From: a virus
Strand: one strand, 5' to 3'
Virus record (IMG/VR): IMGVR_UViG_3300031857_000055
Span: 32,001-96,000 of that record
DNA length: 64,000 nt
A program made the position numbers and the translations under genes. Positions within the stretch are counted from its first letter, which is position 1. The number at the start of each line of letters is the position of its first letter. Positions 1 through 64,000 of this stretch are shown piece by piece. The notes below the pieces were generated by a model that ran no database searches, had not been told where the DNA came from, and worked only from the letters and a program-made list of their open reading frames with translations.

Positions 1-2538
1 GTACCCTTCCAAAGATACTATATTCAATCAATCATTGACGGTAACGAATTTACTATTTCTGAAACACAGGGCGGGCCAGTTCTAGCTCAGGATGATTTCG
101 CAGGAACTACTACATTCGTGACTAATGATTACTCAATTGGACTTAGAAATGGTAATAAGGCAAAGTTAGTATTTGCAAACAATACCTTTACTAACGATGT
201 TGACTATATATCCTTCTCAATCTTTGGCGAAACACAGCCAGCGCAGTATGGTTATGCTGTTCCGGAAACTCAGTATTACGCAGGAAATGGTTCAACCAGT
301 CTATTCCAGTTAGCTAACTTTGTAGGCTTAGATAACCCACAAAATGCGATTGTGGAAGTGAACGGTGTTAGACAGACTATATCACAGTATACGATTGACG
401 CTATCGCCAACACAATATTGTTTGATAGTCCTCCTCCCGCAAACTCAGTGGTTGCGGTAACTACGTACAACGATACATTAAGACAATACCTAACCAGTCA
501 GTATGACATTACTGGTAACCCAGGTTCTTCGTTGCTTAACCTAACAGTTATAGAAACAGTAAACGAGCTAGGAACATATGACCAAGACGCTCCGGTAGTT
601 CAAACATATGACCAAGATACTCCTGTTATTGTTCTCTATGATGAATTCTTGAACTATCTAACTTTGGGACCAGGCGATGACACCAGTGTATTGAATGTTA
701 ACGATTCATTGCAGTTCAGCGCACCAACATTAGGCGGAATTGTTGCAGGACAAACCTATTATGTTCTTCAAATTCTTAACTCTACCGACTTCGTAATTTC
801 TGAAGAAGTAGGGGGAACTCCTTTTGTAGTGTCTGATGATACTGGGTCAATGTCACTGTTGGCAAACGGATTGACGGTTGCGCCTATCGCAAATATCAGT
901 AATAGTTTGACTCCGCCGATAGCTATTAGCAACGCAACAAGCACAACCGCAGGATCTCCTAATCAAATCACAGCAGATAGCACTACTGGATTTATCGTAA
1001 ATCAACCAGTTCAGTTCTTTGGCACATCATTTGACGCCAACATTAGAACAGACGGTGTTGTATACTTTATTAGAAGTATTGTTAATAGCACTACGTTTAC
1101 TATTAAAGACGCTGCCGGTACCCAAATTGTGACTGTTGGTGGTTCAGGCAATATGCAAGTTGTAGTGGGCGGACAGCCCAGTGTGCGTGTAACTACCTCA
1201 ATTGAGCATAAGTTTGTAGAAAATACGTTAATTAGAATTGACGGTACAACTGGTTCAGTTCAGCTTAATAATAACACATATTATGCTAAGATCATTGACC
1301 CACTCACATTTGATATCTATAATAGTCCATATGATTCTTCAATTACTGCGGTAAATGATCCCGTAACTACTATTGAAGCGTATATCAGTGGCGGCTATAC
1401 ATGGCGTCAGGGTCTATTCTTCATCAGCACTACTACAGCCACTGCTACTACTGAAGCATCACCCGATGACGATTATATAACTGTAGCTTCTACTGACGGT
1501 CTGGTTTCTGGAACTCCAGTATACTTCAGTGAAATTGAAACATCAAACACTGATATTAACGGAGATCCTACTCCGCTAATGGGAGGCTTAACACAGGGTA
1601 CACTGTATTATGTGAAGGACATTGTTAACTCTACTAGATTCACTGTGTCTTCAGTGAGATATGGTCCTGCTGTTAGCTTAACCGACGATTCCGGAAGAAT
1701 CAACGTAACTCAGTGGTCACAAGAAAATGTTGATAGAATGTATGTAACAATCAACGGCTATCGTGTTCCGTCATCTAAGCTCAAAGTCAATGACTTCAAC
1801 GAAGTCAGCATTTTGTCAGAGATTGTCCCCGGTGATAGAGTCATTATCTCAAGTATGATACCAACTGCAACTCCTAATGAGGAAATATACATCAATTTTG
1901 TTAACAATGTTGGGGACGCTGAAGTTTACAGAACCAGTCCAGAAATTACAACTTGGGTAACCGAAACTGTATATCCTTTAGCAACAGAAATCTTAGTCAA
2001 CGATGTTACTAAGCTAACTCGCCAGATAGTGCAGGAAGTCACAACTCCAGCTCCAGCTATTGCTGACGGATTCTACTATATAGGATTAACCGCAGACAAG
2101 AACTTGATTGCTAATGTTAGAATCTTCAACAAGACTACACTAAACTTCATACCACAAGAAGCAATCAGTGTTGCTCTTATTGATTTGTCTCCTAATGTTA
2201 AGATTGCGCCCGGAGTCTACATTACGGAGGACGATGAGTTGACTATCACTACCCTAGAAGGTAACTTAGTCTATATCAACGGCGAACAGATTAGATTCAA
2301 TAAGGTAGACTTTGATACTAATGCGTTGCAAGAAATTAGTAGAGGCGTGAACGGTACTGGTACACAAACTATCATACCTGCTTACTCTCCTGCATATGGA
2401 CTGTTGTCGATAAATCAACTACCTAATGTGTTCTATGATCAGACTTGGAATTCCAACAAATATAACACCGTTGAAGGGGATCCGTTGCAGATTAGCGACA
2501 CTATTCCTGCTCAATTCCTAATTGATCCGGCTAATTAA
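1..2538 (+). CDS. Large virion structural protein (baseplate wedge/tail-associated), 5'-truncated by window edge
   Basis: Frame of the 118..2538 ORF is open back to base 1. Beta-rich, T/S/N-rich, with repeated 'GxxYYVxxIxxSTxFxIS' modules. Lies upstream of tail-fibre genes. Confidence 0.7.
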   Translation, partial: VPFQRYYIQSIIDGNEFTISETQGGPVLAQDDFAGTTTFVTNDYSIGLRNGNKAKLVFANNTFTNDVDYISFSIFGETQPAQYGYAVPETQYYAGNGSTSLFQLANFVGLDNPQNAIVEVNGVRQTISQYTIDAIANTILFDSPPPANSVVAVTTYNDTLRQYLTSQYDITGNPGSSLLNLTVIETVNELGTYDQDAPVVQTYDQDTPVIVLYDEFLNYLTLGPGDDTSVLNVNDSLQFSAPTLGGIVAGQTYYVLQILNSTDFVISEEVGGTPFVVSDDTGSMSLLANGLTVAPIANISNSLTPPIAISNATSTTAGSPNQITADSTTGFIVNQPVQFFGTSFDANIRTDGVVYFIRSIVNSTTFTIKDAAGTQIVTVGGSGNMQVVVGGQPSVRVTTSIEHKFVENTLIRIDGTTGSVQLNNNTYYAKIIDPLTFDIYNSPYDSSITAVNDPVTTIEAYISGGYTWRQGLFFISTTTATATTEASPDDDYITVASTDGLVSGTPVYFSEIETSNTDINGDPTPLMGGLTQGTLYYVKDIVNSTRFTVSSVRYGPAVSLTDDSGRINVTQWSQENVDRMYVTINGYRVPSSKLKVNDFNEVSILSEIVPGDRVIISSMIPTATPNEEIYINFVNNVGDAEVYRTSPEITTWVTETVYPLATEILVNDVTKLTRQIVQEVTTPAPAIADGFYYIGLTADKNLIANVRIFNKTTLNFIPQEAISVALIDLSPNVKIAPGVYITEDDELTITTLEGNLVYINGEQIRFNKVDFDTNALQEISRGVNGTGTQTIIPAYSPAYGLLSINQLPNVFYDQTWNSNKYNTVEGDPLQISDTIPAQFLIDPAN

Positions 2539-2553
2539 GAGATAAATAAAGAA

Positions 2554-2700
2554 ATGAATACTAATATATCAACCAGTTCTACTAAAAAGGTTACTGAAAA
2601 AAAGCCCAACGAGATTGGTGGCTTCCACTTTTCCTCTGGAATTAAGATTTTTGATCCAGTAACGAAAGAAGTTCTTCTACAAAAGAGAGGCGACAACTAA
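2554..2700 (+). CDS. Small 48-aa protein (not in ORF track)
   Basis: ATG 2554 to TAA 2700: MNTNISTSSTKKVTEKKPNEIGGFHFSSGIKIFDPVTKEVLLQKRGDN. Preceded by TAAATA-N5. Stop overlaps next ATG (TAATG). C-terminus resembles N-terminus of next gene. Confidence 0.75.
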   Translation: MNTNISTSSTKKVTEKKPNEIGGFHFSSGIKIFDPVTKEVLLQKRGDN

Positions 2701-3320
2701 TGTCTATCATCAACTTATCATATAAGGTAGAAGGCTTCCTCAAGATTTATGACCCTAACAACGGGGAAATTTTTGTAGATAAGAAGAACGCCATCAACTA
2801 TGAGAATATGTCAGTAGCAATTGCTGATACATTGAGCAGTAGAGGATACGGTGAAATCTATCAGATGGCATTCGGTAACGGCGGAGCTAGTGTTGATCAG
2901 ACTGGCGTGATCACATATCTGCCACCTAACGTAACTGGTCAAAATGCTGCATTGTACAATCAGACTTATGCTAAGATCGTAGATGACACAAGCGTATTCA
3001 ATCTTGATCCTACACGTAACAAGATGACTGTCCTACACACGACAGGCACCGTGTACTCAGATATTCTGGTTCAATGTCTATTAGACTACGGTGAGCCAGC
3101 TGGACAGGCAGCATTTGATAACAGTACTCAAACAGATTCAACGTATGTATTTGATGAATTAGGACTATTAGCCAACTATGGTACGGACAATAACGGTAAT
3201 GTAATAACCAGACTACTGACTCACGTTATTTTCCATCCAGTACAAAAGTCACTGAACAGACAAATACAAATTGATTACACCATTAGAATTCAGAGTCTAA
3301 CTAATTTGGTAACTATTTAA
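2700..3320 (+). CDS. Putative baseplate/tail structural protein
   Basis: 206 aa. C-terminal 'FDELGL...LLTHVIFHPVQKS...IDYTIRI' resembles tail-fibre-attachment/baseplate proteins. Structural gene context. Confidence 0.6.
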   Translation: MSIINLSYKVEGFLKIYDPNNGEIFVDKKNAINYENMSVAIADTLSSRGYGEIYQMAFGNGGASVDQTGVITYLPPNVTGQNAALYNQTYAKIVDDTSVFNLDPTRNKMTVLHTTGTVYSDILVQCLLDYGEPAGQAAFDNSTQTDSTYVFDELGLLANYGTDNNGNVITRLLTHVIFHPVQKSLNRQIQIDYTIRIQSLTNLVTI

Positions 3321-3333
3321 GGGAGCGCAAGAA

Positions 3334-5574
3334 GTGTCGTATAGTATTTTCAGAACCAATGGTTCACTTTTAACAACTATTCCGGACGGTACGGTTAATA
3401 CTACCAGCACTCCTTTAAGCTTGCCAGGTAGAAACTATGCAAGTTACGGGCAAATCGTAGACACCAATTTTGTCCATCAACTAGAAAACTTTGCTAATTC
3501 TACTCCACCGCCTGATGCACTGCGCGGCCAGCTATGGTACAACACCACTGCAAATGTATTGTATATTTGCCCGTCAGACGGCGAGTCAAATGTTGCATTA
3601 TGGGTTCCTATTCTAACACCAAATAATATTAGCAATATCTCAGTTGTAAATCTTACTGCATCGGCTAATATATCAGCAAACAACGCTACTATTACCAACA
3701 ATGCAAACGCTAATGCTATCTCTACCAACTACTTAACAGTCAACGTTCAAGCAAACATTTCTAATGCAAATGTTACTGGAAATGCAGTAGTTGCAAACTT
3801 ACGAACAGTAAACGTAACAGCTGGTTCAAATACCATCACCGGTACTTTAACTGGTGCCTGGACAGTAAACGGAGACGCAACAGTTAGCAGCGTTGCAAAC
3901 ACTGCTTTGTATGTTACCGGAGGTAATCTGGTTGTTAGCACCGGTATAAAGACTAACAACTATCTGTATGCTAACGGTGTCGCCGTATCATTTGACGGTA
4001 CATATACTAACAGTAACGTAGCAGCTTACTTACCTACTTATGAAGGAAACGTAGGCAGCCCAGGTGGCAACGCAGTATTTAATGGCAGAACACTTAATGC
4101 TGGATCAAACGTAACAACAGGCACAATCAACGGTAACTGGACACTTTCCTCAGGTTCACAAATCAACGGTCTATCAGGTATTGCAGGTGCTAATGTTACA
4201 GGAACAGTTGCTAACGCTACATATGCAGTAAGCGCAGGCTCAGCAGGAAGTGCTACAACTGCCGCTACAGTAACAACAGCAGCACAACCAAATATCACTT
4301 CAGTCGGTACATTAACCGGCCTTAACGTATCAGGTAACGCAAACTTTACCGGTCAGCTAATAAGTTTGGGATCAAACGGTAATGTAAGCATCACTGGCGG
4401 CGCAGCCGGTCAAGTATTGTCAACAAACGGTTCAGGCGGACTAAGCTGGGTATCGGCAGCGGCTGCTCAAACTGCAATTACTGTTACTGCTAACGCTCAG
4501 CCAAACATCACAAGTACAGGCACACTCACTGGCCTTAACGTTTCTGGAAACGCATCATTTACTGGTGCTAACGTAAGTTTAGGAGATGCTGCTAATCTAA
4601 AAATTAATGGCGGTTCGTCAGGACAGCTTCTAACGTCACTTGGTTCTGGAACCGTAGCTTGGCAAACAGCCGAGACTGTCATCCCATCCGGAACCAGAAT
4701 GTTATTTGCTCAAACTAATGCTCCTACAGGATGGACAAAGCAAACTTCAAGCGACAACGCTGCATTAAGAGTCGTATCAGGCACTGCCGGAACAGGCGGC
4801 TCTGTCAACTTTACGGCTGCGTTCACTTCACAATCAGTGTCTGGTACAGTGGGAAGCACTACTGCCGGAGGGACGGTCGGCAATAGCACTATCAGTGCAA
4901 CTGTAGGTGACACTGCTGTTTCAGGCACCGTGGGTTCTACCGTAGCAGAAGGTTCAGTAGGGTCTACTTCTATAACTGCAAGCATCGGTGAAACTGCGGT
5001 ATCAGGTTCAATAACATCGGCTACTGCTGGCGGCACAGTAGGGACCAATACTATTAGTGCAAGCATCGGAAACACTGCGGTATCAGGAACAATAGACGAA
5101 ACTACGGTTACTGGAACTACCAATAGCAATTTCACCGGAATTACCCTAAACATAATTAACTCAGAGCAAATTGAGAACGAGCAAAATCAGTTTTGGGTTT
5201 ATCGTTATGCAATAAATGATCCAGGACACAGCCACACGTTTTCTGCTGCCCCACACAATCACACGTTCTCATCACCGTCCCACTCTCACGATTTCACTCA
5301 GTCGGCTCACGGTCACACATTTGCTGGATCGCCTCACAGCCACAGCTTCACTTCGCCAAATCACACTCACGGATTTACTCAGACAGCGCACAATCACACA
5401 TTTGCTGGATCCGCACACACCCACTCATTCTCGTCACCAAACCATACTCACTCCTTTAGTCAGTCAGCGCACACTCATACCTTCACCGGTGATTCCCATA
5501 ATCACACATTTTCGGGAACGGACATTAACTTGGCTGTTAAATACGTAGACGTTATTATTGCACAGAAAGATTAA
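3334..5574 (+). CDS. Tail fibre protein with collar domain and His-x-His metal-binding needle tip
   Basis: N-terminal attachment domain shared with 5945..7183. N/G/T-rich shaft with duplicated AQPNIT repeat. Collar-like 'IPSGTRMLFAQTNAPTGWTK'. 11 HxH motifs at the C-terminus, as in T4 gp37/gp12 tips. Confidence 0.85.
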   Translation: MSYSIFRTNGSLLTTIPDGTVNTTSTPLSLPGRNYASYGQIVDTNFVHQLENFANSTPPPDALRGQLWYNTTANVLYICPSDGESNVALWVPILTPNNISNISVVNLTASANISANNATITNNANANAISTNYLTVNVQANISNANVTGNAVVANLRTVNVTAGSNTITGTLTGAWTVNGDATVSSVANTALYVTGGNLVVSTGIKTNNYLYANGVAVSFDGTYTNSNVAAYLPTYEGNVGSPGGNAVFNGRTLNAGSNVTTGTINGNWTLSSGSQINGLSGIAGANVTGTVANATYAVSAGSAGSATTAATVTTAAQPNITSVGTLTGLNVSGNANFTGQLISLGSNGNVSITGGAAGQVLSTNGSGGLSWVSAAAAQTAITVTANAQPNITSTGTLTGLNVSGNASFTGANVSLGDAANLKINGGSSGQLLTSLGSGTVAWQTAETVIPSGTRMLFAQTNAPTGWTKQTSSDNAALRVVSGTAGTGGSVNFTAAFTSQSVSGTVGSTTAGGTVGNSTISATVGDTAVSGTVGSTVAEGSVGSTSITASIGETAVSGSITSATAGGTVGTNTISASIGNTAVSGTIDETTVTGTTNSNFTGITLNIINSEQIENEQNQFWVYRYAINDPGHSHTFSAAPHNHTFSSPSHSHDFTQSAHGHTFAGSPHSHSFTSPNHTHGFTQTAHNHTFAGSAHTHSFSSPNHTHSFSQSAHTHTFTGDSHNHTFSGTDINLAVKYVDVIIAQKD

Positions 5575-5582
5575 GGTATTGT

Positions 5583-5915
5583 ATGAAGTTAGAACCCGGA
5601 AAATTTTGCCCACTGATTAAGAAAGACTGTGTAGGACTACAATGTTCATGGTTTACATTAGTTAGGGGCACGCATCCGCAGACGGGACAAGAAGTTGATG
5701 AATGGGGCTGTGCAGTAACATGGTTGCCGGTCTTGATGATTGAAAATAGTCAGCAGCAGCGACAAACAGGTGCCGCAGTTGAAAGTTTCAGAAACGAAGT
5801 AGTTAAGTCGGCTGAGAAAAGTCAGCATTTGATAGCAGCAGACCTTCAACATCGTATAGAGGAATCTAGAAGAATACAGACGCTACCTTATAGCGATACA
5901 GCAAATAATACATGA
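5583..5915 (+). CDS. Cys-containing small protein, probable tail-fibre partner/chaperone
   Basis: 110 aa, 'FCPLIKKDCVGLQCSWF...WGCAV' then a coiled coil. Directly follows the fibre gene. Function inferred from position only. Confidence 0.5.
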   Translation: MKLEPGKFCPLIKKDCVGLQCSWFTLVRGTHPQTGQEVDEWGCAVTWLPVLMIENSQQQRQTGAAVESFRNEVVKSAEKSQHLIAADLQHRIEESRRIQTLPYSDTANNT

Positions 5916-5944
5916 TAAATATTCGTACACGGAGAAATTTTTAA

Positions 5945-7183
5945 ATGGCATATACAATAGTTAAAAGCGATGGTACAGTACTTACCACCATTCCAGATGG
6001 TACGATAGATACTACCAGTACCTCTCTTGGATTACCAGGAAGAAGCTTTTCCGGTTATGGACAAGCTCAAGACACAAACTTTGTTCACTTAACAGAAAAT
6101 TTTGCTTCTTCTACTCCTCCTCCTAATCCTATTAGAGGTCAGCTTTGGTACAACACAACTACTAACACGATGCTTGTGTGTCCAGCAGACGGAGAAGCAA
6201 ACGCAGCAGCTTGGTTAGCACTAACTTCAACATCAAGTGGTTCTACTACTACATTCGGTAACATTTCAGTAAGCGGGTCAATCACAACTTCTGAATTGAC
6301 AGTAGACAATGAAATTTCAGCCGGCTCAATATCAACCGACTCATTGACTGTTACTAATGACGCAAACATTGCTAATGCTACTCTATCGGGAACTACCACA
6401 ATTGCAAGCACTCAAACAGCAATTATTACAACAGGCGCAGCCGCTACAAACGGTAGCTTGACAGGAACTTGGACAGTATCCGGTAATGGTGTAGCTAATA
6501 GTGTTAACGGAACTGCTCTTTGGGTTACAGACGGTAACCTTGTAATTTCAGGCGCAGGTAGTATCGGTATACGAACCGATAACTATATGTACGCAAACGG
6601 AGTATCCATTCCACTAGGCGGTACATATGGTAACAGTAACGTAGCAGCATACTTACCAACATATGCAGCAAACATCGGCCCCGTAGGCGGCGCAGCAGTG
6701 TTTAATGGTAGAACTTTATCTACTGGTGCAAATACAACTACTGGTAACATTACAGGTAACTGGTCATTAACTGCTGGCTCACGCCTCAACGCTACTTACG
6801 CTGACCTTGCAGAACGTTTCGCAGCAGATGAAGTGTATGAACCAGGTACTGTAGTAGAATTGGGCGGCGAAAAAGAAATCACAATTGCAAAAGATGAACT
6901 GTCAGAGAAGATATTCGGTGTTGTTTCAAACACTGCTGCCTACTTGATGAACGCTGGTGCCGGTGACGATGATACTCACCCTGCAATTGCGCTTGCCGGA
7001 CGAGCTTCAGTTAAAGTTGTCGGCTCTATTAAAAAGGGTGATAGACTTGTAAGCGCCGGAAATGGAGTAGCAAGAGCAGCCTCTGAAGCTGAAGCAACTG
7101 CGTTCAACACTATTGGTAGATCATTAATAAATAAAGATACAGAAGACGCCGGCATTATTGAAGCCGTTGTTATGATAAGATAA
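5945..7183 (+). CDS. Tail fibre protein (paralog of 3334..5574) with C-terminal chaperone-like domain
   Basis: Same N-terminal domain (TTIPDGT..TTST.L.LPGR...YGQ) and shared 'NSNVAAYLPTY' block. C-terminal 'YADLAERF...PGTVV...G.VS...P.AL.GR' resembles intramolecular-chaperone tails of phage fibres. Confidence 0.8.
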   Translation: MAYTIVKSDGTVLTTIPDGTIDTTSTSLGLPGRSFSGYGQAQDTNFVHLTENFASSTPPPNPIRGQLWYNTTTNTMLVCPADGEANAAAWLALTSTSSGSTTTFGNISVSGSITTSELTVDNEISAGSISTDSLTVTNDANIANATLSGTTTIASTQTAIITTGAAATNGSLTGTWTVSGNGVANSVNGTALWVTDGNLVISGAGSIGIRTDNYMYANGVSIPLGGTYGNSNVAAYLPTYAANIGPVGGAAVFNGRTLSTGANTTTGNITGNWSLTAGSRLNATYADLAERFAADEVYEPGTVVELGGEKEITIAKDELSEKIFGVVSNTAAYLMNAGAGDDDTHPAIALAGRASVKVVGSIKKGDRLVSAGNGVARAASEAEATAFNTIGRSLINKDTEDAGIIEAVVMIR

Positions 7184-7198
7184 TAATAAGGATTTAAG

Positions 7199-8152
7199 AT
7201 GGCCTACGCTCAATTCGCTACAATAGATGCAGCAGACTTTAATACGCTCGTAGGTGGCAACCCCACTACGACTGTTAATACGCTAAACGCAACTTGGGCA
7301 GTAGGTGGCGGCGCCGCCGGTTACGGACAGACTGCTGTAGCAAACGTTGCTGCAGGAACTAATATTCTGGCAAGCACTCAGTGGGCATCACTCGTCTCTA
7401 ATACAGCAAGTGCAGCATCGCATCAAGGGTCTAGTATTACAAGCGTCTCTACTCCGGTTGCGGGCGGGGTAATTACATTCAATGCAGCTATTCCTACTAA
7501 CTTGACAACTATCTATACCAATAGACTAAATGCAGCGGCACAAGGTTCATCTACAAACAACACAGCTACTAGAGGTACTACTTGGTCAAACCAATTGACA
7601 TTCACTCACACTGCTACATTTGCTAACGGTAACGCTGCTCGCTATTTCTTCAATGCTGGTGGTCAAATTAGAATGACTGTATCACATCCTAGCGGTACCG
7701 GAATTAATCTATTGTTTAACAATTTGGCAAGTAACGTAGGCACAGTAGTAATGTCTGCCCCTACATCAGGATCAGTATCTATTGCCGGACTATCATATAA
7801 CGGAATAACTAAAATAGGCGGCGGCGGAAACGCTCCTACTATTTCTCAGAATACTGGTTACTATGCGTTGACTACAGCTAATGCCAACGTATTCACTCAG
7901 ACTGCAAGTACAGGTCCAAGTGGGTATCTATCATCGTTCATTCGTTTCATCGTTCAGAGTAACGGTACGCAGGGTTCTAACGGTGACGCTGGCTCAGTAA
8001 TCACTGTTCACACTGTCTGGGACGAAATTCCAGACGGGTTAGTAGTAGCAAGTGGTTCTGCAACTACTATGACACTCACCCCTCCTGCAACTACTAACAT
8101 TGCTAACACTTGGGGCGCAGTCACGTTAACCGGTACTGTTACTGGTTCCTAA
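7199..8152 (+). CDS. Virion structural protein (tail-associated)
   Basis: 317 aa, A/G/T/N-rich, 'ARYFFNAGGQI' motif, almost no charged residues. Structural context. Confidence 0.6.
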   Translation: MAYAQFATIDAADFNTLVGGNPTTTVNTLNATWAVGGGAAGYGQTAVANVAAGTNILASTQWASLVSNTASAASHQGSSITSVSTPVAGGVITFNAAIPTNLTTIYTNRLNAAAQGSSTNNTATRGTTWSNQLTFTHTATFANGNAARYFFNAGGQIRMTVSHPSGTGINLLFNNLASNVGTVVMSAPTSGSVSIAGLSYNGITKIGGGGNAPTISQNTGYYALTTANANVFTQTASTGPSGYLSSFIRFIVQSNGTQGSNGDAGSVITVHTVWDEIPDGLVVASGSATTMTLTPPATTNIANTWGAVTLTGTVTGS

Positions 8153-8171
8153 CTTTTTTAATCGCATAGGG

Positions 8172-8210
8172 GTATCCATCTAAATACTCTTAGGAGTTTA
8201 CGATGGATAC
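8172..8210 (+). promoter_or_regulatory. Putative late promoter (TAAATA 8181-8186) inside a hairpin that buries the RBS and ATG of 8203
   Basis: GTATCCATC (8172-8180) is the exact reverse complement of GATGGATAC (8202-8210). Inner ACTC/GAGT pairing covers the TAGGAG RBS. Confidence 0.6.
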
Positions 8211-8508
8211 TAAAACCTTAATTACCGAAGCAAAAGCTCGTTTTGCTCACAACTCAGCAAAAGATTATCTAAAAGAAAAGTACAATGCAAAGCTATTAGT
8301 AGCAGAGCAGGGTGGTCTATGGCGTGCTGACAAAGAAACTATCTCTTTCTTAACAGCATTCTTGAATGAAGAAGTCGTTCTCATGGATACGTTTGACAAT
8401 CCAGTAAAGGTTAATAGACAAGACCTTAAAGACAAGTTGTGTGAAACTTATTATAGAGTGATGAACGAATGGCACAATGAGTGGAAAGAGCTTGAAAGTA
8501 AGAGATAA
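8203..8508 (+). CDS. Hypothetical protein, first gene of biosynthetic island
   Basis: 101 aa, strong AGGAG RBS. Confidence 0.7.
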   Translation: MDTKTLITEAKARFAHNSAKDYLKEKYNAKLLVAEQGGLWRADKETISFLTAFLNEEVVLMDTFDNPVKVNRQDLKDKLCETYYRVMNEWHNEWKELESKR

Positions 8509-8509
8509 C

Positions 8510-8683
8510 ATGACCGAACTGGTATACGATTCAGATAACGGCATCATCGCATTAGCATTACAAATGTACGTTCACTACGCTACTGAAATGGGCGGCGATC
8601 AGCATTTGATTGACAGAGCAGGTGAACTAGAGTTTATCTTTAAGAATAAACCTACAACAGAAAGATACGAGTGGCCAGAATGA
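8510..8683 (+). CDS. Small hypothetical protein
   Basis: ATG at 8510 right after previous stop; stop overlaps next start (ATGA). Confidence 0.55.
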   Translation: MTELVYDSDNGIIALALQMYVHYATEMGGDQHLIDRAGELEFIFKNKPTTERYEWPE

Positions 8684-9486
8684 CTCGTGGCGTAATACTA
8701 TTTGCCTTTAATAGTCCCAAATACAATTACTATGATATGGCTAAACATACTGCAAAGCGTGTTGAGCATTTCTTAAAGTTGCCTGTTACGTTAGTAACAG
8801 ATGACGATTCTATGCCTAAAGACGAGTACGAACTTTGGGATAAAGTAATAAAAATCAAACCGGACAAGAATAACTTTCGTGACTGGGGTATGTGGATCAA
8901 TAAGGGCCGCTATATGGCATATGAATTAAGCCCGTATGACGAGTCACTATTGTTGGATGTAGACTATATCATCAACTCAAACAAACTACTAACCTTATTT
9001 GATATTGACACAGACTTTTGCTGCCACAATAGAACTAATTTCTTAATGAATGTTGGTGCAGCACAAGAACTACTAAGCGCATATAGTTATGAAACACTAT
9101 GGGCTACTGTTGTGAAGTTCCGCAAGTCTAATCGTGCAGAACAAATTTTTAAATGTTTAGAAATGGTACAAAAGAACTATGAACACTACGCCAACATTCA
9201 TAATTTTATCGCCCCTGTATATCGTAACGATTATGCTCTTACTCTCGCCCTTCGCATTGCTAACGGCCATAGTAGTGATTCCCGCGATGTTATTCCTTGG
9301 GATTTATTGCACGTTGGAAAAAACACGCAAGTTTATCGTGATGGTGATGACCAGCTCGGCACAGAGTATACGGTCATGTTTGACAACTGGCAACGGGGCA
9401 AAATAAGAAAAGAGTATATCACAATCAAAGACCAAGACTTCCACGTGATGGATAAAGAAATATACGTGGAGATGATTAATGAATAA
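8680..9486 (+). CDS. GT-A glycosyltransferase-like protein (GT8/nucleotide-diphospho-sugar transferase-like)
   Basis: 'YELSPYDESLLLDVDY' DxD motif and 'RNDYA'. N-terminal 'RGVILFA' strand. Confidence 0.65.
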   Translation: MTRGVILFAFNSPKYNYYDMAKHTAKRVEHFLKLPVTLVTDDDSMPKDEYELWDKVIKIKPDKNNFRDWGMWINKGRYMAYELSPYDESLLLDVDYIINSNKLLTLFDIDTDFCCHNRTNFLMNVGAAQELLSAYSYETLWATVVKFRKSNRAEQIFKCLEMVQKNYEHYANIHNFIAPVYRNDYALTLALRIANGHSSDSRDVIPWDLLHVGKNTQVYRDGDDQLGTEYTVMFDNWQRGKIRKEYITIKDQDFHVMDKEIYVEMINE

Positions 9487-10237
9487 AGGCTTTGTCATTA
9501 TGGCGCAGGGACTTGACTATGAAGTTTGCGCCGATGTTCTTAAGGATAGCATATTAAATGTGATGCCTGATGCTAACGTAACAATCATTACTACTGATAT
9601 GCTTCCATATGGCGATCAAGCTCCCGACACTGATTGGAAGCTACAGAATGATTGGCAAGTATACGAAGCAAGCCCTTACGAGTATACTATCAAGCTTGAA
9701 GCTGATATGTATTTGCCAAGGTCAATTGAATATTGGTGGGATGTACTACAGAATAGAGACTTAGTAGTAAGCACTACAATCAGAAACTTCAAGCAAGAAA
9801 TATCGGATATCAAAGCATATCGTAGATTCATTACTGACAACAATCTACCTGATACTTATAACGCTATTACGTATTTCCGCAAGAGTGAATTAGCAGAAAA
9901 GTTCTTCAATATTGTGCGTGACGTATTTGAGAATTGGGCTGAGTATAAATCTGTTCTCAAGTGTAACGTTGATGAGATTTGTACTACAGACTGGGCTTAT
10001 GCTATCGCTGCACACATCCTGGGTGAAGAGAATACTACGCTACCTCAATTCAAAGAAATGTCAATGATTCACATGAAGCAATTCATTAATGGTTGTCCTA
10101 CAGAGAAATGGACAGACAATTTGATTTATGAGAAGCTTCCGCACACTTTCAGAATCAATACTATTCCGCAATTGTATCCATTACACTACCATGTAAAAAG
10201 CTTAGCCAAAGAAATCAAGGGGAATAACAATGGATGA
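9479..10237 (+). CDS. GT-A glycosyltransferase-like protein, paralog of preceding gene
   Basis: 'YEASPYEYTIKLEADM' (ExD variant of DxD), 'TTDWAYAIA', C-terminal 'LHYH'. Confidence 0.6.
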   Translation: MNKGFVIMAQGLDYEVCADVLKDSILNVMPDANVTIITTDMLPYGDQAPDTDWKLQNDWQVYEASPYEYTIKLEADMYLPRSIEYWWDVLQNRDLVVSTTIRNFKQEISDIKAYRRFITDNNLPDTYNAITYFRKSELAEKFFNIVRDVFENWAEYKSVLKCNVDEICTTDWAYAIAAHILGEENTTLPQFKEMSMIHMKQFINGCPTEKWTDNLIYEKLPHTFRINTIPQLYPLHYHVKSLAKEIKGNNNG

Positions 10238-10550
10238 AGTAATTGTTATTTGGGAAAGTCAGAAGGTTGACAAGCCAGAGTTTAGGCTGTATTATGATGA
10301 CAAGGGCTGTGTTATTAACTACACATGTGAACCTCATGAGGGTAACTATATTGTTATTGATGCCCTAACATTTGCTGAGGCTAGACCCGACATTAAAGTT
10401 ATTGACGGGAAGATCATTAAAAATCATTTTGGTTCAGTGATGAGTAAACTATGCAAAGACACTGAGGGTGTTCTTTGTGAGGTTGAAGACATAAGCATTA
10501 TCACTGAAACTGACGGACAACATTGGAAATTAAAAACTTATGAATTATGA
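10230..10550 (+). CDS. Hypothetical protein
   Basis: 106 aa, overlaps both neighbours (translational coupling). Confidence 0.65.
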   Translation: MDEVIVIWESQKVDKPEFRLYYDDKGCVINYTCEPHEGNYIVIDALTFAEARPDIKVIDGKIIKNHFGSVMSKLCKDTEGVLCEVEDISIITETDGQHWKLKTYEL

Positions 10551-11490
10551 TGACATTGTAGATATCGCAGACCTAGACTGCATCTATCTAAGCTATGACG
10601 AACCTCAGAAAGAAGAATTCTGGATCAAGATTAAGAACATGGTTCCGTGGGCTAAGCGAGTAGACGGAGTTAAGGGTAGTGATGCTGCACACAAGGCAGC
10701 AGGAGAAGCAAGTGAGACAGAACGTTTCATTCTCATTGACGGCGACAACATGCCGGACGAAGACTTCTTCAATCTACAGTTAGACTTTACAGGATTAGAT
10801 GAAAACTACAAGTTAGCGCAATATCGTTGGAGAGCGGTCAACGCAATCAACGGTCTGCGTTATGGCAACGGCGGTATGAGTTCTTGGACTAAGACTTATG
10901 TTGCCAACATGAAGACCCATGAGACAAGTGACGGAAGTGATACAACAGCGGTTGATTTCTGCATGGATTCTTCAGATAATCTATACTGGGCAATGCACGA
11001 TTGCTACTCTACAACGTATCCTAACTACACTCCCTTCCAAGCGTGGAGAGCAGGATTCCGTGAAGGTGTCAAGATGGTGCTTGATCGGGGTGCAAAGCCC
11101 AGTATAGACGAATTTCGTGAACGAGTTGCTGGACGCAATCTAAACAATCTTACTATTTGGCATAACGTTGGCGCAGATGTAGAGAATGGTCTTTGGGCTA
11201 TCTATGGTGCAAGATTAGGCACGCATATGACCATGCTTACTGATTGGAATTATCGTGATGTTGCAGACTTTGACAACTACCCTGCATTGTGGGACAAATA
11301 TAAGCACAACAATCCAGTCCTTAGTGCTGGGTTTATCGGAGAAGAACTTGAGAGTAAGTTAGGATTACCAATGTGTACTCTTGATGCTGAACAGTCTAAG
11401 TTCTTCAAGCGCCACTATAATTCAGACAAGTATAACATGGGTCCTCTCGTTAAGGAGATGGACGTAATCCGCAGAATTGAAGGATGGTAA
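10540..11490 (+). CDS. GT-A (family 2-like) glycosyltransferase-like protein
   Basis: 'DCIYLSYDE...RVDGVKGSDAAHKAA...FILIDGDN' with DxD. 'AWRAGFREGVK' also matches the C-terminal domain of 37911..43901. Confidence 0.6.
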   Translation: MNYDDIVDIADLDCIYLSYDEPQKEEFWIKIKNMVPWAKRVDGVKGSDAAHKAAGEASETERFILIDGDNMPDEDFFNLQLDFTGLDENYKLAQYRWRAVNAINGLRYGNGGMSSWTKTYVANMKTHETSDGSDTTAVDFCMDSSDNLYWAMHDCYSTTYPNYTPFQAWRAGFREGVKMVLDRGAKPSIDEFRERVAGRNLNNLTIWHNVGADVENGLWAIYGARLGTHMTMLTDWNYRDVADFDNYPALWDKYKHNNPVLSAGFIGEELESKLGLPMCTLDAEQSKFFKRHYNSDKYNMGPLVKEMDVIRRIEGW

Positions 11491-12887
11491 TGTCAGAATC
11501 AGAAACAGACAGAATTAAAAGAATCCGCGACTTTATTGATGTGAACACTACGCCTACATTCTGTTTGGCTAAGTGGCAGCATGTCACAATGTATCTACAG
11601 TCGGGTGAGACACACTCTTGCTATCACCCAAAGCCGCACAAGATTCCATTAGCTGAGTTAAAAGATAACCCAAGTGCATTGCATAATACGATGCACAAGA
11701 AGCTTGAGCGTAAAGAAATGCTTGAGGGGAAGAAGCCAGAAGGCTGTCAATATTGCTGGAACATTGAAGAAATGGGCCCTGACTATATCAGCGACAGACA
11801 TATTCGCAACGCAAGTATTTTTACAAAGGAACGCTATGAACAAGCCAGTAAGGGAGCCTGGGACCAAAACATCAACCCAGAGTATTTGGAAATTAATTTT
11901 GGTAACGAGTGTAATTTTAAATGCGGCTATTGCCATCCGAAATATAGTACAAGATTCTACAAAGAAATAGAAGACTTCGGTCCTGTTGAGAACGTAAAGA
12001 ATCATCGCTGCGATGTTGACTGGATGAAGCTATTTCAACGTGAAGAAGAAAACCCGTATGTTGATGCTTTCTGGGAATGGTGGCCTGAGCTACGCAAGAC
12101 ACTAAACATCATGCGTGTTACCGGTGGCGAACCCACACTGCACAAGTCAACATGGACACTGTTAGATAAGATTGATGAAGACCCAATGCCCTGGCTTGAG
12201 CTTAACATCAATAGCAATCTCGGCACTAAGAATATTCTTATTGATCGCCTTGCCGTCAAAGTAAAGAAGCTGGTAGACGAAAAGAAAATTCGTGCATTCA
12301 AGCTGTTTACAAGCATGGACACATGGGGTGAACGTGCTGAGTATATTCGCACTGGTCTTGAATTAGAGCTATGGGAAAAGAATTTTCACACCTATGTTCA
12401 AAAGAGTGAAAGCCCCATCACATTCATGATCACGTTCAACATCTTCTCAGTGACGAGCTTCAAGAGCTTGCTTGAGAAGTTCTTAGAGTGGCGCAGACAA
12501 TATGGCTGGGATGAAGAACGCAAGCAGCATATCATTCGCTTTGACACGCCGTATCTACGTGAGCCTATTCAATACGATATGAACATTCTTCCTAAGGAAC
12601 AGTTCATGCCCTACATGTACGAGTCATTGAAGTTTATGGAAGACAACTTAGATGACACTCGTGCAGACGCCTTCAGCACAATTGAATATGAAAAGTTCAA
12701 ACGAGTTGTTGACTATATGGCAGAAACAGTGTATAGTGAAGACAAGCTAATTGAAGGTCGCAGAGATTTCTATAATTGGTTTAATGAATTGGATGATCGT
12801 CGTGAGAATGATTTGTTGACTGTCTTCCCAGAAATGATGGATTTTTATAAATTATGTCAACAAGTAAATTTGACGAACCCTCTCTGA
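11484..12887 (+). CDS. Radical SAM protein with N-terminal twitch domain
   Basis: CNFKCGYC (CxxxCxxC) and GGEP. N-terminal 'FCLAKW...SCYH...GCQYCW'. Confidence 0.9.
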   Translation: MVMSESETDRIKRIRDFIDVNTTPTFCLAKWQHVTMYLQSGETHSCYHPKPHKIPLAELKDNPSALHNTMHKKLERKEMLEGKKPEGCQYCWNIEEMGPDYISDRHIRNASIFTKERYEQASKGAWDQNINPEYLEINFGNECNFKCGYCHPKYSTRFYKEIEDFGPVENVKNHRCDVDWMKLFQREEENPYVDAFWEWWPELRKTLNIMRVTGGEPTLHKSTWTLLDKIDEDPMPWLELNINSNLGTKNILIDRLAVKVKKLVDEKKIRAFKLFTSMDTWGERAEYIRTGLELELWEKNFHTYVQKSESPITFMITFNIFSVTSFKSLLEKFLEWRRQYGWDEERKQHIIRFDTPYLREPIQYDMNILPKEQFMPYMYESLKFMEDNLDDTRADAFSTIEYEKFKRVVDYMAETVYSEDKLIEGRRDFYNWFNELDDRRENDLLTVFPEMMDFYKLCQQVNLTNPL

Positions 12888-13114
12888 GAAATAGAAAATG
12901 GGAGTGCATTGGTATGGATATGCCTAGCCAAAATGCCGTATATAATATCCGTGCGCAAGAAATCAGAGATTGGATTGAAGAACAACCGACAGTCATGTGG
13001 GCGCAGTATGGTATAGATGAGATTTACGAGGGTAAACCTATATCTGCAATGTTTGGGCAGAACTATGTCTTTACAGAAGAAATGGAGGCGTGGTTCACGT
13101 TAAGATGGGTATGA
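12854..13114 (+). CDS. Small hypothetical protein (C-terminal F-x-L-R-W family)
   Basis: 86 aa ending 'FTEEMEAWFTLRWV'. Overlaps both neighbours. Confidence 0.6.
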   Translation: MSTSKFDEPSLRNRKWECIGMDMPSQNAVYNIRAQEIRDWIEEQPTVMWAQYGIDEIYEGKPISAMFGQNYVFTEEMEAWFTLRWV

Positions 13115-14373
13115 ATTTAACAGATAAAGCAAAGAATAGCAAAACTTTTTGTGTGTATCCCTGGATACACATTCATACCAGTCCAATGGGAGCTATTGCA
13201 CCATGCTGCATAGGGGCGTCGGTGTCAAACACCGATTTAGCCGACGAAGTAAAAGGAAAACGTCTTGATGATTTAGTAAATCATGACAGAATCAAGCAGT
13301 TACGGTTAGACATGCTTGCAGGAAAAAAATGTAGTGAATGTAAAATCTGTTATGAATTAGAAGATGCAGGGGTTGATAGTTTTAGAGTAACGGGCTTGAG
13401 AGAATATCCTGAGGTCGCTGAGGAATTAGTAACTGACACTAATATAGATGGATCACTGTCTAATTTTGAAATGCGTTATTTTGATATGCGCTTTAGTAAC
13501 ATTTGTAACTTCAAGTGTAGAACTTGCGGTCAAGAATATAGCAGTCAGTGGGAACAAGAAAATCTACGAAACAACGTATCATATGCAAGGATGTTTTCTA
13601 AAGGTGCCGAAACTGAATTACTTGAAGATGTGTTAGAACAAGTACCCAACTTTGAAACTGCGTATTTTGCAGGCGGTGAACCTCTGATTACCGAAGAACA
13701 TTATATTATCCTAGAAGAAATGATTCGTAAAGGTAAGACTGATGTGGCATTGCGGTATAATACTAACATGAGCAATATTAAATTCAAGAACAAGGATTTA
13801 ATGTCTCTTTGGAAAAACTTTAAACATGTTAATGTATCTGCGAGTATTGATCATTACGGTGAGAGAGCAGAATATATTAGGCATGGTACTAACTGGTCAG
13901 TTGTAGAAGAAAACTTAAAGATAGCTAAAGAATCAGCCGTGGTTAACTTATCCTTAAATACTGTTCTGAGCGTGTTTAACTTTTTTACCATTGACTCTTT
14001 TTACAAGTATATGCACCACGCTAACATCTATACTAAAAATAGTCCGGAATCAACATTATACTGCATGACCTCGCCTGATCACCTGGCATGTCATTGGTTG
14101 AATCCAGAACATAAACTTATAGGGAATGAGAGCTTAAGTAGAGCAATAAATTTTATGGAACAAGAAAATTTCCGAGAAGGTCACATCCGACATATCAAAG
14201 CAGCATTAAATTGGTCGTGCTCCAAAGACACTTCTGATAACATAGACGGGAGTGGTTATACTAACGCTATCAATTTCAGAAATTCTATTGAGGAACTAGA
14301 CAAGATCAGGGGAGAATCATTTGAGAAGGTATTTCCTGAATTGATTCCAATATTGGAATCTACATATGAATAA
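13111..14373 (+). CDS. Radical SAM protein with N-terminal twitch domain
   Basis: CNFKCRTC and AGGEP. N-terminal 'FCVYPWIH...PCC...CKIC'. ATG at 13111 overlaps previous stop. Confidence 0.9.
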   Translation: MNLTDKAKNSKTFCVYPWIHIHTSPMGAIAPCCIGASVSNTDLADEVKGKRLDDLVNHDRIKQLRLDMLAGKKCSECKICYELEDAGVDSFRVTGLREYPEVAEELVTDTNIDGSLSNFEMRYFDMRFSNICNFKCRTCGQEYSSQWEQENLRNNVSYARMFSKGAETELLEDVLEQVPNFETAYFAGGEPLITEEHYIILEEMIRKGKTDVALRYNTNMSNIKFKNKDLMSLWKNFKHVNVSASIDHYGERAEYIRHGTNWSVVEENLKIAKESAVVNLSLNTVLSVFNFFTIDSFYKYMHHANIYTKNSPESTLYCMTSPDHLACHWLNPEHKLIGNESLSRAINFMEQENFREGHIRHIKAALNWSCSKDTSDNIDGSGYTNAINFRNSIEELDKIRGESFEKVFPELIPILESTYE

Positions 14374-15595
14374 AGACTTTCTCTTAAACGATAGCAAGAC
14401 ATTTTGCATGTTCCCGTGGGTGCATTTAAATGCGACGCCTAAGGGTGACGTATATCCTTGCTGTAGTAATGACTATACAGACCCAGTTGGTAACACTAAG
14501 AATAATTCATTAGAAGAAATCTTTAACAGTCCAAAGATGAAAGAATTACGCTTGGATATGTTAAACGAGCGTAAAAATAAGATTTGCGACTTCTGCTATA
14601 AGCACGAAGAAGCTGGCCCGTATAGTTTCCGTAACTATAGCAAAGAACACTTTGGCAAATACTTTGATGAAATTGTACCCACCACACAAGATGATGGTAC
14701 TGTTGACGAATTCAAGATGAGATATTTTGATATCAGATTTAGTAACATTTGTAACTTTAAGTGCAGAACCTGTGGGTCAGAGTTTAGCTCTAAGTGGGGC
14801 GAAGAAATGCGCAAGAACTACGACCCTAATCATCCCGTGTTAATTCACGTTGATGATAATCGTGGCACAGTTCTTGATGAAGTGTTAGAGCATATTGAAC
14901 ATATTGATCTTGCATACTTTGCGGGCGGCGAACCACTCATCACTGATGAGCATTATACTATGCTTGAGGCAATGATTCGTAAGGGCCGCACTGACATTAC
15001 TCTACGCTATAACACAAATGCAAGCAATATCAAGTATAAAAAGCATGATGTACTTGATTTATGGAAGCATTTTAAAAAGATTGAACTAAGCTGTAGCATT
15101 GATCACTATGGCGAACGTGCTGAGTATATGCGTAAAGGAACAGACTGGGGAGTTGTAGAAAGCAATTTACTTACATTCCGTGAATTGGATTATGTTATCT
15201 TTCAGATGAATACTGTTTTCAGTATCTACAACTACCTCACTATCGGAGACTTTTATCAATATCTTAAGGATAAGAACATCGTGAGAACAGAAGATTGGTA
15301 TCATTCGCTCTATCTTGCCGTACATCCTAATTATTATTGTGCTAAAAGTCTCCCTAAAGAATTAAAAACAGTAGCAGGTGAAAAAGCATTAGCCTGGGCT
15401 AACGCTAATATGGACGACAAGACTTGTGTACCAAGACTCGTGGTAGATGCAGTGAACTTTGCGAACGATACCGATCAGTGGGGCGAAGTCAGAGACAAGT
15501 TCTTGATGCATACTAAGTCAGTTGACAGAATTAGAGGCGAAAACTTCTGGGAAACCTTCCCCGAATTAAATAGATTACAGGATTTATATGAATGA
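14366..15595 (+). CDS. Radical SAM protein with N-terminal twitch domain
   Basis: CNFKCRTC and AGGEP. 'FCMFPWVH...PCC...CDFC'. Close paralog of 13111. Confidence 0.9.
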   Translation: MNKDFLLNDSKTFCMFPWVHLNATPKGDVYPCCSNDYTDPVGNTKNNSLEEIFNSPKMKELRLDMLNERKNKICDFCYKHEEAGPYSFRNYSKEHFGKYFDEIVPTTQDDGTVDEFKMRYFDIRFSNICNFKCRTCGSEFSSKWGEEMRKNYDPNHPVLIHVDDNRGTVLDEVLEHIEHIDLAYFAGGEPLITDEHYTMLEAMIRKGRTDITLRYNTNASNIKYKKHDVLDLWKHFKKIELSCSIDHYGERAEYMRKGTDWGVVESNLLTFRELDYVIFQMNTVFSIYNYLTIGDFYQYLKDKNIVRTEDWYHSLYLAVHPNYYCAKSLPKELKTVAGEKALAWANANMDDKTCVPRLVVDAVNFANDTDQWGEVRDKFLMHTKSVDRIRGENFWETFPELNRLQDLYE

Positions 15596-15714
15596 ACGAA
15601 AAGAAGTACTGTCCCCCATTATCATTGACCACTCAGTGGGAATTTTGGGCTTGGATTTATAATATGAAGCGAAATGACAGTGCAAGGTTCAAGAAGAAGA
15701 AACAGTATGATTGA
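15592..15714 (+). CDS. 40-aa Trp-rich peptide (not in ORF track)
   Basis: MNEKKYCPPLSLTTQWEFWAWIYNMKRNDSARFKKKKQYD. ATGA overlap with upstream stop and 8-nt overlap with downstream ATG 15707; fills the gap exactly. Confidence 0.55.
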   Translation: MNEKKYCPPLSLTTQWEFWAWIYNMKRNDSARFKKKKQYD

Positions 15715-16984
15715 CAAGAATAAAGTAGAAAAGTTAGTTACAGAAGGTAAGCATTTTTGCGTGTTGCCTTGGGTGCATTTTCATGCATGGCCCGATAAGC
15801 GAGTAATGCCTTGCTGCGTTGCTGACAGTAACATGCCGGTAGCTCAAATTGAGGGCGATCAATCTATTATTGAAATGATGAACAGCGACCGCTACAAGGA
15901 AATTCGTGCGGCGATGCTTGATGACATTGAAGTTCCTGAGTGTAAGCGTTGCTTTGACCTTGAGCTTATGGGTACATGGACTATGCGCCAGAGTCATAAT
16001 AAGCGCAGAGGTCAAGACTATGTAAACTACATTGCTGAGAACACACAAGAAGACGGTGCGCTCTCAGAGTTTGAAATGAAGTACATGGACATTCGTTTCA
16101 GCAATCTATGTAACATGAAGTGCCGTAGTTGTGGCCCAGACTGTTCAAGTCAGTGGGCGCAAGAGTTTGTTGACAAGCGTGGAAAACAAATGTGGGAAGA
16201 ATACTTCCCTAATCGTAAAGTAGTCATCAACAATAACGATGACCAAAAGTTTATGGTTAAGTTAAAGCCATATCTTGCAGACGTTTCAGAAGTATACTTT
16301 GCTGGCGGCGAAATTATTATTACGCCAGAGCATTATGAATGTCTTGATTATTGGGTTGAAAATGGTCAGGCAGATACTATTGAATTAAACTATACTACTA
16401 ATTTCTCAACATTACATGGATATAAAGACAAGAACCTACTTGAATATTGGAAGAAGTTCAAGAATATTCAAGTGTGGGCGTCATTAGATGCACACGGTGA
16501 TCTAGCCGAATGTATTCGTAAGGGCACTGATTGGGATAAGATCGTTGCTAACATTAAGAAGTTGAAGGAAGAACTTCCTCACGTACAATTGAGCATTACG
16601 CCTACTATTAGTATTTGGAATATCTTTAAGTTCCCTGACTTCTTTGACTACATGGTTGAAAACAATTTGCTGGATCTAACGATTAGTCCAAGATTTAATC
16701 TTGCGACTAGCCCATGGTATGCTAATGTCATGATTCTTCCTAGACATGTAAAGAACAGATTAGTTGAGCTTTACCGTGTTTATCAGAACAAGTACGGCAA
16801 AGATAATATGGATATTTATAATGGCTTCAAGATGATTATCTATAATCTAAGCGTAGGCGACGAAAACAAAGGAGGCATTCTGGAGTTCAAGCAGTTCAAT
16901 GACGAGCTGGATCAGTTTAGAAATGAGAAGTTTGAAGACCTTGTTCCGGAGATTAAGGAAGTGTACGAGTGGGCCGCAAGTTAA
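15707..16984 (+). CDS. Radical SAM protein with N-terminal twitch domain
   Basis: CNMKCRSC and AGGE. 'FCVLPWVH...PCC...CKRC'. Confidence 0.9.
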   Translation: MIDKNKVEKLVTEGKHFCVLPWVHFHAWPDKRVMPCCVADSNMPVAQIEGDQSIIEMMNSDRYKEIRAAMLDDIEVPECKRCFDLELMGTWTMRQSHNKRRGQDYVNYIAENTQEDGALSEFEMKYMDIRFSNLCNMKCRSCGPDCSSQWAQEFVDKRGKQMWEEYFPNRKVVINNNDDQKFMVKLKPYLADVSEVYFAGGEIIITPEHYECLDYWVENGQADTIELNYTTNFSTLHGYKDKNLLEYWKKFKNIQVWASLDAHGDLAECIRKGTDWDKIVANIKKLKEELPHVQLSITPTISIWNIFKFPDFFDYMVENNLLDLTISPRFNLATSPWYANVMILPRHVKNRLVELYRVYQNKYGKDNMDIYNGFKMIIYNLSVGDENKGGILEFKQFNDELDQFRNEKFEDLVPEIKEVYEWAAS

Positions 16985-17931
16985 TTGCAATTGAGGCACC
17001 TGAGCAATATCTTGCTATTACATGGCAGGTAAACAATTTCTGCAACTTCCGCTGTAGTTATTGTAACCCTGGCAACTGGGCAGGCGAAAATCCTAACAAC
17101 GGTAACCTAGATATCTACATCAATAATCTCAAGGCGATCATTGACAAGTATCTTGATATAGGATATAAAAACTTTAAGTTCTTTTTCAGCGGCGGAGAGC
17201 CTACAGCTTGGAAGAACTTTATTCCTATCTGTGAATTTCTAAATGATTACGTATCATGTACATTAGCAGTCAATACGAATCTAAGCAGACCATTAGCCTG
17301 GTGGGAAAAACATCACCATTTATTTGATGACGTTGTTGCAAGTTATCACGTAGAGTTCGCTAAGAAGGAACGCTACGAAGAAAACAATATCTTTCTATGC
17401 GACAAAGTAAACTACTTGTCAACTAAAATGTTATTACACGATGAGAGATTTTGGGAAGTAGTTGAGTTCGGCAATCATCTAAAGACAGTGATGCCTAATT
17501 ACTTTATTGAGTGGACTCCGCTGTTTGACGAAATGACTGTCAACGCTGGCCCCTGGAAATATGCTGATCCGTTGAAAGAACAGTTTGTACGTGAGAACAC
17601 GATTGAAATCAAGCAGACACTACCTAAGCCCAATAAAAGATGTGAGACAGTCAGCTACAGTAGATATGATGATGGTTTTGTCACACCGACAAATAGCAAT
17701 CAAGTAATTGTAGATGGCGAGAACTTCTTTAGTGGCTGGAAATGCAACGTGGGCGATAGTATCTTCATTAGCCCTAATGGTCAAGTAAGCTTAGCAAGCT
17801 GCGGGCAAGGCGGCGTAGTAGGCCATATTTTAGAAGACATAAGTAAAGTAGGGCCCAAGCAAATCACATGCTTCAAGCAGCATTGTCATTGTGGCACCGA
17901 TATCATCATTCCCAAATTTAAGGTAGACTAA
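16969..17931 (+). CDS. Radical SAM protein with C-terminal SPASM/twitch-like Cys cluster
   Basis: CNFRCSYC and SGGEP. C-terminal 'WKCNVG...SCG...CFKQHCHC'. Confidence 0.88.
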   Translation: MGRKLIAIEAPEQYLAITWQVNNFCNFRCSYCNPGNWAGENPNNGNLDIYINNLKAIIDKYLDIGYKNFKFFFSGGEPTAWKNFIPICEFLNDYVSCTLAVNTNLSRPLAWWEKHHHLFDDVVASYHVEFAKKERYEENNIFLCDKVNYLSTKMLLHDERFWEVVEFGNHLKTVMPNYFIEWTPLFDEMTVNAGPWKYADPLKEQFVRENTIEIKQTLPKPNKRCETVSYSRYDDGFVTPTNSNQVIVDGENFFSGWKCNVGDSIFISPNGQVSLASCGQGGVVGHILEDISKVGPKQITCFKQHCHCGTDIIIPKFKVD

Positions 17932-19259
17932 TGGAAAAGACTAAAGTAGTATATAGTTGGATTGGACCAAGAGGTCCCATATGGAATACTGAGTTACCTA
18001 ATGTGTACTCTTTTGCATGTGTTACCTTCGAAGGCCAAACGAACAGCACTAAGTTTAACGCTGATGACACCTGGCTATCATTTTTTAGTCACGGCAAAGA
18101 CATGTTTGAAATGTATCCTTCTCCTGCTATTGAAGAAAATGATGACAGACATTTTATTATCCCCTTCTCACTTGTATGGAGAATCAACTTTGAAAGTTAT
18201 TTCTTAGGTAGAACAGGACTTCTGGAGTTTGCTCACACGCCATGGCACTTAATTAATCTGGTGCGTGAAAAGAATGGTTATATTTTGATTGACTACAGTG
18301 TAGAAGCATTCTTAGAGCATAGACACATCAATGCACTACATGCTTATTTTGGACAAATACATAATATACCATTGCACAAGATCATTTATTTGACCGGCAC
18401 GGTTAATGCTAAAGAAATTTATGATGAATATTGTTTAGTGAAGAACATTCCCGATACTCCCGAGAATCGTTTAACTATTGTACCATATGCAGCGTCACAG
18501 CATATATTCAGACCAAACCTCGAAGAACATCCCGAACCTGAATATAATACAGAGATAGTTCCGGAAAAGTTATTCTTATCATGGAATCGTAGATATAGGC
18601 AGCATAGACTTGAGCTTGCACCAATTCTTGAGCTACACAATGTAGTTGAGAGAAGTTATATTAGCTTCAGTAGATCACATATTGAAAATCCATCATTAGA
18701 CTTCTTAAATGAAGCCAGCTCACTGTCGTTACATAATAGATTCAATGATTTAGGAATAACTCGTGAAATCGTAGAACGATTTTATAATAGACTTCCATTA
18801 GTATTAGATGGAGAAGACGAAATTGTACAAATGTGTCAAGACCATGATAACGTATCAAGACCTTATTATCAGAATAGTTTGATCAGCTTGATAACTGAAA
18901 CGAACTTTTACAATGTTGAAGGAACATTAACTGAGAAAAGCTTTAAGCCCTTCAAAGAAAAGCATCCATTCATATTAGTAGGGGCATTTGGCTGCTTGAA
19001 AGCTATGAGAGATTTGGGCTTTAGAACATTCGGAGAATTTTGGGATGAGAGTTATGATACAATTCAAGATCCTACTCTGAGAATGAAAGCTATTGCTAAA
19101 ATTATTGAGCAAATGAGTCATTGGTCTAACGAGCAAATATTAGAGTTTAGACGCAATGTTAAACCAATATTGGATCATAACTATCAAGTATTAAAAAATA
19201 GTAGCCGCAGACACATAGTTGAAAAAGTACATCATATTGTGCGAGGAAGCGATGCGTAA
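17931..19259 (+). CDS. Putative GT-B-like transferase ('ET...TEK..KP...HPF...DESYD' family, copy 1)
   Basis: C-terminal 'ITETNF...LTEKSFKPFKEKHPFILVG...GFRTF...DESYD'. TEK motif reminiscent of GT10 fucosyltransferases. Confidence 0.5.
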   Translation: MEKTKVVYSWIGPRGPIWNTELPNVYSFACVTFEGQTNSTKFNADDTWLSFFSHGKDMFEMYPSPAIEENDDRHFIIPFSLVWRINFESYFLGRTGLLEFAHTPWHLINLVREKNGYILIDYSVEAFLEHRHINALHAYFGQIHNIPLHKIIYLTGTVNAKEIYDEYCLVKNIPDTPENRLTIVPYAASQHIFRPNLEEHPEPEYNTEIVPEKLFLSWNRRYRQHRLELAPILELHNVVERSYISFSRSHIENPSLDFLNEASSLSLHNRFNDLGITREIVERFYNRLPLVLDGEDEIVQMCQDHDNVSRPYYQNSLISLITETNFYNVEGTLTEKSFKPFKEKHPFILVGAFGCLKAMRDLGFRTFGEFWDESYDTIQDPTLRMKAIAKIIEQMSHWSNEQILEFRRNVKPILDHNYQVLKNSSRRHIVEKVHHIVRGSDA

Positions 19260-20232
19260 GACAATATTAGTATGTGGGGCGGGTGGTTTTATTGGAAATT
19301 ACTTAGTAGACAGTTTAAAAAGTCAAGGACATTATGTTGTTGGCACTGACTTAAAGAAGCCAATATATAATGAAACTTCAGCAGATGAATTCTATATTAA
19401 AGATTTGAGAGACAAGGATAATGTAGACTATCTATTGTACCTGCACAATTATGACGAAGTATATCAGTTAGCTGCTGACATGGGTGGTGCAGGATATATC
19501 TTTACTGGCGAACACGATGCCGATATCATGCACAACTCAGTTACTATCAATTTGAATGTATTACGAGCAATGATTAAATCAGGGTGCAAGAAAATATTCT
19601 ATAGCTCAAGTGCATGTATGTATCCAGAGCATAATCAACTTGACCCCGATAATCCTATACTGAGCGAAGACAGTGCATACCCTGCTAATCCAGATAGCGA
19701 GTATGGTTGGGAGAAGCTATTCAGCGAACGACTATACATGACTTATGCTAAGAACTATGGCATGGATGTTCGTATCGCACGTTTTCATAATGTGTTTGGA
19801 CCCAATGGAAGCTGGAACAACGGCAAAGAAAAAGCGCCAGCCGCACTATGTAGAAAAGTGGCACTTGCTGATGACAACGGTGAAGTAGAGATTTGGGGTC
19901 CGGGTAATCAGACACGAAGCTTTCTATACATTGATGAGTGTATAGAAGGCATCCATCGTATCATGAATAGTGATTACGATAAGCCCGTCAATCTCGGCAG
20001 TGAACGCATGATTAGCATCAATGACCTTGTGTTACTGATTGCCAGTTTAACTAATAAGAAAGTCACTATCAAGAACGTTGACGGGCCTCGCGGCGTCATG
20101 GGTAGAAAGAGTGACAACAGACTGATTCAAGAAGTCACTGGCTGGAAACCACACGAAGATTTAGAGACAGGTTTAATCAAGACATATCGCTGGATCAATG
20201 AACAGATCATGTTGGGTAGAATAGATCAATAA
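19252..20232 (+). CDS. NAD-dependent nucleotide-sugar epimerase, GDP-mannose 3,5-epimerase-like
   Basis: GAGGFIG Rossmann motif, 'LAADMGG', 'SSAC', YGWEK (YxxxK) and 'KEKAPAALCRK', typical of the GME family. Confidence 0.85.
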   Translation: MRKTILVCGAGGFIGNYLVDSLKSQGHYVVGTDLKKPIYNETSADEFYIKDLRDKDNVDYLLYLHNYDEVYQLAADMGGAGYIFTGEHDADIMHNSVTINLNVLRAMIKSGCKKIFYSSSACMYPEHNQLDPDNPILSEDSAYPANPDSEYGWEKLFSERLYMTYAKNYGMDVRIARFHNVFGPNGSWNNGKEKAPAALCRKVALADDNGEVEIWGPGNQTRSFLYIDECIEGIHRIMNSDYDKPVNLGSERMISINDLVLLIASLTNKKVTIKNVDGPRGVMGRKSDNRLIQEVTGWKPHEDLETGLIKTYRWINEQIMLGRIDQ

Positions 20233-21299
20233 TGTCTCAATCTGTATACGTTGTTCATCATAGTCAACAATACAATAATTACCAATGGGAAAAAGAAATT
20301 GCAGAAATTAATTCTATAAACCCGGACGTAGTATTGTGTTTTTGTTTAGAAGAATTTGACGTTAAGTACCTCTTTAGAAATTTTTTTCCTAAAGTAAGTG
20401 AATGGGCAGTAGCAAACAATAAATTAGTAAAAGTATTGGTATCTAACCCAGATAATATAGAATTGTTTCCTAACGTCATTACAGAAAGTACATTTGGATT
20501 TTATTATGCAATGATAGGAGTAGTTCACGCTGCTATTGCAAATAAGCAAGAAGTCACTCCCGTGTTATGCGATAAAGTGTTTACTTGCTACAACAATAAC
20601 CCTAAGTATGAACGAGCCTTGCTTATAGAGGAATTAGCAAAGCGACATTTAATGCAGCACGGTCTTGTTACTTTCTTATATCCTGAGGAGGTACAAAGAA
20701 GTTATGATTCAACGGAGTTTGCAGGGTGGCAATATCACGATGGAACTAAGCTTGTAGATGAATATGACTTTGAATTAAATTCTCGCACTGAGTTTAGACC
20801 AGACGTATTACCTAAAAGTTACCTCAGGGGCTTTGTTGATTTAGTATCAGAAAGCAATGTCAGACCTAGTGAGTTCTTCACTACAGAAAAGACAGCTAAA
20901 CCAATTGCTACGTTAAAGCCCTTTATATGTTTGGCTAATCCCGGCTATCATAAATTCTTAGTAGAAGAATATGGTTTAGAGCTATATGATGAATTATTTG
21001 ACTATAGCTTTGATGAGGAAACCGATTTAACTAAGCGAATTTCTATGATCGCGGACAACATAGAAAAGGTAGTACGATGTTATGATGACGATTATAAACT
21101 TTCTATCTATGAAAAGCTGTTTCCCAAACTGTTGATAAACAGACAACGTTTTGTGGACTATGGTTCAAATAGAAACAAAATGATGATTCACACAATTGAA
21201 CATGTTGTAACTAATAATTACACAGTATACGGAAGCGAGACAGGCCTCAATGAGGTCAAAACTCTCATAGAAAACTATAAAAAGGAAAACTGGTTGTGA
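20232..21299 (+). CDS. Putative GT-B-like transferase (TEK family, copy 2)
   Basis: 'VSESN...FTTEKTAKPIATLKPFI...FDYSFD'. Confidence 0.5.
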   Translation: MSQSVYVVHHSQQYNNYQWEKEIAEINSINPDVVLCFCLEEFDVKYLFRNFFPKVSEWAVANNKLVKVLVSNPDNIELFPNVITESTFGFYYAMIGVVHAAIANKQEVTPVLCDKVFTCYNNNPKYERALLIEELAKRHLMQHGLVTFLYPEEVQRSYDSTEFAGWQYHDGTKLVDEYDFELNSRTEFRPDVLPKSYLRGFVDLVSESNVRPSEFFTTEKTAKPIATLKPFICLANPGYHKFLVEEYGLELYDELFDYSFDEETDLTKRISMIADNIEKVVRCYDDDYKLSIYEKLFPKLLINRQRFVDYGSNRNKMMIHTIEHVVTNNYTVYGSETGLNEVKTLIENYKKENWL

Positions 21300-22162
21300 A
21301 CAAGTATATAATTGGATTGGGCTGTAGTTGGACACAAGGCGAAGGCGGCTACCCTGAACATATTTGGGAACAGTATAATGGTCGCCCGCAAATCAGTTTG
21401 CGCGGGCATTGCGACTATCATATACGACACTATGAACATGAGAACAGTTGGGTAAATGTACTGTGTCGTGATCACTTTCCTGACTACACGCCCATGAATC
21501 TAGGCGTCAAAGGTATCGGCAATCGTGCTGCAATTGAGCAATTATATTTCTGTGATAGAGTAGACTTTGATAATAGTGAAGTCATTATAGTATTAATGCT
21601 TAGCGGCTTTGAGAGACTGGACTTACCCGCTACATACTGCGACGGCGATCAATTAGACGATGGATATAGTAACGGAGATTATCGTCACTATAAATGGAAT
21701 ACAGCTTGGCCCCACGATTCTGCAAATCTGTTTTGGAAAGCATATGCTAAAGAACTATACTCAGAAAAATTCGTTGCTGTTGGACAGTTGTTAGCATTGT
21801 TACACCTGCAAGATTTCTGCAAAACACACAATTGTAAACTAATAGTTGCTAATGCGTTTAATCAACGTAATCAGGGTATACTTGAATATCTGAAGGAAGA
21901 AACCAAATCACTATTTGACAAGTTTGACTGGAGTACTTACTTACACAATACTACAGACTATGTTGCATTCGTAGAGAAATTAGTTGAGTTAGATGGCATC
22001 ATACCAAGGGATCAATGGCAAAGTTTTCATCAAGCATATTTTAACAGAACATGGCCAGCAAAATATCTTACAAATTGCGAAGGCGCACACCCTACTATTG
22101 ACGGATACAAAGTAATTGCAGCCGAGCTTGCAAAGTTCATTAAATACAAGAACTATGCGTAA
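21296..22162 (+). CDS. SGNH-hydrolase-like protein (GCS variant, copy 1)
   Basis: 'GLGCSWTQG' block I, 'NLGVKGIGN' block II, C-terminal 'GAHPTIDGYKVIA' block V. Confidence 0.6.
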   Translation: MNKYIIGLGCSWTQGEGGYPEHIWEQYNGRPQISLRGHCDYHIRHYEHENSWVNVLCRDHFPDYTPMNLGVKGIGNRAAIEQLYFCDRVDFDNSEVIIVLMLSGFERLDLPATYCDGDQLDDGYSNGDYRHYKWNTAWPHDSANLFWKAYAKELYSEKFVAVGQLLALLHLQDFCKTHNCKLIVANAFNQRNQGILEYLKEETKSLFDKFDWSTYLHNTTDYVAFVEKLVELDGIIPRDQWQSFHQAYFNRTWPAKYLTNCEGAHPTIDGYKVIAAELAKFIKYKNYA

Positions 22163-24086
22163 GAGAAAAATAAGCTTTGTCAACCCCAATTTTAATCAGG
22201 GTCCCAAAGAATTTAATGCCTATTATTTACCATATACTTCCGCAGTATTGTGGGCGTACGCCAGTCAATTCGAACATATCAGTACTCATATTGAGTTGGG
22301 TGAGTTTATTTGGCATAGAGAACCTATTGAAGACGTAGTTGAAAGATTAAAAGACCACGACATTGTTGCTCTATCTACGTATATTTGGAATAGAAATTAT
22401 AATCATGTATTAGGCCGCTCTCTTAAATTAGCTAATCCAGATATGCTGATTATTAGCGGCGGCCCAGAACCTCCCATTACCAACCCCAACTTCTTTGAGC
22501 TATTCCCTTATATTGATATCTGTTCTATTCAAGAAGGTGAGAAATCGCTGAAGGCTATTTTAGAACATTATTTGGAAGGCAACACTGACTATACAGATAT
22601 CAAAGGGTTGTTAATCAACGTCGATGGTAAAGCAGTCAACACGGGTAATCCAGATCGCATTAGTGACCTTGATACTATCCCCAGCCCATATCTCGTTGGC
22701 ATGTTTGACCACTTGTTTGAGAAGCATCCTGAAGTACGATGGAACGTTACATTAGAAACTAATCGCGGCTGTCCATATATGTGTACCTTCTGCGACTGGG
22801 GAAGCCTCACATATAGCAAAGTCAAGAAGTTTGATGAGACACGAGTATACAAAGAGCTTGAGTGGATTGGACAGAAGGGCTGCGACTTTGTAAGTATCAC
22901 TGATGCAAACTTCGGTATCTTCCCTGAGCGTGATATGGCTATCGCCCGCAAACTTGTCGAAGTGCAGCAACAGTATAGCAATCCAAAAGCTTACACAATA
23001 TCTTGGGCAAAGAATCAAAAGAAAGAAGTAGTTGACATTGTTAAGATGTTGATATATGAAGGCGGTAGCAAGATTGGTCTTAATCTCTCAGTACAGAGCA
23101 TGGACGAGCATACATTAGAGGTAATCAAGCGTAAGAATCTTGACACTAATAAGATTGAAGAAGTCTTTGATATGTGTGAAGAAAACAATATTCCATTATA
23201 CACTGAGTTGATTCTTGGCTTGCCCGGCGAAACAATGGAAAGTTGGAAAGAGAATTTCTATAGACTGTACAAGGCAGGCAACCACACTGGCATCACTATC
23301 TATCAGGCACAGTTGCTTGAGAACGCCGAAATGAACTTGACCCAACGTGAAAAATATCAACTGAAGGGTCAGATTGTATATGACTATCTGGTAGGAACAT
23401 ATAACGAGCATGAAGTTCGTGAGGGTATTGAAGTTGTTACTTCAACCATTGATTTGCCTATTGACAAAATGAATGAGGCACAAGTATTCAGTTGGTTTCA
23501 AAATACATTTCACATTAATGGCATCACTAATTACATTAGTCGTGTGCTATATAAAAAGTATGGCATTGAGTATAGCCAGTTCTATACTGACTTGCTTGAA
23601 TATATTAAGACGGATGAGTGGCTCAACAGTGAAATTGAACGTATCAGTGAGCATTATTTAAATTGGAATACTGAGGGCGCAATTGATCACGTTCCTATTC
23701 AGGGAATTGAAATTCATGGCTGGAACTTAGTGCATAGTACTATCATTAACTTAGCTAACCTAGATATGCACGACCATGTATTCAATGTGCTTGAAGAATT
23801 CTTAAAGACTACATACGAATTCTTACCTGAATCATTACTAAATGATTTAATGATGGTGCAAAGAAACTATCTAATCAAGTATAATGGCATACAATCATAT
23901 CCTAGAATAGTAGAACTTAAGCACGATATCTTTGGTTACGTACAGAATATGACTGAGTTAGACAGTGCTGCAACATATCACTTTGACTTCCCTGAAGACA
24001 AAACTATGTCACTAAGACAGTTCTGTGAGCAGATTTTCTTTGCAAGACGTAGAAACTTTGGAAAAGCATGGGTAACTAAATTATGA
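22155..24086 (+). CDS. Cobalamin-binding radical SAM enzyme (class B methyltransferase-like)
   Basis: N-terminal B12-binding-type region ('STYIWN...SGGPE...EGE'), 'ETNRGCPYMCTFC' and 'ILGLPGET'. Confidence 0.85.
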   Translation: MRKRKISFVNPNFNQGPKEFNAYYLPYTSAVLWAYASQFEHISTHIELGEFIWHREPIEDVVERLKDHDIVALSTYIWNRNYNHVLGRSLKLANPDMLIISGGPEPPITNPNFFELFPYIDICSIQEGEKSLKAILEHYLEGNTDYTDIKGLLINVDGKAVNTGNPDRISDLDTIPSPYLVGMFDHLFEKHPEVRWNVTLETNRGCPYMCTFCDWGSLTYSKVKKFDETRVYKELEWIGQKGCDFVSITDANFGIFPERDMAIARKLVEVQQQYSNPKAYTISWAKNQKKEVVDIVKMLIYEGGSKIGLNLSVQSMDEHTLEVIKRKNLDTNKIEEVFDMCEENNIPLYTELILGLPGETMESWKENFYRLYKAGNHTGITIYQAQLLENAEMNLTQREKYQLKGQIVYDYLVGTYNEHEVREGIEVVTSTIDLPIDKMNEAQVFSWFQNTFHINGITNYISRVLYKKYGIEYSQFYTDLLEYIKTDEWLNSEIERISEHYLNWNTEGAIDHVPIQGIEIHGWNLVHSTIINLANLDMHDHVFNVLEEFLKTTYEFLPESLLNDLMMVQRNYLIKYNGIQSYPRIVELKHDIFGYVQNMTELDSAATYHFDFPEDKTMSLRQFCEQIFFARRRNFGKAWVTKL

Positions 24087-25183
24087 TTATAAATCAAGAC
24101 AACATATTATATTACGGAAACAGCGGCCCCGAACTTAGACTACAAAGTTCATTGTTTAATATCAGAGACTTCAGTGATACAGACTATTGGTATATTGATT
24201 TCTTTCACGGTGAAGCACTTAAGGATGTGCATCAACATCTTCCCGAAGATGTACTGAATCGAATTCGTTTGGGTAGCGTTACATTAATATTGAACAATAG
24301 TCACGAAGCATACCATGATGTTGTAGAATATATCTATTTGTATTTGGTAGATGGTCTTAGTATTCCGGCTCAGCACATTACACTATTGAGTGAGAGTGCT
24401 ATTATTAATGAAGAAGTCAAGACAATTGCTAATAAGTATAATCTACCTGAAATAAAAACTGAGTGGCTTAGAATATTTGAACACAACATTCATGTTGCTA
24501 CTACCAAAACATTGAACACACTACAAGAAAAAGAATACACTAAAAAGTTTCTGAATCTAAATCGCAGATGGAGACCGCACAGGCCATTGTTTGTGGCATT
24601 GCTCAAGATTAATGACCTATTAGATCAGGGTTATGTGAGTATGGCTCCAGCAGATGACAATCAAGATTGGGAGAGAGCGTGGGACATGATTTCATATCTA
24701 GAGCCTGACTTGATCCCGCATAAAGATAATCTTGCTACTATTCCTGATTTATATCTGGATACTCGTGAAATGCATATCAATCAAGTGGCGTTGACTGACA
24801 GCACCGATCAATATTATCTTGACTCATATTTCAGCATTGTATCAGAGACAAACTTCTATAAAGAATATGGCCCAGGATTGTTTCTTAGCGAAAAGGTATT
24901 CAAGCCTGTCAGCAGAAGGCATCCTTTCTTAGTATTAGCTCGTCCACATACTATCAAGAAATTCAACGAGCTTGGCTATCGTAGCTTTAGCGAAATAATT
25001 GATGAGTCATACGATAATGAGTTTGATGACCGCAAACGAATGATGATGGTTCTTGAAGAAACTAAACGTCTCTGCAACCTAACAGTTGATGAGTTGAAAC
25101 ATTTCTTAAAGGTGGCAAGAGAGATAACACTACACAACTACCTACTACTCAGAAACAAAAGAAACTTTATTACAAAATTATGA
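24083..25183 (+). CDS. Putative GT-B-like transferase (TEK family, copy 3)
   Basis: 'KKFLNLNRRWRPHR...VSETNF...LSEKVFKPV...HPF...GYRSF...DESYD'. Confidence 0.5.
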   Translation: MIINQDNILYYGNSGPELRLQSSLFNIRDFSDTDYWYIDFFHGEALKDVHQHLPEDVLNRIRLGSVTLILNNSHEAYHDVVEYIYLYLVDGLSIPAQHITLLSESAIINEEVKTIANKYNLPEIKTEWLRIFEHNIHVATTKTLNTLQEKEYTKKFLNLNRRWRPHRPLFVALLKINDLLDQGYVSMAPADDNQDWERAWDMISYLEPDLIPHKDNLATIPDLYLDTREMHINQVALTDSTDQYYLDSYFSIVSETNFYKEYGPGLFLSEKVFKPVSRRHPFLVLARPHTIKKFNELGYRSFSEIIDESYDNEFDDRKRMMMVLEETKRLCNLTVDELKHFLKVAREITLHNYLLLRNKRNFITKL

Positions 25184-25959
25184 ACCTAGATTTAACAAAA
25201 TACAAGAGGCTGTTTACATTTGGATGTAGCTTTACAAACTACAGATTTCCTACCTGGGCGCATATACTTAGTAAGTCTATGCCTGACTGTGAGTTTCATA
25301 ACTTAGGCAGAGGCAGCGGAGGCAACCTGTTCATTGCAAATAGAATCACTGAGGCTAATAAGAAGTTCAAGTTCTGTGAGACTGATTTGGTTATAGTAAT
25401 GTGGTCTACGTTATGCAGAGAAGATAGATTTGTAAACGACAATTGGGTATTGGCTGGCAACATCTTTACGCAAGGGTATTACGATGACAAGTTTGTAAAG
25501 AAGTTTTGTGATCCAGTTGGTTATCTTATTAGAGATTTATCCTTGATTGAATTGTCTAAAACATATCTGAACAGTTTGCTATGTGACAACTATATGATGC
25601 TGAGCGTTCCATTCACTAATCAGATTGTGGAAGAAACAAAGACTACAACTGATGTATTAGCAACATACCGGGATCTTATCAATAGTTTCCCTGCATCAAT
25701 GTTTGAGCTTGAAATGAATAATTCGTGGACTAACGATGTGATTTATAGAATGTCTGATGGTCAAGTTCAAGTAGATTATCATCCGACTCCAATGAACTAC
25801 TATAACTATTTGACCAAGCTCGGCTTTGCTCTAAATGAGGATAGTAAGTTATATGCATTGGAAAGCGACAAGACATATAGGACCGTAGAATCCATTGAGC
25901 AACTACAAGCATTATTCTATGAGGAGTATGACTTCTTCACTACAAAAAACATGTGGTGA
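25180..25959 (+). CDS. SGNH-hydrolase-like protein (copy 2)
   Basis: 'FTFGCSFT...NLGRGSGGN...DYHPTP'. Confidence 0.6.
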   Translation: MNLDLTKYKRLFTFGCSFTNYRFPTWAHILSKSMPDCEFHNLGRGSGGNLFIANRITEANKKFKFCETDLVIVMWSTLCREDRFVNDNWVLAGNIFTQGYYDDKFVKKFCDPVGYLIRDLSLIELSKTYLNSLLCDNYMMLSVPFTNQIVEETKTTTDVLATYRDLINSFPASMFELEMNNSWTNDVIYRMSDGQVQVDYHPTPMNYYNYLTKLGFALNEDSKLYALESDKTYRTVESIEQLQALFYEEYDFFTTKNMW

Positions 25960-25982
25960 AATGTGTCCAATAAATAGTTGCA

Positions 25983-26780
25983 ATGTTAGATTTAAGCAAA
26001 TATCGTCGTTTTTTCGCATTTGGCTGTAGCTTTACATCATACAAGACACCGACCTGGGCTGATATCGTAGCTAAAGAAATGCCAAATGCAGAGTATTATA
26101 ATTTTGGACAAGGCGGTGGCGGCAATCTATTCATCAACAATCGTGTAGCTCAAGCTAATTTAAAATATAGTTTCAATGAACATGATTTGGTTATGATCAT
26201 GTTTACTACCGTATGCAGAGAAGATCGCTTTCTTAATGGTAGGTGGGAGTCGCACGGAAATGTATTTAATCAATCTTTTTACAGTAAAGAATTCGTAAAG
26301 AACTATTGCGATCCGGTTGGCTATCTTGTTAGAGATGCTGCACTAATTGAGATGACTACGGGTTATGTGACAAATTTGCCATGCACTACGAAATTTTTGT
26401 CAATGGTTGACCTATCACTGGAAGCTGGGTTATTAACTGAAACTGCAAGCATAAACAGTGACCGTGCTGCTGTTACTAAGATAAAAAAAATATATCGTGA
26501 TAAAATGAAATTTCCGGCAGTAATCAATAATGGAGAAGTCAGTTTCAAAGGCGTAGAACTTATTGATAAATTTGGTAAGTTATTTAAAGACGGTCATCCA
26601 CTGGCTGACGATTATGCAGAGTTCTTACATAGCATTAACTTCCCTATCACTGAGCGGGGACTATCATATGTTGAAGAAGCGATGACTAAACTAAAAAATG
26701 CAAAAACCTGGGACGATGTTAGAGCATCATTTCCAGACATAAGGCAGCATCAAGAATATAGAAACAGAAGCGTAATTTAA
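25983..26780 (+). CDS. SGNH-hydrolase-like protein (copy 3, tandem paralog of 25180)
   Basis: 'FAFGCSFT...NFGQGGGGN...DGHP'. Shares 'CREDRF' and 'CDPVGYL.RD' with the previous gene. Confidence 0.6.
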   Translation: MLDLSKYRRFFAFGCSFTSYKTPTWADIVAKEMPNAEYYNFGQGGGGNLFINNRVAQANLKYSFNEHDLVMIMFTTVCREDRFLNGRWESHGNVFNQSFYSKEFVKNYCDPVGYLVRDAALIEMTTGYVTNLPCTTKFLSMVDLSLEAGLLTETASINSDRAAVTKIKKIYRDKMKFPAVINNGEVSFKGVELIDKFGKLFKDGHPLADDYAEFLHSINFPITERGLSYVEEAMTKLKNAKTWDDVRASFPDIRQHQEYRNRSVI

Positions 26781-26792
26781 TAGGAAAAATAT

Positions 26793-27983
26793 ATGAACAA
26801 AGTAGCAATGATCGGCGTTGGCAAACTAGGACAAGATTGCGCCGAAGTTATGGCAACAAAGTATGATGTTGTGGGGTACGATATTGAGCCTAGAAACCCC
26901 GGCTTTCCAATGCGAGATACGATTAAAGAAGCAGTTGAAGATAGAGACATTATCTTTATTGCTGCGCCTACTCCACATGACCCAATGTATGGGGGAGAAA
27001 CTCCCACGAGTCATTTACCTAATAAAGATTTTGACTATACGATTGTCTCAGAAATCTTGGATGAGGTTAACAAGTATACCAATCAGAATCAATTAGTAGT
27101 TTTGATTAGCACTGTGTTGCCTGGCACTGTACGTAATATCTTAAGACCTAAAATCACTAACGCACGATTTATCTATAACCCATATCTTATTGCTATGGGT
27201 ACAATCAAGTACGATATGGTTAATCCTGAAATGATTATCATTGGTACAGAAGATGGTACTGCCACAGAAGATGCATTAGAATTAGTTAATTTCTATGTGC
27301 CATTAATGCAGAACAATCCACGATATGAATTGGGCACCTGGGAAGAAGCAGAGTCAATTAAAATCTTCTACAACACCTTTATTAGCACGAAAGTTGCATT
27401 AGTCAATATGATTCAGGATGTTGCCGAACGCAGCGGTAATATGTGTGTTGACGTTGTAACTGGAGCACTAGAACGTTCTACGCAGCGTATTTTGGGTCCG
27501 GCATATATGAAGGCTGGTATGGGAGACGGCGGCGCATGTCACCCTCGTGACAATATCGCATTGAGATATCTTGCTGAGAAGCTTGACTTAGGGTATGATC
27601 TATTTGATAGTATCATGCGGGCACGAGAAGTGCAAGCAGAAAATATGGCTAAAGCATTGTTGAAGTATGGTAAGAACGTAACCATCATCGGCAAGGCATA
27701 TAAGCCAGGAGTGCATTACACAAACGGTAGCTCAAGTATGCTGGTTGGATACTATGTTGAACAACATGGTGGAAACATCAACTACTATGATGAACACACT
27801 GGCGACTTAGATTTGGCCGAAGATTGGACTGAAGTCTATCTGATCGGTTACTGGGATGACTATGTAGAGGAATTAAAGTTCAGTGATGAGAACATTGCGA
27901 CTGTAGTTGATCCCTGGCGCAGATGGACAACTGATAGATGTTCAGGTCACGTAGTACATTATGGTAACTCTAGGAAGCAATAA
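26793..27983 (+). CDS. ugd: UDP-glucose/GDP-mannose family nucleotide-sugar 6-dehydrogenase
   Basis: GVGKLG Rossmann motif, 'APTP', 'STVLPGT', 'AESIKIFYN' and catalytic 'GGACHPRD'. Confidence 0.85.
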   Translation: MNKVAMIGVGKLGQDCAEVMATKYDVVGYDIEPRNPGFPMRDTIKEAVEDRDIIFIAAPTPHDPMYGGETPTSHLPNKDFDYTIVSEILDEVNKYTNQNQLVVLISTVLPGTVRNILRPKITNARFIYNPYLIAMGTIKYDMVNPEMIIIGTEDGTATEDALELVNFYVPLMQNNPRYELGTWEEAESIKIFYNTFISTKVALVNMIQDVAERSGNMCVDVVTGALERSTQRILGPAYMKAGMGDGGACHPRDNIALRYLAEKLDLGYDLFDSIMRAREVQAENMAKALLKYGKNVTIIGKAYKPGVHYTNGSSSMLVGYYVEQHGGNINYYDEHTGDLDLAEDWTEVYLIGYWDDYVEELKFSDENIATVVDPWRRWTTDRCSGHVVHYGNSRKQ

Positions 27984-29140
27984 TGGATCTGTCAAAACAT
28001 GATGCATATAGATATCCGGAATATGATGACTACATGAAATTGCTTTGGCAAAATTATTGGCCAAATAACATTCATCTATTTGATAAAGTAAGACACATCT
28101 ATGCCGGTGCCCATGCATCTATGAGTTTCAAATGGAGACCAATCGAATCTATTATTGAAGAAATAAAAGATTTCTATCAATCAGGCATAAGAATATTTTT
28201 CTTTGAATGCTTGACTGAGGGTGTTATCATTGATGGCATTGAAAAGATTGCTAAGGTAGCACTACACTTTTCAAACTTTCCCGATATCAAATTATTCTAT
28301 TGGTCAGGAGATTACACAGCAGAAAAACATGTTAACAAGCATTTAGGTAGTATAGGCATACCTAAAAAGTTCGCTGTAATCGGTACCAGTCACCTAGAAC
28401 TAACGGGCAAAACATATCCGCCATATGATAAAGATTATGCCGTTGGACCTAGAGAAAAGAAGTTTCTATGCTTTAACAAAGTCCATCGCCAGCATAGAAT
28501 TGACTTATTAGAGTACGTAGTTACTAACAATCTATTGGATGATAGCTATTATTCATTTGATTGTAGCGAAGATAATTTAGAACTATTAGTTAACGATATC
28601 AACTATCCGGGCATTAGATCAATAAAAGATCGTATCCCACTAATATTGAACAAAACACCGGAACGTGATAATCCGGTCAATATCATTGAAGACGATCACA
28701 AATATTTTGAAAACACATATTTTAGTGTAGTAACCGAAACGTTATTCTATCGTGACCCCATAGCACCTAAGCAAAGATTAATGATGCATGTTCCCGGAAC
28801 TTATCCCGGAAGATTCGTTACTGAGAAAACATTTAAGTGTATTGTAATGAAGCACCCCTTTGTTGTTTTGGGTCCATATAAGATGTTAGAGTTCATGAAG
28901 TCAAGGGGTTATAAAACTTTCAGCCCTTTTATTGATGAGAGTTATGACGATATTGAGAACGATGACGAAAGATTACTTGCTGTCGGTAACGAAATTAAAA
29001 GACTATGTAATCTAAGCGAAGACGAATTGGTAAGATTCACCGAGTTTGCTAAACCTATCGTAGAACACAATGAGAATGTTGTTCGCAATGTTACCGATTT
29101 CACTACTATTAATAATTTAGGCGACTATATAACTGTGTAA
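27983..29140 (+). CDS. Putative GT-B-like transferase (TEK family, copy 4)
   Basis: 'KKFLCFNKVHRQHR...VTETLF...VTEKTFKC...HPF...GYKTF...DESYD'. Confidence 0.5.
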   Translation: MDLSKHDAYRYPEYDDYMKLLWQNYWPNNIHLFDKVRHIYAGAHASMSFKWRPIESIIEEIKDFYQSGIRIFFFECLTEGVIIDGIEKIAKVALHFSNFPDIKLFYWSGDYTAEKHVNKHLGSIGIPKKFAVIGTSHLELTGKTYPPYDKDYAVGPREKKFLCFNKVHRQHRIDLLEYVVTNNLLDDSYYSFDCSEDNLELLVNDINYPGIRSIKDRIPLILNKTPERDNPVNIIEDDHKYFENTYFSVVTETLFYRDPIAPKQRLMMHVPGTYPGRFVTEKTFKCIVMKHPFVVLGPYKMLEFMKSRGYKTFSPFIDESYDDIENDDERLLAVGNEIKRLCNLSEDELVRFTEFAKPIVEHNENVVRNVTDFTTINNLGDYITV

Positions 29141-29166
29141 ATACTACACGATATAGGGAGCAACAC

Positions 29167-31431
29167 TTGGATTTTAATCTAAAATCACTGGCTAAAAAAG
29201 AATTAAAGCCTAATGAAAGACCAACTGAGGACGTTGGTGATCTTCGTCACCGCAGCATGATGGAAGCAATTGCTCCTTATGCTAAAGACGTTGTGGTCAA
29301 TGCAAAGAATTTGACACCGGTCTACGTAGATTATAAGACCCGTGATACTAAGATGGTTCTTGTATTATGTCCGGAATGGAGCCCATACATGCCTCCGTTC
29401 AGTCTTGCAAGACTGAGTGGTGTTGCAAAGGCTTCTGGGTATGAGACACATATCATGGATTTAAACGTTAAGGCTTATAACGCATACCGTGATGATTGGC
29501 AACCTAACAACAAGCTACCATTTAGATTGTGGGACCCATCAAGCTCATGGCACTGGCTAGGTGACACTTACATGAATGATATTCATCCTGTACTTGAGCC
29601 TATTCTAAGCGCAGCAGTAGATGAAATCATTGAAATGAATCCTCAAGTTGTTGGGTTCAGCGTGTATTATATCAGTGAGGAACCCACTAAGTGGATGGCT
29701 CAAGAAATTAAGAGACGCAATCCAAACATTCTCATTGCAGTTGGTGGCCCTAACGTACACAAGAGCTGGTTTGATATTCGTCCTTACTATGATTATATCA
29801 TCGTAGGCGAAGGTGAGCAGAATCTACTCGTAATGCTTGATGAAATTGAAGAAGGCAAGCGCCCTTTTCCTGGTCAGCCCAGAGTGCTGACACAGCCTGA
29901 GAATCAACGTATCAACATCAATGGTCTGCCTATGCCAGACTATGAATCAATTGACTTCTCACTATACGAAGTGCCTAATGGCGTCAACAGTGAGATTAGC
30001 CGCGGCTGTACTGCTAAGTGTACGTTCTGTGAAGAAACACACTTTTGGAAGTATCGTCAACGTCAAGCAGTTGACTTAATCACCGAAGTTGAATGGCTAT
30101 ACTATAACAAGGGCACCGACGTTATTTGGTTCATTGATAGTCTTATCAACGGCAACATCAACGAGCTTAGAGCGTTTGCACTTGCACTAAAAGAGAAGGG
30201 ACTTAAGGTTCGCTTTACTGGATATGCCAGACACGACGGTAGAATGACATTAGAATATCTACAAGACTTAGCTGACGGTGGATGCATCATGTTCAATTTC
30301 GGATGTGAATCAGCATCGCAGAAAGTACTTGACGATATGCACAAGGGCGTTACTATTGCAGAAATGGAGCAGAACTTCATTGACTGCAAGAAGGTAGGTA
30401 TTTGGTGCGCTACTAACTGGATTGTTGCATTCCCCACAGAAGACTTCCAAGACTATAGCGACACCATGACGTTTATGTGGCGTATGCGTAACAACAATGT
30501 TAACAATATGGGATTGGGAGTAGGATATGGATTAGGCCCCGAAACAATCGTGGGGCAGAATCCACACGCATATAATATCAGCTTCCATAAGTATCAGGGA
30601 CACTGGATCAGTAAAGACTTAGCAATGGGCGGACCTCATGTCATGACTCGTGTTAAGAATATTCATATTTGGCTGGACTTCTTTAAAAATTGTACAGATG
30701 TTCCGATTGGCTACCCTATTAGGCATAATCTAGAAAAAGAACATTATAAGATTAAACTCAATAACCCAAATCTACAGAAAGAAATGGCATATGAAAAGTT
30801 TGACTATAACATCATTCCTCCCTTAGGAGATAACAATCCTTTTGCCAATCAGTTAGTCAATGAAATGTGGCCCTTCTTTAGAAATCTGTGGAGAGCTAGG
30901 GGAGGTTACGAAGCAGAAATTTACTTCAACCCTGAGATAGACTTGAAAGAGTTCGGAACTCAGTATGGTCCAGGTCAGTACTGGGCAACGTTTAAGTTCA
31001 AGATTACTGATGAGGGTCAATGGAACGCTCACTTCAATATCAAGTTTGAACAGGTTGACAATCCTCTAGATGATCGTGAACGTCCACCCGAAGGTCGTAA
31101 GGGTCCTTTCTATGCGCAGGACTATTCACGATTGCAATCCAATACAGTAAAGAGAGCCAGAAAGCTTGCTAAGCCTACTTGGAGTAATCAAGAAGGTAGA
31201 TCAGGACAAGACTTTGCTGACTTGCTTGACGAAGAAGCATATTTGAACGCTACCATTGACTTTAGCTTTCACTTAGATTGGCAGGGTTCAGGTGACTGGA
31301 GCGATCATGAAAAGTATCGTGTTGATGTAAGTAGCACATCACGAGACATTATTCCAGAAAAGGAAAGTGACACCGGATCAGATATTGTGTCTAGTATTTC
31401 ATTGGATAGTATAAGGCGTAAACCAAAATGA
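29167..31431 (+). CDS. Cobalamin-binding radical SAM enzyme (class B methyltransferase-like)
   Basis: 'PPFSLARL...VGFSV...VGGP...GEGE', 'SRGCTAKCTFC' and 'GCESAS'. TTG start with AGGGAG RBS. Confidence 0.85.
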   Translation: MDFNLKSLAKKELKPNERPTEDVGDLRHRSMMEAIAPYAKDVVVNAKNLTPVYVDYKTRDTKMVLVLCPEWSPYMPPFSLARLSGVAKASGYETHIMDLNVKAYNAYRDDWQPNNKLPFRLWDPSSSWHWLGDTYMNDIHPVLEPILSAAVDEIIEMNPQVVGFSVYYISEEPTKWMAQEIKRRNPNILIAVGGPNVHKSWFDIRPYYDYIIVGEGEQNLLVMLDEIEEGKRPFPGQPRVLTQPENQRININGLPMPDYESIDFSLYEVPNGVNSEISRGCTAKCTFCEETHFWKYRQRQAVDLITEVEWLYYNKGTDVIWFIDSLINGNINELRAFALALKEKGLKVRFTGYARHDGRMTLEYLQDLADGGCIMFNFGCESASQKVLDDMHKGVTIAEMEQNFIDCKKVGIWCATNWIVAFPTEDFQDYSDTMTFMWRMRNNNVNNMGLGVGYGLGPETIVGQNPHAYNISFHKYQGHWISKDLAMGGPHVMTRVKNIHIWLDFFKNCTDVPIGYPIRHNLEKEHYKIKLNNPNLQKEMAYEKFDYNIIPPLGDNNPFANQLVNEMWPFFRNLWRARGGYEAEIYFNPEIDLKEFGTQYGPGQYWATFKFKITDEGQWNAHFNIKFEQVDNPLDDRERPPEGRKGPFYAQDYSRLQSNTVKRARKLAKPTWSNQEGRSGQDFADLLDEEAYLNATIDFSFHLDWQGSGDWSDHEKYRVDVSSTSRDIIPEKESDTGSDIVSSISLDSIRRKPK

Positions 31432-32018
31432 ATGATATAGTTGATAAGTTTGAAAAGCTGATTGCTAATTTTTATGGTGCACCATATGCAGTAGCAACAG
31501 ATTGCTGCACTCATGCCATTGAGTTGTGCTTGCGAATTGAAAAGCCGGAATATCCTATCAACTGCCCTACTAGAACTTACATAAGCGTACCCATGACATT
31601 CATGAAACTTGGAATGGAGTGGCAGTTTGACGATTATGATTGGGAAAATTACTATCACATAGGATGCACGAGCATCATTGATGCCGCAGTGTATTGGAAA
31701 CCTCGCGGGTATGTTCCTGGCTCAAAAATGTGTCTCAGCTTTCAGCACAAGAAACATTTGAGTTTGGGTCGCGGGGGCATGATCTTATTAGACAACTATG
31801 ATGATTATGTAACTCTCAAAAAAATGAGCTATGATGGAAGAATCCCTAACACACCTTGGGCAGAACAAGACATTGATACTGTCGGCTATCACTATTACAT
31901 GACTCCCGAAACCGCACAGACAGGCATCTATCGTTTTTGTGCAGCAGAAGTAAAAGAACCTCGTAAATGGTCATCACAAGATTATCCTGACCTATCAACA
32001 ATGCAAGTTTTTAAATGA
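31428..32018 (+). CDS. Short DegT/DnrJ/EryC1/StrS-family PLP aminotransferase
   Basis: 'AVATDCCTHAIEL', 'IIDAA', 'SFQHKKHL...GGM' (PLP lysine) and 'GYHYYM'. Only 196 aa. Confidence 0.75.
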   Translation: MNDIVDKFEKLIANFYGAPYAVATDCCTHAIELCLRIEKPEYPINCPTRTYISVPMTFMKLGMEWQFDDYDWENYYHIGCTSIIDAAVYWKPRGYVPGSKMCLSFQHKKHLSLGRGGMILLDNYDDYVTLKKMSYDGRIPNTPWAEQDIDTVGYHYYMTPETAQTGIYRFCAAEVKEPRKWSSQDYPDLSTMQVFK

Positions 32019-32869
32019 CATACTATCTACAACATAGTGAATGGATGAGTTCGCTTAGTATTCCTGAGGGAATGAACTTAGACATGTTGAACAACTTATC
32101 TAATAGATTAGAAGCATTACTTAAGCCCGCGCTTTCCAAACATAGTAAAGACAATATTGTTATTGATTTGGGAGCAGGAACAGGTGTGTTAGGATTGTTC
32201 GCATTATCACAGGGAGCAACGTTTGTTTACTTTGTTGAACGTGATCCGCAGATGTTTCATATACTTTCTAACGTGCTGCCTAATAAACTACCAGCAGATA
32301 AATTCAAACTTATTAACAAAGACATTGAAGATTTAACTATTGATGACTTTGATTGTGGAACGCCCGATGTTGTTGTCAGTGAGTTCTATGGACCGAGACT
32401 ATTTGACGAAGGATATGTAAACTATACAAAGCACCTACGCTCGTTCTTACCCGACTGTTATTTTATTCCAGAAACATTTGAAGTTGAATTCTATTTAGGA
32501 GACATTGATTACTCGCAGCCCATTTGGCCAAAAGACAATGAACTGGTAGACCATTTCAAGTTTATGTATAAAGAGAAGGGCTTCGCCAGACATATGGAGT
32601 TTGCAGGCGGAAAGTATGTGGGTTCAGTTTTGTTTGACGCAAACAAGCAAACGTTTGACAATGCGGTAGAATTTGTATATGATAAAAACACTGAGCAATT
32701 ATTAGTAGGTAGAGCAATCGTTAAGCACGGAGAACTAAATCAGTATTATACTACCTTAGGCTGGCTGATGACGGCTGACGATTGCGATAAAAAGTTTAGA
32801 ATCTACTACGATATTCCTAGCTACTTTAATCCAAGAAAGATTGATATTACCAATGCTGAGCAAGAATGA
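32015..32869 (+). CDS. Class I SAM-dependent methyltransferase, PRMT-like
   Basis: 'VIDLGAGTGVLG' motif I. 'DVVVSEFYGPRLFDEG' resembles the PRMT double-E loop. Confidence 0.75.
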   Translation: MTYYLQHSEWMSSLSIPEGMNLDMLNNLSNRLEALLKPALSKHSKDNIVIDLGAGTGVLGLFALSQGATFVYFVERDPQMFHILSNVLPNKLPADKFKLINKDIEDLTIDDFDCGTPDVVVSEFYGPRLFDEGYVNYTKHLRSFLPDCYFIPETFEVEFYLGDIDYSQPIWPKDNELVDHFKFMYKEKGFARHMEFAGGKYVGSVLFDANKQTFDNAVEFVYDKNTEQLLVGRAIVKHGELNQYYTTLGWLMTADDCDKKFRIYYDIPSYFNPRKIDITNAEQE

Positions 32870-33827
32870 ATGGGACCCTCTTAAAAGTGTGATTGTTGGC
32901 ATTGCAGATGACGCCAAGATTCCTCCCACTAACATTGGACTACGCACTGTCAATTACGCCGATCTAACATTCAGTGAATATATGGGTGTCAAACACGGTA
33001 GATATCCTGACCAGGTGATTGAAGAAGCGAACGAAGACTTAGAACGACTCTGTGAATTCTTGCGTGAAGAAGAAATTCAAGTGGTGCGTCCGAGTAGCAA
33101 CGACCCTGAATACTATAACTATTGTCCAAGAGATACAGTATTAGTTCACGATGACTTGATTCTTGCGACTCCAATGGCATTGTCATCTCGCAGAGATGAA
33201 TGGCGCGCAAGTAAACAATATTTTGATTTTTCTAAGTTAGTAGTTGCGCCAACGCCTGAACATTCAGACACTTATAACAGCAGATGTTTAGGCGACCCTG
33301 ATATATTAGCATTGCGTGAATATGAACCTATCTTTGATGCTGCTAATGTTCTACGAGCTAATGATGACCTGTTCTATTTGGTCAGCAATACTGGCAACAA
33401 GAAGGGTGCAGAATACCTACAAGAGCTTGTCGGTCCCGACAAACGAGTTCACACCATTGAAAACGTCTATAGCTATATTCATTTAGACAGCACTATTGCA
33501 TTTTTGCGTGAAGGTCTAATGTTACTGAATCCATCACGTATTAAATCAGTTGAACAATTGCCGGAAGTACTGCGTAATTGGGATATCATTTGGGCTCCAG
33601 AGCCAGTTGATATTGGTCACTACCCTGGCTACTGCAACGCAAGCAAGTGGGTAAACGTGAACCTACTCAGTGTCAGCCCTAAACTTGTAGTATTAGAAGA
33701 ACACCAGCATAATCTTAGACTTGAACTTGAGAAACATGGCATAGATTGTGCGATGCTACCTATGCGACATGCAAGAACACTGGGCGGATGCTTCCACTGT
33801 GTAACTTTGGATTTAGTACGGGGCTGA
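32853..33827 (+). CDS. Amidinotransferase (glycine/inosamine-phosphate amidinotransferase family)
   Basis: 'NEWDPLKSVIVG', 'CPRD', 'FDAAN', 'HLDST' and C-terminal catalytic 'GGCFHCVTLD'. Confidence 0.9.
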   Translation: MLSKNEWDPLKSVIVGIADDAKIPPTNIGLRTVNYADLTFSEYMGVKHGRYPDQVIEEANEDLERLCEFLREEEIQVVRPSSNDPEYYNYCPRDTVLVHDDLILATPMALSSRRDEWRASKQYFDFSKLVVAPTPEHSDTYNSRCLGDPDILALREYEPIFDAANVLRANDDLFYLVSNTGNKKGAEYLQELVGPDKRVHTIENVYSYIHLDSTIAFLREGLMLLNPSRIKSVEQLPEVLRNWDIIWAPEPVDIGHYPGYCNASKWVNVNLLSVSPKLVVLEEHQHNLRLELEKHGIDCAMLPMRHARTLGGCFHCVTLDLVRG

Positions 33828-33848
33828 TAGTTCTCGTTAAATACTATT

Positions 33849-35555
33849 ATGAATTCAAGAACCGAAATAGGTCATGTTTCTAGATTTTGGAATGACGATT
33901 TCAAATCATTGCCATATGTAAAGCAGCCCATCACTGATGAGGAAATAGCTAAATGGACTGAAATGGGATATGACTATGTAAAAAGCTTTAGTGGCTCTAT
34001 GTATGACAATCGCAATCCTATGCCTGACTGGGTTGCGACAATGGAAAATCTGCTCGGAATGTATGATCAAACTTATACAATCTATAGAATGAATACATTG
34101 GAAATCATGCCGGTTCATAGTGATCACTTTAACACTTATTGTAGACTAAACAATACCACTAGCGACAAAGTTCAACGTGTGATATTAATGCTTGAAGATT
34201 GGAAACCCGGGCATTACTTTGAAATGGACGGCATAGGATATGTCAATTGGAAAGCTGGCGATTGGTTCAAATGGACAGGTGATGTTCCGCATGCAGCCAG
34301 TAACATAGGCACTGAGCCTAGATATACACTACAGATAACCGGGAAGCCAGTTGCAGAAGGGCAACTGAATAAGTTATTCTATCACAACATTCCGGGCCTG
34401 CAAGATAATTGTACCCAACCATTCATTATAAACGATGTGTTGCCTAAGGTAAAAGAGCAACACGTAATGGTCTACATGAACAATAGATTTATTCATGAAT
34501 TGACTGATGTTGAACATGATGATGAAGCCAGAAGCATATTGAATAACGAGGGACTACACATTTATCTGTATGAACCTCTTTCAAGTTATGATAGAAATTG
34601 TCCTGACCATACTATGGGATTCTATTCAGAGTTCAACACTATTGAACCTGAAAATTTGGGCGCAGAAGAATTAGATAGTATCAGTCAGTATGCTATTCGC
34701 AATAGTCTTACTAATGTCACTGTGCATACCTGCGATTATGATGTTAAAGAATGGTATCCACACTACAGTAATCTCAATTTAATATGTGATGACCTGTTTC
34801 TAAAGACACAACGTAAGATTAGAAATCTTGATGAGGCATTTAGAAATCAATTCAACCAGAAATTCGTATGCTTGAATTGGCGCTTCACTAATCACAGACA
34901 ACTGGTATCTACATTCTTAGCAAATGATAACGGATACTTGAGCTGGTATCACAAGTCAGACTTTGAAAATCTATCAACGAATCTTTTCTTTAAGCTTGAA
35001 GATTGGAAAACTTCACATCCTGAGCATTATGCAAAGCTAGAGCAGGGTTGCGACATTGTGCTACAGCGTTCTCCATTTGTAGTAGACATTACAGCTAATC
35101 ATTCTAATGAGAACATGGGATGCTACGATATGTGGCCTGATGCAAATGATTATACACCTGGCGAGACTCCGGCGTTACGTAATATATTAGGGAATAGCCT
35201 CTCTAATGTGTACATTAATTCGTTTGTTGACATTATTAATGAAACAAGATTTGCACAACCTACTGCTAACTTTAGTGAAAAAGTTTTTCAGGCCATGCAG
35301 TACAAGAAGCCCTTCATTGTAGTAGCTCCTCCCAAAACATTAGAATATATTAGAAGCTTAGGTTTCAAGACCTTCAGCAATTTTTGGGATGAAAGCTACG
35401 ATGATGAATTAGAACATAGTGAAAGACTAGCAAAAATCTTTGACCTAATAGACATAATTAATGCAACACCACTGGACAAGTTACGTTCACTGTATGAGGA
35501 TATGCAGTCTACAGTAGAACATAATTTCAAAACTTATAAAGAGTTTATCCAATGA
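33849..35555 (+). CDS. Fusion of 2OG-Fe(II)/cupin-like oxygenase domain and TEK-family GT-like domain (copy 5)
   Basis: N-terminal 'MPVHSD...PHAASNIG...RYTLQITG' (HxD...H...R). C-terminal 'INETRF...FSEKVFQA...KPF...GFKTF...DESYD'. Confidence 0.65.
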   Translation: MNSRTEIGHVSRFWNDDFKSLPYVKQPITDEEIAKWTEMGYDYVKSFSGSMYDNRNPMPDWVATMENLLGMYDQTYTIYRMNTLEIMPVHSDHFNTYCRLNNTTSDKVQRVILMLEDWKPGHYFEMDGIGYVNWKAGDWFKWTGDVPHAASNIGTEPRYTLQITGKPVAEGQLNKLFYHNIPGLQDNCTQPFIINDVLPKVKEQHVMVYMNNRFIHELTDVEHDDEARSILNNEGLHIYLYEPLSSYDRNCPDHTMGFYSEFNTIEPENLGAEELDSISQYAIRNSLTNVTVHTCDYDVKEWYPHYSNLNLICDDLFLKTQRKIRNLDEAFRNQFNQKFVCLNWRFTNHRQLVSTFLANDNGYLSWYHKSDFENLSTNLFFKLEDWKTSHPEHYAKLEQGCDIVLQRSPFVVDITANHSNENMGCYDMWPDANDYTPGETPALRNILGNSLSNVYINSFVDIINETRFAQPTANFSEKVFQAMQYKKPFIVVAPPKTLEYIRSLGFKTFSNFWDESYDDELEHSERLAKIFDLIDIINATPLDKLRSLYEDMQSTVEHNFKTYKEFIQ

Positions 35556-36301
35556 CAAAAGAAAGAATAGCATTAATAGCGGGCTGTAGTCACAGCGCCG
35601 GTTCAGAAATAGACGGAAGTCAGGATAGCAAATACAGCAGAGATAGTGCGTTTGGATCAATTCTAGCTAATAAACTTGGTTATCGCCCTATCAATATTGC
35701 TATTAATGGGTCAACTAATTCAGGAATCGCCAGAAGTATCTTGATGTGGTTTGATGAGAACTATAATCCTGAAACAATGGATGTATACGTAATCGTAGGA
35801 TGGACAGAAAGTTCTAGAATAGAGGTTCCCGCTACCCACAGACCAAGTGATTTTCACTCAGGAAATCCCAGCATTGAATGGTATGACTCATCTGCTAATA
35901 GCTATCTTAGAATCAACTATGGCTGGGAAGGAAGCGGAAGTTATGAGAAGGAAATCATACCCAAGTATCATAAGTTTATGGCTGAAAATGAAATTTATCT
36001 AGAATATCAAACAGCCAGCACTGTCCTAATGATTCAGTATTTTCTAAAATCTAAAAACATACCATATGTTATGTGTAGTACAATGCATATGTTTAGGCCA
36101 CAAGAACATTTTACAAGCTATCTGGTAAACTTGATTGACGAAACGAGATACTATAATTTGAAGACTGATCAAGATAGTGCGTTTTATTGGAAATATAAAA
36201 ATCTAGGCTACGAAAATAGCAAAGCTGTGTATTGGCATCATAGTGAAGAACCTCACAGGCTATACGCAGAGGAACTATATAAGTTCATAGGAGAACAATA
36301 A
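35552..36301 (+). CDS. SGNH-hydrolase-like protein (copy 4)
   Basis: 'IAGCSHSAG...NIAINGSTN...YWHHSEEPHRLYA'. Confidence 0.55.
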   Translation: MTKERIALIAGCSHSAGSEIDGSQDSKYSRDSAFGSILANKLGYRPINIAINGSTNSGIARSILMWFDENYNPETMDVYVIVGWTESSRIEVPATHRPSDFHSGNPSIEWYDSSANSYLRINYGWEGSGSYEKEIIPKYHKFMAENEIYLEYQTASTVLMIQYFLKSKNIPYVMCSTMHMFRPQEHFTSYLVNLIDETRYYNLKTDQDSAFYWKYKNLGYENSKAVYWHHSEEPHRLYAEELYKFIGEQ

Positions 36302-36402
36302 TGAGATGGATTAGAAATATTATTAACAAGATCAAACGAGAAATTCAGTATCGTAAGAGAATCAAGGAACTCAAGAAAAGAGATCCTTTCATTTACAAGT
36401 GA
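36301..36402 (+). CDS. 33-aa basic peptide upstream of carbamoyltransferase (not in ORF track)
   Basis: MRWIRNIINKIKREIQYRKRIKELKKRDPFIYK. TAATG overlap with upstream stop; ends 6 nt before next ATG. Confidence 0.7.
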   Translation: MRWIRNIINKIKREIQYRKRIKELKKRDPFIYK

Positions 36403-36408
36403 GATAAA

Positions 36409-37902
36409 ATGAACTACGTAGGTATTAGTTGCGGCTTCCATGATGCCGGCTTAAGCGTCATTGATGATAATGGCAATATACTTTTTGCTGGGCATAGTGA
36501 GCGTTACAGCATGAAGAAACACGACAGCGAATTGTGTTTAGGCATTGTTGAAGATGCTAAACGCTATATCAACGATGACTTTGAAGTACACTATTATGAG
36601 CGTCCGTATGTCAAGGCTGTTAGGCAGTTTATTGCTAAGCAAAAGCTTGGCCCTTTCAATGTCAACGAGATTATTGGCAATCAGAACCTACGCGGATTAG
36701 ATAGTTTTAGGCACATTCGTCAGGGTAAAGTAAAGACTCACAATCATCATCTATGTCACGCCGCTGCAGGGTTCCAAACAAGTCCGTATGAAGATGCTAC
36801 CGTAGTTGTCATTGACGCTATTGGGGAATTAGATACTATTAGCATTTGGGATGCAACGTATGATAAGAACGGTAAAGCAAAATACAAGAAGATTTGGGGC
36901 CGTAAGTATCCTGACTCTATCGGACTATTCTACTCTGCGATGACAGCACGAGTAGGCTTGCGCCCGCTAGATGAAGAATACATTCTAATGGGCATGGCTG
37001 CATATGGTAAGCCTGTATATGATATCTCAATGCAACAACTGTTCATCAACTTTAAAGAGATTGTTTTAAAAGACAACCTGCACATCGGAGTTGATGAGAA
37101 GTTTCTAAAGGATGCAGACGAAATGGATATTGCTGCATCTGCACAGGTTGTTGTTGAACAGCTAATAGAAACAGTAATGAAGAAGGCTAAGAAGTTAGGT
37201 AGAAGTGACAATCTCGTATATGGGGGCGGCGTTGCTCTCAACTGTCTTGCCAACAGATTGATTGGCAAGTACTATCAGAACATTTGGATTATGCCTAACC
37301 CGGGCGATGCAGGCAACAGCTTAGGTGCAGCAGCGTTAGGCTATGGTAAGAAGGTCAACTGGACTGATGCTTTCTTAGGATTTGACATTGAAGGTGATTA
37401 TCCGGTTGACAATATCATCAAAGAATTATATAGTAACAAGATGGTAGGTGTCGCTAGTGGCAGGGCAGAATTTGGCCCTCGTGCATTAGGTAACCGAAGT
37501 CTACTTGCAGACCCTCGCGGGCCTGATATTAAGGATAAAGTAAATGACATTAAACGAAGACAGAAGTTCAGACCGTTTGCGCCTATCATTTTGGAGGAGC
37601 TGGTTACTGATTACTTTGATATGCCTAGTGGCTGGAGTGACAGTCGGTATATGCAAGTCATCGCTACTTGTAGGCTACCTGACTTATTTCCTGCTATCGT
37701 TCATCATGACGGGACTTCTCGTGTTCAAACTGTCCCGAATGACGGATCAGGAATTAGAAAACTACTAGAAGCTTGGTATAAAGAAACCGGCTGCCCAATG
37801 CTATTGAATACGTCATTGAACATTCGCGGAGAACCTATGGTTAATGATAGAAACGATGCGGACAGGTTTGAAAAACTCTATGGGGTAACTGTCTGTAGCT
37901 AA
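36409..37902 (+). CDS. O-carbamoyltransferase (NodU/CmcH/TobZ family)
   Basis: 'HDAG...ERY..KKH', 'HHLCHAA', 'DAIGE', 'GGVALNC', 'PGDAG', 'EFGPRALGNRSLLADPR' and 'LLNTSLN'. Confidence 0.93.
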   Translation: MNYVGISCGFHDAGLSVIDDNGNILFAGHSERYSMKKHDSELCLGIVEDAKRYINDDFEVHYYERPYVKAVRQFIAKQKLGPFNVNEIIGNQNLRGLDSFRHIRQGKVKTHNHHLCHAAAGFQTSPYEDATVVVIDAIGELDTISIWDATYDKNGKAKYKKIWGRKYPDSIGLFYSAMTARVGLRPLDEEYILMGMAAYGKPVYDISMQQLFINFKEIVLKDNLHIGVDEKFLKDADEMDIAASAQVVVEQLIETVMKKAKKLGRSDNLVYGGGVALNCLANRLIGKYYQNIWIMPNPGDAGNSLGAAALGYGKKVNWTDAFLGFDIEGDYPVDNIIKELYSNKMVGVASGRAEFGPRALGNRSLLADPRGPDIKDKVNDIKRRQKFRPFAPIILEELVTDYFDMPSGWSDSRYMQVIATCRLPDLFPAIVHHDGTSRVQTVPNDGSGIRKLLEAWYKETGCPMLLNTSLNIRGEPMVNDRNDADRFEKLYGVTVCS

Positions 37903-37910
37903 GTATACAT

Positions 37911-40900
37911 ATGCTTAGAGACGTTTTTTATTATGGCAAGAAGCCCAATGTCCACCCAAGAGAACAATTCGCAGAAAATCTAGCTGATGCTAGACTAAAG
38001 GCCACTACTCGTGACTTTTGGATCATCAACGAGTTCTGCGACTACAGAAATTTTGATTGGGACTTTGATTTTGAATTCCTCCCGGACGAAGACGTTTGGG
38101 CAGAAGATCACAATAACGTGTGGCCCAGTCAACATCAAAAAGATAGCGGCACCTGGTTGTGTTCTAAAGAACATAGTGACCTAATCATCTATCGCGGTGA
38201 CGTAGACCCAGTCATTCGTAAAAACGAAAAGACCGATCATTGGGTTGAACTTGATTTAATTAATCACAATAAGTTTGACTTTAGTTGGCACCCTGACCCA
38301 ACTGACCCTCCCTATATCTATAAGTGGCCCTGCAAGTTCTTCCCTGCTGAGTTCAAGCATGTGTTAGAATATCGTGTGCCAGGAGCAACGCAAGAAAAAT
38401 ACATGAACACAATTGCAGAGTTGGTTCCTGAGTATGATCGTTGGGAAGAACATCAAGCAATTGACAAAGATAGATTTGATATGTCGTGGAGACCGAATCC
38501 ACTTGACCCGCCATTCACATATGTTTGGGGCAACAAATATATTGACGGGACACTTAGGCCCACGCTGGAGTATCATACACCAGGAGCAACTGATAAGAAG
38601 TATATGTCAGAACTTGTTCCAGTACTGCCCGAAACTGATAGATGGAGCATAGTCGAAGATATTGATAAAACATCGTTTGACTTTAGCTGGAGACCTGATC
38701 CTAGAGAACCTGCATTCATTTACGTATTTGGTAACGAACAATATGATGGCACTATCATGCCTACTGTTGAGTATCACTGTCCCGATGCAAATGAAATTAA
38801 GTACGTCACTGATATCAAAGCCAAGCTATCAAGTAAGAGAGAATTATTTGAACATCTTGAAGACAGCTATGGTTTAGATTATACTTGGAGACCCGACCCT
38901 ACAAGTCCTCCCTATATCTATGCGTGGGGGAATCAGTGGAATGCTCCAGAAGATAAAATCTCAGTGCAGTATGTTGTAGATGGTGCAACAGAATACAAGT
39001 ATATGACTGACAGGGCTGTTCGCAGACCATGCATGGATAACTGGATAGTCCCCAAAGATGTTGATACAACTGGATTTGATTTCAGTTGGGAACCTAGCCC
39101 TGCTGCACCACCGTATATTTACGAGTTCGCAACACAATGGCAAAAGACGGGCGGCCCTCAGTATGTAGTGCCCGGCGCTACTGAGAAACAGTATGTTGAC
39201 TTCCAAAAGGTCAGAAAACTACCTTCAGTAGATAATTGGAATGTGCCTGATAACATTGATAGCACTACGTTCGACTTCAGTTGGCACCCAGACGATACAA
39301 GTCCCCCTTACATTTATGTGTTTGCTACCCAATGGGCATTCAGCGGCGGCCCTGTATACAAGGTAGAAGGCGCTACAGAAATCAAATACGTAGACGAACA
39401 AGTAGCGACTGCTAAGCCAGATAGAACCAATTGGGTCTATGATGAAAAACTAATTGATATAGCAGAGTTTGATTTTAGTTGGCATCCATATGTAGAAGAC
39501 CAGCCCTATATCTATCAGTTTGGAACTCAATGGCAAAAGACGGGCGGACCTAAGTACATTACCTCGGGTGCAGATAGCTCCAGCCCAGTTAAGTACATTG
39601 ACACCCGTATCATCAAGTCTACCCGTTTACCGACCCCAGATAACAAGTGTTGGAATAATCTATATCCTATAAAAGATTTTGATTATAGTTGGCACCCCGA
39701 CGACACCGAAGAACCATATATCTACGTGTTTGGAAATACTCAGTACCCTGCCGAAGAGTGTGCTACTATTGAATATAGAATGGAAGGTGCTACTCAGGTA
39801 AAGTATGTTCGTGATATAGTTGCGACATTAGATATAGATATGACTAATTGGGTCATACCAAAAAATGTAGACTGTGCGGGCTTTGACTTTAGCTGGATAC
39901 CTAATCCTAACGACCCTTTATATATCTATGAGTTTGGAACTCAGCATCAAAAGACGGGAGGACCTCGTTACGTAGTATCAAATGCTACTGAAATCAAATA
40001 TATTGATTCACAAAAGGTAATCATACTACCCAACAAAAGTGATTGGTTCATACCTGATAATGTTGATGTTGCTGAGTTTGATTTTAGCTGGCACCCTGAT
40101 GATACTGACCCTCCCTATATCTATCAATTCGGCACTCAGTGGGCGCTGTCGGGCGGCCCTCGTTATGTAGTTGACGGTGCAACAGAAATCAAATATATGG
40201 ATAATCTAGTTGCTAAGGCACTGCCTGATAGAACTAATTGGGTCTATGATGAAAACTTAATTGATGTAGCAGAGTTTGATTTTAGTTGGCATCCTTACGC
40301 AGAAGATGATCCCTATATCTATCAGATTGGTACTCAGTGGCAGAAAACAGGTGGCCCTAAATATATTACACCGGGGGCAGATTTATCTAGCCCTGTGAAA
40401 TATATTGACACACGTATTATCAAAGCTAGACGCTTAGAAAATCCTGAGAATACATGCTGGGTAAGAAATTATCCTATCAAGCATTTTGATTATAGTTGGC
40501 ATCCGGATGAGACAGAAGAACCTTATATCTATGTTTTCGGCAACAAGCAATTTTTAGCTGAGGAATGTGCCACCGTCGAATATAGAATACCGGGAGCAAC
40601 GACTGTAAAGTACATACCCGATATCATTGCAACATTAGATGTTAACATGGATAAATGGGTTGTCCCTGATAACATAGACACGACTGATTTTGACTTTAGT
40701 TGGATTCCTAATCCAAGTGAGCCACCATATATCTACGAGTTCGGCACTCAGTGGCAAAAGACAGGCGGACCTAAATATGTTATGCCGGGAGCTTGGCGCG
40801 GAACAAAATACGTTGATGATCAAACAGCAAAGAGACTTCCGGACCATCAGTACTGGACTGTTCCTGACTATATTGACAAGGAAAGCTTTGATTTTAGTTG

Positions 40901-43900
40901 GCACCCCGATGCTACAGAAGAACCATATATCTATGTATTCGCTACACAGTGGGCATTTAGTGGCGGGCCAGTATATACGGTTCCGGAAGCTACTGAAATT
41001 AAATATGTAGAAGAACAGCTTGCTACAGCACTTCCTAATAAGGCTAATTGGGAATACGATGCAGATGCAATTGATATTGACAGCTTTGATTTTAGCTGGC
41101 ACCCATATGTAGAAGATCAGCCCTACATCTATCAGTTTGGTACTCAGTGGTGGGAAACAGGTGGCCCTAGATACATTGCCCCCGGTGCCGATGCTGACAG
41201 CCCTATCAAATATATTGATACTAGAATTATCAAGGCTACAACAAAGTCCAGACTAGACAATTGGGAAATACCCGATACCGTTGATGTTTCTAAATTTGAT
41301 TTATCTTGGGTACCGCATCCGGAAGACCCGCCCTATATCTATGTGTTTGGTAACCAATGGTTCCCTGCTGAAAAGATGCCCACTGTAAAGTATCATGTCG
41401 AGGGCGCAACTGAATTAAAGTATGTGTCAACCATTAGTGCTACACTAAAGCCAGACATGACAAACTGGAGAATTCCTAAGAATCTTGTCATTAAAGATTT
41501 TGACTTTAGTTGGGTACCTGACCCTTACGATCCTCCGTACAATTATATATTCGGAAATCAGTGGTACGGAGCTCAAGAAATGACAACGGTGACATACGCT
41601 GCTCCGGGGGCTAAAGAAGATAAATTTGTAACTGATATAGTTGCAACTTTAGGAAAGAACTTAACTAACTGGGAAATTCCTGCAGGAGTCGATGTTCGTA
41701 GGTTTGATTTTAGCTGGATACCGCATCCAGCTGCACCCCCTTATATCTATCAGTTTGGTACATTACAAGATCCTACCGACGGTCCTATATATAATACTCC
41801 TAATAATAATGGAGAAACAGTCCGCGTTCCTAGATTAGAGACTGATGAAGAATTAAATCCGACAGGAGAGGCCCCATCTGAAATTCAAATCAATAGATAT
41901 TACCTTACTACTACGATAGAAGACCTTGCTAAGCAACACCCTGATGAATTGTTCTGGGCATTGAATCCAGACATTGATTATACTAATTTTGATTTCGATT
42001 GGAGACCTAGTATTGAACAAGCAGAATACGTTCATGCGTTCGGTTCTGCTGCCAGTGAAAAGACACAGACATATTTCGTTAACGGTCCACAATGGGTCAA
42101 GGGAAATCGTGCTATCAACTGGGTACAAAACGTAGAACTAACTGAAAAGGCATTGGCGGAGATGTTCGTTAAGCCTGATATGTTCTTTGTTGATAGAAGC
42201 AACCCTGAATCTGCTGCTAGATTTGAAGCACTAAGGGCGAAATATGGTACAAGAATTCAGAAGACTCGCTATCTGAATAGCTGGGTTGACACTATCAATC
42301 GTTGTGCTAATCGTGCAACGAGTAGTTTGATTTGGGTATTGAATAGCGAACTTGACTATAGCGATTTTAACTTTGATTACTATCCTAACCCTTGGCAGAT
42401 GAAGATGGTTCATGTGTTTGGTACTCAGTGGTCACATTGGGGAACTACATTCATGGTCAACCGTGAGACATTTGCGGAAGACACCAAATATATCAAGATC
42501 ATTGAACACTTGAGTAATCTAAACTTTGTGAAAGACATTAGAGCTAAAGCTACAAAATGCAGTCACGATATCATTGTAATTGATCACGGTAATAAAGAAA
42601 CATCCGATGTTGTATCCATCTTACAGCAGAAGGCGCCGGACAGAACAGTTGTTACTACCAAATACAATGGCAGCTATTTGGACACACTAAGAGAAGTTAT
42701 CAAGCGCCAGCCTGAAAAGAAAGAACATTTCATTTGGGTATGCTCAAGTGTTTGCGATTACACTAACTTTGATTTCACATATATCATTGATCCATTTTCA
42801 AGAGACAATCTACATGTTTTTCCTAGCGGTAAGCAGAAGTTCGGAGACACGTTCTTCATTGATGTTAATAATGCAAGAGAAGTAATCAGTGAACTTGACA
42901 AGCTTGAAAACTTTACTAAGGTAAATTATAATGGTGCTGTGAAGGCAGAACGCCTAAAAGAACCAATCATCGTCATTAGTGATGACACTCATACGAGTTC
43001 AATTGACAAAATTACTGACTTCCCTTATGCGACATTAATTACAAGTGATAACGTTGACATTGGTAAGGTTGACATAGAGCCAATGAATCTATGGTCAGCC
43101 GAAACTAAGAATATCTACGTGACAAGCACAGGTTCTACTAGAATTGTTGCTCCTAAAGAAATCAAGGATCACGTTAAGAAAGAGCTATACGAATATCCAT
43201 ATATCAAACGTGCTCCTAAGCTGGCATTGTCAAATCCATTAGACATTGTGTTCTTGAGTAACGGAGAAACTGGAGCAGAAGAACATTATGAGCATTTGCT
43301 GAATATCACTAAGAATCTCCCTAACAGAGTAGTGAGAGTGGATGGCGTGAATGGTCGTGCAGCAGCATATCACGCAGCAGCAGAAGCAAGCAACACTCCT
43401 TGGATGTTCACTGTGTTTGCTAAGCTGAAGGTCAGTCCTAAGTTTGACTTTAACTGGCAACCAGATAGAATGCAGAGTCCAAAGCATTATATCTTCCATG
43501 CAAAGAATCCTGTTAATGGATTGGTATATGGTCACCAAGCAATGATTGCGTACAATAAGAAGCTAACTCTAGCCAATGACGGTAAAGGACTAGACTTTAC
43601 ATTAGATGATGAGCATGAAGTTGTTCCGTTGATTTCAGGTACTGCTCAATACAACACTGATGAGTTCTCAACATGGAGAACAGCATTCAGAGAGGTCATC
43701 AAGCTTAGAGCAGATGATAGCGAAGTGTCTAAGGAAAGACTTGATGCATGGTTGAATAAGGCAGAGGGTGACTTTGCTCAATACAGCATCAAGGGTGCGT
43801 TGGATGCAGACGAGTATTACGATGAAGTAGACGGCGACTTTGACCAGTTGAAGTTGAGCTATGAGTGGGCTTGGCTCAGAGAAAAATTTGACCAAATCTG

Positions 43901-43901
43901 A
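37911..43901 (+). CDS. 1996-aa tandem-repeat protein with degenerate GT-A-like domains at the C-terminus
   Basis: About 18 copies of a ~65-aa unit 'W..P...D...FDFSWxP....PYIYxFGxQW...GGP.Y...GA...KY'. C-terminal domain homologous to 10540..11490. Confidence 0.75.
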   Translation: MLRDVFYYGKKPNVHPREQFAENLADARLKATTRDFWIINEFCDYRNFDWDFDFEFLPDEDVWAEDHNNVWPSQHQKDSGTWLCSKEHSDLIIYRGDVDPVIRKNEKTDHWVELDLINHNKFDFSWHPDPTDPPYIYKWPCKFFPAEFKHVLEYRVPGATQEKYMNTIAELVPEYDRWEEHQAIDKDRFDMSWRPNPLDPPFTYVWGNKYIDGTLRPTLEYHTPGATDKKYMSELVPVLPETDRWSIVEDIDKTSFDFSWRPDPREPAFIYVFGNEQYDGTIMPTVEYHCPDANEIKYVTDIKAKLSSKRELFEHLEDSYGLDYTWRPDPTSPPYIYAWGNQWNAPEDKISVQYVVDGATEYKYMTDRAVRRPCMDNWIVPKDVDTTGFDFSWEPSPAAPPYIYEFATQWQKTGGPQYVVPGATEKQYVDFQKVRKLPSVDNWNVPDNIDSTTFDFSWHPDDTSPPYIYVFATQWAFSGGPVYKVEGATEIKYVDEQVATAKPDRTNWVYDEKLIDIAEFDFSWHPYVEDQPYIYQFGTQWQKTGGPKYITSGADSSSPVKYIDTRIIKSTRLPTPDNKCWNNLYPIKDFDYSWHPDDTEEPYIYVFGNTQYPAEECATIEYRMEGATQVKYVRDIVATLDIDMTNWVIPKNVDCAGFDFSWIPNPNDPLYIYEFGTQHQKTGGPRYVVSNATEIKYIDSQKVIILPNKSDWFIPDNVDVAEFDFSWHPDDTDPPYIYQFGTQWALSGGPRYVVDGATEIKYMDNLVAKALPDRTNWVYDENLIDVAEFDFSWHPYAEDDPYIYQIGTQWQKTGGPKYITPGADLSSPVKYIDTRIIKARRLENPENTCWVRNYPIKHFDYSWHPDETEEPYIYVFGNKQFLAEECATVEYRIPGATTVKYIPDIIATLDVNMDKWVVPDNIDTTDFDFSWIPNPSEPPYIYEFGTQWQKTGGPKYVMPGAWRGTKYVDDQTAKRLPDHQYWTVPDYIDKESFDFSWHPDATEEPYIYVFATQWAFSGGPVYTVPEATEIKYVEEQLATALPNKANWEYDADAIDIDSFDFSWHPYVEDQPYIYQFGTQWWETGGPRYIAPGADADSPIKYIDTRIIKATTKSRLDNWEIPDTVDVSKFDLSWVPHPEDPPYIYVFGNQWFPAEKMPTVKYHVEGATELKYVSTISATLKPDMTNWRIPKNLVIKDFDFSWVPDPYDPPYNYIFGNQWYGAQEMTTVTYAAPGAKEDKFVTDIVATLGKNLTNWEIPAGVDVRRFDFSWIPHPAAPPYIYQFGTLQDPTDGPIYNTPNNNGETVRVPRLETDEELNPTGEAPSEIQINRYYLTTTIEDLAKQHPDELFWALNPDIDYTNFDFDWRPSIEQAEYVHAFGSAASEKTQTYFVNGPQWVKGNRAINWVQNVELTEKALAEMFVKPDMFFVDRSNPESAARFEALRAKYGTRIQKTRYLNSWVDTINRCANRATSSLIWVLNSELDYSDFNFDYYPNPWQMKMVHVFGTQWSHWGTTFMVNRETFAEDTKYIKIIEHLSNLNFVKDIRAKATKCSHDIIVIDHGNKETSDVVSILQQKAPDRTVVTTKYNGSYLDTLREVIKRQPEKKEHFIWVCSSVCDYTNFDFTYIIDPFSRDNLHVFPSGKQKFGDTFFIDVNNAREVISELDKLENFTKVNYNGAVKAERLKEPIIVISDDTHTSSIDKITDFPYATLITSDNVDIGKVDIEPMNLWSAETKNIYVTSTGSTRIVAPKEIKDHVKKELYEYPYIKRAPKLALSNPLDIVFLSNGETGAEEHYEHLLNITKNLPNRVVRVDGVNGRAAAYHAAAEASNTPWMFTVFAKLKVSPKFDFNWQPDRMQSPKHYIFHAKNPVNGLVYGHQAMIAYNKKLTLANDGKGLDFTLDDEHEVVPLISGTAQYNTDEFSTWRTAFREVIKLRADDSEVSKERLDAWLNKAEGDFAQYSIKGALDADEYYDEVDGDFDQLKLSYEWAWLREKFDQI
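38270..41800 (+). repeat. Coding tandem repeat (~200-nt units) with a ~810-nt higher-order period
   Basis: Units recur in blocks of four. DNA near 39421, 40230 and 41040 is visibly similar (ttgggtctatgatgaaaa...gattttagttggcatcc). Confidence 0.8.
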
Positions 43902-43911
43902 CATAAACCGG

Positions 43912-43940
43912 TTGACAACGATAAAAAAGATAAGTATAGT
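43912..43940 (+). promoter_or_regulatory. Sigma70-type (early) promoter
   Basis: TTGACA-N17-TATAGT. Confidence 0.75.
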
Positions 43941-43950
43941 AGAGGGTAAT

Positions 43951-44088
43951 ATGAAAGAAAATATTTTATACAATCAAAAATTTCTAGCCACAGCCGTGCT
44001 AGTAACTCCCTTAATTCCGGTGATAGCGTATGCCACATACAGGCTGGCACTTGAAGTTTGGTGTATCGCATACGGTTTAATCTACTAA
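43951..44088 (+). CDS. Small membrane protein (45 aa)
   Basis: GAGGG RBS, ATG 43951, hydrophobic 'FLATAVLVTPLIPVIAYA' segment. Confidence 0.55.
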   Translation: MKENILYNQKFLATAVLVTPLIPVIAYATYRLALEVWCIAYGLIY

Positions 44089-44106
44089 CAGCCAAAGGAG
44101 GCTACT

Positions 44107-44469
44107 ATGAAGAAGATTGTTTCGCTTATTACAATGACTGCAATGCTTGCAGTTTCTACTCCTGCTTATGCAGATCATAGGCAACGTGATTATCGCTGGG
44201 GTAATGACAGAAATGTACACAGCCCTTATCATAGACAGCATCATCGTCGTGATCGTGGTGTAAGCACTGAAGGTGCAATTATCATCGGCCTTGGAGCATT
44301 GCTTGTAGGTAAGGCTATTGCTGATAGTAATAACCGTCGTCGCAATCGTGAAGTAATCGTAGTAGAACGTCATCAGCCGCAACCTCGCCAAATTTGCGAA
44401 GACATAGTTCAGCGTGACTATTACGGCAACCCATATGTTGCTGGTCGTAACTGCTGGTATGAACAGTGA
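44107..44469 (+). CDS. Secreted/periplasmic Arg/His-rich protein with glycine-zipper-like segment
   Basis: AAGGAGG RBS, signal peptide ending 'PAYA', 'GAIIIGLGALLVGKAIA' and two C-terminal Cys. Confidence 0.7.
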   Translation: MKKIVSLITMTAMLAVSTPAYADHRQRDYRWGNDRNVHSPYHRQHHRRDRGVSTEGAIIIGLGALLVGKAIADSNNRRRNREVIVVERHQPQPRQICEDIVQRDYYGNPYVAGRNCWYEQ

Positions 44470-44630
44470 TTGATTGGTCCGGTATGCGTCCTGTTCGTGA
44501 GCCAACAAGGAAAGAGCGAGGACGCTATCAGCGTTGGGTAAAGTACCTCAAGGACTCAAAACTCACCGAACAGCAAATTCATGAACGAGCAGCTAGGTTA
44601 ACTGAATTGGGTCGTGACCCTGATCTATAA
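44466..44630 (+). CDS. 54-aa hypothetical protein (not in ORF track)
   Basis: GTG overlapping previous stop: MIDWSGMRPVREPTRKERGRYQRWVKYLKDSKLTEQQIHERAARLTELGRDPDL. Confidence 0.5.
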   Translation: MIDWSGMRPVREPTRKERGRYQRWVKYLKDSKLTEQQIHERAARLTELGRDPDL

Positions 44631-44632
44631 TT

Positions 44633-44800
44633 ATGGTAGTTTGTAATTGTAGAAACATCAGGGAATCGCAATTCACCTGCAGGGAAGAACTAGCTGCCCG
44701 CATTTTACAAGACGATTATTGTTGTGGTACATGCTTAGACGAGTTTTTACCAAACGACAATAAAAAGATTGACACAGATCACCAAATAGTATATAAATAG
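44633..44800 (+). CDS. Bfd-like [2Fe-2S] ferredoxin, 55 aa (not in ORF track)
   Basis: MVVCNCRNIRESQFTCREELAARILQDDYCCGTCLDEFLPND...: N-terminal VCxC plus CGxC, the bacterioferritin-associated ferredoxin pattern with a shortened spacer. Confidence 0.6.
   Translation: MVVCNCRNIRESQFTCREELAARILQDDYCCGTCLDEFLPNDNKKIDTDHQIVYK
44769..44799 (+). promoter_or_regulatory. tmRNA promoter: sigma70-type with embedded T4-late-type box
   Basis: TTGACA (44769-74)-N17-TATAAA. The -10 region reads TATAAATA (44792-99). Confidence 0.75.
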
Positions 44801-44803
44801 TTT

Positions 44804-45046
44804 ATCAGTTGTTTGATGCAATCTGATGTTTGTGCAGGACCCGGGGGCGGTACCCGGCGCCTCCACCATAAACTTATGGGGGCGAAATAGGATCGACTGC
44901 AAGGCAGAGGTGAGAGTAGACTGATTGGTTGGCCGCATATAAGCCAAAAACTGTAAATGTCGCAGCTAATGACAACAATGTGGATCTTGCCCTAGCGGCA
45001 TGATTTTACGGGGTCCGGGGAGGACCTAGCAACAGAACCTCCCCAT
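44804..45046 (+). ncRNA. ssrA: Circularly permuted two-piece tmRNA, alphaproteobacterial type
   Basis: T-arm CCGGG-GGCGGTA-CCCGG (44841-57), acceptor 3' strand CGCCTCC-A-CCA (44858-68), 9-nt intervening segment, then 5' strand GGGGGCG (44878-84) giving G3.U70. Tag frame (A)ANDNNVDLALAA-TGA (44962-45003). AACAGAA (45031-37) in the terminal pseudoknot. Ends approximate. Confidence 0.95.
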
Positions 45047-45072
45047 CACTCTCCGTACTTGATAAATACAGT

Positions 45073-47151
45073 ATGGACATTAATGAATTAGAATCCTTTA
45101 AACTTAGTGACGCTGTAACATTCCACAAGGAATTGAACCCTAAGTTGTGGGAAGGTAATAAGCTTGACCCGGCAGTACGTGATCAGCTATTGGTGATTGC
45201 CGAAGACTTTGTAGAATATCTAGGCATTAGTAATCTTAAAGTTAGAGACGTTACTATCTCAGGTAGTAACGCTGCCTATTCATATACTCCTCACAGTGAC
45301 TTAGACTTGCACATATTGGTAGACTTCAATGAACTACCAAACAACGAAGTGTACCAAGAACTATTCACAGCAAAGAAAACATTATACAACGATGCCCACG
45401 ACATTACAGTTCGTGATGTTCCTGTAGAATTATATGTACAGGACACTAACCAACCCCATTTTAGCTTAGGTGAATACAGCGTTGTCTATGACAAATGGAT
45501 TCGTATTCCTAAAAAGCGTAAAGCAAACTTTGACGAAGCTGCAACCAAAGCAAAGTATGAGAAGCTTGGTGACCTCGTTGAGTTGGCATTGAAGTCACGA
45601 GATCCAAAAAGAGTCAACGATACCCTCGCACTAATCAAGCGTTATCGCAAGAGCGGACTAGAGAAAGCTGGCGAGTTTGGCCCTGAGAATCTGGCATTCA
45701 AAGCAATCAGAAAGCAGGGACTGATTCAAGACCTACACGACCTCAAAGCACAATTACACGCTGAAAAGTTAAGCATTGACGAATATGCTAACGAAGATTA
45801 TGATCCAAACGGTCCGCCCCCTGGACCTGAATTTAAGCCTACGATGCCAGCCGGTACAGTCAGAGTAGACGTTAGTGACGTATACGATTGGTACAAGCTA
45901 GGACAGCATATCAGCAATATGAAAGGCTTAGGCAAGCACGACTTTGGTAAAGGACCTCCCAGCACCATTCTATCATTCGGTGATGAAGATACCGAACACA
46001 AATATATTCAAGACTTAGAAAAGACTGGTCTAACCACAACTGACATTGACCCAGTCGATCCTAATCAACCTAAGGGTATGAAGCGTCAAAAGACTGACCC
46101 TACATTTAATGTCAACGAGACAGACGATAGGAAAGCCGCAGTACTCAAGATTCAGAAACACTTGAATAAGAAGTATGGCGCTAACCTTGACCTTGATGGT
46201 AAGCTAGGTCCGTTGACTCTCAAATCAATCAACAAGTTTATGCCTAGAGCAAAGACTGGATTAGCTGATGAGCCTAATAAGACAACAGCCGTGCAGGGTA
46301 AGAAGCTAAAAGAAGCTGATAAGACATTAGGCATTACATTCACCCAAGAGCCGTATGAAGGTTGGAATGGCATGGGTGCAATGATCACTGCCTACGCCGA
46401 CGGTGATCAGGTTGGTCAAGTTATTTTTGAGCCTACCGATAGCGATAAAAATAAATGGTATGCAACTGAGGTTGAAGTAGAAGATGAATTTCAGCGTAGA
46501 GGCATAGCGACTACTATGTATGATATGGCTAAGAAAATTGCTCAAAAAGCAAACGCAGTCATTGTGCCGAGTCATGCTCAAACCTCTGATGCAAAAGGGT
46601 TATGGAAAGACAAGAAAATTTGGGAAGCATCAGGATACATTCCTAGCGAGAAAGAAAAGAACGATCCTCGCTTTAAGACTGCATTGACCGTTGATGTAAA
46701 GCCAGATAGCATTAAGAAGAATGCCAAAGCGTTTAACTGGAAAACATCACGAGCCGGCATTCCGCCACAAGCCAGAGCAGATGGTAAACTTGCGGAAGAC
46801 CTAATGCGAGAGTTTAAAAGTTTTTTGCTTGAAGATAAGCAGCCCAAAGTAGGGTATCATGTCACTGCTACAAAAAACTTACCAGTCATACGTAAGAACG
46901 GAATCAACGCAGATAGACGGGGCAATAGCTATGTTTGGGATACACTTGAAATGGCTGAATGGTTCACCGACTTTCAGAATGATGAGGGTCAAGATAGAAC
47001 GATATTAAAAATAGATATGACAGGCATTGATGCCCGCCCTGACCCGGAAGCCGAAGACATGAGTGAATGGTCAAGTAGATTTGAGCCCGGCACGAACGGC
47101 GGTGCTTGGATAGTATCAGGTTCTATTCCACCGGACAAAATCATAGGTTGA
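45073..47151 (+). CDS. Multidomain (polyvalent) protein: nucleotidyltransferase + unknown + peptidoglycan-binding + GNAT + ADP-ribosyltransferase-like domains
   Basis: 'SGSNA...SDLDLH' (Pol-beta NTase). 'VLKIQKHL...DLDGKLGPLT' (PG-binding). 'VEDEFQRRGIAT' (GNAT motif A). 'YHVTATKNLPVIRKNGI...IPPDKI' (ART/Tpt1-like). Confidence 0.7.
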   Translation: MDINELESFKLSDAVTFHKELNPKLWEGNKLDPAVRDQLLVIAEDFVEYLGISNLKVRDVTISGSNAAYSYTPHSDLDLHILVDFNELPNNEVYQELFTAKKTLYNDAHDITVRDVPVELYVQDTNQPHFSLGEYSVVYDKWIRIPKKRKANFDEAATKAKYEKLGDLVELALKSRDPKRVNDTLALIKRYRKSGLEKAGEFGPENLAFKAIRKQGLIQDLHDLKAQLHAEKLSIDEYANEDYDPNGPPPGPEFKPTMPAGTVRVDVSDVYDWYKLGQHISNMKGLGKHDFGKGPPSTILSFGDEDTEHKYIQDLEKTGLTTTDIDPVDPNQPKGMKRQKTDPTFNVNETDDRKAAVLKIQKHLNKKYGANLDLDGKLGPLTLKSINKFMPRAKTGLADEPNKTTAVQGKKLKEADKTLGITFTQEPYEGWNGMGAMITAYADGDQVGQVIFEPTDSDKNKWYATEVEVEDEFQRRGIATTMYDMAKKIAQKANAVIVPSHAQTSDAKGLWKDKKIWEASGYIPSEKEKNDPRFKTALTVDVKPDSIKKNAKAFNWKTSRAGIPPQARADGKLAEDLMREFKSFLLEDKQPKVGYHVTATKNLPVIRKNGINADRRGNSYVWDTLEMAEWFTDFQNDEGQDRTILKIDMTGIDARPDPEAEDMSEWSSRFEPGTNGGAWIVSGSIPPDKIIG

Positions 47152-47176
47152 CAATGACCCAAAACTATTGTAGTGT
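47148..47176 (+). promoter_or_regulatory. Sigma70-type promoter, probably giving a leaderless mRNA
   Basis: TTGACA-N17-TAGTGT. ATG (47183) follows 6 nt after the -10 box. Confidence 0.6.
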
Positions 47177-47182
47177 GAGATT

Positions 47183-47443
47183 ATGGCAAAGACATTCAAC
47201 ACCGCAATAGAAGCTAGGGAAATTATCATAGACCTACGCAAGCAGTTGAATAGACTGCCATACAATCCTGACCTCAGGAAACTCTGCAACAACATCGGTG
47301 AAATGAATTCCCAGCTCAGCCGGCTTGAGGTTGAAGTTAGGCAGACCCGCAAGACTTACAAGTTTGACGCACATAAGGAAGAAATGGTCAAGGCTATCAA
47401 GCATCTTGAACAGCTTATCCTTATGGCAAAACTGATGGCATAA
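47183..47443 (+). CDS. Hypothetical helical protein
   Basis: 86 aa, coiled-coil-like, own promoter. Confidence 0.65.
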   Translation: MAKTFNTAIEAREIIIDLRKQLNRLPYNPDLRKLCNNIGEMNSQLSRLEVEVRQTRKTYKFDAHKEEMVKAIKHLEQLILMAKLMA

Positions 47444-47471
47444 AAAAATATCCACTACGGCGAAAAAGTGG

Positions 47472-47500
47472 TTGACTTACCCCTCACAATCACGTATAAC
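47472..47500 (+). promoter_or_regulatory. Sigma70-type (early) promoter
   Basis: TTGACT-N17-TATAAC. 5'UTR hairpin ATAGAGAG/CTCTCTAT, then AAGGAG RBS. Confidence 0.7.
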
Positions 47501-47561
47501 AAGACTATAGAGAGCAACGAAGCAAACACTCTCTATTTGTTCAAACTAAGGAGCTTAAATT

Positions 47562-48662
47562 ATGTCTCAAATGTCCGATAATCTCACTATCACTTCTATT
47601 CAGGCCCGTAAGGCTATTCTCGCTGCGTTCAAGGCAAAGCGTCCTGTCTTCCTCTGGGGCCCTCCGGGTATTGGTAAGTCTGAATGCGTTCAGGAAATCA
47701 CTGATGAACTCGGTGGCTACATGGTCGATCTTCGCATGGCGCAGATGGAACCGACTGACATTCGCGGTATCCCTTACTTCAACAAGGAAATCGGCAAGAT
47801 GGATTGGGCCGAGCCCGTCGATCTTCCCAGCGAAGAACTCGCTGCACAGTATCCGATTGTCGTTCTTTTCCTTGACGAAATGAACTCTGCCCCGCCCGCT
47901 GTTCAGGCTGCTGGTTATCAGCTTATTCTGAACCGTCGTGTTGGTAAGTATAAGCTGCCTGATAACGTTGTTATCGTTGCTGCTGGTAACCGCGATAGCG
48001 ACAAGGGTGTTACGTATCGTATGCCGATGCCGCTTGCTAACCGTTTCGTTCACCTTGAAATGCGCCCTGACTTCAACTCTTGGCAGCAGTGGGCTGTTAA
48101 CAAGGGCGTTCACAAGGACGTTGTTGGTTATCTCTCGTTCGCTAAGCAGGACATGTATGACTTTGATGCTAAGGCTTCGTCTCGTGCCTTCGCTACCCCG
48201 CGTTCGTGGGTGTTCGTGAGCGACCTGCTCACTGACGAGGACAACGTTGATAACGATACGCTGTTCAACCTCGTTGCTGGTGCTGTCGGTGACGGTCTCG
48301 CTACTAAGTTCATGGCACATCGTCGTGTTGCTGGTCAGATGCCGAACCCTGCTGACATTCTTGATGGTAAGGTCAAGGACCTTAAGGTCAAGGAAATCTC
48401 CGCGATGTATTCGCTTACGATTTCTATGTGCTACGAACTCAAGGAAGCACTTGACAACAAGCGTGTTGACACTAAGCAGTTCCACGTGATGGCCGATAAC
48501 TTCTTTGAATACATCATGAAGAACTTCGAAACTGAACTGGTTGTGATGGGTGCTAAGATTGCGCTTAAGACGTACCGTCTGCCGATTGAGCCCTCGCAGC
48601 TTTCTAACTTTGACGAGTTCCACAAGAAGTACGGTAAGTACATCGTGGAAGCTGGCAACTAA
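47562..48662 (+). CDS. MoxR-like AAA+ ATPase
   Basis: Walker A GPPGIGKS, Walker B LFLDE, 'AAGN' sensor and 'PLANRF' arginine finger. Confidence 0.9.
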   Translation: MSQMSDNLTITSIQARKAILAAFKAKRPVFLWGPPGIGKSECVQEITDELGGYMVDLRMAQMEPTDIRGIPYFNKEIGKMDWAEPVDLPSEELAAQYPIVVLFLDEMNSAPPAVQAAGYQLILNRRVGKYKLPDNVVIVAAGNRDSDKGVTYRMPMPLANRFVHLEMRPDFNSWQQWAVNKGVHKDVVGYLSFAKQDMYDFDAKASSRAFATPRSWVFVSDLLTDEDNVDNDTLFNLVAGAVGDGLATKFMAHRRVAGQMPNPADILDGKVKDLKVKEISAMYSLTISMCYELKEALDNKRVDTKQFHVMADNFFEYIMKNFETELVVMGAKIALKTYRLPIEPSQLSNFDEFHKKYGKYIVEAGN

Positions 48663-48675
48663 GCCAGCAAGCTCC

Positions 48676-48710
48676 GGGGGAGGGTTCGAGACAGCCCTCC
48701 CCCATTTTTC
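48676..48710 (+). terminator. Intrinsic terminator
   Basis: GGGGGAGGGT/GCCCTCCCCC stem followed by ATTTTT. Confidence 0.8.
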
Positions 48711-48722
48711 GTAGGTATTAAT

Positions 48723-48923
48723 ATGAGCATAGCCACTTGCGCGGTTTGCGGTGTCCAAGTAGAAAGAACACTTCATCAATTCCCTACTCGCAAGTATCCG
48801 CACAATGCTCCCTACCTTGCTGCTCTATATCACCGAGATCCGTTTTGGGGTAAAGGTGACTTTGAAGAATATTGCAGCGCCAAATGCGCTACAGAAGCGT
48901 TCTTAAAAAGCAAACAAACTTGA
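48723..48923 (+). CDS. Small zinc-finger-like protein
   Basis: CAVC ... YCSAKC (TRASH/MYM-like spacing). Confidence 0.55.
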   Translation: MSIATCAVCGVQVERTLHQFPTRKYPHNAPYLAALYHRDPFWGKGDFEEYCSAKCATEAFLKSKQT

Positions 48924-48932
48924 AGTTTTTGG

Positions 48933-48961
48933 TTGACAATACCCTTAAGGTTTGTTATATT
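48933..48961 (+). promoter_or_regulatory. Sigma70-type (early) promoter
   Basis: TTGACA-N17-TATATT. AAGGAG RBS before ATG 48987. Confidence 0.75.
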
Positions 48962-48986
48962 GACTATATCAACTAAGGAGATTTCT

Positions 48987-50291
48987 ATGAGTGACGTTAT
49001 TCCCGGTACTGCGACTAAGCCTAAGAAGGGCAAGCGCACCCGTAGCAAGAAGTTTGAAAATCTGATTGGTCCGACCGATCCTAAGATTGATCACGAAGCC
49101 CGTGAGCGTCTCATTACCGCTCGTATTGGTCTCCTGCTCCGTCAAAGCTTTTTCGGTAACCTCGCTACCCGTCTACAGCTTGTAAATGCTGACGATTGGT
49201 GCTCCACTGCTGCTACTGACGGTCTGCGTTTCTATTACAACAGCCGTTTCATTAAGATGCTTCGCACTAAGGAAGTTGAATTCCTTGTCGGTCATGAAGT
49301 TCTGCACGTTGTTTACGATCACCTTGGTCGTCGTGACAGCCGCGACCCTGAGATTTGGAACATCGCTAACGACTATGCAGTTAATGCTGACCTCAAGCGT
49401 CACAAGGTCGGTGAAATGATCACCACTGTTCCTGCTCTCTATGAGCAGAAGTATGATGGTCTTGCATCCGAAGTCATTTATGACGACCTCATGAAGAACG
49501 TCAAGTATATTGATATTGACGAACTCCTTGACAAGATGCTTGACGATCACCTTGAAGATGAAGGTCAGGGCGAGGGCGACGGCGAAGATAATGGTCAGCA
49601 GGGTAATGGTAAGCGTCCGCGGATGAGTCCTGAGGAGCGTGAACAGGCCCGTCAAGAAATGAAGCAGGCTATTCTCAACGCTGCACAAACTGCCGAAGCT
49701 GGTACTATTCCGATGGGCGTTGAACGTCTTATCAAGCAGCTTACTGATCCTGTCATGCCTTGGCGTGAACTGATCCAGACTAATCTGACCTCTGCTATCA
49801 AGTCTGATTACACTTGGATGCGTCCTTCTCGTCGTTCTTGGCACATGGATGCTGTTATGCCCGGTATGAACCCCGGTGAAGAAATTGACGTTGATATCTA
49901 CATTGATATGTCGGGTTCTATCAGCAACAAGCAGGGTATGCAGTTCCTTAGCGAAGTCGCTGGCATGATGGAAGCGTTTGATGGTTACTCGCTCCGCGTC
50001 ACTTGCTTTGATACTCGCTGCTACAACACGCAGGAGTATACGAGCGAGAACATGGAGAACATTGAGGAGTATCAGCTTCACGGTGGCGGTGGCACCGACT
50101 TTGATAGCATCTTTGATGACCTCAAGGAAGCTGGTCGTGTCCCCAATCGCTTGATTGTCTTCACTGACGGTTATCCGTGCGGTAGCTGGGGCGATGCTGA
50201 TTACTGTGATACGACTTGGATCATTCACGGTGACCCCAATCCGAACCCGCCCTTCGGTACGTATGCTATCTATGACGACCACAAAAAATAA
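48987..50291 (+). CDS. Metallopeptidase-like (HExxH) + vWA domain protein, MoxR partner
   Basis: 'TAATDG', HEVLH, acidic linker, MIDAS 'DMSGS', 'GGGTDF' and 'VFTDG'. Confidence 0.88.
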   Translation: MSDVIPGTATKPKKGKRTRSKKFENLIGPTDPKIDHEARERLITARIGLLLRQSFFGNLATRLQLVNADDWCSTAATDGLRFYYNSRFIKMLRTKEVEFLVGHEVLHVVYDHLGRRDSRDPEIWNIANDYAVNADLKRHKVGEMITTVPALYEQKYDGLASEVIYDDLMKNVKYIDIDELLDKMLDDHLEDEGQGEGDGEDNGQQGNGKRPRMSPEEREQARQEMKQAILNAAQTAEAGTIPMGVERLIKQLTDPVMPWRELIQTNLTSAIKSDYTWMRPSRRSWHMDAVMPGMNPGEEIDVDIYIDMSGSISNKQGMQFLSEVAGMMEAFDGYSLRVTCFDTRCYNTQEYTSENMENIEEYQLHGGGGTDFDSIFDDLKEAGRVPNRLIVFTDGYPCGSWGDADYCDTTWIIHGDPNPNPPFGTYAIYDDHKK

Positions 50292-50313
50292 TCCGATAGC
50301 AATCGTTGGAGCT

Positions 50314-50544
50314 ATGATATACGAGTCTCCGGACGGTGGAAAGACGATCTACGCAAGAGAGCGTGGGTCGTCTAACCGCGTTTTAGTCCGCAAAGATGAT
50401 ACCGTAGAGGAAACTAAACAGCTTCTTGCTAGGCGAGATCGGCTTACTAAAATCTGTGAACTGGCTAAAACAGTTCCTGCGTTAAACGACCAGTTAGAGA
50501 AGCTTGAAGAAATATATTTGTTGGTGAAAAATGAAAACGATTGA
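50314..50544 (+). CDS. Hypothetical protein
   Basis: GGAG RBS; 'MIYESPDGGKTIYARERG'. Confidence 0.65.
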   Translation: MIYESPDGGKTIYARERGSSNRVLVRKDDTVEETKQLLARRDRLTKICELAKTVPALNDQLEKLEEIYLLVKNEND

Positions 50545-50767
50545 CGATATCAACTTACACACATGGTTTGTAGACCGTGAGTTAGATTTCACGCCTCCGC
50601 ATTTTATTAAGTCAGGAACTGTCTTGACCGACGAATCTAAGGTTTGGATTCTAGAAAAGCTGACTGGAAGATTTGCAATCTCCGGACATGAGGGCTTTTT
50701 TGGTTCTCTATCACCAGCGTTTGAAGATCCAAAGGAAGCGTTGTTTTATGAACTTAAGTGGGGTTAA
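50531..50767 (+). CDS. Small hypothetical protein (L-K/R-W C-terminal family)
   Basis: 78 aa ending 'FEDPKEALFYELKWG'. Confidence 0.65.
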   Translation: MKTIDDINLHTWFVDRELDFTPPHFIKSGTVLTDESKVWILEKLTGRFAISGHEGFFGSLSPAFEDPKEALFYELKWG

Positions 50768-51068
50768 GGCTGATTTAGTTATGATAGATGAACTAGGGTT
50801 TGCACACCCTGCACCTAGGCGCATAGCCACATCTGTTCGTGACACTACACTCTTTATTGATAAAACTCCTTACTACTATGCCAATCCAATAATGTATTCA
50901 TTTACAGAGTTGGAGGAAATGGCTCAATGGTGTTGGGATACCTTTGGACCTTCTGGATACTACCAAGAAACTATGCAAGTAGTTTGGAACTATCGTTCAG
51001 ATCCGGACTATATCTTCTGGTTTGCAGAAGAAAAACACTTAACGATGTTCATACTACGCTGGTCGTAA
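50748..51068 (+). CDS. Small hypothetical protein (L-K/R-W C-terminal family)
   Basis: 'QWCWDTFG...FAEEKHLTMFILRWS'. Start 50748 or 50781. Confidence 0.6.
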   Translation: MNLSGVKADLVMIDELGFAHPAPRRIATSVRDTTLFIDKTPYYYANPIMYSFTELEEMAQWCWDTFGPSGYYQETMQVVWNYRSDPDYIFWFAEEKHLTMFILRWS

Positions 51069-51128
51069 AATATTTTAGCCAGCTGTTTCCTCATTAAATA
51101 CAAGAGCGAATTTACAAGGAGAACGCAA

Positions 51129-51827
51129 ATGGCTTTTTTAAGACACGTAGGGAAGCACGGTGATCGCAAGGTAGCGGTCGTATTTCGTGAAGTACCTGGC
51201 GAGCCACATATGTGTTTAGTAGTATATACAGAACTATTGAACAGAACTGTTCATGACCCGCTAGTAAAATGTATTGAAAGCGAAATTGGTCAGAACAGCA
51301 AGAATTTAGCGGATGCATTGAACCGCAGCTACACCACAGATGGTCTTATCATCTTACAGAAACTTCATGCCGAAGGTCAGCTTAAGAAGGTTCAGACTGA
51401 ACTTATCGTAATGACACCAACACCCGGAACACAGATTAAGCTTAGTGAACTAAACACTATTCTTGATGAAATGGAAAGAGGTGAAGCAGCAGTGCAGAAG
51501 CTTGCTGATATGGATAAGCAGCTTGGTATGCAGGACCCAATTCAGGTTGCTAAGCGTATGCGCGGTGACATGTTGAATGAGGGAACTGTTCCACCAGTTG
51601 CACCTTTAACAGCATCAGGCGACGCATTGGGTGACAATGCTATTGCTAACAATCTTCGTCAACAGGCAATGAGAATGTCAGCAGAAGCAAAGGGACTACT
51701 CGCAGAAGCAGATAGGCTATTGCAGGAAGCAAATGCAATGGATCCAGTAGCAGCTACATTGCAGAATGCACCGGTAGCAGCAGCAAAAAAGTCTAGAGGA
51801 CGACCAAAGAAGGTCCTTACTGCATAA
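51129..51827 (+). CDS. Hypothetical protein with C-terminal AT-hook-like motif
   Basis: AAGGAG RBS, upstream TAAATA (51095), ends 'KKSRGRPKK'. Confidence 0.7.
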   Translation: MAFLRHVGKHGDRKVAVVFREVPGEPHMCLVVYTELLNRTVHDPLVKCIESEIGQNSKNLADALNRSYTTDGLIILQKLHAEGQLKKVQTELIVMTPTPGTQIKLSELNTILDEMERGEAAVQKLADMDKQLGMQDPIQVAKRMRGDMLNEGTVPPVAPLTASGDALGDNAIANNLRQQAMRMSAEAKGLLAEADRLLQEANAMDPVAATLQNAPVAAAKKSRGRPKKVLTA

Positions 51828-51838
51828 GGTGTTAGTTA

Positions 51839-52135
51839 ATGTCCCCCGAATTTATTGAAAAGTGGGAAAAATTACTTGAAGATGTTGACAAACAGCAAAT
51901 TCCAGTTGAGTTTATTAAAAAAATTGTATTGAAGCTTGTAGGAAGAAAACAACATACTATTAATATACAACGACTACTGGAGCAAGGACTTTACCCTGAC
52001 GAAATTGAAGATGCAATCAGTACTAAACTTATTGAGTTAGATGAGTTGGTTACAGGAATTGAGTTCATCTTAAATGTAGAAAGTATTGCGGAAACAGTCC
52101 AACCCGAAACTGACAGATTATTGAATGGACTATGA
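51839..52135 (+). CDS. Hypothetical acidic protein
   Basis: 98 aa, coupled to DHFR. Confidence 0.65.
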   Translation: MSPEFIEKWEKLLEDVDKQQIPVEFIKKIVLKLVGRKQHTINIQRLLEQGLYPDEIEDAISTKLIELDELVTGIEFILNVESIAETVQPETDRLLNGL

Positions 52136-52602
52136 AATTAATATTAGCATGTGACCCAAATGGGGGAATCGGCTATCAAAACAGATTGCCCTGGAGTAAC
52201 ATTCAGGGCGATTTGCCAAGATTCAAGCGTTTGACAGAGGGACAGACAGTCATTATGGGACGCAACACTTGGGATAGCTTACCAAAGAAACCGTTACCGA
52301 AACGGTACAACTTCGTAGTAACGAGCCAAGAACTTGATATGCCTGAACATTCACAGTGCATAACATACGATGAATTTACAAGCCCGGAATCTTCTCTTAG
52401 GTTTAGTAGTACCTGGTTGATAGGCGGCGCACAATTAGTCAATGCATGTTGGCCTCATATCACTGAATTACATCTAACAAACGTATACGACCATTACACT
52501 TGCGATACTCACATAGACCTGCTATATGTAGAAGCTAACTTTACAAGGGTTTGGAGCGAAGTGTTCCCTGATCATAGATATGAAATTTGGAAAAGAAAAT
52601 GA
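52132..52602 (+). CDS. folA: Dihydrofolate reductase
   Basis: 'GIGYQNRLPW', 'VIMGRNTWDSL...PLPKR', 'IGGAQ' and 'CDT'. Confidence 0.95.
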   Translation: MKLILACDPNGGIGYQNRLPWSNIQGDLPRFKRLTEGQTVIMGRNTWDSLPKKPLPKRYNFVVTSQELDMPEHSQCITYDEFTSPESSLRFSSTWLIGGAQLVNACWPHITELHLTNVYDHYTCDTHIDLLYVEANFTRVWSEVFPDHRYEIWKRK

Positions 52603-53429
52603 AACAGTACCACGATTTGCTTGAAGATATACTAAATAACGGTGAAGTCAAGGATGATAGGACCGGCGTTGGTACTATCAGCGTCTTTGGCCGTCAACTT
52701 AGATTTAATCTATCAGAGGGTTTCCCCGCTGTTACTACAAAGAAATTAGCGTGGAAATCAGTAGTAAGCGAATTATTGTGGTTTATAGAAGGGACAGGAG
52801 ATGAGAGAAGACTTGCGGAAATTTTACACGGATCCAGAGATACTGAACGTAGTACAATATGGACAGGAAACGCTCAAGCAGCTTATTGGATCCCAAAAGC
52901 GAGATACGACGGGGATTTGGGCAGAGTATACGGCGTACAGTGGAGAGACTGGCGAGGAGTTGACCAACTCTCAAATCTAATTGAGGGTATCAAGACTGAT
53001 CCTAACGGTCGTAGACATATCATCACTGCATGGAACGTAGACGAATTGGATCAGATGGCATTGCCTCCCTGCCACGTTCTCGCACAGTTTTATGTAAGCA
53101 ATGGTAAGCTAAGCTGCCATATGTATCAGCGTAGTGTTGATGTATTCCTTGGCCTCCCCTTCAACATCGCCAGCTATGCATTGCTTACACATATGATTGC
53201 ACAAGTATGTGACCTAAAGGTAGGCGAACTTATCATTTCAACTGGCGATACGCATATCTATAGCAATCATATTGAACAGGTTAAAGAGCAGCTTTCACGA
53301 GAAGAATACCCATTACCTATGCTTTTCCTCAATCCTGAGATAAAAAACATTGACAAATTCGCAATGGATGATATACTGTTATTTGACTATCAGAGTCACG
53401 GAACCATTAAGGCTGATATGGCAGTATGA
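52599..53429 (+). CDS. thyA: Thymidylate synthase
   Basis: 'DRTGVGT', 'MALPPCH', 'YQRSVDVFLGLPFN' and 'DTHIY'. Confidence 0.97.
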   Translation: MKQYHDLLEDILNNGEVKDDRTGVGTISVFGRQLRFNLSEGFPAVTTKKLAWKSVVSELLWFIEGTGDERRLAEILHGSRDTERSTIWTGNAQAAYWIPKARYDGDLGRVYGVQWRDWRGVDQLSNLIEGIKTDPNGRRHIITAWNVDELDQMALPPCHVLAQFYVSNGKLSCHMYQRSVDVFLGLPFNIASYALLTHMIAQVCDLKVGELIISTGDTHIYSNHIEQVKEQLSREEYPLPMLFLNPEIKNIDKFAMDDILLFDYQSHGTIKADMAV

Positions 53430-53665
53430 AAACAATCGTTGCTCACTTCTTCACTGTCGGAGACGTTGAAGATCCTGATATCTATGCTGCCGAACCCCTT
53501 TGGGAATGGCAGAATAGCGAAGCAGGCAAGTGGGCAATGGAAAACTGTGCCGAGACTCCCAGTTGGCACCGTGTAATGGACCCGGCTAAATTTGGCTACA
53601 CTTACCAAATAAAAATTGATTTGACCCCTGAACAATATACCTACTGGAAGTTGAAATTCGAATGA
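53426..53665 (+). CDS. Small hypothetical protein
   Basis: 79 aa, 'DVEDPDIYAAEPLWEW', ends 'YTYWKLKFE'. Confidence 0.65.
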   Translation: MKTIVAHFFTVGDVEDPDIYAAEPLWEWQNSEAGKWAMENCAETPSWHRVMDPAKFGYTYQIKIDLTPEQYTYWKLKFE

Positions 53666-53952
53666 AAACCCGTGAAGAAATCATCAATAACATGTGCATG
53701 ACCTTTCGTCATGACTATGGTCTTGAAATCAGCGAAGATGATAGAATGTACACCCTTATGTCAGGCATGACTAAGCAGGAACGTGAAGCATTATATCGTG
53801 ATATGGCACAAATCTTTGATAATGATATTGCTCCTCTATTAGAAGAATATCGTAAGGTCAACGAAGGCGAAGCTATCACTATTCCAAAGAGTGCCGAACA
53901 CGCAAAAGCTATGATGGGCGTTGCACAATGGTACTTGGATAATCAAGGATGA
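53662..53952 (+). CDS. Hypothetical protein
   Basis: 96 aa, ATGA-coupled on both sides. Confidence 0.65.
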   Translation: MKTREEIINNMCMTFRHDYGLEISEDDRMYTLMSGMTKQEREALYRDMAQIFDNDIAPLLEEYRKVNEGEAITIPKSAEHAKAMMGVAQWYLDNQG

Positions 53953-54914
53953 GAATCCTAGTCACAGGCGGCATGGGCTTCATCGGGCACAATATTGTTG
54001 CTCAATTAGAAGACATGGGATATGACGATATCACGCTTGTTGACAATTTTACTACATATGGAATCATCCCCGAAGATGAATTAAACGCATTGATGCAAGA
54101 GCGTCAATCAAAAATCTCATCTGTCAACTATATTTACGATATCGCATTGCCTGAGGTAGAAACTGCGTTTAGAGTAAATAAACCTGACCTCGTAATTCAT
54201 CTTGCCAGTTTCCCTAGACAAAAGGTAGTCAATAGCAATCCTACATTAGCAGCAGACACTATGATGAAGGGCTTGCTCAACCTGTGCGAGTTGAGTTGCA
54301 AGTATCAAGTCAAGCGTTTTGTATATGTCAGCAGCAGCATGGTCTATGGCGACTTCAAAGACGGAACTGATGAATATGCATTCTGTAAGCCGCAGGGTCA
54401 GTATGCTATTATGAAACTTGCAGGAGAGCACCTCGTTAGAGACTACGGTCATCGCGGATGCTTTGACTACACAATCGTTCGACCCAGTGCTGTATATGGT
54501 CCTTGTGACGTTGAGGATAGGGTAATCTCTAAGTTCTTTATGGCTGCAATGAAGGACGAAGTGCTTAAGGTTAATGGGGAACACGAGCGATTAGACTTCA
54601 CATACGTAGCAGATACCGCCTCAGGCATCGTAGGAGCGTCCCTCAGTAAGGACACGGCATTCAGAACATATAATATTACTCGTGGCGAATCCAGAACCTT
54701 ACTTGAAGCAGCACAGCTTATCACAAAGATTGTAGGCAAAGGCAAGATTGAAGTGACACATAAGAGCGAAGACTACCCGAGTCGCGGCACATTAAGTATC
54801 AACGCAGCCCGCAGAGACTTTGGATATAATCCCACTGTCAACATTGAAGAAGGATTTGTCAGGTACTATGAATACTTGGTTAATTCCCCATTTTGGTCTA
54901 GCAAGACAGTATAG
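53949..54914 (+). CDS. NAD-dependent nucleotide-sugar epimerase/dehydratase
   Basis: TGGMGFIG, 'SSSMVYG', YAIMK (YxxxK) and 'LDFTYV.D'. Confidence 0.9.
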   Translation: MRILVTGGMGFIGHNIVAQLEDMGYDDITLVDNFTTYGIIPEDELNALMQERQSKISSVNYIYDIALPEVETAFRVNKPDLVIHLASFPRQKVVNSNPTLAADTMMKGLLNLCELSCKYQVKRFVYVSSSMVYGDFKDGTDEYAFCKPQGQYAIMKLAGEHLVRDYGHRGCFDYTIVRPSAVYGPCDVEDRVISKFFMAAMKDEVLKVNGEHERLDFTYVADTASGIVGASLSKDTAFRTYNITRGESRTLLEAAQLITKIVGKGKIEVTHKSEDYPSRGTLSINAARRDFGYNPTVNIEEGFVRYYEYLVNSPFWSSKTV

Positions 54915-55944
54915 AGACCTTCAAGAGGAGCTGTTAGAAGCAACTCACCTAGCCCTAAAAGAAGGGGTGCTAATCAATGGACCATTCACCGCTTCATTTG
55001 AATCTTGGCTTTGCAATTATACTGGTTGTCAATTTGCTACCGTCACCCATAGCGGTACTCATGCGTTAGAGCTTATTGCAAGTTATCACTATGATCTATG
55101 CTTTCTTGCAGGGGATGAAGAAGCTCCTCGCATTCGTATTCCTAACTTAACTTTCCCTGCAACACTAAACGCATTCTATAGCACAGGATGGGAAGTTGAA
55201 CTGGTTGATACAGATAGTAATGGGTTGTTGAAGTTTGGCGACGATTATGAACGTGACTTTAATACCTATACTTGTTTTGTAGGACTATACGGAGCTTCAA
55301 TTAATAGGGCATTCTATAGTAATGTTATTGTTGATGGAGCCCAGCATTGGTTGACAGTTGACAAGCATCAAATAGGTGATGGTATGGCCATCAGTTTTGA
55401 CCCTACTAAGAACTTACCTAGTAGCGGCAACGGTGGCGCAATCGTAACAAACGACCAATCATTGTATGATTGGGCAAACGTCATGAAGAATAACAGCAAG
55501 CCTGATCACTTCTATCCTGGCACTAATACTAAGATGAGTGAGTTAGAATGCGCCCATCTACTAGTCAGATCCAAATATATTGACAGATGGCAATATCGCA
55601 GAGAACAGATACGAAACTATTATCTGGATAGATTTGAAGATATGCCGTTTAGGTGTCTCAGCGAATCTTTTGAAAGACACGCTGATCAAAAGTTTGTTAT
55701 CTATACCCAAGACCGCAATGAGCTACACCAATATTTGACTGACCGTAAAATTGAGTCTAGAATTCATTATCCTTATGCGTTGAGTGAATTACCAATCGCT
55801 AAGGATATCATTAAGAAGCCAGACTTTGTGAGTACAAGCGTAGCATTAGCTAAGGGTGTATTAAGTCTACCCATCTATCCTGAACTTTCTGATAGTGAAA
55901 TAGAAGCCGTAGCGGACACAGTTTGCAAGTTCTTTGATAAATAA
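54868..55944 (+). CDS. DegT/DnrJ/EryC1/StrS-family aminotransferase
   Basis: 'HSGTHAL', 'VDGAQ', 'SFDPTKNL...GGA' and 'LSLPIYPEL'. Confidence 0.9.
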   Translation: MNTWLIPHFGLARQYRDLQEELLEATHLALKEGVLINGPFTASFESWLCNYTGCQFATVTHSGTHALELIASYHYDLCFLAGDEEAPRIRIPNLTFPATLNAFYSTGWEVELVDTDSNGLLKFGDDYERDFNTYTCFVGLYGASINRAFYSNVIVDGAQHWLTVDKHQIGDGMAISFDPTKNLPSSGNGGAIVTNDQSLYDWANVMKNNSKPDHFYPGTNTKMSELECAHLLVRSKYIDRWQYRREQIRNYYLDRFEDMPFRCLSESFERHADQKFVIYTQDRNELHQYLTDRKIESRIHYPYALSELPIAKDIIKKPDFVSTSVALAKGVLSLPIYPELSDSEIEAVADTVCKFFDK

Positions 55945-55951
55945 TATTGTT

Positions 55952-56419
55952 ATGTCAATATTCTGGATTCTTACTTTTGTACCGAACTTTGTATTTAACC
56001 TAGCACTCATTGTTGGGGTGCTTGGGTTAATAGTTGCTGCCGTCGCAGGAAGAGTCCCATTCATAGCTCAATATAAGCTGCCTATTCAACTTATTGCATT
56101 TGCTCTTACTATCGTAGCCGTCTTCTTTCAGGGCGCACTAGCATATAAGCACAGTGTTGCAGCAGAAGTGGCTGAACTTAAACTAAAATTGAAGAATGCA
56201 GAAGTCAAGTCACTACAGACTAATACTGAAATTGTAGAAAAGATTGTCACTGATACACAAGTCATTCGTGAGAAGGGTCAGACAATCACTGAATATGTTG
56301 ACAGAGAAGTTGTCAAGTACAATGAAGTATGCAAGCTTCCGACAGAAGTAATCAACGCACACAATATGGCAGCAACACTTAAGCTGGATGAAGGTGCTAC
56401 TGAGGAACAACCAAAGTGA
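55952..56419 (+). CDS. Inner-membrane spanin (Rz-like)
   Basis: N-terminal TM segments, then a coiled coil with a single C-terminal Cys. Overlaps a lipoprotein gene. Confidence 0.65.
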   Translation: MSIFWILTFVPNFVFNLALIVGVLGLIVAAVAGRVPFIAQYKLPIQLIAFALTIVAVFFQGALAYKHSVAAEVAELKLKLKNAEVKSLQTNTEIVEKIVTDTQVIREKGQTITEYVDREVVKYNEVCKLPTEVINAHNMAATLKLDEGATEEQPK

Positions 56420-56688
56420 AGAAGCTACTAATTCTTCCCCTTTTCGTTTTGTCTGGGTGTGCAGTTCACGTTGAGCCAGTAACAGCAACGTTTCCGGAAG
56501 CTCCTGCTACGCTATTACAGAAATGTGAAGCCCTCAAAGAAGTCGCTGCGGACGCTTCACTAACAGATTTCACTAAAATAGTAGTAGAAAACTACATTCT
56601 ATATCACGAATGCAGCCGCAAAGTTGAGGGTTGGCACGAGTGGTATACTAAGCAAAAGAAAATCTTCGAAGACGCTACCAAAAAGTAA
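56416..56688 (+). CDS. Outer-membrane spanin lipoprotein (Rz1-like)
   Basis: Lipobox LSGC, Pro-rich linker and two further Cys. Confidence 0.7.
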   Translation: MKKLLILPLFVLSGCAVHVEPVTATFPEAPATLLQKCEALKEVAADASLTDFTKIVVENYILYHECSRKVEGWHEWYTKQKKIFEDATKK

Positions 56689-56734
56689 TCTTGAGTCTAG
56701 TATGATAAATACTAGATAACAACGGAAGATTACT

Positions 56735-57271
56735 ATGGCTACCCAAGAAATTATTAACATTGGTACACTACCTAACGATGGCGAAGGCGATCCGTTAAGA
56801 GTAGCATTTGCTAAAATTAATAATAACTTCTCCAATCTTTTCCCTACTGCTATCAATACGAGTAGCTCGTATTCAGTAGGAGATACCCCCGGTCAACTTA
56901 TATTTGAAACTGACGCTAATACCTTCACAATGGCGCAACTATATGTCTATGCCGCTGACCCATCAGGCGATAGTAGTCAGAGTATGCAACTAAACGCACA
57001 AATTAATCAAGAATTAGATGATGCTAAATTTAGTGCTGTTGGGTTGTCTGTGTTCGGAAACGCACTATCTTCATATAGTATGCGGGTGTTAGGTGGAAAC
57101 GTACAACTTCTTGCCAATCCATTACAAGATACTACGATTTTTCACTTTATTGGTTCATCTATTATTTGGATCGGCTCAACTCTTCCTGGAATTCCTATCG
57201 AACTAGACGGGTATGTTGCCAATTCAGTTATGGCAACTGAAATTAACCAGGGTGTGACAACAGAGCAATAA
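56735..57271 (+). CDS. Baseplate/tail protein with T4 gp9/gp10-like N-terminus
   Basis: 'INIGTLPNDGEGDPLRVAFAKINNNFSNL'. Confidence 0.7.
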   Translation: MATQEIINIGTLPNDGEGDPLRVAFAKINNNFSNLFPTAINTSSSYSVGDTPGQLIFETDANTFTMAQLYVYAADPSGDSSQSMQLNAQINQELDDAKFSAVGLSVFGNALSSYSMRVLGGNVQLLANPLQDTTIFHFIGSSIIWIGSTLPGIPIELDGYVANSVMATEINQGVTTEQ

Positions 57272-57273
57272 TA

Positions 57274-57663
57274 ATGAGAGCATACGAATTCATCACGGAA
57301 TCTGCAACAGACGGTTTGAGTATGGTTGCACATAGCTTGCCAGCTACCTATATAATTCCTGATTTAAAAAATAATGATTTCTACGAGCTTTATAGATTTG
57401 GTTTAGCAATTGCAGATACTAGAGGTAATGGTGGAAACGATGATGTTCAAAACGGTTTTAAACATGAGTTTAAGGCAGAAAGCACCTGGGGAGAGCATCA
57501 AGTAGTGGTTTCTTGGGATCCAAACATTGAGCAAGTGATTGATCAATCGTTGAGTAAAGTTAATAAAAGAGGAAAAAAGCTAGTAAGTACTAAAACTAGT
57601 GACGAGATTCCTAATACCGGAACCCAATCCACTCTTAAACCCTTTAAGGGATACAAGCGATGA
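57274..57663 (+). CDS. Putative internal head protein (paralog 1)
   Basis: N-terminus MRAYEFITE, similar to the T4 capsid-targeting sequence. Ends KPFKGYKR. Confidence 0.55.
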   Translation: MRAYEFITESATDGLSMVAHSLPATYIIPDLKNNDFYELYRFGLAIADTRGNGGNDDVQNGFKHEFKAESTWGEHQVVVSWDPNIEQVIDQSLSKVNKRGKKLVSTKTSDEIPNTGTQSTLKPFKGYKR

Positions 57664-58034
57664 GAGCATGGGAATTTATAACTGAAGGGAAGAAAGTTCC
57701 TGACTCTCCGGAACATCACGATGGCCCCATGACCGGGTTACATAGATTTGCCGACAGCACATATGACCGTTACTATCTATTAAATCGTGTAATGATGGCC
57801 GCTGCCTCAACTGACGGGAAAACAATGCCTGATGTGGATAGTGATAGTTGGGCGTCTCGTTTCAACATAGCACATCCTTACACAAAAGAAGAAGCAGATA
57901 AGTTAAAATTAGCATATAAAGCAGCAGGCGTCAAAAAGTTTGATGACATAACAAAAGGTGATTTGTCTAGCACAGAACCAACTGGCCATAACGATACCAG
58001 TCCAATCAAGCCATTCAAAGGGTACAAGCGATGA
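57660..58034 (+). CDS. Putative internal head protein (paralog 2)
   Basis: MRAWEFITE...KPFKGYKR. Confidence 0.55.
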   Translation: MRAWEFITEGKKVPDSPEHHDGPMTGLHRFADSTYDRYYLLNRVMMAAASTDGKTMPDVDSDSWASRFNIAHPYTKEEADKLKLAYKAAGVKKFDDITKGDLSSTEPTGHNDTSPIKPFKGYKR

Positions 58035-58411
58035 GAGCGCACGAGTTTATTAATGAAGGCAAAAAGGGTTCAGTACCTAATAGACACAACGCTGCCCAGC
58101 CTGGTGCCTATAAGTTTTCGGATAATGGCACAGACAGAACCTATCACTTAAACCAAATTATGAAAGCAGTAGCTATGGCAGATGGATCATCTACTAAAGC
58201 ATTGAAGATGGATGATGAAAGCTTTGCAGGAAAAAATAACCTTGCATATCCATATAGTGATGTAGAACATACTATGATGCAGCAGGCATTCAACACAGTA
58301 TCTCCCACACAAGCTAAACATATGATTAAGGGTAGAGGCAGTGACGAGCTTGACTTCATAAACAAGACTAGTCCTGTAGCAAAACGTCCAAAAGATCACA
58401 GAAAAAAATAA
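58031..58411 (+). CDS. Putative internal head protein (paralog 3)
   Basis: MRAHEFINE. Shares 'DR.Y.LN..M.A.A..DG' and 'PY' with paralog 2. Confidence 0.55.
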   Translation: MRAHEFINEGKKGSVPNRHNAAQPGAYKFSDNGTDRTYHLNQIMKAVAMADGSSTKALKMDDESFAGKNNLAYPYSDVEHTMMQQAFNTVSPTQAKHMIKGRGSDELDFINKTSPVAKRPKDHRKK

Positions 58412-58441
58412 TTACGCTACTTTCACCTGATAAGTAATTTT

Positions 58442-59146
58442 ATGAACAACTTAATTGATATCAACCAAACACTCGACCTTATTAAGCTTAAGTTTTACAA
58501 CGAATGGCTTTACACCGCTCACATCTATGATGAGGGCGACAGTCAATTTCATAAGGAGCTGACTACTCAAGTAGTAAAAACTTATGTTGACCCACTTGAA
58601 CTACCTAAGGATGCACACATTCTTGACTTAGGATGTGGCCCTGGATATTTCTTAGACGAAATGAAAGAACGTGAATACACTAATGTTCACGGTGTCACTT
58701 TGAGTCCTGGCGATATCGCTATCTGTGAAAGCAAGGGACATGCTATTAAGAAGTATGATTTGAGCTTCTTGCCACAGAAGGATGGTTACTATGATGAGTC
58801 AGTAGATTTCATCTTCTTGCGCCATGCATTAGAGCATAGCCCATATCCTATCTTCTCATTGATGGAATACAATCGTGTATTGAAGCAGGGTTCAAAGATT
58901 TACATTGAAGTTCCTGCTCCTGACTGCGATAGAAAGCACGAGTTTAACTTGAATCACTATAGTATTATGGGAGCAAATCAATTGGCTGCATTACTACAGC
59001 GTACTGGATTTGATATTGATAACTTCAATAATCTTGAGTTTGATTTGAACGTTCCTAATCCTGAAGATCCAGAAAAAAGCAAAAAGATGAAAGAAACTTA
59101 CTACTGTATTGTCGCTACTAAAGCAAGACCCTTAGATATCAAATAA
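58442..59146 (+). CDS. Class I SAM-dependent methyltransferase
   Basis: 'ILDLGCGPG', 'HALEHS' and 'RVLKQGSKIYIEVP'. Confidence 0.85.
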   Translation: MNNLIDINQTLDLIKLKFYNEWLYTAHIYDEGDSQFHKELTTQVVKTYVDPLELPKDAHILDLGCGPGYFLDEMKEREYTNVHGVTLSPGDIAICESKGHAIKKYDLSFLPQKDGYYDESVDFIFLRHALEHSPYPIFSLMEYNRVLKQGSKIYIEVPAPDCDRKHEFNLNHYSIMGANQLAALLQRTGFDIDNFNNLEFDLNVPNPEDPEKSKKMKETYYCIVATKARPLDIK

Positions 59147-59152
59147 GTAAGA

Positions 59153-59187
59153 TAAATACTCTCATAGAAATGTGAGAGTATTTTTTT
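59153..59187 (+). terminator. Terminator-like hairpin overlapping a TAAATA late-promoter motif
   Basis: AAATACTCTCATA-GAAA-TGTGAGAGTATTT followed by TTTT and ATG 59188. Confidence 0.7.
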
Positions 59188-61047
59188 ATGGCTGAGCCTG
59201 ATCCAAGTAATGTTGCTCCGTGGTATCTACGGAATATCAACCAAGCGTTAGAACTTAATGAAGCTACTGGACAGGTATTTGTTCGTACCGGTTTTGAAGG
59301 TAACATTATCATTAGTGGTAATGTTACTATTCCAGGCAATGTTGATGCACACGTTTCGCAAATTGGAACAAGCGGGGAACTAACAGTTCCTTGGATGCCT
59401 GTCAGTATTGATGGCAATAGTAATGTTACTATATCAGGTGGCAATGTCAATGCTGCGGTTACCGGTACAGTAGCAGTTAGCGGCATTACAGGTAACATTG
59501 CGGGTATCACCGGCAATGTCACTGTAGTAGATGGTGGCGGAAGTATTACTGTAGATGGTAATGTAGGTGTTACAGGAAATGTTAATATTGGCACAATGCC
59601 AAATGTTAATGCTACTATTACAGGAGGTAATGTCTCTGTATCAGGTAATGTTGGCGTTACGAGTTTAGGAAATGTCGTACTCACAGGAAACACACTTCCA
59701 GTAAGCGGTAATGTGAATGCCAATGTCAGTGGTAGCAATGTCATTGTGTCAGGTAATGTTGGTGTTTCAAGTTTAGGAAATATAAGTCTTGCAGGAAACG
59801 CATTACCTGTTACGGGTAATCTTACTGCGACTATTGATAATAATGCCAGCGTAATTATTTCTGGATTCAGCGGCGCAACAAGCGATGCATTTGGTAGACT
59901 GCGTGTAAGCGAACCATTCACATTATTTGATACTAATTCACGATACTATGATCACCAGCAATTCAGTAGTGCTATCAATGGTACTGGAAATGTGACATAT
60001 GTTGAAGCAGAAAGTTCTTTCCGTCTCAGCGTAGGTTCATCTGTCGGAGACTCTGTGATAAGAGAAACTATGAAAGTATTCCCTTATCAGCCAGGCAAGA
60101 GCCAACTTTCATTGCTTACATTCTGTATGAACACTCCAAAGACAAATCTACGCCAGCGTGTAGGATTGTTTGGTGCTAATGACGGCGTATTCTTTGAGAA
60201 TGATGGTACATATAACTATATGGTTATTCGCTCAGGCTCTACTGGTGTAGAAGAACGAGTAAGACAAGATGCTTGGAATGGCGACAGACTAACTGGATTG
60301 GGCGGCGCGTCTAACCCATCAGGAATCACGCTATATCCAGATCGTACACAGATTTATTATGCCGATGTTGAGTGGTTAGGTGTAGGTAGCGTTCGTGTAG
60401 GCTTTATCATCAACGGTGTTTATATATTATGTCACACATTTAATCACGCTAACCAACCTGGTAATACGAAAGTCTATATGACTACTGCTACATTGCCTAT
60501 ACGCTATGAAATCACTAATGCAGGTGCTACTACCGGTAACAGTGTAATGACACAGATTTGTAGTACAGTTATCAGTGAAGGTGGATATAATAGTTTTGGA
60601 ACTACACAGACCGCAGGTACCGGAACTACACAAAAAAGATTGACCAATGCCAATACTTATTATCCTGTTGTCAGTATTAGATTAGCGCCAAGTAGATTAG
60701 ACAGTATAGTATTACCTAGACAGATTGATGTGTTAAGCCCTAGTGTAAACTATTATCGCTGGGTATTATTACAAAATGCAACTCTAACCGGTGCCACGTG
60801 GACAGGCACAAGTCCAACTGGTACGGTTCAATATGATTTAGGTGCTACTGCTATTAGCGGCGGTATAGAAATACAAAGTGGTTATGCAGCAAGTAGAGAA
60901 CTTACACAACTTAGTTCGGTAGATTTCTTCCAGTACCAACTAGGAAGAACATTAGCAGGTGTTAGTGATGTTGTCACCTTAGCAATTGCTGCAACAGCAA
61001 ACAACGCCGATGTATTAGCTGAAATAGGTTGGCAAGAATTAACCTAA
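59188..61047 (+). CDS. Virion structural protein with G-N-V repeat shaft and C-terminal globular domain
   Basis: Many (S/T)GNV repeats, then a 'DAFGRLRVSEPFTLFD...YQPGKS...EWLGVG.VR.GF' domain. Confidence 0.65.
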   Translation: MAEPDPSNVAPWYLRNINQALELNEATGQVFVRTGFEGNIIISGNVTIPGNVDAHVSQIGTSGELTVPWMPVSIDGNSNVTISGGNVNAAVTGTVAVSGITGNIAGITGNVTVVDGGGSITVDGNVGVTGNVNIGTMPNVNATITGGNVSVSGNVGVTSLGNVVLTGNTLPVSGNVNANVSGSNVIVSGNVGVSSLGNISLAGNALPVTGNLTATIDNNASVIISGFSGATSDAFGRLRVSEPFTLFDTNSRYYDHQQFSSAINGTGNVTYVEAESSFRLSVGSSVGDSVIRETMKVFPYQPGKSQLSLLTFCMNTPKTNLRQRVGLFGANDGVFFENDGTYNYMVIRSGSTGVEERVRQDAWNGDRLTGLGGASNPSGITLYPDRTQIYYADVEWLGVGSVRVGFIINGVYILCHTFNHANQPGNTKVYMTTATLPIRYEITNAGATTGNSVMTQICSTVISEGGYNSFGTTQTAGTGTTQKRLTNANTYYPVVSIRLAPSRLDSIVLPRQIDVLSPSVNYYRWVLLQNATLTGATWTGTSPTGTVQYDLGATAISGGIEIQSGYAASRELTQLSSVDFFQYQLGRTLAGVSDVVTLAIAATANNADVLAEIGWQELT

Positions 61048-61072
61048 CACTTCTAAACTACTAAATATTCAT

Positions 61073-62620
61073 ATGGCAAATACACCAACCTTAATCAAGG
61101 ATCCCTACAAGAAAACTGTATTCAAGAACCAAAAGGAACTTGATGAGTTTATGAAATGCTGTGACCCTGAGACAGGTTATCTATACTTCATGGATAACTT
61201 CTTTATGATTCAGCATCCTACTAAAGGGTCAATGAATTATCACCCTTGGGAATATCAAGAAAGACTGATTGATACATACCATCGCTATCGTTTCTCTATC
61301 TCACTCATGCCAAGACAGTCAGGTAAGTCTACTTCTGCTGCTGGGTATTTGCTTTGGTACGCTATGTTTGTACCTGATTCTACTATTCTAATCGCAGCAC
61401 ACAAGTATACCGGCGCACAAGAAATTATGCAGCGTATACGATATGCGTATGAAAACTGCCCAGACCACATCAAGGCTGGCGTAACTACATACAACAAAGG
61501 TTCGCTTGATTTTGAGAACGGTTCTCGTATCGTTTCTGCTACTACGACTGAAAACACAGGTCGTGGTATGTCTATCACGCTATTATATCTTGACGAATTT
61601 GCCTTCGTTCGTCCCTCAATCGCACAAGAATTTTGGACTGCTATTACTCCTACTCTATCAACTGGTGGTAAGGCAATCATTACATCAACACCAAACTCAG
61701 ATGAAGACCAATTTGCTCTTATTTGGAAGGGTGCAAACAAGACTGAGGATGAGTTCGGCAACACAACTGAGTTAGGCATCAACGGCTTTAGAGCATACAG
61801 AGCATACTGGCACGAACAGCCCGGCAGAGATGAGAAATGGGCTGCTGAGATGAAGGCTCAGCTAGGCGAAGATCGTTTCAATCGTGAAATCGGTTGCGAA
61901 TTCATTATCGCAGACGAAACACTTATCAATCCAAACACATTGATTATGCTTGAAGGCATTGAACCTATTAATAGATTAGGTCAAGTCAGATGGTACAAGC
62001 AACCCGAAAAGGGTAGACTATACGTAGTTGCTCTTGACCCTTCATTGGGTACAGGTGGTGACCCCGCTGCTATTCAAGTATTTGAAGCAAGCACTACTAC
62101 ACAGATAGGTGAGTGGAAACACAATAAGACTGACATTCCTAGTCAGATTAAACTACTTGCTGAGATTTGTAAGTATATCTCAGAAATAACAAAAGAGCCA
62201 AACAGTATCTACTACAGTATCGAAAACAATGGCGTAGGTGAAGCCGCTGTTGTTTCGCTCAATGAGTATGGTGAGTCAAATATTCCAGGCATCTTCATAT
62301 CTGAGAAGGGCAAAGGGCGTAGAGGATTCAACACTTCTAACAAGCCTAAATTAGCTGCTTGTGCTAAGTTCAAAACACTTCTGGAATCAAAGAAGATGAC
62401 CATACATAGTCGCTCTCTCATTAGTGAGTTAAAGGCGTTTGTAGCCAGCGGCGGAAGCTATGCGGCTAAGATAGGGGACACTGATGACTTAGTAATGTCA
62501 TCATTGCTTGCCGTTCGTATGATGACGCAGTTGGCAGACTATCACGGCGACTTAGAGAGCCAAATCAGAGACCACGATGAAATAATTCAACCACTGCCAT
62601 TCTTTGCCGTCTTAGGCTAA
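61073..62620 (+). CDS. terL: Terminase large subunit (T4 gp17-like)
   Basis: 'YQ' adenine motif, 'PRQSGKST' Walker A, 'LYLDEFAFV' Walker B, 'ITSTPN', nuclease 'LDPS' and 'DDLVMS'. Confidence 0.95.
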   Translation: MANTPTLIKDPYKKTVFKNQKELDEFMKCCDPETGYLYFMDNFFMIQHPTKGSMNYHPWEYQERLIDTYHRYRFSISLMPRQSGKSTSAAGYLLWYAMFVPDSTILIAAHKYTGAQEIMQRIRYAYENCPDHIKAGVTTYNKGSLDFENGSRIVSATTTENTGRGMSITLLYLDEFAFVRPSIAQEFWTAITPTLSTGGKAIITSTPNSDEDQFALIWKGANKTEDEFGNTTELGINGFRAYRAYWHEQPGRDEKWAAEMKAQLGEDRFNREIGCEFIIADETLINPNTLIMLEGIEPINRLGQVRWYKQPEKGRLYVVALDPSLGTGGDPAAIQVFEASTTTQIGEWKHNKTDIPSQIKLLAEICKYISEITKEPNSIYYSIENNGVGEAAVVSLNEYGESNIPGIFISEKGKGRRGFNTSNKPKLAACAKFKTLLESKKMTIHSRSLISELKAFVASGGSYAAKIGDTDDLVMSSLLAVRMMTQLADYHGDLESQIRDHDEIIQPLPFFAVLG

Positions 62621-62638
62621 TTTGGCATAAATATACAT

Positions 62639-64000
62639 ATGGCCACTGACAACGAATCATTCAACCGCGACTTATATGACCTTCTTAAAGTTAGAGGGTA
62701 TCAGCCTGTTCCACTAGACAGTAAGAATCAACGTGTTCCTGCAAGCCAGGCTGCGGACGTTATTCAGTTTACCTTTACTAAAGACGGTGAAGAATACGGT
62801 AAGGCTTGGGTGAGTATTGATGATGCTGCAAATATTATCGTCTATTACGATGAAGAACAGCAAGAAAGTCCAAGCAATGCTACACCTGGTGTAGAATACA
62901 ATGATACTTGGACTGGGTTCTTAAAGCATTTAAAGAATTGGGCACAACGTAGACAATTAAGTTTTGAATTGTCAAACAAAGATCGCCTTGGCGACGATAT
63001 GAGACAACGGGATTATTACAAGATGAAAGAACGAGTATCAGAAGGTTACTACCCAATGGGTAAGAAAGCGTCATATAATGATGCAGTTCCTAATGTAAAG
63101 ATTGTTTTACAACACAACCGCGCACTTGAAGAAGGTGAACAGCGTTATCGTAACGTTGCTAAAATCTATCTTGAAAACGTTGATGGCGAAAGATTCCTTG
63201 CTCCAACTACCCGTCCTGGTATCGCTCGTGTATATGCTCGTCACATCGCAGAAGGTGGCGTACCCAATGATGACAGATGGAATCACATTAAATCAATCTG
63301 TGAAGATTATAATAAGATGGCTGGTTTCGTTCGTGCTACACGCAACGGACAGTTCAACGAATCAGCAACTCAGATGGTTCAAGAAGGTGTAAACCACTAT
63401 AACAATCTTCGTGAAACATTACACAAACTGACAGGTCATCGTGGATATCAAGCTTACTTTGAATCTTGGACTCCTTCACTTATGGAAGACGAGGGCGATG
63501 ACAGCATTAACGAATTGTTCGTACAAGAAACCATGGATCCTCGCATTGAATCAGCAATGCCAATCCTATCAAGACTTAAAAAGCCAGTAACTGAAATGGA
63601 AGAAATTGATACTCTAGCAGAATGGGCAGACAGCGTTATCAATGAGAAGCTGGAGCTTGACGAGGGCGATGTTGTCCCGTTCAAGAAGAAGCAAGATGAT
63701 GATTTAGATGACGATGATGACGATAGCTGGATGCCATCAGAAGAAGACTTTGAGCAGGAAGAAAAACACCGCAATCGCAAACGCACCCCTGCAAATGATG
63801 TGAACGAAATGGATAAGAGTCCAGAAGCTAACCCATATAGTGGTCAAGGGCATCGCAAGGGTGATGACAATGCAAGTAGAGGTCCGGACAAGACTGCCAA
63901 GATGCTTGCTGCTAAAAAGGCTATGAAGGCTGCTAGAAAGACTCTTGACAAAGCATTCAAGGGCGATGTTGAAGAAAACTTTATCGGAATGGCACCTCAA
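62639..64000 (+). CDS. Hypothetical (possibly head-associated) protein, 3'-truncated; not in ORF track
   Basis: ATG 62639 after TAAATA-N5. Frame open to window end (MATDNESFNRDLYDLLKVRGY...). Acidic tract and several (I/L/V)xE sites. Confidence 0.8.
   Translation, partial: MATDNESFNRDLYDLLKVRGYQPVPLDSKNQRVPASQAADVIQFTFTKDGEEYGKAWVSIDDAANIIVYYDEEQQESPSNATPGVEYNDTWTGFLKHLKNWAQRRQLSFELSNKDRLGDDMRQRDYYKMKERVSEGYYPMGKKASYNDAVPNVKIVLQHNRALEEGEQRYRNVAKIYLENVDGERFLAPTTRPGIARVYARHIAEGGVPNDDRWNHIKSICEDYNKMAGFVRATRNGQFNESATQMVQEGVNHYNNLRETLHKLTGHRGYQAYFESWTPSLMEDEGDDSINELFVQETMDPRIESAMPILSRLKKPVTEMEEIDTLAEWADSVINEKLELDEGDVVPFKKKQDDDLDDDDDDSWMPSEEDFEQEEKHRNRKRTPANDVNEMDKSPEANPYSGQGHRKGDDNASRGPDKTAKMLAAKKAMKAARKTLDKAFKGDVEENFIGMAPQ

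Follow-up and report, generated by a model that had tools for sequence, protein, structure and literature searches.

The 35.7-kb island at positions 8203-43901 of the window (the whole 64,000-nt stretch that was analysed, positions 32,001-96,000 of IMG/VR record IMGVR_UViG_3300031857_000055; all coordinates are window positions) carries a glycan-type biosynthetic and tailoring system, as enzyme identities across the island support, and we tentatively favour the view that it is a self-contained cytoplasmic glycan factory whose chain may be built on a phage protein rather than on the host surface, a small molecule or DNA. The window is supported as a fragment of a T4-superfamily jumbo phage by its baseplate, fibre and terminase genes; the lineage is a widespread, uncultured freshwater one, and its terminase is nearest to those of Phosso/PA5oct-type jumbo phages. 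The phage is of lytic type, and the island takes up about 10% of its genome. The island forms a single block of 29 co-oriented + strand ORFs of at least 80 aa, as the earlier note had outlined it, and two additional small ORFs in its gaps bring the count to about 31 genes. The figure of about 33 given before was thus too high, but the description of the genes as co-oriented and mostly overlapping stands (20 of 28 ORF junctions overlap), and this close packing, with a coding density of about 99.5%, is operon-like (Table 1). More sugar-type genes are found beyond the island, at 53949-59146 (+).

Table 1. Features of the island and of the surrounding window.
Feature	Position	Strand	Basis
Three tail-fibre genes, directly upstream, not island members	3334-5574, 5945-7183, 7199-8152	+	phrog_14394
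Small ORF among fibre genes	5583-5915	+	
Terminator-like hairpin	8128-8147	+	followed by TC-TAAATA-CT
TC-TAAATA-CT element before first island gene	8181-8186	+	flanks diverge, element invariant in 13 relatives
Conserved 101-aa protein, first island gene	8203-8508	+	kept in 24 loci; no Pfam or PHROG match
Two paralogous GT8-like GT-A proteins	8671-9486, 9479-10237	+	hhalign 99.4% between families
Conserved 106-aa protein	10230-10550	+	conserved across relatives; no Pfam or PHROG match
GT-A-like transferase: N-domain (residues 1-165) with invariant DxD, helical C-domain	10540-11490	+	model
Four tandem N-terminal-twitch radical SAM enzymes	11484-16984 (starts 11484, 13090, 14366, 15674)	+	NF033640
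86-aa ORF between first two twitch radical SAM genes	12854-13114	+	
Short radical SAM protein, 320 aa	16969-17931	+	PF04055, 29.8 bits
TEK GT-B glycosyltransferase-like protein, the modelled one	17931-19259	+	fold model
GDP-mannose 3,5-epimerase homologue	19219-20232	+	PDB 2c59, E 2e-92; Pfam Epimerase
TEK GT-B-like protein, short form	20232-21299	+	paralogy
SGNH-like protein, motif level only	21296-22162	+	invariant G9, S11, G75-N76, H265
B12-binding radical SAM enzyme	22116-24086	+	Pfam B12-binding and Radical_SAM
TEK GT-B-like protein	24083-25183	+	paralogy
Paralogous SGNH-like pair, motif level only	25180-25959, 25983-26780	+	invariant GCS, GN, DxH
NDP-sugar 6-dehydrogenase, Ugd/GDP-mannose dehydrogenase family	26793-27983	+	family-level match
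TEK GT-B-like protein	27983-29140	+	paralogy
B12-binding radical SAM enzyme, 754 aa	29167-31431	+	Pfam and family models
Short DegT/DnrJ/EryC1-family protein, 196 aa	31428-32018	+	PF01041, E 1.7e-12
SAM-dependent methyltransferase, HemK/PrmA/MTS-like	32015-32869	+	Pfam
StrB1-type amidinotransferase	32841-33827	+	PDB 1bwd, E 4e-104, full length (profile built from 10 orthologues)
Fusion: 2OG-oxygenase-like N-domain, TEK GT-B C-terminal half	33849-35555	+	paralogy; S-SCSM2R ORF308
SGNH-like protein, motif level only	35552-36301	+	motifs, hhalign
NodU/CmcH-type carbamoyltransferase	36409-37902	+	Carbam_trans_N E 9e-34, Carbam_trans_C E 2e-47
Giant repeat protein, 1996 aa	37911-43901	+	18 tandem 65-70-aa FDFSW...PYIY repeats
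SDR epimerase/dehydratase, outside island	53949-54914	+	
Full-length DegT aminotransferase, outside island	54820-55944	+	
Methyltransferase, outside island	58442-59146	+	

The five TEK paralogues are GT-B-fold proteins and predicted glycosyltransferases. A model of the one at 17931 (pLDDT 89.3) gave 92 Foldseek matches at E <= 1e-3 and VIA matches at Z 12.6-10.5, and all the matches listed in both searches are glycosyltransferase entries. No Pfam family matches the TEK or the GT-A-like proteins, and we infer the transferase activity of both from fold and motifs. The TEK family comprises about 14,000 clusters, has no Pfam model and has no member in cultured phages at BLAST level. In relatives of 755-760 aa, TEK (residues 1-423) continues into an epimerase domain that shares 59% identity with the island epimerase, and fusions with FkbM methyltransferases also exist. 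The nearest characterised family may be the GT10 alpha-1,3-fucosyltransferases: they share the GT-B fold (H. pylori FucT is among the top tied TEK matches, Z 12.3), the TEK sequences have an invariant E-K pair in an (S/T)EK motif, and TEK is genetically tied to an enzyme making GDP-L-sugars. However, Pfam PF00852 picks up none of 43 TEK members, even with the threshold relaxed to E 0.1, and the Atlas similarity of GT10 to TEK is 0.78-0.79, the level of a lead.

Three GT-A-like proteins had been proposed, and they differ in how well they are supported. In Foldseek and VIA, the model of the 10540 product (pLDDT 86.8) matches GT-A transferases or nucleotidyltransferases that share this fold (Z 9.8-7.4); it is the most conserved protein of the island, with at least 8000 matching clusters, the best 120 listed being 83-97% identical. 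The 8671 and 9479 pair rests on a glycogenin/GT8 resemblance below threshold: all 19 sub-threshold PDB matches are glycogenin, the best at E 0.03, and they span the DxD, which is invariant in 8671. The 1996-aa protein, rightly described as a giant repeat protein, has three larger degenerate modules beside its 18 repeats and a C-terminal GT-A-like domain with FTVFAK at the position of the DxD of 10540. Among the donor-sugar enzymes, the epimerase is GME-like as claimed, Arabidopsis GME being followed by the next family at 1e-27, but the enzyme previously called Ugd is a divergent NDP-sugar 6-dehydrogenase, assigned at the level of the Ugd/GDP-mannose dehydrogenase family.

The tailoring enzymes are dominated by seven radical SAM proteins, the number first counted. 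The four twitch enzymes score 311-379 bits against NF033640 (cut-off 170), are mutual paralogues and carry SPASM N-terminal of the radical SAM core. The short protein at 16969 has weak viperin/MoaA-type matches only. The B12-binding enzyme at 22116 is nearest to the KedN5 C-methyltransferase family (NF033712, 246 bits, below the cut-off of 700), and for the one at 29167 the top-scoring models are those of RiPP C-methyltransferases, none of which reaches its cut-off (TIGR03975, 104 bits; also ApyD). The amidino-, carbamoyl-, methyl- and aminotransferase assignments all hold, although the DegT protein is short at 196 aa; this length is conserved, and ORF305 of cyanophage S-SCSM2R (195 aa) matches it from end to end at 55% identity. 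The C-terminal GGGFHC of the amidinotransferase is invariant. Two assignments stay at motif level. The oxygenase claim for 33849 is backed by 29% identity of residues 2-165 to S-SCSM2R ORF308, annotated as a 2OG-Fe(II) oxygenase, and by an HxD visible by eye. The four SGNH-like proteins share conserved GxS/GxN/H motifs and are related to one another by hhalign (21296 at 93% to 35552 and at 84% to the 25180 family; 25180 and 25983 are 39% identical), but none matches a known SGNH family, and the 25180 pair has no PDB sequence match.

The location of the island is conserved. Synteny extends to a complete relative of 360,683 bp, where the homologue of the 1996-aa protein is 53% identical, and to dozens of viral contigs, and in every case the island follows the fibre genes, as had been noted for the window; distant contigs keep its position while cassettes are gained and lost. 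The fibre homologues ahead of it are 28-95% identical. The three fibre genes have an N-terminal virion-protein domain in common, their products are rich in Ser/Thr/Asn/Gly, and HxH repeats close 3334-5574; these tail fibres are candidate glycan acceptors. The TAAATA element is also real: of the 24 + strand copies in the window, 12 precede a start by no more than 60 nt, where 5% would be expected (P 6.5e-10). One of them stands 24 nt upstream of 29167, and the element is common to island, structural and terminase genes. Its description as late-type is weakened. Copies also precede the DHFR-ThyA operon (51095) and the tmRNA region, so that the element does not establish late timing, and no enrichment of the strict T4 late box TATAAATA was seen. 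The island sequence was present in none of the RNA runs searched.

How could such an island work? Host GDP-mannose would be converted to GDP-L-galactose or GDP-L-gulose, and the TEK enzymes may use GDP-L-sugar donors, because of the epimerase fusion in relatives and the E-K donor motif apparently shared with GT10. The GT-A proteins would start or extend the chain. Its sugars would then be C-methylated or rearranged in some other way, would receive carbamoyl, amino, guanidino and methyl groups, and would be (de)acylated. Assembly would take place in the cytoplasm, directly on a protein that the phage makes: one of the neighbouring tail fibres, some other virion protein, or the 1996-aa repeat protein as carrier or scaffold. 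A phage protein is favoured because the searches found neither membrane proteins nor a flippase, a priming transferase or an entry enzyme for DNA hypermodification: by a crude hydropathy window, none of the 29 island products has a hydrophobic segment, and PF02397, PF00953 and PF01943 (priming transferase/flippase) have no match in the complete relative, while control genomes match. In chloroviruses and mimiviruses, the capsid and the fibrils, respectively, are glycosylated by soluble transferases that the virus encodes. Mycobacteriophage capsid and tail are likewise glycosylated by phage-encoded transferases (Freeman 2023, as cited in PMC12619734). As proposed for the island, these systems combine soluble GT-A/GT-B proteins with sugar-nucleotide tailoring enzymes that work on virion proteins in the cytoplasm; PBCV-1 A64R and mimivirus R699 are among the GT-A fold matches, which are generic and imply no sequence-level relationship. 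In contrast to the thirty genes of the island, known phage protein glycosylation takes two to four.

It is less probable that soluble phage enzymes feed modified sugar nucleotides and transferases into a host LPS or capsule pathway. The authors who described the nearest systems read them in this way (PMC1079782, PMC7824862, PMC7029224), and the O-antigen-like variability of the cassettes and the GT8-like proteins, typical LPS enzymes, agree with it. Yet that reading is itself putative, the island has no membrane protein, the complete relative has neither a polyprenyl-phosphate priming transferase nor Wzx, relatives keep the island linked to the fibre and structural genes, with which it has an upstream element in common, and 36 kb is a huge outlay for a lytic-type phage. 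Soluble glycosyltransferases also work on lipid-linked intermediates at the inner membrane face, so a host Wzx/Wzy/WaaL route may be used despite the lack of membrane proteins. If this were the case, the surface of infected cells should change, for example with a block to superinfection or no adsorption of progeny to debris.

The earlier note knew of no comparable phage pathway, which is correct for characterised pathways but overstated, since uncharacterised clusters are published: 'LPS' clusters of 15-24 genes, and carbamoyltransferase/2OG/methylase clusters, in cyanophages (PMC1079782, PMC7824862, PMC12801897), of 24 genes in P-SSM2 (PMC1079782), and similar ones in pelagimyophages (PMC7029224). 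The cyanophage clusters are similar but smaller. Like the island, those of the jumbo cyanophages P-SSM2, S-SSM6a, S-SCSM1 and S-SCSM2R are large, co-oriented sugar clusters in T4-superfamily phages of aquatic hosts, with epimerases, dehydrogenases, several GT families, carbamoyltransferase, HemK-like methylase and 2OG oxygenases; the cultured S-SCSM2R has homologues of the short DegT, the amidinotransferase (56%) and the 2OG-like domain. Unlike them, the island belongs to a different lineage, combines seven radical SAM, five TEK and four SGNH-like proteins with the giant repeat protein, and lacks their sugar kinases and nucleotidyltransferases. The pelagimyophage hypervariable region also lies beside a tail-fibre module, encodes GT8-type transferases and UDP-glucose dehydrogenase, and has radical SAM cassettes present in some relatives and absent from others, but in genomes below 200 kb (about 360 kb here), and freshwater members are reported without such genes, whereas the present freshwater phage has a far larger set (PMC7029224).

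That the product is instead a free aminoglycoside-like or nucleoside-sugar molecule acting on host or competitors seems improbable. The tailoring set recalls aminoglycosides (StrB1-type amidinotransferase, DegT, TobZ/NodU-type carbamoyltransferase), the B12 radical SAM enzymes lie near KedN5/AprD4/GenK-type families, and Iyer et al. proposed a secondary metabolite for the cyanophage carbamoyltransferase/2OG/methylase cluster. The resemblance to streptomycin-type guanidino-sugar chemistry extends to the full-length StrB1 match, the catalytic cysteine motif and an aminotransferase-family neighbour. But the island has no cyclitol synthase or phosphotransferase, the Pfam results include no cyclitol/core-scaffold synthase, exporter or resistance gene, the amidinotransferase cassette is optional among relatives and missing from the complete one, and eight transferase-like proteins with a 1996-aa repeat protein better suit polymer or conjugate assembly.

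We give still less weight to a RiPP-style system, in which the main substrate of the twitch and B12 radical SAM enzymes would be a phage protein, for example the 18-repeat one, to which the transferases would also attach sugars. Many peptide maturases contain twitch/SPASM domains, 18 near-identical sites are available in the repeat protein, the GT-A fold matches include glycocin S-glycosyltransferases and 29167 leans to RiPP models. However, every RiPP-model score is far below cut-off, and the analysis found neither a leader-peptide-like gene nor a RiPP recognition element. Bacterial NF033640 relatives occur in tandem arrays or next to genes for GT2, ACP and ketosynthase, with no obvious precursor peptide among them. 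Radical-SAM/PLP thymidine hypermodification is known in phages. Glycosylation of phage bases, with tailoring of the adduct and escape from restriction, is nonetheless very unlikely here: phage DNA glycans are known (Pyle 2024, as cited in PMC12619734) and the tied TEK matches include the T4 beta- and alpha-glucosyltransferases (Z 12.2 and 10.6), but these fold matches are generic to GT-B, and the complete relative has one canonical ThyA beside DHFR, no second ThyA-family hydroxymethylase and no TGT/DpdA (a TET/JBP search gave no match, but neither did its control, so it carries no weight).

Relatives differ in gene content much as O-antigen loci do, a pattern suggestive of diversifying selection on a structure that is exposed; were the chain built on a virion protein, released particles would carry a sugar coat that varies.

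The source contig (106,541 bp, CheckV completeness 29%, bases 32001-96000 of which form the window) comes from a jumbo phage of the T4 superfamily that is abundant in fresh water and uncultured. Freshwater and lake metagenomes from about 16 studies contain near-identical DNA, a complete relative (G001) measures 360,683 bp with direct terminal repeats, and the large terminase is 49-51% identical to its counterparts in Sinorhizobium phage Phosso and Pseudomonas phage PA5oct. A nucleotide search of window positions 1-25000 against cultured phages returned no match, and no RNA run was found among the listed sequencing runs that carry the source sequence. The phage of the "moraphage" paper belongs to another lineage. 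On the 5' side of the glycan-type island (8203-43901) are genes for a virion protein and for two baseplate proteins, a hub and a gp6-like wedge, then a 6548-aa ORF reaching into the window; three fibre-type genes lead from there to the island. The giant ORF (G000:C1:14892-34538 of the source contig, window ..2538) lies 3' of the wedge gene, and its last 845 aa have no PHROG match. The first fibre protein (3334-5574) ends in about 14 short HxH-containing repeats, of the kind carried by the needle tips of T4 gp37; N-x-S/T triplets are very frequent in it, which composition alone may account for. On the 3' side a permuted tmRNA is followed by genes for a GNAT-containing multi-domain protein, for an HNH endonuclease and for DHFR and ThyA; beyond ThyA lie further sugar genes, then a virion protein and the large terminase (see the table). 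The tmRNA sits in a 1.2-kb non-coding stretch with a TATAAATAG box at 44792; G+C is raised (0.485) in the endonuclease region, where both strands carry overlapping long ORFs (47541-50282); and the second sugar cassette, outside the island, adjoins the virion protein and terminase genes.

Features of the window 3' of the glycan-type island
Feature	Window position	Strand	Remarks
Permuted (two-piece type) tmRNA	44776-45094	+	ARAGORN; tag VAANDNNVDLALAA
692-aa multi-module protein	45073-47151		GNAT at residues 428-496; N-terminal phrog_36119 domain; TAAATA 5 nt before start
HNH endonuclease	48933-50291		phrog_1314, E 4e-104
DHFR + canonical ThyA operon	52132-53429		ThyA alignable over its whole length to bacterial ThyA, E 3e-86
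Second, smaller sugar cassette	53949-59146		SDR epimerase/dehydratase, full-length DegT aminotransferase, methyltransferase

The island holds 29 co-oriented ORFs of at least 80 aa, plus two small ORFs in gaps, with overlaps at 20 of the 28 junctions and a coding density of about 99.5%. The earlier note had described such a block of co-oriented, mostly overlapping genes and had placed in it seven radical SAM enzymes, a GME-like epimerase, amidino-, carbamoyl- and methyltransferases and a set of glycosyltransferase-like TEK proteins; profile searches and structural comparison now bear out each of these assignments. Four tandem genes, named here as elsewhere by their start in the window, belong to the radical SAM family NF033640 (N_Twi_rSAM in NCBIfam), with scores of 311 (11484), 359 (13090), 379 (14366) and 362 bits (15674) against a curated cut-off of 170 bits, and all four carry a SPASM/twitch domain at residues ~14-93, N-terminal of the radical SAM core. 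The other three are one short protein and two enzymes (22116 and 29167) in which a B12-binding domain precedes the radical SAM domain, both domains scoring above the Pfam cut-offs; for these two, every named NCBIfam model stays under its own cut-off (KedN5, 246 of 700; TIGR03975, 104 of 282). The product of 19219 is by sequence a GDP-mannose 3,5-epimerase homologue, matching the solved enzyme over residues 16-331 at E 2e-92, with the next family at ~1e-27 to 3e-27, while 26793 encodes a divergent NDP-sugar 6-dehydrogenase. Tailoring functions include a NodU/CmcH-type carbamoyltransferase (36409), a methyltransferase (32015), a 196-aa DegT-family protein (31428), for which phmmer found no match in the PDB, and a StrB1/AGAT-type amidinotransferase (32841): used as a profile with nine orthologues, it matched StrB1 (PDB 1bwd) over its full length at E 4e-104, and the C-terminal GGGFHC motif, which includes H319-C320 with the catalytic Cys, is invariant. 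Ten unassigned island proteins searched against PHROGs gave only phrog_1903 and phrog_25854, neither of known function.

Five paralogues (17931, 20232, 24083, 27983 and the C-terminal half of 33849) have in common an invariant (S/T)EK...PF core and make up the TEK family. The structural modelling of one of the five, 17931, from a 43-sequence alignment (pLDDT 89.3, pTM 0.87) predicts that they have the GT-B fold of two Rossmann-like domains: (i), Foldseek gave 92 matches at E <= 1e-3, from 3e-5, and all the matches listed were glycosyltransferase entries; (ii), VIA gave Z 12.6-10.5 across residues 1-441, again for glycosyltransferase entries among the matches listed; those that tie include the transferase of phage HY126, the alpha-1,3-fucosyltransferase of H. 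pylori and the DNA glucosyltransferases of T4. Membership of CAZy GT10 (Pfam PF00852) was considered and rejected, since none of 43 TEK members matched at E <= 0.1. A profile of the five paralogues matched no PDB sequence, and a TEK protein had no match in cultured phages. The family is very large, with 14,115 clusters (50% identity) at E <= 1e-3 and 12,006 at E <= 1e-10, and almost entirely viral in the Atlas. In some members the fusion partner is a GME-type epimerase with 59% identity to 19219, the immediate neighbour of 17931 in the window; in others it is an FkbM-type methyltransferase. Together with the fold and the invariant residues (R226, E323, E335-K336, D376 and R384), these fusions suggest sugar-nucleotide-dependent transfer. 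Of the functional clues the epimerase fusion is the best: it suggests donors of the GDP-L-galactose/L-gulose type, which chemically resemble the GDP-L-fucose that GT10 uses.

A second set of putative transferases lies in the head of the island. The N-terminal domain of 10540 is predicted to be a Rossmann-like GT-A fold with a DxD motif: its model (pLDDT 86.8) has GT-A matches of moderate strength by VIA (Z 9.8-7.4, residues 3-167) and weak Foldseek E-values (5.7e-4 and above), and D67 and D69 are invariant. The protein is extremely conserved, with at least 8000 matching clusters, the best 120 listed being 83-97% identical, and its family profile found nothing usable among PDB sequences. The paralogous 8671 and 9479 have no Pfam match; all 19 of their PDB matches were weak and to glycogenin (GT8), at a best E of 0.03 and over ~65 residues spanning the DxD, and D96 and D98 are invariant in the 8671 family. 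Four further proteins (21296, 25180, 25983 and 35552) are mutually related and have GxS, GxN and His blocks of the SGNH type, with the motif residues invariant; since none of them matches Pfam, PHROGs or a PDB sequence, and the 25180-family profile found nothing usable in the PDB, the label of SGNH hydrolase/acyltransferase is provisional. The N-terminal domain of 33849 is 29% identical to an annotated 2OG oxygenase of the cultured cyanophage S-SCSM2R. The island closes with a 1996-aa protein (37911-43901) in which a repeat of 65-70 aa stands 18 times in tandem, alongside three larger degenerate modules and a 10540-like C-terminal domain with FTVFAK at the position of the DxD. One idea is that the repeats may be an amplified glycosyltransferase sub-module, as the C-terminal domain of this protein has their motif again behind the position that corresponds to the DxD; hhalign detected no similarity between the repeat and the 10540 family.

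The island is a stable core with exchangeable cassettes. TEK relatives are encoded in at least 496 viral contigs, closer relatives keep the full order (fibre gene, 8203, 8671, 9479, 10230, 10540, 11484 onward), and this order is still recognisable at 28-48% identity. The complete relative has its island at the same place and lacks 21296, 22116, 25180/25983, 31428-32841 and the long form of 33849; a cassette of the short DegT protein, the amidinotransferase and the 2OG-like domain also occurs in S-SCSM2R. The bacterial context of NF033640, explored by tblastn and one Pfam search, comprises two settings: arrays in which 4-8 paralogues stand in tandem, in MAGs of Bacteriovoracaceae, Elusimicrobia and others, and genes adjoining GT2, ACP and ketosynthase genes. 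A single copy in Paenibacillus lies beside genes for an ACP, two ketosynthases, an SDR, a GT2 and a PPTase. Six contigs filed in bacterial MAGs (L092, L097, L098, L100, L104 and L114, assigned to Verrucomicrobia TMED56, Rickettsiales MED606, Haliscomenobacter, Legionellales and Betaproteobacteria TMED41) contain the fibre gene and the island head in the phage order; they therefore look like mis-binned phage and were excluded as bacterial context.

The earlier note had called the TAAATA motif of the island "late-type". The element is real: of its 24 plus-strand copies, 12 are found no more than 60 nt ahead of a start codon, against an expected 5% (P 6.5e-10), and it precedes fibre, virion-protein and terminase genes as well as island genes that include 8203, 25983, 29167 and 33849. 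Before 8203, TC-TAAATA-CT and an AGGAG are invariant in 13 relatives while the flanks diverge, and a terminator-like hairpin lies directly 5' of the element. The late-type label fares less well, because the element also stands ahead of the DHFR-ThyA operon and is thus probably not restricted to late genes, and because the strict T4 late box TATAAATA shows no enrichment, occurring twice where 5.7 copies would be expected. Co-regulation of the island with the structural genes is plausible, and its expression may or may not be late. Sigma-70-like promoters and intrinsic terminators occur at chance level.

What does the island decorate? The markers of export, of DNA modification and of a free aminoglycoside that were searched for were not found, so that cytoplasmic glycosylation of a phage-made protein is the most economical answer; reached by exclusion and from the genomic context, it falls somewhat short of an even chance. 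Chloroviruses, mimiviruses and mycobacteriophages glycosylate virus-made proteins in the cytoplasm. Host-surface modification is how the sugar clusters on record in aquatic T4-like phages, all uncharacterised, have been interpreted: 24 genes in two clusters in P-SSM2 (PMC1079782), GT-rich and carbamoyltransferase/2OG/methylase clusters in jumbo cyanophages (PMC7824862), and further clusters in pelagimyophages (PMC7029224) and S-SCSM2R. The present island, which comes from a different phage lineage, is larger than these and differs in composition: families lacking characterised members prevail, and no export function was found in it. A simple hydropathy scan detected no hydrophobic segment in its products, and the Bac_transf/WecA-type priming transferases and the Wzx flippase (PF02397, PF00953 and PF01943, the three families covered by the search) are absent from the source contig and the complete relative, while control genomes match. 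A Wzx/Wzy- or ABC-dependent surface polysaccharide locus does not fit a block without membrane protein, priming transferase or flippase, and an exported polysaccharide would rely wholly on host machinery. Glycosylation of hydroxymethylated DNA bases as in T4 lacks its usual entry enzymes: the complete relative has one ThyA-family gene, no second member and no TGT/DpdA, and the ThyA of the window keeps the Asn of PFNIAS and adjoins DHFR; a TET/JBP search gave no match but was uninformative, its control giving none either. An aminoglycoside biosynthetic gene cluster is out of keeping with the Pfam and NCBIfam results for the 29 ORFs, which include neither a cyclitol-forming core enzyme nor genes for export or resistance, although these results are not exhaustive, ten of the ORFs having no family at all.

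For cytoplasmic protein glycosylation, the candidate acceptors would be the neighbouring fibres or the 1996-aa repeat protein. More specifically, and rather doubtfully, this ~360-kb freshwater lineage may build a heavily tailored oligosaccharide directly on its own fibres or virion with two enzyme families lacking characterised members. The sugars would then be of the L-galactose/L-gulose and uronic types, bearing C-methyl, carbamoyl, guanidino and acyl groups, and the tools would be the viral GT-B family of ~14,000 clusters together with radical SAM enzymes that have an N-terminal twitch domain and would act on sugars. If true, this would be a phage glycocalyx proper, with cassette turnover tuning host range or evasion.

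Independently of its target, the island brings out a very large viral GT-B family that no Pfam model covers and that gene fusion ties to GDP-L-sugar supply. It places the radical SAM family NF033640, so far uncharacterised, for the first time in a functional setting, that of sugar pathways, and it indicates a StrB1-type guanidinylation step in phages. Because it encodes nothing needed for export, it also calls into question the textbook assumption that similar clusters in cyanophages and pelagiphages are "LPS genes". Should its product be carried on the virion, the island would far exceed in elaboration every virion-glycosylation system known from a bacteriophage, and would matter in lakes for host recognition, stability, grazing and immune-type evasion.
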